Notes: generated by a model not told the origin, from the letters alone. DNA of 64,000 nucleotides from Leucoraja ocellata (GCA_036785375.1 JAWMAR010000481.1:1240001-1304000), one strand, 5' to 3'; counted from the stretch's first letter, positions 1-64,000 are shown. Numbers and translations: made by a program.

Positions 1-406
1 GCGCAGAAGGTTAAGGGGGGACCTGATAGAGGTCTTTAAAATGATGAGAGGGATAGACAGAGTTGATGTGGACAAGCTTTTCCCTTTGAGAATAGGGAAG
101 ATTCAAACAAGAGGACATGACTTCAGAATTAAGGGACAGAGGTTTAGGGGTAATATGAGGGGGAACTTCTTTACGCAGAGAGTGGTGGTGGTGTGGAATG
201 AGCTCCCAGTGGAAGTGGTGGAGGCAGGTTCATTGGTATCATTTAAAAATAAATTGGATAGGCATATGGATGAGAAGGGAATGGAGGGTTATGGTACGAG
301 TGCAGGCAGGTGGGACTAAGGGGAAAAAAATTTGTTCGGCATGGACTTGTAGGGCCGAGATGGCCTGTTTCCGTGCTGTAATTGTTATATGGTTATATGG
401 TTATAT
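1..406 (+). mobile_element. CR1-clade LINE, 3' end (ORF2 C-terminus, 3'UTR, (TTATATGG)n tail)
   Basis: ORF 41..319 ...TRGH..KG..FRGN.RGNFFTQRVV..WNELP is the CR1 ORF2 C-terminus; ends in gttatatggttatatggttata. Confidence 0.9.
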
Positions 407-1320
407 AGGTGCATAAATGTTCGATCAACGTACGACATACGCTCATCCAATTTAAAACATTACATAGATTATATTATTCAAAAACTAAATTAAATAAAAT
501 CTTCCCTAATGTTTCACCAATCTGTGATAAATGCCTGTGTCAAGAAGCTACCATAGCGCACTCTTTTGTTTTTTGTACAAAAATCCAAAAATTCTGGTAT
601 GAAATATTTGATATTTTTTCAAAATTGATCAAAATAAAACTGGTACCAAAACCAGAATGGATTATCTTCGGAATATCGGAAGGTAACCCTGAATTAAACG
701 TGTTTCAGAAGAATTTATTTAATTACGGGCTAATAATGGGAAAAAAGCTTATACTTAAATTCTGGAAAAATGCGTCGACACCAACAATAAAAATGTGGAT
801 ATCAAATATGTTTGAAACATTACATCTGGAAGAGATGAGATTCCTCCTAGCAGGTAAAGCAGACCAATTCCAAAAGACGTGGTCTATGTTTCTGGACCTA
901 TTACAAGTATGAGGTGCAATAGTAATTTAAAAAAAAAACAAATATATAAATAAGTGGTATCAGGACCTGGTAACGGGAGGTAAAACAACAAAAACAGACT
1001 TGGTTGGTAGTCCCCTTTCTGCGGAGTTTAATGTTATAATAGAGCGATTGTTTCTATTTACTCTTTCTTTCTTTTCTAGGGTCTATTTTCTCAATTTACT
1101 TCCTTCTCTAACTTCTTTCCTAAGGAGCTTTCTTTTCCCAACACTCTTGCACTTCACGAATCTCTTACACTTTCTTTACTTTCCTTACTTCTACCTTTTT
1201 CTTAAAGCTCAAAAAAAAATGAAGCGGTACAAAAAATGTATTAAGATATATGTGTTGTGTAGGATTGTAATTTACCGTACTTCTAATAAAAAAAAAATAA
1301 ATAAAAAAAATAAAAAAAGA
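407..1320 (+). mobile_element. L1-clade LINE 3' end (ORF2 C-terminal Cys/His region, 3'UTR, poly-A), interrupted at its 5' side by the CR1
   Basis: ORF 409..912 with CDKC...HSFVFC motif; AATAAA plus A-rich tail at ~1285-1320; similar to the L1 at 27246-42672. Confidence 0.85.
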
Positions 1321-1339
1321 AGGACTCTGAGCAGAACTC

Positions 1340-1532
1340 TTGTGGTCATGTTGTGGCATTGCTGACATATACCTGAGAAGCACCTCCTTAAAGCCTCATC
1401 CCAAAGACAGCAGCTTTCATGAGGTGACATTGCTCACCACTGAGCCACACATGACATCTGTGTCCAACAAGGGGGATGGTTGTTTGAGGAGTCTCTGTCC
1501 TCAGTGGGTGTGCACGGATGATGTTGAATAAA
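1340..1532 (+). other. Non-repetitive Cys-rich ORF remnant ending in AATAAA; candidate IgW short-form secretory tailpiece/3' end
   Basis: LWSCCGIADIY...GCLRSLCPQWVCTDDVE* with its stop inside AATAAA (1527-1532); lies upstream of the CH3-like exon. An in-frame TGA at 1328 weakens the call. Confidence 0.35.
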
Positions 1533-1639
1533 AGAGACAACTCATCATTGGTAACTCTTCTATTCCAATGTTACAATTAAGCATCTGCCTGTCGGTGCTT
1601 AAAGTAAATCTGTCCTTGAATTTGCTGCTATGTGCTTTC

Positions 1640-2332
1640 AAGCTTCTTGTATCTTCTGGAGAGGGGAGTAGAGACAATGACTGGGATGTGAAGGTTCCTT
1701 GATGATGTTGGCTGCTTTCCTGAGGCAGCGTGAAGTGTCGATGGTGGAAGGTCTATGGTGGGGGATGCAATGCCTAATGTGTGGGCTGAGGGATGTTTGG
1801 TTTGGTTTAGTTTATTGTCACGTAGACTGAGGTACAGTGAAAATGCTTTTTGTTGCGTGCTAACCAGTCACAGAAAGACTATATAATTACAATCAAGCCA
1901 TCCACAGTCTACAGATACATGATAAATGGAAGAATGTTTTGTGCAAGGTAATGTCCGATTAAACATAGTGCGAGGGTCTCCAGTGCGGTAGATGATATCT
2001 CAGGATTGCGATCTAGTTGGTGAGGGGATGGTTCAGTTGTTTGATAGCAGCTGGGAAGAAACTGTCCCTGAATCTGGAGGTGTGTGTCTTCACACTTCAA
2101 TACCTATTTTCCTGATGGGAGAGGGGAGAAGAGAGAGTGGCCAGGGTGCAACAGGTCCTTGATTATGCTGCTGGCCTTGCCGAGGCAGCATGAGATGTAA
2201 ATGGAGTCAGTGGAAGGGAGGTTGGTTTGTGTGATGATCTGGGCTGCAACCACAATTCGCTGCCATTTCATCGATGGAGCTGTTTCCAAACCATGCTGTG
2301 ATGCATCCTGATAAAATGCTTTCTATGGTGCA
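1640..2332 (-). mobile_element. Degenerate Rex1/Babar-like LINE 3' fragments
   Basis: Minus ORF 2104..2289 (...KASSIIKD..HPGHSLFSPLPSG); reverse AATAAA+(CTAAA)n tail near 1800. Confidence 0.65.
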
Positions 2333-2385
2333 CTAAAATTAAATACCAATAAAGAATTGAACAGCATGTATTTTTATTTGTGTTA

Positions 2386-5138
2386 AACCCCTGTCCCATG
2401 GTGCGAGTCCACCCACGAGTGATCCCGAGTTAAAAACAAATCAAACTCGTGGTAATCACGTAGAATTAATGTAGCGGGAACGTGGGAACTCGTGGACGTA
2501 ACTTAGCGACTCGTAACGCTAACGGCAGGTACTCGGGAAACTTGTTAACTCGTGAAAAATGTTCAACATTTTGAAAGATTTCCATGAGTCAAATTTACTC
2601 TTGAAGGAAAAATGTGAAACTTTTAAACTCCTTGTAATACCGTAGTAGCCCGTGAGTTTACTGTAGTGACTCGTGAGTAACTCGTGGGTTTGGCCTGAGT
2701 GCCAAAAGTGAAATGTTGAAGATTAGTCAGATCTTAATGGAACATTTTACAGTGATCTAATAATTCACTGTTAAGGAGCAAAAAGCACTCACCGGTGATC
2801 TGAAAAACAGTGGTAAAAAGAATGAACCACACAGTGTTGGGAAAGCTGCATTGTGAGAGTGAATTAGTTCCCTTCAGAACTTTACCTTTTCACATTGAAA
2901 CGGTGCCATGAATCCCTGTTGGGTTAATGCACTTTTTATGGAGAAGCAGATATATGGGACAGGTGTCCGATCTCAGGATTTATATCCGACACTTTAACAT
3001 CAGTTATTGAAGACTGATGCGTTATACAGGGGATTTTTGTCAGGCATCACTTTCCACCCAGTCTGTCCACGTTAGGGAACAATTGCTCAAAACAATGTTG
3101 TAAATGGTATTTTATTTTATAATTTTATAAATGGGAATTTTATAAATGTCAAAATTATAAATGGGGAGGAAATGCAGATGCAGGTTTAAAATCGAAGAAG
3201 GGTCTCGACCCGAAACATCACCTATTCCTTCTCTCCAGAGATGCCGTCTGTCGTGCTTAGTTACTCTAGCTTCTTGATAAATGAATCTTTGGAAGCTCCT
3301 TCATGGCATGTTGTTATTCAGAGTTTTAACTGTATTTGTACTAACCCGTGCAATATGCTTGCAAAAGATAGGAAGCATTCAGTGGGGAAGTTCACAAAAT
3401 AAGTTCAAGTAGGAACTGCAGATGATGGAAAATCAAAGGTAGACAAAAGCGCTGGAGAAACTCAGTGGGTGCAGCAGCATCTATGGAGTGAAGGAAATAG
3501 GCAACGTTTCGGGCTGAAACACTTCTTCAGTCTGAAAAAGGGATTTGGCCTGAAACGTTGCCTATTTCCTTCGCTCCATAGATGCTGCCGCACCCGCAAA
3601 TAAGTTCACAAGCTGCATTGGTAATTAAGACCAGAGTTATTTTTGTGTGTTATGTAAAATAAATTAATTTCTGGTTCTTTACATCACAAGTATTCTACTA
3701 AAAAGTTACCCACAGCTTTATGTTGTAAATGGGTTGGTTTCAGTCCAACAAAAACACATAACATAAGTCCTTAATGACCTTTCTTAGAAACACAGCAAGA
3801 GAACGTGAGCTGTAGATGGGATATGACTCCAATTTTTAACTAACCCCTGTTTTTGTATATTCATATTTTTCCAATAAATGATGGTGTCTACACTGGATGA
3901 TAGTCTACCGTACAATATAGGAAAACATTCTCATATTTACAATTAAGGTCCAATTGTATTTGGGTTTTAAATAAAAAATCAGTTTACCTGAGTGTAAATT
4001 GCAACTTGGGCCAGGCGCTGGGAAACTCTGGGATGCCACTGCTGAAGAGCACATCTGAGCTTTGTGTTTCATTCAGCGGTTCGCTGGCGGGCTTGGGTGA
4101 CTGTAGAGCTCTGAAAATGTTACTTCCCAGGGCTGGGGTGAGTGTGAAAGGGGTGGTTTCTGAGCAGATCTGCCCAATCAGCAATGTTGTGAGCCGCTGC
4201 TTTTTATACAGTTTAAGTCGCAATGGTGGGATCCCTGTTCTGACGGACATACTGGGTGAGTAGAGACACACACACTGCTATCCGTCTGGTCTACGGACCT
4301 TGCTGTTGGGAGAAAAAATAACGTTAAAGTTCAATTTACCTACTCTTTTTGTTAGAAGTTTACCAACGTTTTGATGAGAGATAAATTAAGGGAATAAAAT
4401 AATCTTACTAGACACAAAAATCTGCAGTAACTCAGCCAAGCCGGCAGCATCTGTGGAGAGAAGGATCGAAAGATTTTTTCAGTCTGAAGAAGGGACTCGA
4501 CCAGAAACGTCACCCATTCCTTCTCTCCAGAAATGCTGCATGTCCCGCTGAGTTACTCCAGCTTTTTGTATCTATCTTCGGTGTAAACCAGCATCTGCAG
4601 TTCCTCCCGACACAAAACAGCCTCTGCCTTTCAATGACAAATGCTGTTCAAGTGGACTTTTGAATGCAATTTTGGAAGGATTGTTTCTTGAAACAAACTG
4701 CTCTAAAAGTTTGAAGGAAGGAATTGCAGATACCAGTTTAAACCAAAGATAGACACAAAATGATGGACTAACTCAACTGGTCAGGCAGCATCTGTGGAGA
4801 AAAGAAATAGGTGATGTTTCGGGTCGAGGTCGTTCTTCAGGCTGGGTCTTTTTATAGTGAAAAAAAACTGCATGACATCATTTTTACCATGTGATGATTT
4901 TTCCACATGTCGGTAGTCGTTGTTGGCTCAAGAGTAACTCTGGAGAGGAGCTTGGTAACTCGGGAAAGTAACTTGGTACATCGCAGAAATGAGAAGTAAA
5001 TGGCAAACTTAGACATACACGTGGGAACGCGTTTAAACTCGTGAAAATAAACTTGGAATCTCGTAGACAACCACGAGTTTGATTTTTTCTTTCACTCGGG
5101 ATCACTCGTAGGTGGACTCACACCGTGAGACAGGGCCA
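2386..5138. mobile_element. Non-autonomous PIF/Harbinger-like DNA transposon (~2.75 kb) with ~70-bp TIRs and TTA target duplication
   Basis: Left end aacccctgtcccatggtgcgagtccacccacgagtgatcccgagt matches the reverse complement of the right end (..actcgggatcactcgtaggtggactcacaccgtgagacagggcca); TTA at 2383-2385 and 5139-5141. Confidence 0.75.
3165..4845. repeat. Cluster of short Penelope-derived (pseudo-LTR) repeats, two arranged as inverted pairs (~3405-3597, ~4408-4612)
   Basis: Recurrent gctggagaaactcagcgggt..cagcatct..gaaataggc/tgacgtttcggg..cccttcttcag motif in both orientations; the same motif lies next to GIY-YIG fragments at 25.6 kb and 55.0 kb. Confidence 0.65.
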
Positions 5139-5410
5139 TTAGTGTTAATGTATTTGTATAAGTGTTGTGGAAAATGTATTGTGTTCAATTATAAGAAATT
5201 AGAGTGTGCGCATAATTTCAAGGGTCAAACTATGTATAAATGCTGAATGGAATTACAGAGCAGCAGGTAAGTGGGACTGTGCTGCTCTCCTTATGCACAC
5301 GTCAATAAAGTGAGTCTGGAAAATGAATGCAAGTCGTCAGAGTCCAGTTGATCGGTGACGACAACACCAGACCTTGTCCGGTTTGTAAGCTTCCTATTTC
5401 TCATCTGCAG

Positions 5411-5713
5411 AATTGTCTGTCTTTATCCAAAACCCCTCCACTGAAGAGATTTGGATCAACAAGACCGCTACTGTGGTGTGCGTGGTAATGGGCGCTGATC
5501 TGAGCCAGGTCCAAGTCTACTGGCAAGTGAGCGGAAGGGAGAGAACTACAGGGGCTGTGACCCACCAACCGAGAGAGGAAAGGACCCAAGACAGAGTGAG
5601 CAGTAAACTCCGGAGCAGTGTGGAGGAGTGGACCAGCGGGGTGGAGGTTGTGTGCTCTGCCCAACGATCTCCATCATCCTCACCAGTGTCAGCACGGACA
5701 GAAAGTGCCAAAG
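5411..5713 (+). CDS. IgW: Ig heavy-chain constant exon A1 (IgW CH3-like / IgNAR C2-homologous C1-set domain)
   Basis: Acceptor tctcatctgcag|AA, donor AAAG|gtgggc, 303 nt phase 1-1; NPSTEEIWINKTATVVC...VYW...SSVEEWTSGVEVVC with canonical C-W-C. Confidence 0.92.
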
Positions 5714-5759
5714 GTGGGCGAGAGATCGGCAATGATACGGCCAACATTAGTTACCATGA

Positions 5760-6108
5760 AGGGCCTTTCCCACTTACGCAACTTTTTCAGTGACGGCCGG
5801 CACCCGTCATAGGTCATTGTAGGTCGCCAAAAAGTTTCAACATTTTGAAAATTCAGTGGCAACCTGAAAGACTTTACGACTCTTTGGGCGACTGAGGAGG
5901 CTACTCACGCCCATGCAGGCGACAACCTGGTGACATGTCGCGGGGTGAAGCCAGTATGGTCGTGAGTAGTCATACCTTGAGTCAAATAGTCATACCTTGT
6001 GCTGGTCACCGCTGGATTTTCAACATGTTTACATTTTTCGGCGACCTGTAACGAGCTATGACGGGTGCCGGCAGTCGCCAAAAAAGTTGTGTAAGTGGGA
6101 CAGGCCCT
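5760..6108. mobile_element. Harbinger-type palindromic MITE in the A-B intron (copy 1)
   Basis: TIRs agggcctttcccacttac / gtaagtgggacaggccct, TGA target duplication at 5757-5759 and 6109-6111. Confidence 0.8.
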
Positions 6109-6150
6109 TGAGGAAGAGGGTTTCACATCTACTTTGCTCCTCTGTTCCAG

Positions 6151-6468
6151 TTGAAACAAAAAGACCCAAGGTCAGACTGCTGCCTCCAGCTCACCAAGAG
6201 ACCAAGCGCAGCCACACAGCCATCCTCGAGTGTGTGCTCTCTGGTTTCTACCCGGACCTCATAAACGTCACTTGGGAGAAAGACGGAGCCCCAGTCTCCT
6301 CCACCACCAGTGCTACACCGACTGCTCTGGAGCAGGGGGGGACTTTCAGTGCCAGCCACTTCCTGAATGTGAGTTCAGATGATTGGAAGAAAGGCTCAGT
6401 CTTCGGCTGTATAGTGTCTCATCCCCCCTCGAACACCAGTATCAGCCGGGAAGTGAAAAGCTTTCAAG
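6151..6468 (+). CDS. IgW: Ig heavy-chain constant exon B1 (IgW CH4-like / IgNAR C3-homologous)
   Basis: Acceptor cctctgttccag|TT, donor CAAG|gtacgg, 318 nt phase 1-1; PKVRLLPP...LECVLSGFYPDLINVTWEKDG...PTALEQGGTF...WKKGSVFGCIVSHPPS. Confidence 0.93.
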
Positions 6469-6597
6469 GTACGGTGCTGGGATTCACTCTAATCATCACA
6501 TCTTTTACCCCGTCACAAAATAAGGACCAGGCAAGTTTAGCACTGAAGGACAAGTGTTGCAGTGTGTGAGTGAGGGATGACCACAAAGCCTAGACTA

Positions 6598-7352
6598 GGG
6601 TCAAGAAGAATCAAAAGTGTTTTATTGTCATATATCCCGGACAGGACAATAAAATTCTTACTTGCTGCAGCACAACAGAATATGTGAATATATAAACATA
6701 GTGCATAACGGGGGAAGGGAAAAAAAGAAACATTTCAATAAATAACAAACATAGTGTAAATACCAAATAATAATATAGTATTTAGCCTGATGGCCTGTTT
6801 GTAAAATCTGCTCTTAAGTCAGGTGGTACTTGCAGCCATGCCCCTGTATCATCTGCCTGACGGTAACAAGGAGAACAGTCTGTGTGCTGGGTGGCTGTGG
6901 TCCTTGACGATGCTGTGCAGCAGGCACCACTCTCCAGTGGAAAATGTCCTGAATGGCCAGGAGACAGTTGCCAGTGATGTACTGTGCCGCCTTCTCCACT
7001 CTCTGTAGTGATTTGCGGCTGTGGGCAGAACAGTTCCCGTACCAGACTGTGATGCAACCCGTCAGCAGGCTCTCGATGGTGCATCTGTAGACGTTTGTGA
7101 GGATGCTGGCGTTCATGCCAAACTTCCTCAGTATTGTCAGGAGAAAGAGCCGCTGGCGGGCTTTCTTAGTTATTGTGTCCGTGTGCAGTGTCCAGGAGAG
7201 GTCCTCACTGATGTACACACTGAGGAACTTGAAGCTGCTGACCCTTTCAATGTCAACATCACCGATATGGATGGGGAGGTGTCCACTCCCCTGCTGTCTC
7301 CTGTAGTCCATGATCAGCTCTTTAGTTTAGCAGACATTGAGAGAGAGGTTGT
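6598..7352 (-). mobile_element. Rex1/Babar-like LINE 3' fragments (part of the duplicated Ig unit)
   Basis: Minus ORF 6814..7311 (VSSFKFL.VYISEDLSWT.H...KKARQRLF...YRCTIES.LTGCITVWYGNC); reverse AATAAA tail near 6620. Confidence 0.8.
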
Positions 7353-7475
7353 TCCTTATGCACACGTCAATAAAGTGAGTCTGGAAAATGAATGCAAGTT
7401 GTCAGAGTCCAGTTGATCGGTGACGACAACACCAGACCTTGTCCGGTTTGTAAGCTTCCTATTTCTCATCTGCAG

Positions 7476-7778
7476 AATTGTCTGTCTTTATCCAAAACCC
7501 CTCTACTGAAGAGATTTGGATCAACAAGACCGCTACTGTGGTGTGCGTGGTAATGGGCGCTGATCTGAGCCAGGTCCAAGTCTACTGGCAAGTGAGCGGA
7601 AGGGAGAGAACTACAGGGGCTGTGACCCACCAACCGAGAGGGGAAAGTACCCAAGACAGAGTGAGCAGTAAACTCCGGAGCAGTGTGGAGGAGTGGACCA
7701 GCGGGGTGGAGGTTGTGTGCTCTGCCCAACGATCTCCATCATCCTCACCAGTGTCAGCACGGACAGAAAGTGCCAAAG
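7476..7778 (+). CDS. IgW: Ig constant exon A2 (IgW CH3-like)
   Basis: Same splice sites as A1; open; REERTQ->RGESTQ. Confidence 0.92.
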
Positions 7779-7824
7779 GTGGGCGAGAGATCGACAATGA
7801 TATGGCCAACATTAGTTACCATGA

Positions 7825-8170
7825 AGGGCCTTTCCCACTTACGCAACTTTTTCGGTGACGGCCGACACCCGTCGTAGGTTGTTGTAGGTCGCCAAAAAGT
7901 TTCAACATGTTGAAAATCCAGTGGTGACCAGAAAGATGCTACGACTCTTTGGGCGACTGAGGAGACTACTCACGACCATACAAGTGACACCCTGGCGATA
8001 TGTCGTGGTGTGAAGCCTGCATCGTCGTGTGTAGTCGCCCAAAGAGTCGTACCTTGTGCTGGTCACCGCTGGATTTTCAACATGACCTGTTTCAAATTTT
8101 CGGCGACCTGTAACGACCTATGACGGGTGCCGGCAGTCGCCAAAAAAGTTGTGTAAGTGGGACAGGCCCT
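7825..8170. mobile_element. Harbinger-type MITE (copy 2)
   Basis: Same TIRs, TGA TSD and position as 5760-6108. Confidence 0.8.
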
Positions 8171-8212
8171 TGAGGAAGAGGGTTTCACATCTACTTTGCT
8201 CCTCTGTTCCAG

Positions 8213-8530
8213 TTGAAACAAAAAGACCCAAGGTCAGACTGCTGCCTCCAGCTCACCAAGAGACCAAGCGCAGCCACACAGCCATCCTCGAGTGTGTGCT
8301 CTCTGGTTTCTACCCGGACCTCATTAACGTCACTTGGGAGAAAGACGGAGCCCCAATCTCCTCCACTACCAGCGCTACACCGACTGCTCTGGAGCAGGGG
8401 GGGACTTTCAGTGCCAGCCACTTCCTGAATGTGAGTTCAGAGGATTGGAAGAAAGGCTCAGTCTTCGGCTGTACAGTGTCTCATCCCCCCTCGAACACCA
8501 GTATCAGCCGGGAAGTGAAAAGCTTTCAAG
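8213..8530 (+). CDS. IgW: Ig constant exon B2 (IgW CH4-like)
   Basis: Same splice sites as B1; open; 3 amino-acid changes (V>I, D>E, I>T). Confidence 0.93.
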
Positions 8531-8801
8531 GTACGGTGCTGGGATTCACTCTAATCATCACATCTTTTACCCCATCACAAAATAAGGACCAGGCAAGTTT
8601 AGCACTGAAGGACAAGTGTTGCAGTGTGTGAGTGAGTCAAGAAGAGTCAAGAGTGTTTTATTGTCATATGTACCACACGGGACAAGGAAATTCTTACTTG
8701 CTGCAGCACAACAGAATATGTGAATATGTAAACATAGTGCATAACGGGGGAAGTGAAAACAACACTTCAATAAATAACAAATCGTGCAAATAACAAATAA
8801 T

Positions 8802-11800
8802 AGTAAGATTAAACGAGAACTTACCAGTTTGAAGTTTGATCTGTATTTTATGAGGAGTTACGATGAGGGATTACGTGAAGAACCCGCTCAGCACGCATGC
8901 GCGGCATACTTCAAAGCAGCGGTGTGGAATCACAGAAAGACCCAGTTATAGAAATGAACATAGTAAAGAAAAGACCTCAGTTATCAGTTTGACCCATATT
9001 ATTTGAGGGTGAGAGCGGAGGGCACGTAATCCCTCATCGTAACTCATCGTAAGTTCTCGTTTAATCTTACTATTTTACTTCGGAGTCACGTGAGTGACTG
9101 CGTGAAGATTTTAAAGCTCTGTGATATCAAACCATGTAACATTTCATACTTCACTCGCTGCCGAAGTCATTCGAGGGAGGAAGTATGTTATCGTAATCAA
9201 TGATGAATCTGTTTGTAAAAATAATAATGGTGTTATTAACAATAACAAGACCAAATGCTCCCCTGGCTTAAATTACATATGTTTTGCAGATTCTTTTCTG
9301 CAACCGACACAGGTTCTGTCAGTGGTTTGTATTAAAAGTTTGGAACGTATACTCCCTAGACCACCCCGCTGTAGCCAGGATGTGGTCCATAGGCTCGTCC
9401 ATCCTCTTAGTCACTGACGTGGAAGCTGTCCTGGTAGAATAAGATTTATACACGTTAGTATTTACTCCAGCAACTCCCAGTACCTGCTTGAGCCACTAGA
9501 GATAGTTTAGCTCATCACCTGACCATGAGGTTTATTGTGGCTGACCCATAAGGCTTTTTCCTCTCCCTCGGTATTGCTTATTGTGTCGATGTAGATCTCT
9601 AAGTGGGTCATGACACATAAAACGTGGTTCAGGTGGGTATGCCCGGAATTCCATGTCTGGACCTGATGTTCCTAGTCTGTTCTGTTTGGCCAGCCCTTGA
9701 ATGGGAAACGTAACACTATCTGGTGTTATAACCATGTTGTCCAATCGCAGTAGATGGAAGAACTGGCTCTTTGTGTTGATGTAAGGCCTCCAGCATGTCC
9801 ATCTTCAGGGTAGGCTGTTCCAGGGTGAGGGACCTGGCTGGTGATCATCCCCTAAGGTATGTCAGGACTTCACTGACATCCCAATTTGGGTGTACCTATT
9901 TCAGGGGAATGTATGTATATACCTCTCCTGTATCTGATCACCAGTGAGCGGTACCCTTTGCCCTGTTGTCGTGGTGCCCAACTTGAGCAGGCTGACAGAA
10001 CATTTCCTTCATTGTGGTGGAGACCTGCCAGGAACTCCAGTACAGGTTTTTGTTGTAGTTGAATGTGTAGTTTCTGTTTTTGAACAGTTTCCCATTTCTT
10101 GATATTCGTCAGGTATGTTCCCTAGTGGATATGCGACGAAGTGCTGTCATCATGTTGATAGTGCTGTCTGATCCAAACACAGCAGTGGTCTTCCCAATTC
10201 TGCAATTCTTTTAATGACCATGTCGAGGATCGCTGGGAACCATGCCTGTGGACTTAGTCCACTGTAATTTGCGTAGTACCCGACTGATGAAGCCATAGTA
10301 CCTATTGAAGAGGTAGAAGGAAGGGAGAACATAGAGATTAGATTCCCCCCCAATACGCGGGGATGAATCCATCGCCGCTGGCTTGAGATTGGTTTCATGC
10401 GACGTAGGTTAGTACGTGGCGATTTAATTGAATATAAGGAAATCGATATCTGGTGTCCATATTGCTTATTACTTTCAGCAAATATTTTTGGTTTAAATGT
10501 TTGTTTACAGTATTTAGCTCACCTGAACAGGTAAGTTACTGATGGTCAAACATGTTTGACGACATACCGTTACCAATTGTTAATAAATTGTCATCTAATA
10601 TCGATGTTCTCTGCCCAAGTGGTTTGGTATATGCCACCACTTGTTAATTTATAAACGAACATGCAGAATGGTGCATTATTGAGCAATGTTTCACTAGAAG
10701 TAAGTAAAATTTGATATATAACACGTTTAAGTCAACTCGTATTGGCACTAAGTATTACAAGCTCAGTAACACATCAGAACACATAAGATGTTACTGAAAC
10801 CAGGTGGAAGTGTACAACCATAATCCTTCCTATGCAGATGAATTCCATGATGACACTCCAGATTAGTCCATTTGCCACCATATTATAGGTATGGAATATA
10901 GTTTGAACACTAGTATCTCAGCTCATAGGAAAGGGACAATGTTCAGTAGCTGGTAATGCTGCTACTATCCCAATTACTTTGCCACGTAGTTGAATGGTGG
11001 TTAAATGTTACCATAACTGATAGCATTAATGAATACCAGATAGACAATGTTGTGGATGGTCAACGTAATATCTGGATATATGACAGAGCCAGCTAATAAG
11101 TTAGTAGCTAATGCAGCTAATAAAGCTTTATCCAAGGATAGTCTGTCATTAATATATAGACATGCCATGACGGAATGTTCCTTAAGTGTCAGGGCTGGTT
11201 TGATTCTGGAATAGCTTTGGCTTATATGCCAATTCAATACTCAAATCAAGTTTATTTGTCACATACCCACGCGAGATGTGCAGTGAATGAAAATGGCAAT
11301 GCTCGCATGGTTACCCCATCCAGGTAATTGTGGTATATCCAAAAAACCTATATGAAAAGGTACTGAATAGTATGCATCTTCAAAGTCGATGTCTACCATA
11401 AAGTGTCCTTGGATCCATGGTAGGAGTTACAAATCCCATGTGGGTATACCTGGTGAAATACTCAAGTGGTTAATCAATGATGGTGCGACATTCACCATCG
11501 TGGGAGGGTAGACCCCTTGGGGTGCTTGCTGATTTGGTGGCAAGATATTAATTCTATTCCCCTTGAATATATATTTTGGTATATAACTACCAAGAGTGAT
11601 AGCTTCCTAACCAGGCGTGATTCACCCACCCCTTGTTAGTACAAACCCTTCACCTTTATGTGATAGTAGGAACCAAACCTATCTGCCTTCATTGTTGTTT
11701 TCTTCAGTTTCTGGTTCCTTGTTCTTGTAGGGACGATGTTTGTTGGGGGGTGGAGCATTTTCCATGGGGCCTGCTGTGGGCCCTGGCCTAAAAGGCTTAC

Positions 11801-13145
11801 GGGATTGGCATGCAGGCCCCGAGCTTTCACCAGTACCATGAGGTAGACGCCCCTGGTGGACGCGTAGAGGTACTGTTGTCTGGTTTAGTGTGGTGCTCAT
11901 TCCAGACTCTGCCCTCTTGTGCCGAATAGTTTGAACGCTTCGTCCAGTTTTTAGGACTGGTTTGGTAACTGCCAGGTAGCAGGATCTGTGGTTGTGAGGT
12001 CGGCGTTCTCACAGTCCTGTGAATTTCATACATTGAGGGCAGGTTTGTGACTTCCCTTGAGAAGTTACGGGGTATACTGTTGAAGAGTAGGGTCAGGTGT
12101 TTTGCCATACTACCCTGCCCTTCTGGAATGAGCAGGTGGACATGATAGCCGACGTCAGGGTATCAAATGCAATTTTAAGATATTTGGGTTAAAATGCGCT
12201 GCTCAATGTATCCCCCAATAATGGCGGGCACTTCGAGTAAATGCAATTTAGGGGAGGCGTGATGAAACCAATGCCTCATGGCTACCAGTCTTGGAGAGGT
12301 TTTTTGGAAAAAACAGGTAGTAGGCTGGCCATCAGTTAAGACTGAAAGGCCATCTTGCTCGTGGTGAAACCACGTAGCGGCCACACCCAGCAGCTCTTCC
12401 TGATCCTGTACCCCAAGCATACTCCCGATATTGTTCAGCCAGTGCCCATCTTCTTGACCAGCCCGGCTCTGGTTGCCAAAGCTGTCCTCGGATGAGGAGG
12501 AAGCAATGGCCAGTGTGGAGGGAGTGCCTGAATTCCCTCTGCGAAACTGCTCCTCACGAAGCACGTCTCGCTGGAGCTTACGCTCCACGAGCTGCTCCAA
12601 GCCAGGAAAACCGACCTCAGAGTAGACTTACCTGATGGTCCGTTTTTTAACTGTAGCGGGGGCGCCTGACTCCCGCTGTGCCTCTGGACTGGAAACCAGC
12701 GCAGCTCTGTCTGTGGACCGCAGCGTGTGTGGTCCTGGTGCCGTCTCTCCCCCCTCCGCGAACGGAATGCTCCTTCCCCAGAGGCCAAGGGGGGGTGGGG
12801 GGGGGGGGCTTACATCTGGACTGGCACCGACGCAGCTCCCTATCTGTGGACCGCAGCGTGTGTGGTCCTGGTGCCGTTTCTCCCCCCTCCGCGAACGGAA
12901 CGCTCCTTCCCCAGAGTCCAACGGGGGCCGCTTGCATCTGCTGCTTTGCTCCACCTGGAGCAACAAACAGACACGAGTCGCTAGTTAAAACTGAAGGTAA
13001 GTACTTACCTAACGGTTCCTTCCTTCAGGCTTGTAGCGGGAGCGCCTGACTCCCGCTTGCCGCTGTTGCCTGCGTGAACGTAATGCCGCGCATGCGTGCT
13101 GAGCGGGTTCCTCACATAGTCACGCACTTGACTCCGAAGTAAAAT
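8802..13145 (-). mobile_element. DIRS1-like tyrosine-recombinase retrotransposon, degenerate
   Basis: Inverted termini (aacccgctcagcacgcatgcgcggcat ~8881 vs atgccgcgcatgcgtgctgagcgggtt ~13083); internal complementary region ~9022-9110 containing the circle junction ttaatcttact/attttacttcggag; YR-like ORF 9532..9744; absent from the empty site at ~6773. Confidence 0.88.
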
Positions 13146-13723
13146 ATAGTATTTAGCCTGATAGCCTGATGGTCAAAATAGTTCTTAAGTCTGGTGGTAC
13201 TTTCAGCCATGCCCCTGTATCGTCTGCCTGATGGTAACAAGGAGAACAGTCTGTGTGCTGGGTGGCTGTGGTCCCTGATGATGCTGTGCAGCAGGCACCA
13301 CTCTCCAGTGGAAAATGTCCTGAATGGCCAGGAGACAGTTGCCAGTGATGTGCTGTGCCGCCTTCTCCACTCTCTGTAGTGATTTGCGGCTGTGGGCAGA
13401 ACAGTTCCCGTACCAGACTGTGATGCAACCCGTCAGCAGGCTCTCGATGGTGCATCTGTAGATGTTTGTGAGGATGCTGGCGTTCATGCCAAACTTCCTC
13501 AGTATTGTCAGGAGAAAGAGCCGCTGGCGGGCTTTCTTAGTTATTGTGTCCGTGTGCAGTGTCCAGGAGAGGTCCTCACTGATGTACACACTGAGGAACT
13601 TGAAGCTGCTGACCCTTTCAATGTCAACATCACCGATATGGATGGGGAGGTGTCCACTCCCCTGCTGTCTCCTGTAGTCCATGATCAGCTCTTTAGTTTA
13701 GCAGACATTGAGAGACAGGTTGT
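13146..13723 (-). mobile_element. Rex1/Babar-like LINE fragment (duplicate of ~6775-7352)
   Basis: ORF 13203..13682 is near-identical to 6814..7311. Confidence 0.8.
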
Positions 13724-13846
13724 TCCTTATGCACACGTCAATAAAGTGAGTCTGGAAAATGAATGCAAGTTGTTAGAGTCCAGTTGATCGGTGACGACAA
13801 CACCAGACCTTGTCCGGTTTGTAAGCTTCCTATTTCTCATCTGCAG

Positions 13847-14149
13847 AATTGTCTGTCTTTATCCAAAACCCCTCTACTGAAGAGATTTGGATCAACAAGA
13901 CCGCTACTGTGGTGTGCGTGGTAATGGGCGCTGATCTGAGCCAGGTCCAAGTCTACTGGCAAGTGAGCGGAAGGGAGAGAACTACAGGGGCTGTGACCCA
14001 CCAACCGAGAGGGGAAAGTACACAAGACAGAGTGAGCAGTAAACTCCGGAGCATTGTGGAGGAGTGGACCAGCGGGGTGGAGGTTGTGTGCTCTGCCCAA
14101 CGATCTCCATCATCCTCACCAGTGTCAGCACGGACAGAAAGTGCCAAAG
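13847..14149 (+). CDS. IgW: Ig constant exon A3 (IgW CH3-like)
   Basis: Same splice sites; open; SSVEEW->SIVEEW. Confidence 0.92.
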
Positions 14150-14195
14150 GTGGGCGAGAGATCGACAATGATACGGCCAACATTAGTTACCATGA

Positions 14196-14523
14196 AGGGC
14201 CTTTCCCACTTACGCAACTTTTTCGGTGACGGCCGGCACCCGTCGTAGGTCGTTGCAGGTCGGCGAATATTTTCAACATGTTGAAAATCCAGTGGTGACC
14301 AGAAAGATGCTACGACTCTTTTGGTGACTGAACAGACTACTCACGACCATACAAGTGACACCCTGGCAACATGTCGCGGGATGAAACCTGTATGGTCATG
14401 AGTAGTTGCCCAAAGAGTCGTACCTTGTTCTGGTGGTTGCTGGATTTTCAACATTTTCAACATCGGCGACCTGTGACGGGTGCCAGCAGTCACTGAAAAA
14501 GTCACGTAAGTGGAACAGGCCCT
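14196..14523. mobile_element. Harbinger-type MITE (copy 3)
   Basis: Same TIRs and TSD as copies 1-2. Confidence 0.8.
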
Positions 14524-14565
14524 TGAGGAAGAGGGTCTCACATCTACTTTGCTCCTCTGTTCCAG

Positions 14566-14883
14566 TTGAAACAAAAAGACCCAAGGTCAGACTGCTGCCT
14601 CCAGCTCACCAAGAGACCAAGCGAAGCCACACAGCCACCCTCGAGTGTGTGCTCTCTGGTTTCTACCCGGACCTCATAAACGTCACTTGGGAGAAAGACG
14701 GAGCCCCAATCTCCTCCACTACCACCGCTACACCGACTGCTCTGGAGCAGGGGGGGACTTTCAGTGCCAGCCACTTCCTGACTGTGAGTTCAGAGGATTG
14801 GAAGAAAGGCTCAGTCTTCGGCTGTGCAGTGTCTCATCCCCCGTCGAACACCAGTATCAGCCGGGAAGTGAAATGCTTTCAAG
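14566..14883 (+). CDS. IgW: Ig constant exon B3 (IgW CH4-like, membrane-proximal)
   Basis: Same splice sites; open; loses the NVS sequon (TVS) and gains Cys in KCFQ. Confidence 0.93.
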
Positions 14884-14987
14884 GTACGGTGCTGGGATTC
14901 ACTCTAATCATCACATCTTTTACCCCGTCACAAAATAGGCCCAGGCAAGTTTAGCACTGAAGGACAAGTGTTGCAGTGTGTGAGTGA

Positions 14988-15455
14988 GTCAAGAAGAGTC
15001 AAGAGTGTTTTATTGTCATATGTACCAGACGGGACAAGGAAATTCTTACTTGCTGCAGCACAACAGAATATGTGAATATATAAACATAGTGCATAACGGG
15101 GAACGAGAAAAAAATAAAAAGTTTAATAAATAACAAATAGTGCAAATAACAAACAATAATATAGTATTTTGCAGTTCAGGGCTCAGAGCTTATTCATTGT
15201 GTTTAATAGCTTGATTGCTGTAGGGAAGAAGCTGTTCCAGTACCTGGACGTTACAGTTTTCAGGCTCCTGTAACTTCTTCCTGATGGCAATGGTGAGATG
15301 AGTGTGTGGCCAGGATGGTGTGGGTCCTTGATGATCCTGGCTGCCTTTTTGAGGCAGTGACTATGATAGATCTCTTCGACGGTGGGGAGGTCAAAGCCAG
15401 CGATGAACTGGGCAATGGTCACAACTTTTTGTAGTATTTTTTGTTTCTGGATGTT
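14988..15455 (-). mobile_element. Rex1/Babar-like LINE 3' end
   Basis: Minus ORF 15183..15470 (KAARIIKDPHHPGH.LISPLPSGR.YRSL...NSFFP.AI.LLN). Confidence 0.75.
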
Positions 15456-16475
15456 TGCTCCTATACTCAACTCCTCTTGTTATGAATGCCAACATGCCAT
15501 TCACTTTCTTAACTGCCTGCTGTACCTACCTGCATGCTTACTTTCATGATGCTGAACAAGTTGTCATTTAGAAGGCTAAAGGAAGTTTTGTTTGATGTTT
15601 TCACAAAGTTAATGGGAGCTAACAGAATAGATTATCCTGTGAAGATCTATTTACACACCTCCACATTCAGGGACAGTTTCTTCCCAGCTGTTATCAGGCA
15701 ACTGAATCATCCCACCACATCCAGAGAGTGGTCCTGAACTACTATCTCCCACACTGGAGACCCTCGGACTATCTTTGATTGGACTTTACTGGTTTTACCT
15801 TGCACTAAACATTAATCCCTTATCATGTATGTATACACTGTGAATGACTCATTTGTAATCATGTTTTGCCTTTCCGCTGACTGGTTAGCATGCAACAAAA
15901 GCATTTCACTGTACCTTGGTACACGTGACAATAAACTAAACTAACTAGATGAGGAGGAATTATTTTTTAGTTGTATACAGTGCTCCCTGGGTTACAAATG
16001 ATCTCCCTGATTTATGGAAATCCAACTTTATACAAAGTACAGGGTCTAAAAGTTAGAGGTAGCCATGCTGCATGAAGTGGGTCATGATGTCTGAAGAAGG
16101 GTCTCGATGTGAAACCTCACCCATTCCTTCTCTCCAGAGATACTGCCTGTGCAACTGAGTTACTCCAGCTTTTTGTGTCTATCAGAGGTTCATGGAAGTT
16201 TGGAATTGCCTTCCACAGTTAGCATTTGGTTTCAGGTGTGAAGGTGATTTTATATCTGAGATTGCAGAGTTTGACTATACGAGATGATAATGGATGTGGG
16301 GGAAAGTCAGCTCAGTGGAGCTGGTGATAGATCTCCACATATCATTGAACGGTGGAACTAACCCAAGCCTCCTGTCTTCCTGTCCTCCTGTTGTCTTCAT
16401 TTTATTCACACGTTGTTGATCTTCACAAAACATCGGCGGCAAACTAACTGTCTCACCTTCTCATTTGTCCTGAAG

Positions 16476-16615
16476 CCGGCACAGAATTGACAGGTGAGGA
16501 AGGGAAGGTGGAGCCAGGGGACTTGGATGGAGATGACAATATGCTCACAGTTGCTGCCTTCGCCATCTTGTTCGTTATCAGTTTCCTCTACAGTACCTTC
16601 GTCACTGTTGTCAAG
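16476..16615 (+). CDS. IgW: Ig heavy-chain transmembrane exon TM1 (copy 1)
   Basis: Branch ctaac + ttctcatttgtcctgaag| acceptor, AAG|gtaac donor; (A)GTELTGEEGKVEPGDLDGDDNMLTVAAFAILFVISFLYSTFVTVVK has an acidic spacer and the antigen-receptor TM motif (F..LF..S..YS..VT..K); missed by the ORF track. Confidence 0.92.
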
Positions 16616-17640
16616 GTAACGATGACCAACGACAAAGATACTTTGTGACCCCCCCACACTGTGACCGTCCATTCCTCACTACACTGTGTTCTCTGACTCT
16701 TCAATCCTCACCACACCACGGCCAACAGATGATGCAGTCTGGGACAATAAGGGGAGCGGGGTGTCAAATGGGATAGTCAGGGCCAGAGTTAAAGGGAAAG
16801 GGAGTAAAGGGATAGTTAATGACCCCAGAATTAAAGGGAAAGAAAGCTCACAAAGGGATAGGAGAGTAATAGGGATCGATGTGAAAAGTGAGATGTGTAA
16901 GGAATTAAAAGTATTGTACATGAATGTGCGAAGTACAAGAAGTAAAGTAGATGAGCTTGAAGCTCAGTTAGAGGTTGGTATATATGACATGGTGGGGAAT
17001 ACTGAGACGTGGCTGCAGGAGAATCAGGCCTGAGAACTTAATATTCAGGGTTATACAGCCTATAGAAAGGTCAGGCAGGTGGGCAGAGGAGGGGGGGGGG
17101 GTAGCTCTGCTGGTGAGGGAGGGAATTCAGTCCCTTGTGAGGGAAGACATAGGGACTGACGAGGTAGAGTCACTGTGGATTGAGTTGAGGAATTACAAAG
17201 GCAAGAAGACCCTAATTGGTGTTATCTACAGACCCCCAAATAGTAGCCCGGATGTAGGGTGTGAGTTGCAGCAGGAGTTAAAACTGGCATGTAACAAAGG
17301 TAATGCCACTGTGGTGATGGGGGATTTCAATATGCAGGTGGACTGGGAAAATCAGCTTGGTTCAGGACCCCAAGAAAGAGAGTTTGTAGAATGCCTCCGA
17401 GATGGATTCTTAGAGCTGCTTCTAATCAAGCCGATCAGAGAAAAGGCAATTCTGGATTTAGTGTTGTCTAATGAACCAGATTTGATAAGAGAACGAGAGG
17501 TAAAGGAACCGCTTCGAGGTAGTGATCATAATATGATTAGTTTTAATCTGCAATTTGAGAAGGTGAAGGTTAAATCGGAAGTGTCAGTGATGTAGTTGAA
17601 CAAAGGGGACTATGAAGGCATCAGAGAGGAGCTGGGCAAG

Positions 17641-18543
17641 TGAAGTCAAGTCAAGTCAAGTTTATTTGTCACATACACATACGAGATGTGCAGTGAAATG
17701 AAAGTGGCAATGCTCGCGGACTTTTGTGCAAAAGACAAACAACAAAACAACCAAACAAATTATAAACACAATCATAACACACATATTCTTTTACATAATA
17801 AATAATGGAAGGAAAAACGTTTAGTAGAGTTAGTCCCTGGTGAGATAGGCAGTTACAGTCCGAATTGCCTCTGGGAAGAAACTCCTTCTCAACCTCCCCG
17901 TTCTCACCGCATGGCAACGGAGGCGTTTGCCTGACCGTAGCAGCTGGAACAGTCCGTTGCAGGGGTGGAAGGGGTCTCCCATGATTTTATTTGCTCTGGA
18001 GTTGCACCTCCTGTTGTATAGTTCCTGCAGGGGGGTGAGTGAAGTTCCCATAGTGCGTTCGGCCGAACGCACTAATCTCTGCAGAGCCTTCTTGTCCTTG
18101 GCAGAGCAATTCCCAAACCAGATGGTAATGTTCCCGGACAAGATGCTTTCCACCGCCGCTGCGTAGAAGCACTGGAGGATCCTCGGAGACACTCTGAATT
18201 TCCTCAATTGCCTGAGGTGGTAAAGGCGCTGCCTTGCCTTACTCACGAGTGCTGAGGCGTGTGATGCCCATGTCATATCCTCAGTGATGTGGACTCCCAG
18301 ATATTTAAAACAGTTCACCCTATCCACAGGATCCCCATTTATCCTCAATGGAGTGTACGTCCTCGGATGATGTGCCCTCCTAAAGTCCATGATCAGCTCC
18401 TTTGTTTTTTTGATGTTCAAGAGGAGGCTGTTATCCTGGCACCAGAGTGCTAGATCAGCCACCTCCTCCCGGTAGGCCTTCTCATCGTTGTCTGAGATCA
18501 GGCCCACCACCACAGTGTCATCAGCAAACTTAATTATTGAATT
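17641..18543 (-). mobile_element. 5'-truncated Rex1/Babar-like LINE inserted in the CR1 (present in unit 1, absent from unit 2)
   Basis: ORF 17830..18513 (AYREEV..L..WC..N.L.LN..KTKELIMDFRR); AATAAA(CTTGA)n tail; empty site gccaaggtagactgg at ~51612. Confidence 0.85.
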
Positions 18544-18560
18544 AGGTAGACTGGAAAGGG

Positions 18561-18685
18561 TTCAAGAAGGAACTGCAGATGCTGGAAGATCGAAGGTACA
18601 CAAAAATGCTGGAGAAACTCAGCGGGTGCAGCAGCATCTATGGAGCGAAGGAAATAGGCGACGTTTCGGGCCGAAACCCTTCTTC
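18561..18685. mobile_element. Short Penelope-derived insertion with 13-bp TSD (AGACTGGAAAGGG); paralog at 51633-51757
   Basis: TSD at 18548-18560 and 18686-18698; interrupts CR1 ORF2. Confidence 0.75.
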
Positions 18686-20886
18686 AGACTGGAAAGGGAC
18701 CCTAGCAGGAATGACGGTGGAACAGCAATGGCAGGAATTTCTGGGCATAATCCAGAAGATGCAGGATCATTTCATTCCAAAAAGCAAGAAAGATTCTAAG
18801 GGGAGTAGGAGGCAACCGTGGCTGACAAGAGAAGTAGGGATAGAATAAAACTAAAAGAAAAGATGTATAACACAGCAAAGAGTAGCCAGAAGCCAGAGGA
18901 TTGGGAAACTTTCATAGGACAACAGAAGGAAACAAAACGGGCAATACATGCTGAAAAGATGAAGTACGAGGGGAAGCTGGCCAGGAATGTAAAGAAGGAC
19001 AGTAAAAGCTTATTTGATATGTTAAGGGGAAAAGAGTAGCAAAGACAAATGTGGGTTCCATGAAGGCAGACATGGGTGAAATTATTATGGGAAACAAGGA
19101 AATGGCAGAAGAGTTGAACAAGTACTTCGGATCTGTCTTCACTAAGGAAGACACATACAATCTCCCAGAAGTACTGGAGGACAGAGGATCTAAGGGGGTA
19201 GAGGAAATGAAAGAAATTTTCATTAGGTGAGAAATAGTATTGGGTAGGCTAATGGGACTAAAGGATGATAAATCCCCTGGGCCTGATGGTCTGCATCCCA
19301 GGGAGGTGGTTCTAGAAATAGTGGATGCATTGGTGATCATTTTCCAATGTCAATAGATTCAGGATCAGTTCCTGTGGATTGGAGGATAGCTAATGTTATC
19401 CCACTTTTCAAGAAAGGAGCGAGAGAGAAAACGGGGAATTACAGACCAGTTAGCCTGACTTTGGTGGTGGGAAAGATGCTGGAGTCAATTATTAAAGAGT
19501 TAATAATGGGGCATTTAGATAGCAGTAAAAGGATTAGTCCAAGTCAGCATGGATTTATGAAAGGAAAATCATGCTTGACTAATCTTCTGGAATTTTTTGA
19601 GGATGTGACAAGTAAAATGGATCAAGAGGTGCCAGTGGAGGTAGTGTACCTAGACTTTCAGAAAGCCTTTGATAAGGTCCCGCACGGGAGACTGGTGACT
19701 AAAATTAGAGCACATGGTATTGGGGGTAGGGTGTTGACATGGATAGAAAATTGGTTGGAAGCAAAGAGTAGGAAAGAACGGGTCCTTTTCAGAATGGCAG
19801 GCAGTGGCGAGTGGAGGCTCGGTGTTGGGGCCGCAACTGTTTACCATATATATTAATGATTTGCAAGAGGGAATTAGGAGCAACACTAGCAAGTTTGCGG
19901 ATGACACAAAGCTGGGTGGCAGTGTGAATTGTGAAGAGGATGTTAGGAGGTTGCAGGGTAACCTGGACAGGTTGAGTGAGTGGGCAGATGCGTGGCAGAT
20001 GCAGTATAATATAGATAAATGTGAGGTTATCCACTTTGGCGGCAAAAACAAGGGGGCAGATTATTATCTCAATGGGGTTAGGTTAGGCAAGGGGGAGGTA
20101 CTGCGAGACCTGGGTGTCCTTGTACACCAGTCACTGAAAATTGGCGGGCAGGTACAGCAGGCCGTGAAGAATGCTAATGGAATGTTGGCCTTCATAACAA
20201 TAGGATTTCAGTATAGGAGTAGAGAGGCTCTTCTGCAGTTGTATAGGGCTCTGGTGAGACCACATCTGGAGTATTGTATACTGCTTTGGTCTCCTAATTT
20301 GAGGAAGGACGCTGGTGTTTAGAAGGATGAGGGGGAGATCTTATAGAAACATATAAAATTATAAAAGGACTGGACAAGCGAGATGCAGGAAAAAATGTTC
20401 CCAATGTTGGGCGAGTCCAGACCCAAGGGCCTCAGTCTGAGAATAATGGGGAGGCCATAATGGGGAGGCCGTAACTGAGGTGAGAATAAACTCTTTCACC
20501 CAGTGAGTTGTGAATTTGTGCAAGTCCCTACCACAGAGGAGGCCAAATCACTGGATGGATTTAAGAGAGAGTTAGATAGGGCTCTAGGGGCTGGTGGAAT
20601 CAAGGGATATGGGGGGAAGGCAGGCACGGGTTATTAATTGGGGGTGATCAACCATGATCACAATGAATGGAGGTGCTGGCTCGAAGGGCCGAATGGCCTC
20701 CTCCTGCACCTATTTTCTATGTTTCTATGGGACCCTTCACATCCCCCTGGTCTTTGAACCTTTCCACTTTACTCCTGTCCTCTGGGCCTTGATACAGCAA
20801 ACATTCATAGAACGTTAGGTATTTGGGGCAATGACCCTGGGCTCAAACAAGGAAATCAAACAAACGTTGTATTCATATCAAATGTT

Positions 20887-21200
20887 GGGCGTCACGGTGG
20901 CACAGCGATAGAGCTGCTGCCTTACAGTGCCAGAGATCTGGGTTCCATCCTGACTACGGGTGCAGTCTGTACGTAGTTTGTACGTTCTCCCCGTGACATG
21001 CGTATGTTTTCTCCAACATCTTCGGTTTCCTCCCAAACTCCAAAGATGTACAGGTTTGTAGGTTAATTGGCTTGATGTAAATGTAAAAATATTGTCCCTA
21101 GTGTGTGTAGGGTAGTGTTAATGTGCAGGGATCGCTGGTTGGCGCAGTCTCCCTGGGCTGAAGGGCTTGTTTGATGCTGTATCACTGAACTACAACTAAC
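20887..21200 (+). mobile_element. tRNA-derived V-SINE (HE1-like)
   Basis: gggcgtcacggtggcacagcg..gagctgctgccttacag..gggttccatcctgac (A/B-box-like) then V-domain-like gtttgtacgttctccccgtgac...ggtttcctccca. Confidence 0.75.
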
Positions 21201-21520
21201 AGGGTACTCCGTATCTGGAAACTGAGTCCAAGTACGGGACCTCTCTTCAGCCCACAACTCGCATTCAGACTGTGTATCCCTTAGAGTTGACCTGGGCCAC
21301 TAATGAAAGACCACCTGTCCATGAGGGTCCATCTCCTACACACATGCACAGACCACCAATCCTCGAGGGTCCTAGAAATGTTGCAGACCCCCTGTCCATG
21401 AGGGTCCATCTCTGAGGTTAAGGACAGACTGTCTGTTATTTAGTTTGCCTGTCCCTGCAGGTCACCATCTGTGCTGCACCTTGCCACACACAATATCTAA
21501 CTTTCCTGTGTATATTACAG

Positions 21521-21532
21521 GTGCAACAATGA
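21521..21532 (+). CDS. IgW: Ig cytoplasmic exon TM2 (VQQ-stop), completing ...VTVVK|VQQ*
   Basis: ctaac branch + tttcctgtgtatattacag|GTGCAACAATGA; phase 0 matches the TM1 donor; resembles the KVK/KVQ tails of IgH. Confidence 0.75.
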   Translation: MQQ

Positions 21533-21720
21533 CCAGCCGACACACACGCCACCTTCACTCAAGAGATCGCCATGCAGCTGTTGACGTTGACAAATGGAGT
21601 CTCCCTGTCTTTCACTCACTCACTCGGCAATCCGAGGCTACTGCTCTGCAAACGCTCATTACAGGAGATAATCTTGGAAATGCACTGGGGATGCTGGGGA
21701 AGAAACCGGTTGGGATTGAG

Positions 21721-21840
21721 GGGGGTGGGGCGAGTGGGCGGGGGGTGGGGCGAGTGGGCGGGGGGTGGGGCGAGTGGGCGGGGTGTGGGGCGAGTGGGCG
21801 GGGGGTGGGGGGTGGTGGGGGGGTGGGGGTGTGGGGTGGG
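21721..21840 (+). repeat. G-rich 20-bp minisatellite (GGGGGTGGGGCGAGTGGGCG x4) plus G-runs in the putative TM 3'UTR
   Basis: Read directly from the sequence. Confidence 0.9.
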
Positions 21841-22217
21841 AAGGACAGGATAGGACATGACAGTGAGGAAATGTCAGGGTATAAGACACTGGAGTGGGTG
21901 GCATTCAGGAGTGGGAGAGGAAGGCAGGATTAATGTTTGGGAAAGGGGAGCAGATGGGAATGTGATGAGTGAATGAGAAGAGGGGAGTGTGGGAGGGGGA
22001 GGGATGCGCTGATGCCCTAGGTGCAAGAAGGGGGCATGGGGAGGGGAGAAGGAACAGGAAGCAATGTGGTGGAGGGGAGGGGAGGGGGGGGGGGGGCGAT
22101 GCTTGGGGACTTGCTCGATCAGGTTTTGTAAAGCAGATGTTGTTTAACTCATTGTCTGCAGCTTATTTTTTAATTTTTCTGCTGAACTGCATGTTTTCAT
22201 TTGAAATTAGATGCATA

Positions 22218-22228
22218 AATAAAATAAA
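22218..22228 (+). promoter_or_regulatory. Putative poly(A) signal(s) of the membrane-form mRNA
   Basis: Overlapping AATAAA x2, ~690 nt after the TM2 stop, followed by CA and tgtttggagttg, just before repeats resume. Confidence 0.5.
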
Positions 22229-22289
22229 ATAACAAAAACATGAAATGTTTGGAGTTGATCATCATTTTACTCATCACTTTAGGGACTTC

Positions 22290-25140
22290 AGCTGAGGATG
22301 TTGCCAGGACTTTTACGAGGATGTTGCCAGGATGTTGCCAGGACTCGAGGGTGTGAGCTACAGGGAGAGGTTGAGCAGGGTGGGTCTCTATTCTATGGAG
22401 CGTACGAGGATGAGGGGTGATCTTATAGAGATGTACAAAATCATAAGAGGAATAGATCGGGTGGGTGTACAGAGTCTTTTACCCAGAGTAGGGGAATCGA
22501 GGACCAGTGCACATGGGTTCAAGGTGATGGGGAAAAGATTTAAAAGGAATCGAGGGGTAACGTTTTCACACAGAGGTTGGTGGGTGTATGGAACAAACTG
22601 CCAGAGGAGGTAGTCCATCGTTTAAGAAACAGTTGGACAGGTACATGGGTAGGGCAGGTTTGGAGGGATATGGACCAAGTGCAGGCAAGTGGGACTAGGG
22701 TAGTTGGGACATTGTTGGCCGGTGTGGGCATGTTGGGCCGAAGGGCCTGTTTCCGCACTGTATTAATCTATGACTCTATGAGTGCACCAAATACACCAGA
22801 TACTGGGCTAAAACGCATCAGGAGAGGAGTACATGAACAGGTTCCGAAAAGAATACAACTGATACTGAAGAGTCAACTCCAGCACCTGATCCAAATGGCA
22901 TAGGTCAGAGGGCCAAACATTGCAGGAAAGCCCATGGGGCCAGGTATTGGAGGAACACACCTCGGGGAAAAGACATTGGGGCATGACCAGACAATGGTAG
23001 GCCTCCGGTGAGTGTTGTAGAACAGAGGGATCTAGGATTACAGGTGCATGGTTCCTTGAAGGTGTAGTCGCAGATAGTTCGGGTGGTCAAAAATACTTTT
23101 GACACATTGGATTCATCAGTCAGTGTATTGAGTATAGAAGTTGAGAGGTCATGGAAGGTCATGTTTAACTAATCTTCTTGAATTTTTTGAAGATGTTACT
23201 CGGGAAATTGATGAGGGTAAAGCAGTGGATGTTGTGTATATGGACTTTAGTAAGGCCTTTGACAAGGTTCCTCATGGAAGGTTGGTTAAGAAGGTTCAAT
23301 GGTTGGGTATTAATGGTGGAGTAGCAAGATGGATTCAACAGTGGCTGAATGGGAGATGCCAGAGAGTAATGGTGGATGGTTGTTTGTCAGGTTGGAGGCC
23401 AGTGAAGAGTGGGGTGCCACAGGGATCTGTGTTGGGTCCACTGTTTTTTGTCATGTACATCAATGATCTGGATGATGGTGTGGTAAATTGGATTAGTAAG
23501 TATGCAGATGATACTAAGTTAGGTGGGGTTGCGGGTAATGAAGTAGAGTTTCAAAGTCTACAGAGAGATTTATGCCAGTTGGAAGAGTGGGCTGAAAGAT
23601 GGCAGATGGAGTTTAATGCTGATAAGTGTGAGGTGCTACATCTTGGCAGGACAAATCAAAATAGGACGTACATGGTAAATGGTAGGGAATTGAAGAATGT
23701 AGGTGAACAGAGGGATCTGGGAATAACTGTGCACAGTTCCCTGAAAGTGGAATCTCATGTAGATAGGGTGGTAAAGAAAGCTTTTGGTGTGCTGGCCTTT
23801 ATAAATCAGAGCATTGAGTATAGAAGTTGGGATGTAATGTTAAAATTGTACAAGGTATTGGTGAGGCCAATTCTGAAGTATGGTGTCATTTTTGGTCGCC
23901 TAATTATAGGAAGGATGTCAACAAATTAGAGAGAGTACAGAGGAGATTTACTAGAATGTTGCCTGGGTTTCAGCACCTAAGTTACAGAGAAAGGTTGAAC
24001 AAGTTAGGGCTTTATTCTTTGGAGCACAGAAGGTTAAGGGAGGACTTGATAGAGGTTTTTAAAATGATGATAGGGATAGACAGAGTTGACGTGGAAAAGC
24101 TTTTCCCACTGAGAGTAGGGAAGATTCAAACAAGGGGACATGACTTGAGAATTAAGGGACTGAAGTTTAGGGGTAACATGAGAGGGAACTTCTTTACTCA
24201 GAGAGTGGTAGCTGTGTGGAATGAGCTTCCAGTGAAGGTGGTGGAGGCAGGCTTGTTTTTATCATTTAAAAATAAATTGGATAGTTATATGGATGGGAAG
24301 GGAATGGAGGGTTATGGTCTGAGCGCAGGTATATGAGACTAGGGGAGGTTATGTGTTCGGCACGGACTAGAAGGGTCGAGATGGCCTGTTTCCGTGCTGT
24401 AATTGTTATATGGTTATTATATGGTCATGTTCGATTTCTCTGACTCAGAGGGGGGTGGAGGCAGGTTCTCTGGATATTTTTAAGAGAGAGCTCTTAAAGA
24501 TGGCGGAGTCAGGGGATATGGGGAGGAGGCAGGAACGGGCTACTGATTGTGGATGATCAGCCATGATCGCATTGAGTGGCGGTGCTGGCTCGAAGGGCCG
24601 AATGGCCTTTTCCTGCACCTATTGTTTATTGTCTATTATATGTCATTGATGGGACCACATTTAGAGTATTGTGTTCAGTTCTGGGCACAATGTTATTGGG
24701 AAGATGTTAACAAGCTGGAAAGGGTACAGAGAAGATTTATGAGGATGTTGCCAGGATATCAGGGTCGGCTATAGGGAGAGGTTACGTAGGCTGGGACATT
24801 AATCCTTGGAGCGCAGGAGTTTGAATGGTGACCTTATAGAGGTGTACAAAATCATGAGAGGAATAGATTGGGTAGATGCATAGAGTCTTTTGCCCAGAGT
24901 AGGGGAATCGAGTACCAGAAGACATAGGTTCAAGGTGTAGGGGAAAAGATTGAATAGGAATCTGAGAGGTAAACTTTTCCACACAGGGTGGTGGGTGTAT
25001 GGAATGAACTGCCGGAGGAGGTAGTTGATGCTGGGACTATCCCAATATTTAAGATACAGTTGGACAGGTACATAGATAGGACAGGGTTGGAAGGATGTGG
25101 GCCAAACACAGGCAGGTGGGACTAGTGTAGCTGGGACATG
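22290..25140 (+). mobile_element. Mosaic of old CR1 3' fragments
   Basis: MLPGLEG.SYRERL..GLYS.E..R.RGDLIE.YKI.RG.D motifs (22332, 24547-25140). Confidence 0.75.
23154..24422 (+). mobile_element. Young 5'-truncated CR1 (present in unit 1, absent from unit 2), TSD GGTCATG
   Basis: RT ORF 23141..23929 (SGVPQGSVLGP, YADDTK); TSD at 23147-23153 and 24423-24429; empty site at ~53756. Confidence 0.9.
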
Positions 25141-25144
25141 GAAA

Positions 25145-25890
25145 CAATTCATGAAATCAATATTCATACTGCTGGGTTGTAAGCTGTCCAAGTGAAATAT
25201 GAGATGTTGTTCCTCCAATTTGTGTTTCATCTCACTCTGACAGTGGAGGAGGCCCAGGACAGACGGGTCAGTGTGGGAATGGGACGGGGAATTAAAGTGT
25301 TTGGCAACCGGGAGATCAGGTTGGTCCAGGCGGACTGAGCGAAGGTGTTCAGCGAAACGATCGCCCAGTCTACGTTTGGTCTCGCAGATGTATTAGAGTC
25401 CACACCTTGAACAGTGGATACAGTAGATGAGGTTGGAGGAGGTGCAAGTGAAGTGAACTAACATTTATTTCCCATCCACAACCGCCTTTGAACTGGATGT
25501 TTCCGAGGGCCATTTCAGAGCTGATGCGGGTCGGCTACATAACTGGGGGCCTGGAGTCACATAACAAGACCAGGTAAAGTCAGCAGATGCTCTTCCCTGA
25601 AGCTTATAGTCATGGGTTTAGACACCAATGGTAGACAAAATGCTGGAGAAACTCAGTGGGTGAGGCAGCATCTACGGAGCGAAGGAATAGGTGATGTTTC
25701 AGGTTGAGACCCTTCTTCAGACTGAAGTGTGGCGGGGGGGGGGGGGGGGGGGAGAAGAAAGGAAGAGACGGGGACAGTGGGTTGTGGGCTGTGGGAGAGC
25801 TGGGGAGGGGAGGGGAAAGAGTGAGAAAGCAAGGACTACCTGAAATAGCGGTATGAACATTGAACTCTCCAATTTCAGGTAAGGAATACA
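25145..25890 (-). mobile_element. Penelope-like element remnant (GIY-YIG endonuclease fragment + pseudo-LTR)
   Basis: Paralog of 54465-55200, whose ORF reads FTCTSSNLIYCIHC..C...ETKRRLGDRF...PVAKHFN. Confidence 0.75.
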
Positions 25891-25906
25891 CATAAGGAAT
25901 ACACGT

Positions 25907-27245
25907 ATCCATGTTATGGTAGCAGCTGGCTACTCTTGTCCCGCCTTCCATATTTGTAACTGCTTTACAGAGGAAGCTGGTGGATTTCTTTTGGGGAAAT
26001 AGGAAGCACTGGGTTTCCGCAGCGGTTCTGAGTCTCCCGTTAGAGGAGGGCGGCCAGTCCTTGGTGTGTGTGCATACCCAGGTGGTGGCTCTCCATCTCA
26101 GGACTCTGCGGAGGTACATGTATGTAGAGAACCCCCCCAGATGGCACGTTTTGGACACGTATTGTTTCCGTCGGGGTCGTTGCCTAAGGGGGGGTCTCAC
26201 GGCTCCCGGTGGCGGGCATCAGTCGACCCGCCCTAAGGGGCTTGCCTGTTTTCTACTGGGATGTGCTAAGAGTGAGGAATTTGGCTGTTTTCAGCCAGCG
26301 TGTTGCTCCACAAGGGGAAGGGGATGTTGCGGCTGCGGGAGTGGCCGGTCCTCACTCTGTCATGGCGAGTGTCGAGGAGAGGCACGTGCCTAGAGTGGTT
26401 CTGAATGAGCTTTCACCCGCATCATCAGATCTGCTCATCGGGCCTCGACTCTGGGATATTTCTTGGGAACCGGCTCCACACAACCTGAGCCGCCTCTCTG
26501 AGATGACCAGCATGCCGTTTCATGATGCGAAGAGACGCTCACTGTACAGAATGTTCCTGTACTTTCTGCACCTCCTTGCCTTCATCTCCTGCCCTGACAC
26601 ACCATGGCAGTCTGTGTTCCCACCCAAAGGTGGGAAAGGTCCCCAGTGGGGGTCCATCTATAAGGGAGTTGTCCCCCTTTACATTGGGGACCTGGGGTGG
26701 AGAGTGCTGCATAGAGCGGTGGCGTGTAATAAACTTTAGAGTCGGTTCATGGGCTCGTCTACCACCTGTATTTTCTGCAGCCAGGAAGAGAGCTTGTTCC
26801 TATTGTTATATATATGAAAGGGTTGTTCCTCAAGCTCTGGTTGCATTTTAGTCCTACGATTCTTGTGTTTGGACAAAAGGCAGGGTGTGGGGAGAGCCAA
26901 GTGGGGGGGGTGGGGGTGGGACTTCCCTGTCGGTTTGCTCCTGGGCCTGGCCAAGATGGCCATTGGCGGGTCCAGGCAGCGGGTGGTCGAGGGTCAGGCT
27001 AGAGTCGGATGCCTGCCCCTCTTTCGGGCCTATGTCCGTGCACGTGTGTCCCTGGAGAGGGAACACGCGGTGTCCACGGGGACTCTGGAGGTATTCCGTG
27101 GGCGCTGGTCACCGCGTGGGGTTGAGAGTATTGTAAACAATGAATGCACATTTGTACTATAATGATTATTTGATATAGTGTAATTTCTGATTATGTTTTG
27201 GTCTGTTGTATCATATGCCTGTGATGACTGTGTCGAATAAAGTTT
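25907..27245 (+). mobile_element. Tx1-clade LINE 3' part (unit 1; ~1.5 kb shorter at the 5' side than the unit-2 copy); its tail continues at 42673
   Basis: ORFs 25980-27162 match the Tx1 at 56750-58002. Confidence 0.8.
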
Positions 27246-28653
27246 ATTTATTTATTTATTTATTTTCATTTTATTTTTATTAGCAGTACAGTAAATCACA
27301 TTAATACATCGCATATATCTTATTACATTATGTTGTACCACTTCATTTTTTGAGCTTTAAAAAAGATAGAAACAAAAGAAGTAAGGAAAGTAAGCAACAA
27401 TCGTGAAGGTGCAGGAAAGTGTTGGGAGAAAGGAACCCCTTAGGGAAGGAATTAGAGAAGGAAGTAAAGAAAATAAATAAGACCCTAGAAAGAAAAGAAA
27501 AAAAAGAAGAAAGGAAAATCAATCGCTCTATTGTAACAAAAAACTCCGCAAAAAAGGATATACCAACCGTGTTTTTATTAAAAAATTATTTTATACCCCC
27601 CGTTACCAGGTCCTGGTAGCCTTTATGTTTTAACTTATTATTGCAGCTTATGCTTGTAATAGTTCCATAAATGCAGACCACGTCTTTTGGAAGTGATCTG
27701 CTTTGCCTGCTAGGAGGAGTCTCATCTCTTCCAAGTGTAGTGTTTCGAACATGTTTGAAATCCACATTTTTGTTGTTGGTATTGAAGCATTTTTCCAAAA
27801 TTTAAGTATAAGCTTTTTTCCCATTGTTAGCCCATAATTAAGTAAGTTCTTTTGAAACATATTTAATTCTGGGTTACCTTACGATATTCCAAAAATGATC
27901 CATTCTACTTTGGGTAGTAGTTTTGTTTTAAATAAGTTTGTAAAGATTTCAAATATTTTGTTCCAGAATTTTTGAATTTTTATACAGAAAACAAAAGAGT
28001 GCGCTATGTTAGCTTCTTGTAACTGACATTTATCACAAATGCGTGAGACATTGGGGAAAAGTTTATTTATTTTAGTTTTTGAATAATATAGTCTATGTAA
28101 TGTTTTATATTGGATTAGAGTATGTCGTACATTGATCGAGCATTTATGCACATATAATAAGTGTTTATCCCAGCTCTCTTTTGAAATTTTTATAGCTAGT
28201 TCTTGTTCCCAGTCTCTTCTAATATTATCTGTTGTAGGTATTTCTATATTCAATATAATATTATATAAGTACGATATTAGATTTGCTGATTCAGCCTTTA
28301 TCTTCATGGCTTCATCTAATAAGTCTGGGGGCATATTATAATAGTCTTTTGTATATTTTTTCAGATAATCACGGATTTGAAGATATTTAAAATATTGATT
28401 ATTTTTCAAGTTATATTTCAGTTGTAATTGTTGAAATGGTAATAATTTCCCTAATTCATACGTCTCCGAGCGTTTTGATTCCCGTTCTTTCCCATTGGGT
28501 AAATGATTTATCTATAATTGAGGGTTTAAACGAAGGGTTATTGGCTATTGGCATTAGCAGAGATAGATTTCTTAATTTTAAGTTCTGTTTTATTTGTTTC
28601 CAAGTTCTAATTGTACTATGTATCATTGGATTTTTATTATAATTTTTGTTATT

Positions 28654-31600
28654 CAAATTCCGGGGAGCCGTTGGTGAGAGGAGGAGTTACCTGGAGCTGT
28701 TAGTATAAAAACAGCGCGGGGTTTGCTTCTACAGAGGCCCGGGGAGCCGTTGGCGAGAGGAGGACTTACCTGGAGCTGTGAGTTACCCAAATCTGCAATG
28801 TTCCATCTCACTTCCAGAGAAGGATTCTGATTCTGGTGGAAGCCTCTGATTGGTGGAAGAGGACCAGAGGAAGCAGCTGATTGGCTTGTATCCCGGTAAG
28901 GCTTTATTGTATTTGGATAAGGGGGAGAATGAAGGCCAGGGCAGTTTACTGTTCTGGATGTCAGATGTGGGAGGTCATGTAGTCGGAGTGCCCTCCAGAC
29001 TTCCACATCTGCGCAAGGTGCGTCGAGATGGGGCTCCTAAGGGACCGTGTCAGGAACCTGGAACAGCAACTCGATGACCTCTGTCTGCTCAGGGAGAGCG
29101 AGGAGGTCATAGAAAGGAGTTACAGGGAGGTGGTCACTCCAAGACCATGGGAGACAGAAAACTGGGTCACAGTTAGGAAGGGCAACGGGCAGAGGCAGGG
29201 ACTGGTGAGTACCCCGGTGGCTGTACACCTTGAAAATAAGTACTCATGCTTGAGTAAGGGTGGGGGAGACAGCCTACCTGGGGGCAGCGACAGCGGCCGG
29301 GCCTCTGGCACAAAGACCGGTCCTGTTGCTCAGAAGGGTAAGGAAAAGAAGGGGAGGGCAATTGTAATAGGGGACTCTATAGTCAGGGGGTCGCATAGGC
29401 GATTCTGTGGATGCAGACAGGAGTCCCGGATGGTAGTTTGCCTCCCTGGTGCCAGGGTCAGGGATGTGTCTGAACGTGTCCAAGAAATCCTGAAATGGGA
29501 GGGAGAGGAGCCTGAGTTGGGGTGCATATAGGTACCAACGACATAGGGAAAAAAAGAGAAGAGGTCCTGAAAGAAGAATTTAGGGAGTTAGGTAGAGAGT
29601 TAAGGAGAAGGACTAGAAAGGTAACAATCTCAGGATTACTGCCTGTGCCACGCGACAGTGAGAGTAGGAATGGAGCGAGGTGGAGGATAAATGCGTGGAT
29701 GAGGGACTGGTGCAGTGGGTATGGATTCGAGTTTCTGGATCATTGGGACCTCTTTAGGGGAAGGTGCGACCTGTACAGAAAGGACGGGTTGCACTTGAAC
29801 TCAAGGGGGACCAATATCCTGGCGGGGAGATTTGCAAAGGCTACTGGGGAGACTTTAAACTAGTATGGTTGGGGGGAGGGACTCAAATTGGGAAAGCTAG
29901 CAGTCAGTGTGTGAAGCAGGGGGCAGAGAATGGTAGCACTCTGACCCAAAATGTAGGGGAGAGAGAAGAAAAAGAAAATAATCAGAGAATAAGAGAAGGT
30001 GGTTTCTTAAATGTGTATATTTTAATGCTAGGAGCATTGTAAGAAAAGTGGATGAACTTAGAGCCTGGATTGACACCTGGAAGTATGATGTTGTGGCGAT
30101 CAGTGAAACATGGTTGCAGGAGGGCTGTGATTGGAAACTAAATATTCCAGGATTTCGTTGCTTCAGGTGTGATAGAATTGGAGGGGCAAGAGGTGGAGGT
30201 GTTGCATTGCTTATCAGGGAAGATATTACAGCAGTGCTTTGGCAGGATAGATTAGAGGGCTCGTCTAGGGAGGCTATTTGGGTGGAACTGAGAAATGGGA
30301 AAGGGGTAGCAACACTTATAGGGGAGTATTATAGACCGCCAAATGGGGAGCGAGAATTGGAAGAGCAAATATGTAAGGAGATTGCAGATATTAGTAGTAA
30401 GCACAAGGCAGTGATTGTGGGAGATTTCAATTTTCCACAAATAGACTGGGAAACACATTCTGTAAATGGGCTGGATGGGTTGGAGTTTGTAAAATATGTG
30501 CAGGATAGTTTTTTGCAACAATACATAGAAGTACCTATTAGAGAAAGGGCGGTACTGGACCTCCTGTTAGGAAATGAGATGGGTCAGGTGGCAGAGGTAT
30601 GCGTTGGGGAACAGTTCGGGTCCAGTGATCACAATACCATTAGTTTCAATATAATTATGGAGAGGGACAAAAATGGACCTAGGGTTGAGATTTTTGATTG
30701 GAGAAAGGCTAACTTTGAGGAGATGCGAAAGGATTTAAAAGGAGTAAATTGGGACAGTTTGTTTTATGGGAAAGGTGTGGAAGAGAAATGGAGTACATTT
30801 AAAGGTGAAATTTTAAGAGTACAGAATCTTTATGTCCCTGTTCGGTTGAAAGGAAATCGTAAAAATTATAAAGAGCCATGGTTTTCAAGGGAAATTGGAC
30901 ACTTGGTTCGGAAAAAGAGGGAGATCTACAATAATTATATTCAGCATGGAGTAAATGAGGTGCTGGAGGAGTATAAAGAATGTAAAAAGAATCTTAAGAA
31001 AGAAATTAGAAAAGCTAAAAGAAGATATGAGGTTGCTTTGGCAAGTAAGGTAAAAGTAAATCCGAAGGGTTTCTACCGCTATATTAATAGCAAAAGGATA
31101 ACGAGGGATAAAATTGGTCCATTAGAGAGTCAGAGTGGACATCTATCTGCAGAGCCAAAAGAGATGGGGGAGATATTGAACAGTTTCTTTTCTTCGGTAG
31201 TCACCAAGGAGAAGGATATTGAATTATGTGAGGTAAGGGAAACAAGTAGAGTAGCTATGGAAACTATGAGGTTCAAAGTAAAAGAAGTACTGACACTTTT
31301 GAGAAATATAAAAGTGGATAAGTCTCCAGGTCTGGACAGGATATTCCCTAGGACATTGAGGAAAGTTAGTGTAGAAATAGCAGGGGCTATGGCAGAAATA
31401 TTTAAAATGTCATTAGAAACAGGAATAGTGCCGGAGGATTGGCGTACTGCGCATGTTGTTCCATTGTTTAAAAAGGGGTCTAAGAGTAAACCTAGCAATT
31501 ATAGACCTGTTAGTTTGACGTCAGTGGTGGGCAAATTAATGGAAAGAATACTTAGAGATAATATATATAAGCATCTGGATAAACAGTGTCTGATTAGGAA

Positions 31601-32910
31601 CAGTCAACATGGATTTGTGCCTGGAAGGTCATGTTTAACTAATCTTCTTGAATTTTTTGAAGATGTTACTCGGGAAATTGATGAGGGTAAAGCAGTGGAT
31701 GTTGTGTATATGGACTTCAGTAAGGCCTTTGACAAGGTTCCTCATGGAATGTTGGTTAAGAAGGTTCAATGGTTGGGTATTAATGGTGGAGTAGCAAGAT
31801 GGATTCAACAGTGGCTGAATGGGAGATGCCAGAGAGTAATGGTGGATGGTTGTTTGTCAGGTTGGAGGCCAGTGACGAGTGGGGTGCCACAGGGATCTGT
31901 GTTGGGTCCACTGTTGTTTGTCATGTACATCAATGATCTGGATGATGGTGTGGTAAATTGGATTAGTAAGTATGCAGATGATACTAAGATAGGTGGGGTT
32001 GCGGGTAATGAAGTAGAGTTTCAAAGTCTACAGAGAGATTTATGCCAGTTGGAAGAGTGGGCTGAAAGATGGCAGATGGAGTTTAATGCTGATAAGTGTG
32101 AGGTGCTACATCTTGGCAGGACAAATCAAAATAGGACGTACATGGTAAATGGTAGGGAATTGAAGAATGTAGGTGAACAGAGGGATCTGGGAATAACTGT
32201 GCACAGTTCCCTGAAAGTGGAATCTCATGTAGATAGGGTGGGAAAGAAAGCTTTTGGTATGCTGGCCTTTATAAATCAGAGCATTGAGTATAGAAGTTGG
32301 GATGTAATGTTAAAATTGTACAAGGCATTGGTGAGGCCAATTCTGGAGTATGGTGTACAATTTTGGTCGCCTAATTATAGGAAGGATGTCAACAAAAGAG
32401 AGAGTACAGAGGAGATTTACTAGAATGTTGCCTGGGTTTCAGCAACTAAGTTATAGAGAAAGGTTGAACAAGTTAGGGCTTTATTCTTTGGAGCACAGAA
32501 GGTTAAGGGGGGACTTGATAGAGGTTTTTTAAATGATGAGAGGGATAGACAGAGTTGACGTGGAAAAGCTTTTCCCACTGAGAGTAGGGAAGATTCAAAC
32601 AAGGGGACATGACTTGAGAATTAAGGGACTGAAGTTTAGGGGTAACGTGAGGGGGAACGTCTTTACTCAGAGAGTGGTAGCTGTGTGGAATGAGCTTCCA
32701 GTGAAGGTGGTGGAGGCAGGCTTGTTTTTATCATTTAAAAATAAATTGGATAGTTATATGGATGGGAAGAGAATGGAGGGTTATGGTCTGAGCGCAGGTA
32801 TATGGGACTAGGGGAGATTATGTGTTCGGCACGGACTAGAAGGGTCGAGATGGCCTGTTTCCGTGCTGTAATTGTTATATGGTTATATGGTTATATGGTT
32901 ATATGGTTAT
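28654..32910 (+). mobile_element. Near full-length CR1 LINE nested in L1 ORF2 (ORF1 zinc finger + SGNH esterase, ORF2 APE-RT)
   Basis: ORF1 pieces IVIGDSIVRG, HIGTND, DGLHLN; ORF2 30048..32423; (TTATATGG)n tail; 5'UTR repeat cggggagccgttgg at ~28661 and ~28740. Confidence 0.93.
30048..32423 (+). CDS. CR1 ORF2 endonuclease/reverse transcriptase (frameshifted near both ends)
   Basis: ISETWL, YRPP, GDFN, SDHN, NYRPVSLTS, SGVPQGSVLGP, YADDTK. Confidence 0.88.
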   Translation: MDELRAWIDTWKYDVVAISETWLQEGCDWKLNIPGFRCFRCDRIGGARGGGVALLIREDITAVLWQDRLEGSSREAIWVELRNGKGVATLIGEYYRPPNGERELEEQICKEIADISSKHKAVIVGDFNFPQIDWETHSVNGLDGLEFVKYVQDSFLQQYIEVPIRERAVLDLLLGNEMGQVAEVCVGEQFGSSDHNTISFNIIMERDKNGPRVEIFDWRKANFEEMRKDLKGVNWDSLFYGKGVEEKWSTFKGEILRVQNLYVPVRLKGNRKNYKEPWFSREIGHLVRKKREIYNNYIQHGVNEVLEEYKECKKNLKKEIRKAKRRYEVALASKVKVNPKGFYRYINSKRITRDKIGPLESQSGHLSAEPKEMGEILNSFFSSVVTKEKDIELCEVRETSRVAMETMRFKVKEVLTLLRNIKVDKSPGLDRIFPRTLRKVSVEIAGAMAEIFKMSLETGIVPEDWRTAHVVPLFKKGSKSKPSNYRPVSLTSVVGKLMERILRDNIYKHLDKQCLIRNSQHGFVPGRSCLTNLLEFFEDVTREIDEGKAVDVVYMDFSKAFDKVPHGMLVKKVQWLGINGGVARWIQQWLNGRCQRVMVDGCLSGWRPVTSGVPQGSVLGPLLFVMYINDLDDGVVNWISKYADDTKIGGVAGNEVEFQSLQRDLCQLEEWAERWQMEFNADKCEVLHLGRTNQNRTYMVNGRELKNVGEQRDLGITVHSSLKVESHVDRVGKKAFGMLAFINQSIEYRSWDVMLKLYKALVRPILEYGVQFWSPNYRKDVNKRESTEEIY

Positions 32911-33232
32911 AGCAGGTGAATCATATTTTTAATATTTACCGCCCAATTATAGTATATAAAGTTAGGGAGCGCTAGACCACCCATCTCTTTTGGTTTACTA
33001 AGGTGTGCTCTTTGTATTCTGTGGGATTTATAATCCCATATAAAGTTTGTGATGTTTGAGTCTAATTTTTGGAAAAAAAATGTTGGAAGATGTATTGGAA
33101 TTGATTGAAATAAATATAGGATTTGTGGTAAAAAGATCATTTTTATAGCATTTATTCGACCTATTAAAGACATCGGCAGCGTTTTCCAGAATTTAATTAG
33201 ATTGTTCAATTTCTTAAGTAAGGGGCTATAAT

Positions 33233-36200
33233 AGTAAGATTAAACGAGAATTTACCAGTTTGAAGTTTGATCTGTATTTTATGAGGAGTTACGATGAGGG
33301 ATTACGTGCAGAACCCGCTCAGTGCGCAGGAGCGGCATACTTCCAAGCAGCGGTGTGGAATCACAGATAGACACAAGTATTTGAAGTAACATAGTAAAGA
33401 AAAAGAGACATCAATTTATCAGTTTGATCCATATAATGAGGGTGGGAGCGGAGGGCATCTTACTATTTTACTTCGGAGTCACGTGAGTGACTTCGTGAAG
33501 ATTTCAAAGCTCTGTGATTTCAAACCGTGTAACAGTTTTATTCACTCACTGCCGAAGTTCTTGAGGGAGGAAGTGTTATCGTAATTTAACCAATGAATCT
33601 GTTTTTCAAGAAAAACAAAAAGGTATTTATCAACAATAACAAAAATAAATTGCTCCCCCGGGCTTAAATTAAATATTTGCAGCTTCTAATATCTTTGCTG
33701 CAAATGAATCAGGTTTTATCAACGGCTTATTATAAAATGTTCTGAATGTTGATTTCCTCGACCATCCTGCTGTATTCAGGATGAGGTCAATAGGTACATC
33801 CATTCTTGCTGCCGTTGATATGGACGCTGCCCTAGTGGAATGAGATTTAAAGGTATTAATATCTATCCCGGCAGCTTTCAATACCTGTTTTAGCCATCTT
33901 GAGATGGTTTGGCTTGTTACCCGGCCATGAGGTTTTTTGGGGCTGAGCCATAAGGCTTGTTCACTCCCTCTGATGTTGTGGGTTGTGTCCATATACTGTA
34001 GTAGATGGGTCACCACACATATACGTGGCTCTGGTGGGTAGGCCCGGAATACCACTAGTGGATTGGATGTTCCTGGCCTGCTTTGTTTCACCAGACCTTG
34101 TAGAATGAATGTGATCTGATCTGGGGTTGTCTCCATGTTGTCCAGTCTCAATTTATGTAGTGACTGGACCCTCTGAGCGGATACAAGTGCCATCAGCATG
34201 AGCGTCTTCAGTGTTGATTGCTCGAGGCTGAGGGATCTAGCTGGTGGCCATTCCCGGAGGTATATCAGGACGACACTGATGTCCCAAATATGGGTATACC
34301 TGGCCTTGGGGGCTTAATATTATAGATGCCCCTCATCAGTTTTACCACCAGTGGATGGGATCCCATAGCCTGATGTCCTGCTGGTTTGAAGTAAGCGGAA
34401 AGAGCAATACGTGCCGTGTTGATGGCACTGTAGCTGATCCCTTCATGATGGTGTAGATAGGCCAGGAACTCCAATACATTGGTTACTGTGGCTGTTGCAT
34501 ATGATGTCCCTGTTTCCTGGCAGTGCTTTTCCCATTTTTTGATGCTGGTTAATTACTGCCTCTTGGTGGATGTTCGCAGGGATGCTGACATGGTGGTGAT
34601 GGTTTGTTCGGATAATCCCAGTTCCAGGTAAGGTCTGTTCAGAACCTACAACCCAGGAGTTTAATGTCTTCATGGCATGGGTGGCTTATGCCTGATACTG
34701 GGTGAGTTAATAGTCCTGGATGACTGGGAAACACCATAGGTGATTCTACCACCATGTCATGTAGTACTGGGAACCCTGGCTGTGTAGGCCAGTCGGGCAC
34801 CATCAAAATACCAGAAGCAGAGTCCATCTGTATTTTGCGAGGTACCCGACCGATGAGGCAGAAGGGGAGAAAGGCATAGAAAAATAACTTTCCCCAATCC
34901 AGCGTGAAGGCATCTACCGCTGCTGCCTCTGGGTCTGGTTCCCAAGCGACATACATAGGTAACTGGTGATTTAGTCTTGATGCAAATAAATCGATATCTG
35001 GCATTCCATATTGCTTGATAACTTTAGCAAATACTTTAGGGTTTAACATCCATTCGATGTTATCATTGAATTTGCGTGACCTGGTGTCTGCCACTGTGTT
35101 TAGCTTACCTGGTAGATAGGTAGCTGAAAGCCAAATATGTCTTTCGACACATCATTGCCAAATCATATTGACCAATTTGTCGCATGATAAAGATTTTATG
35201 CCGCCCATATGGTTAATATAAGCCACCACCGTAGTATTATCAATTTGTAACCGAACATGCAAGTGCTGCATATTGGATGTATATGCTTTTAAACCATAAA
35301 AGGCACCCAATATTTCTAAATAGTTAATGCCCAGTGTAGATAGTAATGATGACTCTGGGTTAGTCCATCTACCACCTGTGCTGGATATGGAGTTAGTTGC
35401 TCCCCAGCTTTGAGCACTGGCATCTGTCTGAAGAACTAAAGTAGGGTTAGTGATGATAATAGGACTAAAACTATGCCAAACATTTTGTGTCCACCACTGT
35501 AGCTCTGATATTGCTTCCGTGGGTAATATCATGACCCGATCATAGTGACCTCTATGTTGTTTTAGTGCCTGTACCTTTGCTCTCTGTAAATTTTGATAGT
35601 GCAAAGATCCAAATTATGCAGCCGGAAATGCTGCTACCATTTTACCAATCACTGTTGCTACTTGTCGAATAGTTGGTCTTTTGTTGACCATTAAATTATT
35701 GCATGATTGTGCTAATCCAATCATTTTTTCCCTTAGCAGGGTAACAGTCATATGGACTGAGTTAATTGTGAAATCCAGTTAGTCCATGATAGTGGATGGA
35801 TTTAACTTAGATTTACCTGGATGTAGGTCGAACCCCAGAGTTTCAAGGAGCTGTTTTGTAGCTGAGACTGCTGCCACAGCCAGTTCCATTGCTTTTGCCA
35901 CTATGAGGATATCATCCAAATATGCCATGACAATATGTTTTTGTTTCATTAGTATTGCCATGGCTGGCTTCAATATTTGTGAACAATCTTGGGGCTGACG
36001 TGAGCCCATTAGGCAGTGCTTTGTACTGCCACAGCTGCCCCATCCTCATAAATTTTAGATATCTGCAATGATCCTTGTGTATGGGTATTAGATAGTAAGC
36101 ATCTTTGAGATTAATGCTTGCCATGTAGTATCCTTTGGAAATCAATTGTCTAGCAGTAACAAATGTTTCCATTTTGAAATGTATATACTTAACAAACTTG

Positions 36201-38083
36201 TTTAGGGATGTTAAGTCAATGATGTAGCGACATCCACCATCTGTTTTGGTTTTGGTGAATATATTGGATACAAATTCCAAGGGTTCATGTTTGGTCTTTT
36301 CTATGACACCCTTTGTGATAAGTCTCACCAGTTCAGCTTGTCCCTCCCGTTGCGGACCCCAATGTGCGGACCCCAAGCGTTCACCAGTCCCATATTCCTG
36401 ATGTCGACTGGTGGATGCCGTGGGTGTGCTGCCGCTTGGATATCAGAGGTCTTGGTTTGCTCGTCCCGGGGCCTGCCCTCATTAGGCCGAAGGTTTTTGA
36501 TGCTTCCTCCATCTCCTTCAGTTTTTTATTAAGATCTTTCCCAAATAGCAGTGCGTCCGTCTCCGCAGCTGGGGCTTTACACAAGCCAGCAAATTTGGGA
36601 TTGAGGGCAGGTCTTATGATTTTCATCTGGAGACTGTTTCTCGAATTGTGTGGTACACACTAATGCCGGCACATCCTGCTGGCATGTAACCATATAACCA
36701 TATAACAATTACAGCACGGAAACAGGCCATCTCGACCCTTCTAGTCCGTGCCGAACACAAAATCTCCCCCAGTCCCATATACCTGCGCTCAGACCATAAC
36801 CCTCCATTCCCTTCCCATCCATATAACTATCCAATTTATTTTTAAATGATAAAAACGAGCCTGCCTCCACCACCTTCACTGGAAGCTCATTCCACACAGC
36901 CACCACTCTCTGAGTAAAGAAGTTCCCCCTCATGTTACCCCTAAACTTCAGTCCCTTAATTCTCATGTCATGTCCCCTTGTTTGAATCTTCCCTACTCTC
37001 AGTGGGAAAAGCTTTTCCACGTCAAATCTGTCTATCCCTCTCATCATTTTAAAAACCTCTATCAAGTCCCCCCTTAACCTTCTGCGCTCCAAAGAATAAA
37101 GCCCTAACTTGTTCAACCTTTCTCTGTAACTTAGTTGCTGAAACCCAGGCAACATTCTAGTAAATGTATTGGTCTCCGTAGTCTCCACGGAGCGAGCAAA
37201 GACTGTGGTGGCCGACGTGTGGAGGCTTAGGATCCGCTGTAGCTTGAGTTCTTGGTTCCGGATGTGTGCCCACACATGCCCCCAGATTTGGCTGTTGACA
37301 CTTTTCTGGTGCTGTGTGTTGTTCCAGCACCTCGGTGAGCACCTTTTCTAGTAATGGTTTATTGGATAGGTGGTTGATGCTGGCTGTCCTTCTTGGCTAC
37401 AAAGCGGTCCACCACACCCAACAGCTGTTCCTGTTCCTGCACCCCTAGCATACTCCCGAGTTCGTCCGCCTGCCCCTGTTCCAGACCAGCCCAGCCCTGG
37501 TCACCAATGCTAGCCTCCAGTAATGAGGGAGCAGAGGGCAGTGCACAAGACACTGTGGAGGAGGTACCTGTCCTTTCTCCCCGGGAGCGCTCTTGTTGCG
37601 TGTCCCGGTGGAGCATCTCCTCCAGGAGCTGCTGAATACAGCTCAGGCGGCTGTCTCTCCTCCGCTTTGGTGGAGACATGTCCCCCTCCGACGAATCGGA
37701 GATGACTGGCCGATTGGGCTTCCTGGCCGCTTTCTCAGTCCGCCGTGCAGGCTTTGGCGAGACTGGGCTTGGCTCGGTCTCGGGGATAGTGAAACGCTCT
37801 GAGAGCGACGCTGCCACCGGTTGCTGCCCCGCTGGTAGAGTTGAAGCGGGGCAGTTTCTCTTTGAGAGTTTTCTGCGTTGTGTCGACTTCTGAAAAGCAA
37901 ACACAACTGCAACTCTCCTCTGTTATTCCAACGCACCGTATACTTACCTGACGGTCCGTTGTTTAAAGTGCAGCTGGAGAGCCTGACTCCAGCTGCCGCC
38001 GCTGTTGCACTGCTGGCGTAATGCCGCGCCTGCGCACTGATCGGGTTCCTCACAAAGTCACTCACGTGACTCCGAAGTAAAAT
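33233..38083 (-). mobile_element. DIRS1-like retrotransposon nested in L1 ORF2 (gag, RT, RNase H, methyltransferase-like, tyrosine recombinase)
   Basis: YR 33669..34199 (R...HSTRAAS...AGW...TF..FY); MT-like 34639..35094 (IDLFAS, YAFLPF); RNase H 35152..35604 (TDAS, INYLE, DNTT); RT 35779-36376 (LKDAY, YLDD); same termini as 8802-13145; removing it restores L1 frame FNAN|YSPLL. Confidence 0.92.
36689..37163 (-). mobile_element. 5'-truncated CR1 nested in the DIRS gag region, probable TSD ATGTA
   Basis: Reverse (TTATATGG)n tail at ~36690-36705; ATGTA at 36684-36688 and 37164-37168. Confidence 0.88.
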
Positions 38084-41000
38084 TAGCATTAAACATACCG
38101 TGATAAATTCTAGTGATTTCAATTCCTAAGTATTTAAATTTTTCTGTAGCTATTTTAAAGGGGAATTTCAAAAGATGTGTTGAGTCTTTCGGTTTTATCG
38201 ACATAATTTCACTTTTGTTCCAGTTTATTCTGTATCCTGAGAAAGAACCGAAATCCTCGATTAGGTTTAATATGTTTGGTATACTGATTTGGGGTTTTGT
38301 GATATATTATAGTACATCGTCTGCATATAAGGCTATTTTGTTATTTGAATGTTTTGTATTATACCCATATGTTAGGATATGTTCTAATTTTTTCACAGAA
38401 TTAGGATGTGTTCTAATTTTTTCAGCTAAAGGTTCAATTACCAGAGCAAATAATAGTGGTGATAATGAACACCCTTGTCTATTGCCCCTTGTTAATTGGA
38501 ATTTCGTAGATAGTATATTATTAGTTAATATTCTAGCCGTGGGTTTGTTATATAATAATTTTATCCATGCAATGAAGCTCTCTCTCATTTGAAATTTTTG
38601 CAATACTTTAAACATATATTCCCATTCTACTTGATCAAACGCATTTTCTGTGGCCAATGAAATGATAGATAACTCTTGTTCTTGAGATTTGTGAGAGTGC
38701 ATTATGTTAAGCAGACGTCTCAGGTTATTAAATGAGTGTCTCTTAGTTATAAATCGCTAATATGTTTTGATCCATATTTAACAATGCTATAGCTCTGTAT
38801 GATCCTGGTTCTTCTATATCTTTATCTTTTTTAAGTATTAGTGTGATCGTTGATTCTGCTAGTGTTTCAGGTAAGGTTTGTTCTTTAAAAGCAAATGTAC
38901 ACATTTTCTGTAGGCGTGGGGTCACTGTATCGTAAAAACATTTATAAAATTCATTACTGAATCCGTCTGGTCCTGGTGTTTTTCCGTTCTTAAGTGTGTT
39001 TATTGTGTCTTCTATTTCCTTAGCTGTAATTTGTGCTCCCAGTTTCTCTTGTTCCTTCAATTCTAGTTTTGGGAGGTTACAATCGTTCAAAAATTCTGAA
39101 ACTTTATTATTGTCTATTAGCATTTTTGATGTGTATAAATTCTTGTAAAATTGAGCAAAACTTTTATTGATATCATTAGATAGTGTTAATAATTCCCCTC
39201 TATCTGATTTAATCTTTAAAATTGCATGATCTTTTTCCCATTTTTTCAGTTGGCATGCCAAAAGTTTATGGGGTTTATCCCCAAATTCAAAACGTTCTTG
39301 TTTAGTAATTTGGAATAATCTTATAATCTTCTCTGATAATAATTTATTTAGCTTAAATTTCAGAATTAAAATTTTATTATGTTTATCCATAGTTGGATCT
39401 TTAGCATTATCTATATCTAGTTGTCTGATTTGTTCTTCTAATTGTCTTTGTTCATTTTTATTCTTTTTGTTTTGAAAAGCTTAATACGAGATAATGACTC
39501 CTCTAATAAATGCTTTGAAGGATTCCCATAATAAAGTAGGCGAAATATCTGGTGTATCATTTATCTCAAAAAATAGATCCATTTGTTTTTTTAGATATAT
39601 ACTCCCTTGTGGGTCTTTCAAAATTTGCAAGTTAAACCTCCAGAACGATTTGTTCGTAGAGATTCCTTCCAGTTTTAAAACAAAAGATAGCGGGGAATGA
39701 TCTGAAATCGTAATGGTGTGGTATTTAGGGTTAAGAGTATAAGGGATTCGTTTTGAATCCACTAGGAAATAGTCTATACGTGAGTATGTTTTATGCACCA
39801 TTGAATAAAACGAGTATTCCCTTCCAGTCGGGTTCGCGATCCTCCAAACGTCTGCTATATTTGTATTTTTTATATATGAGTTCACTAGTTTTAGATTTCA
39901 TATTACCTCTTTGTTTTTGCGTCGATTTATCTAAGTACGGATCTAAAGCACAGTTGAAGTCTCCTCCAATTATAACATTTTGGTAGTTAGATTCTGCGAT
40001 TTTATTCAGAATTTTATTAGAAAATTGAGGATTATCACAATTGGGTGCATATATGTTTACCAAGGTGATTGGCGTAGCATAAATCTCTCCTGTGACTATA
40101 AGGTATCTCCCTTCCTTATCTGATATAATATTCTTTGATTTGAATGGTATTCCTTTGCGAATAATAATTGCGGTGCCTCTGGATTTCGATGTGTATGAGG
40201 AGTGAAATGTTTGGCCTATCCATATCGCCCTCAATCTCATCTGGTCTTGATGTTTAAGGTGCGTTTCTTGTAGAAAAGAAATGTCCGTGTTATATGATTT
40301 CAACAGCTAGTATTTTGCCCCTTTTAATTGGTTCATTAATACCCCTTATATTCCAGCTACACAGTGTGATTCGTCTCATTTTCTTTTGTTTATCATCTTG
40401 CATTTTCTCTGATTTTAGTACCTTTATTTATTACGGTGCATCCGTAGCTCAGGACTCTGGATAGTTGGGGGGCGTTTATATTATTAACTTCCTTGGTAGA
40501 TCCCTTTTGCGATTTTCCTTGAAAAAAAAACACATAATAGTCACATATTGTGATAAAAAAAAAAAATTGACAGGTAAAATTACAGTGTCTGAAGTGTTCG
40601 ACACTGTAATGCGTGTCCCACACGTCTGTGGGGTCCGACATTTATTCGACTTCCGAAATTGATGATGTACTGTTAGCTCCGATCTTTTTATTATTCTGTC
40701 CCTAAGAAGGCGGTGCCATTTTAAATTCAGCTAAATTTCACCCGTTACCTTATCTATATCTGTATATATATATATATATATTTCATTAGCCAGTATCCGA
40801 TCTGTGTTCAGCTACTGTGAAATTTATTTATCTAACACTTTCATCTACTAATTATTTATAGTTAGTTATATCTTTGATAAAAGTAAGCTGTTACCTGTAA
40901 GGGTTAATCAGAAACAGGCTCCTGGAATTGTGCCAGGTGCCTGAGTCTTCTCCCTTCTTCACACGAACAACGTATCCCTTATCCTTTCAATGTTATCTAC

Positions 41001-41436
41001 TTTAATTCTAAAATTAGTCATCTCTATATATGAGCTAGTCAGTCTTATAAGCAGATTATTACTTTTTACCCATTATATAGTTCAGGTTAGTTTCCATTTA
41101 TATTTCTATATTAATATTGTTAGTTATTATTAATTCTCTATATTTTGTAAAACTGTTTTAAAATCTTGATTCGCCATTCGACCTTGGGGTGTTTTCCACA
41201 TTTGGCTCTGATGTTCATCTTTGGTTAGCTCATCAGTCTTTCCTTCATTCTGAACAAAGGATGTCCTTGAGTTAAATTCCAAAGCGTCCAAAGGAGATAA
41301 GATGTCTAGACAAACGCACGTGGAAATTAGGTTCCATTTTACACTTTTAGAGAGTGTTATTTCTTCCTTTGTCTTCGGGTGTTCTCTGTGGGATAATAAA
41401 AGGCAAGAAAATGTCCATATACTCCCGCTGGTGTGG

Positions 41437-42480
41437 TTAATCTACTGTTTCTGCCTTTGCGACAATCTCTTTGGCATATTTATAAGATGCGTCCGAGTTA
41501 GTGAAAGTTTTCTCTTTTCCCTTGTAAGTAATGCGCATTCTGGCCGGATAAAAAACGCCACATCTAACATCTTTGACTCCATAGAGAATCTGTCTTGTCT
41601 GTTCAAACTTTCTTCTCTTTTGAACAATCTCAAAGGGATAGTCCCACAGGAGTTTGATAGTGTCTTGTCCAAAGGTCATCTTCACTCCATATTTGATTTT
41701 TTTCATCAGGTCCTCAAGTGCTGAAATGTCCCGAAGTTTGACTATGATCTGTCGTGGGTGGGCTGGATCTGCTTGTGCTCTTGGCTTAAATCTTGGTATT
41801 CGATGTGCCACTTCAATTTCTGGTTCCACAGGTAGATTGAGTACCTGTTTGATTAGGTTGGCAGTGAATCCACGAGCGTTGTCCCCTTCTGCCCCTTCTG
41901 TTACTCCCAGTATTCGTAGATTTTGGCGTCGTGAGTGAGCTTCAAGATCAAGGCATTTATCTGAAACTTTCGCCAGTTGACTCTTGAGGCTGTCCACTTC
42001 TAGCTTAATTCCCTGCATATCTTCAGCCATTTGTTCAACCGCTGTTTCCATGTCTTTTATTTCGGTTCCATGTGAAGAAACATTCACAGCCTCAAACTTC
42101 TTCTCAGTTTCTTCTTCACCTTTCTTAATTCTCACCACTAGCTCTTCATGCACATCCTCAATTCGTTTTTGTATAATACCAATGCAGTCAATAATTTTTT
42201 GATTACCAGCATTAATGTTTGCCATATTTTCCATTGATTTAACATTCATATTTTCCATACTTTCCAACATTTTTGAGTTTCCAGCCTCAATATCCTTTCT
42301 CAAATCTCTTACCGAGCTCTTGATCTCCTCCATTTCATTTTTCTCCTTAGTAGCCATCTCAGTCTTGGATCTTGTAGCCATTCCACAATCCACTTCAGAG
42401 GTCTGTTCTTCACTTTTCTGTGTTTTCAGCAGTTTTGAGATGTTTCTCTGAGGGCTCTGAGCTGGAGAAGTTTTTTTCAT
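41437..42480 (-). CDS. L1 ORF1p (coiled coil + RRM + CTD), apparently intact, 347 aa
   Basis: DLEAHSRRQNLRILGVTEG, AHR, YPARMRI motifs. Confidence 0.85.
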   Translation of the reverse strand: MKKTSPAQSPQRNISKLLKTQKSEEQTSEVDCGMATRSKTEMATKEKNEMEEIKSSVRDLRKDIEAGNSKMLESMENMNVKSMENMANINAGNQKIIDCIGIIQKRIEDVHEELVVRIKKGEEETEKKFEAVNVSSHGTEIKDMETAVEQMAEDMQGIKLEVDSLKSQLAKVSDKCLDLEAHSRRQNLRILGVTEGAEGDNARGFTANLIKQVLNLPVEPEIEVAHRIPRFKPRAQADPAHPRQIIVKLRDISALEDLMKKIKYGVKMTFGQDTIKLLWDYPFEIVQKRRKFEQTRQILYGVKDVRCGVFYPARMRITYKGKEKTFTNSDASYKYAKEIVAKAETVD

Positions 42481-42689
42481 TTAAACTGTATTCCCTTTGT
42501 TTTAAATTGCAGCGCTTACTAATGACGTCATCAGCGCGACATCCCGGGGCTCCGGTGAGTTTTTTGAATTGGTCCCGACTTCCAGACAAAATTTTAACGC
42601 GAAAAATCGCGTTTCCACAGGAGCGGAGCTAAAAGTTGCGACTGCTAGCCTAGCATGGTGCATCCGGAAGTCGTCGAATAAAGTTTTTG

Positions 42690-43100
42690 AAAACAAAAAA
42701 AAAGAGAGAGAAGGAGAACAAGAGAGGGAGATGGAATGGTGTTGGGGAAGATGGGATAGAGGGAGGGGAATGTGGGCTGAAGGGTGAAAGAAAGTGTGTG
42801 ACTGAGCGAGCGAGGGAGAGAATAAGGGGGGAGAGGGAGGTGGGAGGTGGTAGGTGTGAATGAGAGAAGGGAGGGAATGAATGAGGGAGAGAATGATTAG
42901 GGAGGGAGAAAACCTCAGAGAGGGTGGGGATGGAGTGAATGAGTGGAGGAAGGGAGTGAATGTAGTGAAGTAGAGGAGTGAATAAGGGCCGGAAAAAGAG
43001 GAGTGACTGAGGGGAGAGAGATCTCTTCCTCCTCTTTTCTCGCCCCATCCCTCCCTCCCTCCCTCACTCCCCCCCCCCCCCCTGTCTCTCTCTCTCACTC
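42690..43100. repeat. Purine-rich then pyrimidine-rich low-complexity tract (paralog 58080-58505)
   Basis: GA-rich sequence then C/CT runs. Confidence 0.85.
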
Positions 43101-43834
43101 TCTCACTCCTATTTGATAGTGCCCTCCAATAACTATTTAATGGTGCCCTCCATTGACTATATAAAGTTGCCCCTCCTTCATTATTTTGCGGTCAACACTC
43201 CCACCACTATGACAGGTCCCTGTATTTTATCACATAACTTTAATTCATGTCCATTAGAGATAGGAGCAAAATTAGGCCATTAAGACCATCGAGTACTCCG
43301 CCATTTAAACCATGGCTGATGTCTCTTTCCCTCTCAACCCCATTCTCCTGCCTTCGTCCCATAACCCCTGACACCCGCGCTAATCAAGAATCCACTCCTA
43401 GAACTTAATAAACTCATAAAGTCATCTCTGGGTCCACAATTCATAAAGGTTCGTCATCACAGCAAAGCATCGCCTGCTTATCCACAAAAAAAAACTAGCT
43501 TTAGATTTTAAAACCTATTTTATTCATAGAATGTCCTGATTTCCAAATACAGAGGTCGAGCGAATATCAAGGTGACAACAAAATAACTGGAGCTGTCATT
43601 GCGGCATTACACCACTGGGTGGGAGTGTTGTCCACAAAATTAAGGGTCTGCCTTTTTAATTTTAATTTTGTTTTATATTCCCTGAGATAAAAATTCTTAT
43701 CAAGTAAGAATATCTTTATATATCTGGAGGGTTGTGTTAGTGAATGGAGAACCTGCATTTGTAGTATTGTGAGCAGTTTTGGCCCCATATCTGAGGAAGG
43801 ATGTGGCGGCATTGGAGAGGGCCCAGAGGAGGTT

Positions 43835-44130
43835 TAATTTAGTTTAGTTTAGAGCACAGCACAGCACAGAAACAGGCCCTTCATCCCACTGAGTCCGCAT
43901 TGAACAGCGACTAACACCAACACTATTCTACACACACTAGGGACAATTTACTAATTTTACCGAAGCCAATTAACGTCTTTGGAGTGTGGGAGGGTTCCGG
44001 AGCACCCGGAGAAAATTCACGCAGGTCACGGGAAGAACATGCAAACTCCGTACAGACAGCACCTGTAGTCAGGATCAAACCCAGGTCTCATGTGCTGAGA
44101 GGCAGTAACTCTACCGCTGCACCGCCATGC
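43835..44130 (-). mobile_element. V-SINE (paralog ~59232-59528)
   Basis: Reverse-complement similarity to 20887-21200. Confidence 0.7.
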
Positions 44131-44888
44131 TGTCCCTACAGCTCTCACCAACTTCTACAGATGCGCCGTGGAATGCATCTTATCGGGATGCATCACAGCA
44201 CGGTTTGGGAACAGTTCCATCCAAAGAGCCGCAAGAAATCACAGAGTTGTGGATGCAGTACCGACCATCCAACACAAACCAACCTCACTTCCATCAACTC
44301 CATCTACACCTCACACTGCCTCGGCAAGACCAGCAGCATAATCAAGGACCAGTCTCAGCCCGGTCACTCACTCTTGTCCTGTCTCCCATCGGGCAAGAGG
44401 CACAAAAGTGTTAAACTGCACACCTCCAGATTCAGGGACAGTTTCTTCCCTGGAATAATACAGCGTGGAAACAGGCCCTTTGGCCCAACTTGCCCACATC
44501 AGCCACCATGTCACATCTACACTAGTACCACCTGCCTGCATTTGGTCCATATCCCTCCAAACCTGCCCTGTCCATGTACCTGTCCAAATGTGATACTACC
44601 TGCCTCAATTACATCCTCCGGCAGCTCGTTCCATGCACCCAGCACTCTCTGTGTGGAAAAGTTACCCCTCAGGTTCCTATTAAATCTTTCATCTTTCACC
44701 TCCTCTCCCACCTTAAACCCGTGCCCTCTGTTTCTCCATTCCCCAGCTCTGGGCAAGAGATTCTGTGCGTCTGCCTGATCTATTCCCCTCATGATTGTAC
44801 ACCTCCATAAGATCACCCCTCATTCTCCTGTCCTCCAAGGAATACATTCGCTTACTGCCCCAACCTCTCCCTGTAGCTCAGACCCCTC
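44130..44888. mobile_element. Rex1-like (+) and CR1 (-) fragments (paralog ~59530-60286)
   Basis: SSIIKD..PGHSLLS.LPSGKR..RFRDSFFP and reverse RGID..NLLPR..RGHGFKV motifs. Confidence 0.7.
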
Positions 44889-45181
44889 NNNNNNNNNNNN
44901 NNNNNNNNNNNNNNNNNNNNNNNNNNNNNNNNNNNNNNNNNNNNNNNNNNNNNNNNNNNNNNNNNNNNNNNNNNNNNNNNNNNNNNNNNNNNNNNNNNNN
45001 NNNNNNNNNNNNNNNNNNNNNNNNNNNNNNNNNNNNNNNNNNNNNNNNNNNNNNNNNNNNNNNNNNNNNNNNNNNNNNNNNNNNNNNNNNNNNNNNNNNN
45101 NNNNNNNNNNNNNNNNNNNNNNNNNNNNNNNNNNNNNNNNNNNNNNNNNNNNNNNNNNNNNNNNNNNNNNNNNNNNNNNNN
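44889..45181. other. Assembly gap (293 N)
   Basis: Run of N. Confidence 1.
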
Positions 45182-46152
45182 TCTGCCCCTCTCTCTACCC
45201 TCTTCCTCTCTCACAATCCTCTTTCTCTCCTCTTGCGCCCCTGTCTCACTCCTCCTCTCTCCCTCCTCTCTCCCTCATCTCTCTCTCCCCTCTCTCTCCC
45301 CCCCCCCCCCCTCTAGCTGGGAATAAAATGGAGGATGTGCGTCAGAGACAAGTTGATTTCCTGGACGCCAAATGATTTTGTGATCAGATCAGGATGCGTT
45401 TATTCCAGATCAGCACAAAAGAAAATTGAAACGTAGAGGAGGGAGTGATAATCCTGCCCTGCTCCCTCTCCCTCTCACCTCCCCTCCCTCCCTCCCTCTG
45501 CACCTGTCCCTCTCCTCTCCCTCCCACCCTCTCCCCTCCCCTCCCCTCCCTCCCCACCCTCCCTCTCCTCTACCATCACCTCTCCCTCCTCACCTCCCCT
45601 GCCCTGACCCTCCTCTCCCATCTCTTTCCCCTTTCGCACCTCCCCTCCTCCCATCTCCTCCCCTCCCTTCCCCCCTCCTCTCCTCTCCGCCCCATTTCCC
45701 TCCTCACCACATCTACTAACCACATCTCCTTTTCTTCCTCTATCCTCCCATCTACAATCCCATCCCCTCTCTTCTCCTCCCCTCCCCTCTTCCCATTCAT
45801 CACAAAAGATCATTGTGATATTGTGTTGAGAGGTTTTCTACTCTCATTCCCTCCCCCTCCCTTCCTTACCTCTCCCCTCGAAGCTCCTCTCCCCTCATCC
45901 CTCCCCCTCTTCCCTCCTCTCCTCTCCCGTCATTTCCTCTACTCCCCTCTTCTCACCTCTCCCCTCCTCTCCTCATCTACTTCCTACTTCTGTCCTCCCC
46001 TCCCCTCTCGTTTCTCCCCTCTCCTCTCTTCTCTCCTGTCCACTCCCTCCCCTCCTCCTCCCTTCTCCCCTCTCCTCCCCTCTCCTATCCCCTCATAACC
46101 CCTTCTCTTTCCTCCCCTCATATCTCCATCGCTCCCTCTCTTCCCTCCCCTC
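45182..46152. repeat. Long polypyrimidine (CT-rich) low-complexity tract
   Basis: Read directly; the paralog at 60581-61898 is longer. Confidence 0.9.
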
Positions 46153-47153
46153 AAATACAGCTCGATAATTATAATAAAGTGGTGAGATTTGTACCTGCTG
46201 TACCTACCTGCATGCTTACTTTCACGATGCTGAACAAGTTGTCATTTAGAAGGCTAAAGGAAGTTTTGTTTGATGTTTTCACAAAGTTAATGGGAGCTAA
46301 CAGAATAGATTACCCTGTGAAGATCTATTTACACACCTCCACATTCAGGGACAGTTTCTTCCCAGCTGTTATCAGGCAACTGAATCATCCCACCACATCC
46401 AGAGAGTGGTCCTGAACTACTATCTCCCTCACTGGAGACCCTCGGACTATCTTTGATTGGACTTTACTGGTTTTACCTTGCACTAAACATTAATCCCTTA
46501 TCATGTATGTATACACTGTGAATGACTCATTTGTAATCATGTTTTGCCTTTCCGCTGAATGGTTAGCATGCAACAAAAGCATTTCACTGTACCTTGGTAC
46601 ACGTGACAATAAACTAAACTAACTAGATGAGGAGGAATTATTTTTTAGTTGTATACAGTGCTCCCTGGGTTACAAATGATCTCCCTGATTTATGGAAATC
46701 CAACTTTATACAAAGTACAGGGTCTAAAAGTTAGAGATAGCCATGCTACATGAAGTGGGTCATGGCGTCTGAAGAAGGGTCTCGACGTGAAACCTCACCA
46801 ATTCCTTCTCTCCAGAGATACTGCCTGTGCAACTGAGTTACTCCAGCTTTTTGTGTCTATCAGAGGTTCATGGAAGTTTGGAATTGCCTTCCACAGTTAG
46901 CATTTGGTTCCAGGTGTGAAGGTGATTTTATATCTGAGATTGCAGAGTTTGACTATACGAGATGTTAATGGATGTAGGGGAAAGTCAGCTCAGTGGAGCT
47001 GGTGATAGATCTCCACATACCATTGAACGGTGGAACTAACCCAAGCCTCCTGTCTTCCTGTCCTCCTGTTGCCTTCATTTTATTCACACGTTGTTGATCT
47101 TCACAAAACATCGGCGGCAAACTAACTGTCTCACCTTCTCATTTGTCCTGAAG

Positions 47154-47293
47154 CCGGCACAGAATTGACAGGTGAGGAAGGGAAGGTGGAGCCAGGGGAC
47201 TTGGATGGAGATGACAATATGCTCACAGTTGCTGCCTTCGCCATCCTGTTCATTATCAGTTTCCTCTACAGTACCTTCGTCACTGTTGTCAAG
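47154..47293 (+). CDS. IgW: Ig TM1 exon, copy 2 (intact, but no TM2 in its unit)
   Basis: Same acceptor/donor as copy 1; one V>I and one synonymous change seen. Confidence 0.85.
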
Positions 47294-47571
47294 GTAACGA
47301 TGACCAACGACAAAGATACTTTGTGACCCCCCCACACTGTGACCGTCCATTCCTCACTACACTGTGTTCTCTGACTCTTCAATCCTCACCACACCACGGC
47401 CAACAGATGATGCAGTCTGGGACAATAAGGGGGGGTGTGTCAAATGGGATAGTCAGGGCCGGAGTTAAAGGGAAAGGGAGTAAAGGGATAGTTAATGACC
47501 CAAGAATTAAAGGGAAAGAAAGCTCACAAAGGGATAGGAGAGTAATAAGGATCAATGTGAAAGGTGAGAAA

Positions 47572-50500
47572 TGTACAGTGCTTTAGTAAAGGTACGGTGA
47601 GCCAAGGGTACAGTGGGTTAAACGTACAGTGCTTTTTGTTTATATAATAAAGGTGCAGTTTAAAGGTCACGAGGGAGCAGCTGTTGTGAGTCAGATACCT
47701 GCTGATTTCTCCCAGCAGTTTCTATTGTATTATACTGGTATCAGATCCAGGGTAAGGCGGGAGAATGACAGTCAGAGCAGTATACTGTTCTGGATGTCAG
47801 ATGTGGGAGGTCATGGTGTTGGATGGCCCTCCAGACGTCCACATCTGCACCAGGTGCAGCGAGATGGGGCTCCTAAGGGACCGTATTAGGATCCTGGAGC
47901 AGCAGCTAGATGACCTCTGTCTGATCAGGGAGAGTGAGGAGGTCATAAAGGGGAGTTATAGGGAGGTGGTCACTCCAAAACCATGGGAGAGAGACATGTG
48001 GGTCACGTTAAGGAAGGGCAAGGGGCAGAGGCAGGAACGAGTGAGTACTCCAATGTCGGTACGCCTCGCAAATAAGTACTCCTGTTTGAGTACGGATGGG
48101 GGTGACAGCCTACCCGAGGGTAGTGACAGCGGACGGGCCTCCAGCACAGAGACCGGCCCTGTTGCTCCAAAAGGTAGGGAAAAAAAGAGGGCAATAGTAA
48201 TTGGGGACTCTATTGTTAGGGGGTCGGTTGGGCGATTCTGTGGACGCAGTCGGGAGACCAGGATGGTGGTCTGCCTCCCTGGTGCCAAGGTCTCGGACGT
48301 GTCTCAACGCATCCAAGATATCCTTAAATCAGAGGGAGAGGAGCCTGAGGTCGTGGTACATATAGGTACCAATGACATAGGTAAAAAAAGGGAAGAGGTC
48401 CTGAAGGGAGGATTTAGGGAGTTGGGAGGAGAGTTAAGAAAAAGGACTAAAAAGGTAACAATCTCAGGATTACTGCCTGTGCCACGCGACAGTGAGAGTA
48501 GGAATGGAGCGAGGTGGAGGATAAATGCGTGGCTGAAAGACTGGTGCAGAGGGCAGGGATTCAAGTTCCTGGATCATTGGGACTTCTTTTGGGGAAGGTG
48601 GGACCTGTACAGAAAGGATGGATTGCACTTGAACCAGAGGGGGACCAATATCCTAGCGGGGAAATTTACAAAGGCTGCTGGGGAGACTTTAAACTAGAAT
48701 GGTTGGGGCGAGGGACTCAAATAGCAAAAGCTAGTGGACAGAATGGGAGGCAGGAAACAGAAAAGGGAAGCACTCCGACACAAGAGGAGAAAGAAAAAAA
48801 AGGAAATAAACAGAGAATAAGAGACGGGGGTTTTCTTAAATGTGCATATTTTAATGCTAGGAGCATTGTAAGAAAAGTGGATGAGCTTAGAGTCTGGATA
48901 GACACCTGGAAGTATGATGTTGTGGCGATCAGTGAAACGTGGTTGCGGGAGGGCTGTGATTGGAAACTAAATATTCCAGGATTTTGTTGCTTCAGGTGTG
49001 ATAGAATTGGAGGGGCAAGAGGTGGAGGTGTTGCATTGCTAGTCAGGGAAGATATTACAGCAGTGCTTTGGCAGGATAGATTGGAGGGCTCATTTAGGGA
49101 GGCTATTTGGGTGGAATTGAGAAGTGTGAAAGGTGTAGCAACACTTATAGGGGTGTATTATAGACCGCCAATTGGGGAACGAGAATTGGAAGAGCAAATA
49201 TGTAAGGAGATAGCAGATATTAGTAGTAAGCACAAGGTAGTGATTGTGGGAGATTTCAACTTTCCACACATAGACTGGGAAACACATTCTGTAAATGGGC
49301 TGGATGGGTTGGAGTTTGTAAAATGTGTGCAGGATAGTTTTTTGCAGCAATACGTAGAGGTACCTACTAGAGGAGGGGCAGTGCTGGACCTCCTGTTAGG
49401 AAATGAGACGGGACAGGTGGCGGAGGTATGCTTTGGGGAGCACTTTGAGTCCAGTGATCACAATACCATTAGTTTCAATATAATTATGGAGAGGGTCAGA
49501 ACTGGACCTAGGGTTGAGATTTTTGATTGGAGAAAGGCTAACTTTGATGAGATGCGAGATGATTTAAAAGGAGTGAACTGGGACATTTTGTTTTATGGGA
49601 AAGATGTAGAAGAGAAATGGAGGACATTTAAAGGGGAAATTTTAAGAGTACAGAATCTTTATGTTCCTGTTCGGTTGAAAGGAAACAGTAAAAATTGGAA
49701 AGAGCCCTGGTTTTCAAGGGAAATTGGACATCTTGTTCGGAAAAAGAGGGAGATCTACATTAATTATAGGCAGCATGAAGTAAATGAGGTGCTTGAGGAG
49801 TATAAGGAATGTAAAAAGAATCTTAAGAAAAAAATTAGAAAAGCTAAAAGAAGATATGAGGTTGCTTTGGCAAGTAAGGTGAAAGTAAATCCAAAGGTTT
49901 TCTACAGCTATATAAATAGCAAAAGGATAACGAGGGATAAAATTGGTCCATTGGAGAGACAGAGTGGACAGTTATCTGCAGAGCCAAAAGAGATGGGAGA
50001 GATATTGAATAATTTTTTTTCTTCGGTATTCACCAAGGAGAAGGATATTGAATTATGTGAGGTAAGGGAAACTAGTAGAGTAGCTATGGATACTATGAGG
50101 TTCAAAGTAAAAGAAGTACTGACACTTTTGAAAAATATAAAAGTGGATAAGTCTCCAGGTCCTGACAGGATATTCCCTAGGACACTGTGGGAAGTTAGTG
50201 TAGAAATAGCCGGGGCTATGACAGAAATATTTCAAATGTCATTAGAAATGGGAATAGGACCCGAGGATTGGCGTACTGCGCATGTTGTTCCATTGTTTAA
50301 AAAGGGTTCTAAGAGTAAACCTAGCAATTATAGACCTGTTAGTTTGACTTCAGTGGTGGGCAAATTAATGGAAAAGATACTTAGAGATAATAGATATATA
50401 AGCATCTAGATAAACAGGGTCTGATTAGGAACAGTCAACATGGATTTGTGCCTGGAAGGTCATGTTTGACTAATCTTCTTGAATTTTTTGAAGAGGTTAC

Positions 50501-50877
50501 TAGGGAAATTGACGAGGGTAAGGCAGTGGATGTTGTCTATATGGACTTTAGAAAGGCCTTTGACAAGTTTCCTCATGGAAGGTTGGTTAAGAAGGTTCAA
50601 CTGTTGGGTATAAATGCAGGAATAGAACTTCTTTACTCAGAGAGTGGTAGCGGTGTGGAATGAGCTTCCAGTGGAAGTGGTGGAGGCAGGTTCATTGGTA
50701 TCATTTAAAAATAAATTGGATAGGCATATGGATGAGAAGGGAATGGAGGGTTATGGTATGAGTGCAGGCAGGTGGGACTAAGGGGAAAAAAACATTTGTT
50801 CGGCACGGACTTGTAGGGCCGAGATGGCCTGTTTCCGTGCTGTAATTGTTATATGATTATATGGTTATATGGTTATA
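47572..50877 (+). mobile_element. CR1 LINE private to unit 2: intact-looking ORF1, ORF2 with an internal deletion at ~50625
   Basis: ORF1 47765..48697 (CSGC...CTRC, GDSIVRG, HIGTND, DGLHLN); ORF2 frame to 50409; jumps from KVQLLGINAG to the 3' end; absent at 16893 and 63317. Confidence 0.9.
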
Positions 50878-52406
50878 TGTAAGGAATTAATAGTATTGTA
50901 CATGAATGTGCAAAGTATAAGAAGTAAAGTAGATGAGCTTGAAGCTCAGTTAGAGGTTGGTAGATATGACATGGTGGGGATTACTGAGACGTGGCTGCAG
51001 GAGGATCGGGCCTGGGAACTTAATATTCAGGGTTATACAGCCTATAGAAAGGTCAGGCAGGTGGGCAGAGGAGGGCGGTAGCTCTGCTGGTGAGGGAGGG
51101 AATTCAGTCCCTTGTGAGGGAAGACATAGGGACTGAAGAGGTAGAGTCACTGTAGATTGAGTTGAGGAATTACAAAGGCAAGAAGACCCTAATTGGTGTT
51201 ATCTACAGACCCCCAAATAGTAGCCCGGATGTAGGGTGTAAGTTGCAGCAGGAGTTAAAACTGGCATGTAACAAAGGTAATGCCACTGTGGTGATGGGGG
51301 ATTTCAATATGCAGGTAGACTGGGAAAATCAGCTTGGTTCAGGACCCCAAGAAAGAGAGTTTGTAGAATGCCTCCGAGATGGATTCTTAGAGCAGCTTGT
51401 AATGGAGCCGACCAGAGAAAAGGCAATTCTGGATTTAGCGTTGTCTAATGAACCAGATTTGATAAGAGAACTCGAGGTAAAGGAACCGCTTGGAGGTAGT
51501 GATCATGATATGATTAGTTTTAATCTGCAATTTGAGAAGGTGAAGGTTAAATCGGAAGTGTCAGTGATGTAGTTGAACAAAGGGGACTATGAAGGCATCA
51601 GAGAGGAGCTGGCCAAGGTAGACTGGAAAGGGTTCAAGAAGGAACTGCAGATGCTGGAAGATCGAAGGTACACAAAAATGCTGGAGAAACTCAGCGGGTG
51701 CAGCAGCATCTATGGAGCGAAGGAAATAGGCGACGTTTCGGGCCGAAACCCTTCTTCAGACTGGAAAGGGATTCTAGCAGGAATGACGGTGGAACAGCAA
51801 TGGCAGGAATTTCTGAGCATAATCCGGAAGATGCAGGATCATTTCATTCCAAAAAGGAAGAAAGATTCTAAGGGGACTAGGAGGCAACCATGGCTGACAA
51901 GAGAAGTTAGGGATAGAATAAAACTAAAAGAAAAGATGTATAACACAGCCAAGAGTAGCCAGAAGCCAGAGGATTGGGAAACTTTCATAGGACAACAGAA
52001 AGAAACAAAACGGGCAATACGGGCTGAAAAGATGAAGTACGAGGGGAAGCTGGCCAGGAATATAAAGAAGGACAGTAAAAGCTTATTTGATATGTTAAGG
52101 GAAAAAGAGTAGCAAAGACAAATGTGGGTTCCATGAAGGCAGACATGGGAGAAATTATTATGGGAAACAAGGAAATGGCAGAAGAGTTGAACAAGTGCTT
52201 CGGATCTGTCTTCACTAAGGAAGACACACGCAATCTCCCAGAAGTAATGGAGGACAGAGGATCTAAGGGGGTAGAGGAAATGAAAGACATTTTCATTAGG
52301 TGAGAAATAGTATTGGGTAGGCTAATGGGACTAAAGGATGATAAATCCCGTGGGCCTGATGGTCTGCATCCCAGGGAGGTGGTTCTAGAAATAGTGGATG
52401 CATTGG
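50878..52406 (+). mobile_element. Old CR1 (paralog of 16.9-19.3 kb), truncated by deletion
   Basis: Colinear with 16898-19333 minus the Rex1 insertion. Confidence 0.88.
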
Positions 52407-54464
52407 GGGGGTGGTGGGGCGAGTGGGTGGGGGGTGGGGGGGGTGGGGTGGGAAGGACAGGATAGGACATGACAGTGGGAAAATGTCAGGGTATAAGACA
52501 CTGGAGTGGGTGACATTCAGGAGTGGGAGAGGAAGGCAGGATTAATGTTTGGGAAAGGGGAGCAGATGGGAATGTGATGAGTGAATGAGAAGAGGGGAGT
52601 GTGGGAGGGGGAGGGATGTGCTGATGCCCTAGGAGCAAGAAGGGGGCATGGGGAAGGGAGAAGGAACATCAAGCAATGTGGTGGAGGGGAGGGGGGGGGG
52701 GGGGGCGATGCTTGGGGACTTGCTCAATCAGATTTTGTAAAGCAGATGTTGTTTAACTCATTGTCTGCAGCTTATTTTTTAATTTTTCTGCTGAACTGCA
52801 TGTTTTCATTTGAAATTAGTTGCATAAATGAAATAAAATAACAAAAACATGAAATGTTTGGAGTTGATCATCATTTTACTCATCACTTTAGGGACTTCAG
52901 CTGAGGATGTTGCCAGGACTTTTACGAGGATGTTGCCAGGATGTTGCCAGGACTCGAGGGTGTGAGCTACAGGGAGAGGTTGAGCAGGGTGGGTCTCTAT
53001 TCTATGGAGCGTACGAGGATGAGGGGTGATCTTACAGAGATGTACAAAATCATAAGAGGAATAGATCGGGTGGGTGCACAGAGTCTTTTACCCAGAGTAG
53101 GGGAATCGAGGACCAGTGCACATGGGTTCAAGGTGAAGGGGAAAAGATTTAAAATGAATCAAGGTGTAACTTTTTCACACAGAGGTTGGTGGGTGTATGG
53201 AACAACCTGCCAGAGGAGATAGTCCATGGTTTAAGAAACAGTTGGACAGGTACATGGGTAGGGCAGGTTTGGAGGGATATGGACCAAGTGCAGGCAAGTG
53301 GGACTAGGGTAGTTGGGACATTGTTGGCCGGTGTGGGCATGTTGGGCCGAAGGGCCTGTTTCCGCACTGTATTAATCTATGACTCTATGAGTGCACCAAA
53401 TACACCAGATACTGGGCTAAAATGCATCAGGAGAGGAGTACATGAACAGGTTCCGAAAAGAATACAACTGATACTGAAGAGTCAACTCCAGCACCTGATC
53501 CAAATGGCATAGGTCAGAGGGCCAAACATTGCAGGAAAGCCCATGGGGCCAGGTATTGGAGGAACACACCTCGGGGAAAAGACATTGGGACATGACCAGA
53601 CAATGGTAGGCCTCCGGTGAGTGTTGTAGAACAGAGGGATCTAGGATTACAGGTGCATGGTTCCTTGAAGGTGTAGTCGCAGATAGTTCGGGTTGTCAAA
53701 AATACTTTTGACACATTGGATTCATCAGTCAGTGTATTGAGTATAGAGGTTGAGAGGTCATGTTCGAATTCTCTGCCTCAGAGGGGGGTGGAGGCAGGTT
53801 CTCTGGATATTTTTAAGAGAGAGCTCTTAAAGATTGCGGAGTCAGAGGATATGGGGAGGAGGCACGAACGGGCTACTGATTGTGGATGATCAGCCATGAT
53901 CGCATTGAATGGCGGTGCTGGCTCGAAGGGCCGAATGGCCTATTCCTACACCTATTGTTTATTGTCTATTATATGTCATTGATGGGACCACATTTAGAGT
54001 ATTGTGTTCAGTTTTGGGCACAATGTTATTGGGAAGATGTAAACAAGCTGGAAAGGGTACAGAGAAGATTTATGAGGATGTTGCCAGGATATCAGGGTCG
54101 GCTATAGGGAGAGGTTACGTAGGCTGGGACTCTAATCCTTTGAATGGTGACCTTATAGAGGTGTACAAAATCATGAGAGGAATAGATTGGGTAGATGCAT
54201 AGAGCCTTTTGCCCAGAGTAGGGGAATCGAGGACCAGAAGACATAGGTTCAAGGTATAGGGGAAAAGATTGAATAGGAATCTGAGAGGTAAACTTTTCCA
54301 CACAGGGTGGTGGGTGTATGGAATGAACTGCCGGAGGAGGTAGTTGAGGCTGGGACTATCCCAATATTTAAGAAACAGTTGGACAGGTACATGGATAGGA
54401 CAGGGTTGGAAGGATGTGGGCCAAACACAGGCAGGTGGGACTAGTGTAGCTGGGACATGGAAAC

Positions 54465-55200
54465 AATTTCATGAAATCAATATTCCTACTGCTGTGTTGT
54501 AAGCTGTCCAAGTGAAATATGAGATGCTGTTCCTCCAATTTGTGTTTCATCTCACTCTGACAGTGGAGGAGGTCCAGGACAGAAAGGTCAGTGTGGGAAT
54601 GGGACGGGGAATTAAAGTGTTTGGCAACCGGGAGATCAGGTTGGTCCAGGCGGACTGAGCGAAGGTATTCAGCGAAACGATCGCCCAGTCTACGTTTGGT
54701 CTCGCAGATGTGTATGAGTCCACACCTTGAACAGTGGATACAGTAGATGAGGTTGGAGGAGGTGCAAGTGAAGTGAACTAACATTTATTTCCCGTCCACA
54801 ACTGCCTTTGAACTGGATGTTTCCCAGGGCCATTTCAGAGCTGATTCGGGTCGGCTACATAACTGGGGGCCTGGAGTCACATAACAAGACCAGGTAAAGT
54901 CAGCAGATGCTCTTCCCTGAAGCTTATAGTCATGGGTTTAGACACCAATGGTAGACAAAATGCTGGAGAAACTCAGTGGGTGAGGCAGCATCTACGGAGT
55001 GAAGGAATAGGTGATGTTTCAGGTCGAGACCCTTCCTCAGACTGATGTGTGGGGGGGGGGGGGGGGGGGAGAAGAAAGGACGAGACGGGGACAGTGGGTT
55101 GTGGGCTGTGGGAGAGCTGGGAAGGGGAGGGGAAAGAGTGAGAAAGCAAGGACTACCTGAAATAGCGGTATGAACATTGAACTCTCCAATTTCAGGTAAG
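54465..55200 (-). mobile_element. Penelope-like element remnant (GIY-YIG fragment + pseudo-LTR)
   Basis: ORF 54368..54784 NLIYCIHCSRCGLIHICETKRRLGDRFAE..PVAKHFN..EQHLIFHL. Confidence 0.8.
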
Positions 55201-55222
55201 GAATACACATAAGGAATACACG

Positions 55223-58100
55223 TGGGGGTCGACCGGACGGCAGGACTCTGCGGTCGAGAGGCTTGAGAGAGAGCTACTGGACGCAGAGTCTCGCCTGGGT
55301 CAGTTTAGTGATGACTCCTGTGAATGCGGAATTCAGGAGAAGAAGGAAGCCTTGAGGAACCTGCAACTTGAGCGGTCCCGAGGCGTTTACGTGAGGTTGC
55401 GGGTCCAGATGCTGCACGATCTGAACTGAGCTTCACCTTTCTTTTTCTCTCTGGAGAAAGGGCGGGGAGCCCGCAAACAGGTCGTAGAGATTCTCGCAGA
55501 CGATGGCTCCTCTGTCACTGATCCAGAGAGGATTAGTGCCCTGGTCAGGTCCTTTTACGGGTCCCTGTTCTCCGCAGGTGGATTCAGCGGGGAGGCTCAG
55601 CAGGACCTGTGGGAGGGTCTACCAACTGTAGAAAGGGAGGTGGCCGATCTTCTTGATGGCTCCTTATCTTTGGAGGAGTTGACTCGTGCATTGCATCAGC
55701 TCAGGAGGGGTAAGTCCCCCGGGCTGGATGGGTTGACGGTAAAGTATGTTAGAACTTTCTGGGATATCCTGGGGGTGATTACATGTTGGTTCTGGGGGAG
55801 AGCCTGGCGACAGGGGAGATGCCCCTCTCGTGGCGTAGAGCAGTTGTTGTCCTGCTGCCCAAGACGGGGGAACTCCGCTTGGTGAAGTACTGGCGCCCGG
55901 TCTCCCTCCTATGTACAGAGTACAAAGTTCTTGCATGGGGGATGGCGAATTGCATGGGCTCCGTGCTGTCTCAACTGATTCATCCTGACCAGTCCTACAC
56001 AGCCCCTGGCCGGTCCATTCAGGATAACATCCACCTGGTTAGGGACCTGATTCATCTAGCCCAGGGTACTGGTCAGTCAGCTGCTTTTCTGTCTCTTGAT
56101 CAGGAGAAGGCTTTTGATAGGGTAGAGCATGAATACCTCTTCGGGATGTTGCAAGCGTTTGGATTTGGACCACATTTTGTGGCCCGGGGTCTGGCTTTTG
56201 TATGCTGCAGCGGAGTGCCTTGTGAAGGTTAATGGTGTGTTGTTGGCTCCCTTTCATTTTGGGAGGGGGGTCCGTCAGGGGTGCCCCATGTCGGGTCAGT
56301 TGTTCTCGGTCTGTGTGGAGCCATTCCTGTGTCTTCGGAGGAGGTTGACAGGCCTGGCCCTACCGGGCCCAGGGGTGGAGTTGGTTCTTTCGGCCTATGC
56401 CGATGATGTACTCCTTATGTTCACCGATCCTGGTGACCTGCGGAGGATGCGTGATTGCCAGAAGATTTTCTCGGCTGCATCTTCTGCCAGGATTAATTGG
56501 AGCAAGTGCTCTGGACTTTTAGTGGGTCAGTGGCAGGTGGACTCCCTGCCAGAGGAGATGGCAATGTTTGCGTGGAGCACCACGCACCTCCTCTATCTGG
56601 GGGTGTACCTGAGTCCCACTGAGGATGCTTGTCCGGCAAATTGGCAGGAGTTGGAGACGAAAGTGGTTGCCAGGCTGGGGCGCTGGTCAGGCCTGCTTGG
56701 AGTTCTATCCTTTCAGGGGAGGGTGTTGGTCATAAACCAGCTGGTGGCTTCCATGTTATGGTACCAGCTGGCTACTCTTGTCCCACCTTCCATATTTGTA
56801 ACTGCTGTACAGAGGAAGCTGGTGGATTTATTTTGGGGAAATAGGAAGCACTGGGTTTCCGCAGCGGTTCTGAGTCTCCCGTTAGAGGAGGGCGGCCAGT
56901 CCTTGGTATGCGTGCGTACCCAGGTGGCGGCTCTCCATCTCAGGACTCTGCGGAGGTACATGTATGTAGAGAACCCCCCCAGATGGCACGTTTTGGCCAC
57001 GTATTGTTTCCGTCGGGTTCGTTGCCTAAGGGGGGTCTCACGGCTCCCGGTGGCGGGCATCAGTCGACCCGCCCTAAGGGGCTTGCCTGTTTTCTACTGG
57101 GATGTGCTAAGAGTGAGGAATTTGGCTGTTTTCAGCCAGCGTGTCACTCCACGAGGGGAAGGGGATGTTGCGGCTGCGGGAGTGGCCGGTCCTCACTCTG
57201 TCATGGCGAGTGTTGAGGAGAGGCGCGTGCCTAGAGTGGTTCTGAATGAGCTTTCACCCGCATCATCAGATCTGCTCATCGGGCCTCGACTCTGGGATAT
57301 TTCTTGGGAACCGGCTCCACACAACCTGAGCCGCCTCTCTGAGATGACCAGCATGCCGTTTCATGATGCGAAGAGACGCTCACTGTACAGAATGTTCCTG
57401 TACTTTCTGCACCTCCTTGCCTTCATCTCCCGCCCTGACACACCATGGCAGTCTGTGTTCCCACCCAAAGGTGGGAAAGGTCCCCAGTGGGGGTCCATCT
57501 ATAAGGGAGTTGTCCCCCTTTACATTGGGGACCTGGGGTGGAGAGTGCTGCATAGAGCGGTGGCGTGTAATAAACTTTAGAGTCGGTTCGCGGGCTCGTC
57601 TACCACCTGTATTTTCTGCAGCCAGGAAGAGAGTTTGTTCCTATTGATATATATATGAAAGGGTTGTTCCTCAAGCACTGGTTACATTTTAGTCCTACGA
57701 TTCTTGTGTTTGGACACAAGGCAGGGTGTGGGGAGAGCCAAGTGGGGGGGGTGGAGTGGGACTTCCCTGTCGGTTTCTTCCTGGGCCTGGCCAAGATGGC
57801 CATTGGCGGGTCCAGGCAGCGGGCGGTCGAGGGTCAGGCTAGAGTCGGATGCCTGCCCCTCTTTCGGGCCTATGTCCGTGCACGTGTGTCCCTGGAGAGG
57901 GAACACGCGGTGTCCACGGGTACTCTGGAGGTATTCCGTGGGCGCTGGTCACCGCGTGGGGTTGAGAGTATTGTAAACAATGAATGCACATTTGTACTAT
58001 AATGATTATTTGATATAGTGTAATTTCTGATTATGTTTTGATCTGTTGTATCATATGACTGTGTCGAATAAAGTCTTTGAAAAAGAAAAAGAAAAAAAAA
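55223..58100 (+). mobile_element. 5'-truncated Tx1-clade LINE (RT + C-terminus, frameshifted)
   Basis: GKSPGLDGL, WRPVSLLC, SLDQEKAFDRV, RGVRQGCPMSG, SAYADD, LGWRVLH; AATAAA + A-tail ~58067-58100. Confidence 0.88.
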
Positions 58101-60286
58101 AGAGAGAGAAGGAGAGCAAGAGAAGGAGAGGGAATGGTGTTGGGGAAGATGGGATAGAGGGAGTGGAATGTGGGCTGAAGGGTGAAAGAAAGTGTGTGAC
58201 TGAGCGAGCGAGGGAGAGAATAAGGGGGGAGAGGGAGTTGGGAGGGGTAGGTGTGAATGAGAGAAGGGAGGGAATGAATGAGGGAGAGAATGATTAGGGA
58301 GGGAGAAAATCTCAGAGAGGGTGGGGATGGAGTGCATGAGTGGAGGAAGGGAGTGAATGTAGTGAAGTAGAGGAGTGAATAAGGGGCGGAAAAAGAGGAG
58401 TGACTGAGGGGAGAGAGATCTCTTCCTCCTCTTTTCTCGCCCCATCCCTCCCTCCCTCCCTCACTCCCCCCCCCCCCCCCCGTCTCTCTCTCTCACTCTC
58501 TCGCTCCTATTTGATAGTGCCCTCCAATAACTATTTAATGGTGCCCTCAATTGACTATATAAAGTTGCCCCTCCTTCATTATTTTGCGGTCAACACTCCC
58601 ACCAATATGACAGGTCCCTGTATTTTATCACATAACTTTAATTCATGTCCATTAGAGATAGGAGCAAAATTAGGCCATTAAGACCATCGAGTACTCCGCC
58701 ATTTAAACTATGGCTGATGTCTCTTTCCCTCTCAACCCCATTCTCCTGCCTTCGTCCCATAACCCCTGACACCCGCGCTAATTAAGAATCCACTCCTAGA
58801 ACTTAATAAACTCATAAAGTCACCTCTGGGTCCACAATTCATAAAGGTTCGTCATCACAGCAAAGCATCGCCTGCTTATCCACAAAAAAAAACTAGCTTT
58901 AGATTTTAAAACCTATTTTATTCATAGAATGTCCTGATTTCCAAATACAGATGTCGAGCGAATATCAAGGTGACAACAAAATAACTGGAGCTGTCATTGC
59001 GGCGTTACACCACTGGGTGGGAGTGTTGTCCACAAAATTAAGGGTCTGCCTTTTTAATTTTAATTTTGTTTTATATTCCCTGAGATAAAAATTCTTATCA
59101 AGTAAGAATATCTTTATATATCCGGAGGGTTGTGTTAGTGAATGGAGAACCTGCATTTGGAGTATTGTGAGCAGTTTTGGCCCCATATCTGAGGAAGGAT
59201 GTGGTGGCATTGGAGAGGGTCCAGAGGAGGTTTAATTTAGTTTAGTTTAGAGCACAGCACAGCACAGAAACAGGCCCTTCGTCCCACTGAGTCCGCATCG
59301 AACAGCGACTAACACCAACACTATTCTACACACACTAGGGACAATTTACTAATTTTACCGAAGCCAATTAACGTCTTTGGAGTGTGGGAGGGTTCCGGAG
59401 CACCCGGAGAAAATTCACGCAGGTCACGGGAAGAACATGCAAACTCCGTACAGACAGCACCTGTAGTCAGGATCAAACCCAGGTCTCATGTGCTGAGAGG
59501 CAGTAACTCTACCGCTGCACCGCCATGCTGTCCCTACAGCTCTCACCAACTTCTACAGATGCGCCGTGGAATGCATCTTATCGGGATGGATCACAGCACG
59601 GTTTGGGAACAGTTCCATCCAAAGAGCCGCAAGAAATCACAGAGTTGTGGATGCAGTACCGACCATCCAACATAAACCAACCTCACTTCCATCAACTCCA
59701 TCTACACCTCACACTGCCTCTGCAAGACCAGCAGCATAATCAAGGACCAGTCTCAGCCTGGTCACTCCCTCTTGTCCTGTCTCCCATCGGGCAAGAGGTA
59801 CAAAAGTGTTAAAACGCACACCTCCAGATTCAGGGACAGTTTCTTCCCTGGAATAATACAGCGTGGAAACAGGCCCTTCGGCCCAACTTGCCCACATCGG
59901 CCAACATGTCAAATATACACTAGTACCACCTGCCTGCATTTGGTCCATATCCCTCCAAACCTGCCCTGTCCATGTACCTGTCCAAATGTGATACTCCCTG
60001 CCTCAATTACATCCTCCAGCAGCTCGTTCCATGCACCCAGCACTCTCTGTGTGGAAAAGTTACCCCTCAGGTTCCTATTAAATCTTTCATCGTTCACCTC
60101 CTCTCCCACCTTAAACCCGTGCCCTCTGTTTCTCCATTCCCCAGCTCTGGGCAAGAGATTCTGTGCGTCTGCCTGATCTATTCCCCTCATGATTGTACAC
60201 CTCCATAAGATCACCCCTCATTCTCCTGTCCTCCAAGGAATAGAGTCGCTTACTGCCCCAACCTCTCCCTGTAGCTCAGACCCCTC

Positions 60287-60580
60287 NNNNNNNNNNNNNN
60301 NNNNNNNNNNNNNNNNNNNNNNNNNNNNNNNNNNNNNNNNNNNNNNNNNNNNNNNNNNNNNNNNNNNNNNNNNNNNNNNNNNNNNNNNNNNNNNNNNNNN
60401 NNNNNNNNNNNNNNNNNNNNNNNNNNNNNNNNNNNNNNNNNNNNNNNNNNNNNNNNNNNNNNNNNNNNNNNNNNNNNNNNNNNNNNNNNNNNNNNNNNNN
60501 NNNNNNNNNNNNNNNNNNNNNNNNNNNNNNNNNNNNNNNNNNNNNNNNNNNNNNNNNNNNNNNNNNNNNNNNNNNNNNNN
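60287..60580. other. Assembly gap (294 N)
   Basis: Run of N at the same unit position as the first gap. Confidence 1.
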
Positions 60581-61898
60581 TCTGCCACTCTCTCTACCCT
60601 CTTCCTCTCTCACCATCCTCTTTCTCTCCTCTTGCGCCCCTGTCTCACTCCTCCTCTCTCCCTCCTCTCCCCCCCCCCTCCCTCTCTCCCCCCCCCCTCT
60701 AGCTGGGAATAAAATGGAGGATGTGCATCAGAGACGTTGATTTCCTGGACGCCAAATGATTTTGTGATCAGATCAGGATGCGTTTATTCCAGATCAGCAC
60801 AAAAGAAAATTGAAATGTAGAGATGGGAGTGATAATCCTGCCCTGCTCCCTCTCCCTCTCACCTCCCCTCCCTCCCTCTGCACCTGTCCCTCTCCACTCC
60901 CTCCCACCCTCTCCCCTCCCCTCGCCTCCCTCCCCACCCTCCCTCTCCTCTACCATCACCTCTCCCTCCTCACCTCCCCTGCCCTCACCCTCCTCTCCCA
61001 TCTCTTTCCCCTTTCGCACCTCCCCTCCTCCCATCTCCTCCCCTCCCTTCCCCCCTCCTCTCCTCTCCGCCCCATTTCCCTCCTCACCACATCTACTAAC
61101 CACATCTCCTTTTCTCCTCTATCCTCCCATCTACAATCCCATCCCCTCTCTTCTCCTCCCCTCCCCTCTTCCCATTCATCACAAAAGATCATTGTGATAT
61201 TGTGTTGAGAGGTTTTCTACTCTCATTCCCTCCCCCTCCCTTCCTTACCTCTCCCCTCAAAGCTCCTCTCCCCTCATCCCTCCCCCTCTTCCCTCATCTC
61301 CTCTCCCGTCATTTCCTCTACTCCCCTCTTCTCACCTCTCCCCTCATCTACTTCCTACTTCTGTCCTCCCCTCCCCTCTTGTTTCTCCCCTCTCCTCTCT
61401 TCTCTCCTGTACACTCCCTCCCCTCCTCCTCCCTTCTCCCCTCTCCTCCCCTTTGTTCTCTCCTTTCTTCCCCTCTCCCCACATCCCCTCTCCTTCCCTC
61501 TCCCCTCCCCTCCTTTCTCCCTCCTCTCCCCCTCCTACTCCTATTGTCTATTGTCTTTTGTCCTCTCCTCTCCTCCTGTCCCCTCTCCTCCTCCTTTCAC
61601 GCTCCCCCCTTCCTCTTCACTACCTTTCTTCTCTCATCTCTCCACTGCTCCTCTCCCTCTCCTCTCTTCTCCACTAGCCTTAACCCTCCCCTCCGCTCTT
61701 CTCTACCTTGTCTCTCCCCTCCTCTCCCCGCCTCCCCTCCTCTCCTCTCTACCCCTCTCCTCTCCCCTCCTCTCCTCCTCCCCACTACTCCTCCTCCCTC
61801 CTCACCTCTCCACTCCTCTCCTCCCCTCTCCTATCCCCTCATAACCCCTTCTCTTTCCTCCCCTCATATCTCCATCCCTCCCTCTCTTCCCTCCCCTC
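60581..61898. repeat. Long polypyrimidine low-complexity tract
   Basis: Read directly. Confidence 0.9.
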
Positions 61899-62899
61899 AA
61901 ATACAGCTCGATAATTATAATATGGTGGTGAGATTTGTACCTGCTGTACCTACCTGCATGCTTACTTTCATGATGCTGAACAAGTTGTCATTTACAAGGC
62001 TAAAGGAAGTTTTGTTTGATGTTTTCACAAAGTTAATGGGAGCTAACAGAATAGATTATCCTGTGAAGATCTATTTACACACCTCCACATTCAGGGACAG
62101 TTTCTTCCCAGCTGTTATCAGGCAACTGAATCATCCCACCACATCCAGGGAGTGGTCCTGAACTACTATCTCCCTCACTGGAGACCCTCGGACTATCTTT
62201 GATTGGACTTTACTGGTTTTACCTTGTACTAAACATTAATCCCTTATCATGTATGTATACACTGTGAATGACTCATTTGTAATCATGTTTTGCCTTTCCG
62301 CTGACTGGTTAGCATGCAACAAAAGCATTTCACTGTACCTTGGTACACGTGACAATAAACTAAACTAACTAGATGAGGAGGAATTATTTTTTAGTTGTAT
62401 ACAGTGCTCCCTGGGTTACAAATGATCTCCCTGATTTATGGAAATCCAACTCTATACAAAGTACTGGGTCTAAAAGTTAGAGGTAGCCATGCTACATGAA
62501 GTGGGTCATGGCGTCTGAAGAAGGGTCTCGACGTGAAACCTCACCAATTCCTTCTCTCCAGAGATACTGCCTGTGCAACTGAGTTACTCCAGCTTTTTGT
62601 GTCTATCAGAGGTTCATGGAAGTTTGGAATTGCCTTCCACAGTTAGCATTTGGTTCCAGGTGTGAAGGTGATTTTATATCTGAGATTGCAGAGTTTGACT
62701 ATACGAGATGATAATGGATGTGGGGGAAAGTCAGCTCAGTGGAGCTGGTGATAGATCTCCACATATCATTGAACGGTGGAACTAACCCAAGCCTCCTGTC
62801 TTCCTGTCCTCCTGTTGTCTTCATTTTATTCACACGTTGTTGATCTTCACAAAACATCGGCGGCAAACTAACTGTCTCACCTTCTCATTTGTCCTGAAG

Positions 62900-63039
62900 C
62901 CGGCACAGAATTGACAGGTGAGGAAGGGAAGGTGGAGCCAGGGGACTTGGATGGAGATGACAATATGCTCACAGTTGCTGCCTTCGCCATCTTGTTCATT
63001 ATCAGTTTCCTCTACAGTACCTTCGTCACTGTTGTCAAG
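62900..63039 (+). CDS. IgW: Ig TM1 exon, copy 3 (intact)
   Basis: Same splice sites; LFIISFLYSTFVTVVK. Confidence 0.85.
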
Positions 63040-63174
63040 GTAACGATGACCAACGACAAAGATACTTTGTGACCCCCCCACACTGTGACCGTCCATTCCT
63101 CACTACACTGTGTTCTCTGACTCTTCAATCCTCACCACACCACGGCCAACAGATGATGCAGTCTGGGACAATAA

Positions 63175-64000
63175 GGGGAGCGGGGTGTCAAATGGGATAG
63201 TCAGGGCCAGAGTTAAAGGGAAAGAGAGTAAAGGGATAGTTAATGACCCAAGAATTAAAGGGAAAGAAAGCTCACAAAGGGATAGGAGAATAATAGGGAT
63301 CGATGTGAAAGGTGAGATGTGTAAGGAATTAAAAGTATTGTATATGAATGTGCGAAGTATAAGAGGTAAAGTAGATGAGTTTGAAGCTCAGTTAGAGGTT
63401 GGTAGATATGACATGGTGGGGATTACTGAGACGTGGCTGCAGGAGGATCAGGCCTGGGAACTTAATATTCAGGGTTATACATTCTATAGAAAGGTCAGGC
63501 AGGTGGGCAGAGGAGGGCGGTAGCTCTGCTGGTGAGGGAGGGAATTCAGTCCCTTGCGAGGGAAGACATAGGGACTGATGAGGTAGAGTCACTGTGGATT
63601 GAGTTGAGGAATTACAAAGGCAAGAAGACCCTAATTGGTGTTATCTACAGACCCCCAAATAGTAGCCCGGATGTAGGGTGTAAGTTGCAGCAGGAGTTAA
63701 AACTGGCATGTAACAAAGGTAATGCCACTGTGGTGATGGGGGATTTCAATATGCAGGTAGACTGGGAAAATCAGCTTGGTTCAGGACCCCAAGAAAGAGA
63801 GTTTGTAGAATGCCTCTGAGATGGATTCTTAGAGCAGCTTCTAATCAAGCCAACCAGAGAAAAGGCAATTCTGGATTTAGTGTTGTCTAATGAACCAGAT
63901 ATGATAAGAGAACGAGAGGTAAAGGAACCGCTTGGAGGTAGTGATCATAATATGATTAGTTTTAATCTGCAATTTGAGAAGGTGAAGGTTAAATCGGAAG
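63175..64000 (+). mobile_element. Old CR1 (paralog of 16750 onward), runs off the window
   Basis: YMNVRSI, ITETWL, YRPPNS, MGDFN. Confidence 0.88.

What the first reader, a model, noticed from the sequence alone, without database searches (positions are those of the whole stretch)
15516..64000. Transmembrane exon triplicated within a ~15.7-kb tandem unit containing no visible C exons
Seen: three TM1 exons (16476, 47154, 62900), each open with branch point, acceptor and donor and nearly identical. Unit offsets are exact. Units 1 and 2 differ by private TE insertions and deletions, and three copies exceed two alleles. Inference: one IgH gene has an array of alternative membrane anchors and 3' ends. 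The extra copies may instead be neutral passengers of a recent duplication, since the flanks are also highly similar.
Basis: partly seen in the sequence, partly recalled or inferred. Interest (0 to 1): 0.7.

Follow-up and report, generated by a model that had tools for sequence, protein, structure and literature searches.

The report
Duplicated antibody membrane-anchor exons in skate
A skate antibody gene of the IgW class is followed by three spare copies of its membrane-anchor exon, and about fifty more copies lie scattered through the assembly; they encode practically the same anchor and are most likely passengers of repeated DNA duplication rather than a set of alternative anchors.

Summary
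The window is the 3' end of a skate IgW cluster. TM1 stands four times, not three (16476, 47154, 62900 and about 105426, beyond the window), in units of 30.7, 15.7, 42.5 and 37.7 kb that differ by 1.3-2.2%. All three junctions are one join, which recurs in two clusters on another contig, so a private misassembly is unlikely. I located TM2 (VQQ*, 21521) and the poly(A) signal (22218): units 1, 3 and 4 carry a full TM1-TM2-poly(A) cassette; unit 2 has lost TM2. The four anchors differ by one Ile/Val. Exons vary no less than flanks, though this test also shows no constraint in the clusters' own first exons, so it is weak. The assembly holds 68 TM1 copies for 10 IgW clusters; 53 are orphans in a dispersed duplicated segment of at least 28 kb, and 30 of 33 aligned are equally intact. 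Intactness therefore says little. Best reading: neutral passengers of one tandem duplication expanded by unequal crossing-over (0.75). No RNA evidence on copy use was obtained.

The parts
5411..5713 (+). IgW C7 exon, pair 1 (C3-like)
   Evidence: tblastn; boundaries read
6151..6468 (+). IgW C8 exon, pair 1 (C4-like)
   Evidence: Pfam C1-set E=1.8e-19
7476..7778 (+). IgW C7 exon, pair 2
8213..8530 (+). IgW C8 exon, pair 2
   Evidence: C1-set E=6.1e-20
13847..14149 (+). IgW C7 exon, pair 3
14566..14883 (+).
   Evidence: C1-set E=9.7e-21
15516..46193 (+). Tandem unit 1 (30,678 bp), mostly retroelement-like repeats, holding the gene's own TM1, TM2 and poly(A) signal
16476..16615 (+). TM1 copy 1 (the cluster's first membrane exon)
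   Evidence: 89% identical over the matched stretch to the TM end of a sawfish IgW-type model P0002
21521..22240 (+). TM2 exon of unit 1 (VQQ-stop) with 3' UTR; AATAAA at 22218; end approximate
   Evidence: only hit of the tail pattern in this unit; homologue tails VQQ/VLQ/AQQ. Splicing inferred, not shown by RNA
46193..46194 (+). Junction unit 1/unit 2: end of a CT-rich repeat tract joined to the C8-TM1 intron, with one base that matches neither parent side
46194..61939 (+). Tandem unit 2 (15,746 bp), the shortest copy
47154..47293 (+). TM1 copy 2 (V33I and one silent change against copy 1)
47570..50874 (.). Insertion in the TM1-TM2 intron of unit 2, partly shared with unit 4
52404..52406 (+). 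Breakpoint of a 2.46-kb deletion (unit-1 19334-21794) that removed TM2 from unit 2; distal 3' UTR and an AATAAA remain
61939..61940 (+). Junction unit 2/unit 3, the same join as at 46193/46194
61940..64000 (+). Start of tandem unit 3 (runs to window-coordinate 104466; its TM2 is at 66795)
62900..63039 (+). TM1 copy 3 (V33I against copy 1)

Best explanation
The window holds the 3' end of a skate IgW heavy-chain cluster whose TM1-containing flank stands four times in tandem, and the three extra membrane cassettes are likely unused passengers of that duplication. Shown: one junction sequence is shared by all three joins here and by two clusters on contig C1015 that carry two TM1 each; units 1, 3 and 4 hold TM1, TM2 and a poly(A) signal, unit 2 has lost TM2. 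Inferred: (1) one non-homologous tandem duplication of a 17-19 kb flank (break in a CT-rich tract, one extra base at the join) occurred in the ancestor of these C2-less clusters; (2) whole-cluster duplication copied the two-TM state; (3) unequal crossing-over raised it to four here and left mosaic units; (4) membrane transcripts splice C8 to TM1 copy 1 and TM2 copy 1 and end near 22.2 kb, so cassettes 31, 46 and 89 kb further on are rarely reached; (5) the extras look intact because they are young.
For: Same junction at 5 places in the assembly; unjoined parent ends after unit 4 and in neighbour cluster B. Unit divergence 1.3-2.2%; unit 4 matches unit 2 at its start and unit 3 further on. TM2 deleted from unit 2. 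Proteins of copies 1-4 differ only by V33I, which also varies among first exons (I in 3 of 8). Variant sites exon versus flank after masking: copies 1-4 2/140 vs 32/875, p=0.21; 5 extra copies 4/140 vs 36/875, p=0.64; 33 orphans 18/140 vs 115/865, p=1.0. Extras 3 replacement to 1 silent, as expected under neutrality (p=1.0). Neutral chance that three copies stay intact 0.54-0.63 under assumed indel rates. 68 TM1 copies against 10 C1 and 10 C6-secretory exons; 13 of 13 orphans examined have no Ig exon in 7.8-63 kb upstream, yet 30 of 33 keep acceptor, frame and donor. 19 AATAAA hexamers lie between TM2 copy 1 and TM1 copy 2.
Against: The exon-versus-flank test does not show constraint in the 8 first exons either (8/140 vs 39/874, p=0.52), and C128 versus this cluster differs as much in the exon (17/140) as in the 5' flank (51/532), so the test cannot separate used from unused copies. 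None of the 5 tandem extras has a stop, frameshift or lost splice dinucleotide, and 4 of 5 by my reading keep TM2 (units 3, 4 and one C1015 copy shown; its inverted twin inferred from 99.5% identity). Orphans show 9 replacement to 7 silent where 72% replacement is expected (p=0.17), a slight lean towards constraint. The duplicated state persists in 3 clusters. There is no RNA evidence either way.
Confidence: 0.75

Rival explanations
1. The extra cassettes are used as alternative last exons: transcripts sometimes read through the first poly(A) site and splice C8 to TM1 copy 2, 3 or 4, changing 3' UTR, output or (copy 2, no TM2) the cytoplasmic tail to the read-through VTMTNDKDTL.
For: All splice signals intact and units 3 and 4 complete. 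IgW is known for many splice forms (PMC4279169, PMC5192425 passages). The junction is kept in 3 clusters.
Against: One conservative difference among four anchors and identical VQQ tails; the read-through tail is open in all four copies, so copy 2 adds nothing new; a complete cassette comes first; orphans are as intact without any C exon nearby.
Confidence: 0.12
2. The spare and orphan cassettes are not spliced in but act as donors for gene conversion or recombination that reshuffles IgW membrane exons.
For: Alleles are shared in a patchwork: C1015a's first TM1 carries I33 and G45 while its 99.5% twin carries V33 and V45; one extra copy on C1015 carries the orphan-type V22 and L28.
Against: Such exchange is expected among any near-identical repeats and implies no role; ancestral polymorphism or assembly mixing would give the same picture.
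Confidence: 0.07
3. The array is partly an assembly artefact: paralogous or allelic 3' flanks were stitched head to tail.
For: The assembly is fragmented (5,847 contigs) and may hold haplotigs (C3005 and C1015b are identical over the aligned TM region). No contig of 4 public runs bridged the junction (those runs hold at most 55% of the sampled words).
Against: The join is a specific sequence found 5 times on 2 contigs, in both orientations, with copy-specific substitutions beside it; four units differ by 1.3-2.2% and by large indels; none of the 7 other clusters shows the join.
Confidence: 0.06

Closest known systems
Cartilaginous-fish IgW (IgX/IgNARC) heavy-chain clusters; nurse shark, 6-8 C exons per cluster (PMC5192425 and PMC4279169, passages)
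   Same: V, D, J, C1, C3-C6 with secretory tail, further C3/C4-like pairs, TM1 and TM2; C domains 94-99% identical to a little-skate model (P0026) and 52-72% to nurse shark IgNARC (P0031).
   Different: C2 is absent, the C7-C8 pair stands three times, D1 and J are germline-joined, and TM1 stands four times. The passages read describe membrane forms that differ in C-domain number, not in duplicated TM exons.
Tandem C-exon duplications in IgD/IgW and UrIg2 (zebrafish, sturgeon, coelacanth in PMC5192425; UrIg2 in PMC12227049; passages)
   Same: Repeated blocks made by tandem duplication and homogenised by conversion inside Ig-type loci.
   Different: Those blocks add domains to one transcript; here the repeated block is the terminal cassette, whose copies exclude one another.
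Drosophila Dscam exon 17.1/17.2 alternative transmembrane exons (PMC2566808, passages)
   Different: Dscam's two exons send the protein to dendrites or axons; here the anchors are almost identical, each has its own 3' end, and use is not shown.
Ig orphons and segmental-duplication relics (term and concept recalled, not from a call)
   Same: Ig gene fragments copied away from their locus inside larger duplicated segments.
   Different: Here the fragment is the membrane cassette and reaches about 53 copies; I found no description of this.

Membership tests
IgW heavy-chain cluster | V, D and J segments with RSS upstream of the C exons in one cluster | tested here: met
   V with 23-spacer RSS and a germline D1-J join with 12-spacer RSS about 21.5 kb upstream of the window
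IgW heavy-chain cluster | C domains orthologous to IgW, with a C6 secretory tail | tested here: met
   IgM-like C exons are only about 40% and one IgNAR-like exon 64% identical to C6
IgW heavy-chain cluster | C2 exon (with the short secretory tail behind it) | tested here: not met
   2.1-kb deletion against neighbour cluster B; C2 found in 4 of 10 clusters. A derived loss: the cluster is a C2-less IgW variant
IgW heavy-chain cluster | IgW-type TM1 and TM2 (tail VQQ/VLQ/AQQ) | tested here: met
IgW heavy-chain cluster | Expressed and rearranged in B cells | tested here: inconclusive
   RNA lay swamped by repeats and from other organisms; the D1-J join has TGA in the J frame at nt 7-9
Alternative transmembrane-exon system (Dscam type) | Two or more intact TM exons in tandem behind shared upstream exons | tested here: met
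Alternative transmembrane-exon system (Dscam type) | Alternatives encode distinct anchors or tails | tested here: not met
   one Ile/Val among four TM1; identical VQQ in three TM2
Alternative transmembrane-exon system (Dscam type) | Each alternative found in mRNA | not testable with these tools
   no RNA holder listed for this stretch
Alternative transmembrane-exon system (Dscam type) | Purifying selection on each alternative | tested here: inconclusive
   no exon/flank difference, but the positive control shows none either
Tandem segmental duplication | Head-to-tail units over 1 kb at over 90% identity with one shared junction | tested here: met

The most novel reading that the evidence does not exclude
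Skate IgW has a mobile, separately amplified membrane cassette: tandem spares serve as alternative last exons that tune membrane-IgW output, and the roughly fifty orphan TM1-TM2 cassettes are kept as acceptors for splicing or recombination onto other exons, a layer of C-region plasticity not described for antibody genes.
Probability: 0.1. Interest if true: 0.7.

Novelty: new variant of a known kind. Interest (0 to 1): 0.3.

Why it matters
As passengers, the copies show how fast IgW clusters remodel (TM1 one to four times, C7-C8 pair one to four times, C2 lost in 6 of 10) and warn that counting TM exons or mapping reads to them overstates IgW gene number about sevenfold in this assembly (68 against 10). 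If extras or orphans were used, it would be an antibody gene choosing among duplicated membrane cassettes, and the copy-specific bases make that testable with one RNA experiment.

Tried and rejected
RNA: no RNA holder was listed; laying 4 RNA or RNA-guessed runs of other organisms on 13700-27200 was swamped by repeats and showed no C8-TM or TM1-TM2 joint among the rows printed: no information. Junction: 4 runs (X1, X3, X4, X5) laid on 46125-46275 gave 15 pieces, none bridging; loose ends showed the two unjoined parent forms; contigs show presence only, and these may be other species, so this is not counted as evidence of absence. The first exon/flank test without masking gave p=0.001 for first exons and 4e-20 for orphans; I traced this to non-homologous flank in the alignment and replaced it by the masked test. 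A mammal-style TM2 (VK-stop) pattern found nothing; the homologue tails led to the real one. 'D-less V-J cluster' idea: rejected, the open layout is V-D1-D2-D3-J and this cluster is D1-J joined. 'Orphan segment carries another gene': no Rfam hit; ORFs of 150 aa or more looked like retroelement or transposase fragments by eye (not scanned against Pfam). The two primary papers on IgW splice forms are not held; they were seen only through review passages, so a mention of duplicated TM exons there cannot be excluded.

Full report
Setting. The window is G000:C481:1240001-1304000 of a 3.44-Gb assembly in 5,847 contigs. Positions outside it are given as window coordinates (contig position minus 1,240,000). 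Protein matches place the gene in IgW of skates: C domains are 94-99% identical to a little-skate model (P0026), and hits named IgNARC and 'IgW transmembrane form' are among the 40 homologues.

Anatomy of the gene. Upstream of the window lie leader and V (about -22.1 to -21.7 kb), a germline D1-J join, C1, C3, C4, C5 and C6 with secretory tail; in the window follow three C7-C8 pairs and TM1. C2 is deleted against neighbour cluster B, 238 kb downstream. The D1-J join has TGA in the J frame at nt 7-9, so a productive V join would need at least 7 nt trimmed (inference).

The observation. TM1 exons at 16476, 47154 and 62900 are as described; a fourth lies at 105426. Units measure 30,678, 15,746, 42,527 and 37,659 bp and differ by 1.3-2.2% over 10-28 kb of aligned sequence. 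No V or C exon lies in 15516-142125. The three joins are one sequence; behind unit 4 and in cluster B the left side continues unjoined. One base at the join matches neither parent side, and the left side ends a CT-rich tract, which suggests a non-homologous first event (inference). Unit 4 resembles unit 2 at its start and unit 3 further on, and unit 3 holds a partial extra copy, as unequal crossing-over would give (inference).

TM2. Homologues end in VVK-VQQ, VLQ or AQQ. A pattern for this tail found one site per unit, at 21521, 66795 and 116740, and one in cluster B; none in unit 2, where a deletion equal to unit-1 19334-21794 removed it. AATAAA follows at 22218. So unit 1 is a complete 3' end ahead of all extras. 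The splice itself is inferred from homology.

Other clusters. Pattern searches give 10 C1, 10 C6-secretory, 4 C2 and 68 TM1 matches. All ten clusters were tabulated: TM1 stands four times here, twice in each of two inverted C2-less clusters on C1015 (same join), once in the other seven; for three of these seven (C1442a, C2945, C3005) the contig ends within 18 kb of TM1, so an extra copy could be missed. Counts may include haplotigs. The remaining 53 TM1 are orphans. I aligned 33 of them; they lie on one side of a supported branch (99/98); 30 keep acceptor, frame and donor, 3 have lost the acceptor. Thirteen were examined with 7.8-63 kb upstream: none has a V or C exon, 12 have TM2 within the range fetched, and most share a segment of up to at least 28 kb at 95-99% identity.

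Selection. With non-homologous flank masked, variant sites in exon versus flank were 2/140 vs 32/875 for the four copies (p=0.21), 4/140 vs 36/875 for 5 extras (p=0.64), 18/140 vs 115/865 for 33 orphans (p=1.0) and 8/140 vs 39/874 for 8 first exons, the two C128 clusters left out (p=0.52). The unmasked version gave misleading significance. Replacement to silent: extras 3:1; orphans 9:7 in 29 rows, 4 rearranged rows dropped; 72% replacement expected from a flank spectrum that left out further rearranged rows (p=1.0 and 0.17). At about 1.1% per lineage, and with assumed indel rates, a neutral copy stays intact with probability 0.82-0.85.

Reads. No RNA holder was listed, the RNA lay was uninformative, and no contig of four other runs bridged the join. 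Reality of the join rests on its five occurrences on two contigs and on unit-specific differences.

Reading. Most likely a real tandem duplication of the IgW 3' flank, expanded by unequal crossing-over, whose extra cassettes are passengers (0.75). Alternative use stays possible (0.12) but would give almost the same protein.

Literature. Seen as passages only: PMC4279169, PMC12227049, PMC5192425, PMC2566808. Searches (listings and abstract starts) showed no report of duplicated or orphan IgW TM exons; the two primary papers on IgW isoforms were not held, no supplements were read, and most subscription papers are outside the library. The exon names C1-C8 are my labels, by order and homology.

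Noticed in passing
53 places in G000 (list), e.g. L091, L093, L115-L134: About 53 orphan IgW TM1 (mostly with TM2) cassettes in a dispersed, repeat-rich duplicated segment of at least 28 kb, with no V or C exon nearby in 13 of 13 examined; what drives the amplification is unexplained.
   Followed up: partly
upstream of the window, about -15.5 kb (L029); also C1015, C1442, C2945: C2 is missing in 6 of 10 IgW clusters; this cluster and the C1015 cluster compared share one 2.1-kb deletion.
   Followed up: partly
window 5411-14883: The C7-C8 pair between the secretory exon and TM1 stands three times here and one to four times in other clusters; sawfish, manta and bamboo-shark gene models also show many such pairs. 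Membrane IgW length may vary by cluster.
   Followed up: partly
L028, about -21.7 to -21.4 kb; ten clusters: Open IgW clusters have three D segments (V-D1-D2-D3-J); four clusters are V-D1 joined (one of them also D3-J joined) and this one is D1-J joined with an in-frame stop and a V end shorter by a few bases.
   Followed up: partly
G000:C1015:5573-104208 and 260970-359676: A 99-kb inverted duplication at 99.5% identity holding two whole IgW clusters; a similar tail-to-tail pair lies on C128.
   Followed up: partly
L082 (C581), TM1 at 3989 and 7991: An independent 4-kb tandem duplication of an orphan TM1 that is 3 nt shorter; two orphans also carry two TM2 each within range (C1872, C2429), as does C754.
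   Followed up: no
G000:C128:4552993: A single IgNAR-like C exon (64% to C6) 1.2 Mb from the C128 IgW pair; at least 59 IgM-like C exons elsewhere (capped list).
   Followed up: no
window 56126-57577: 484-aa open frame with a reverse-transcriptase domain (PF00078, E=1.1e-11), part of a retroelement insertion in unit 2.
   Followed up: no
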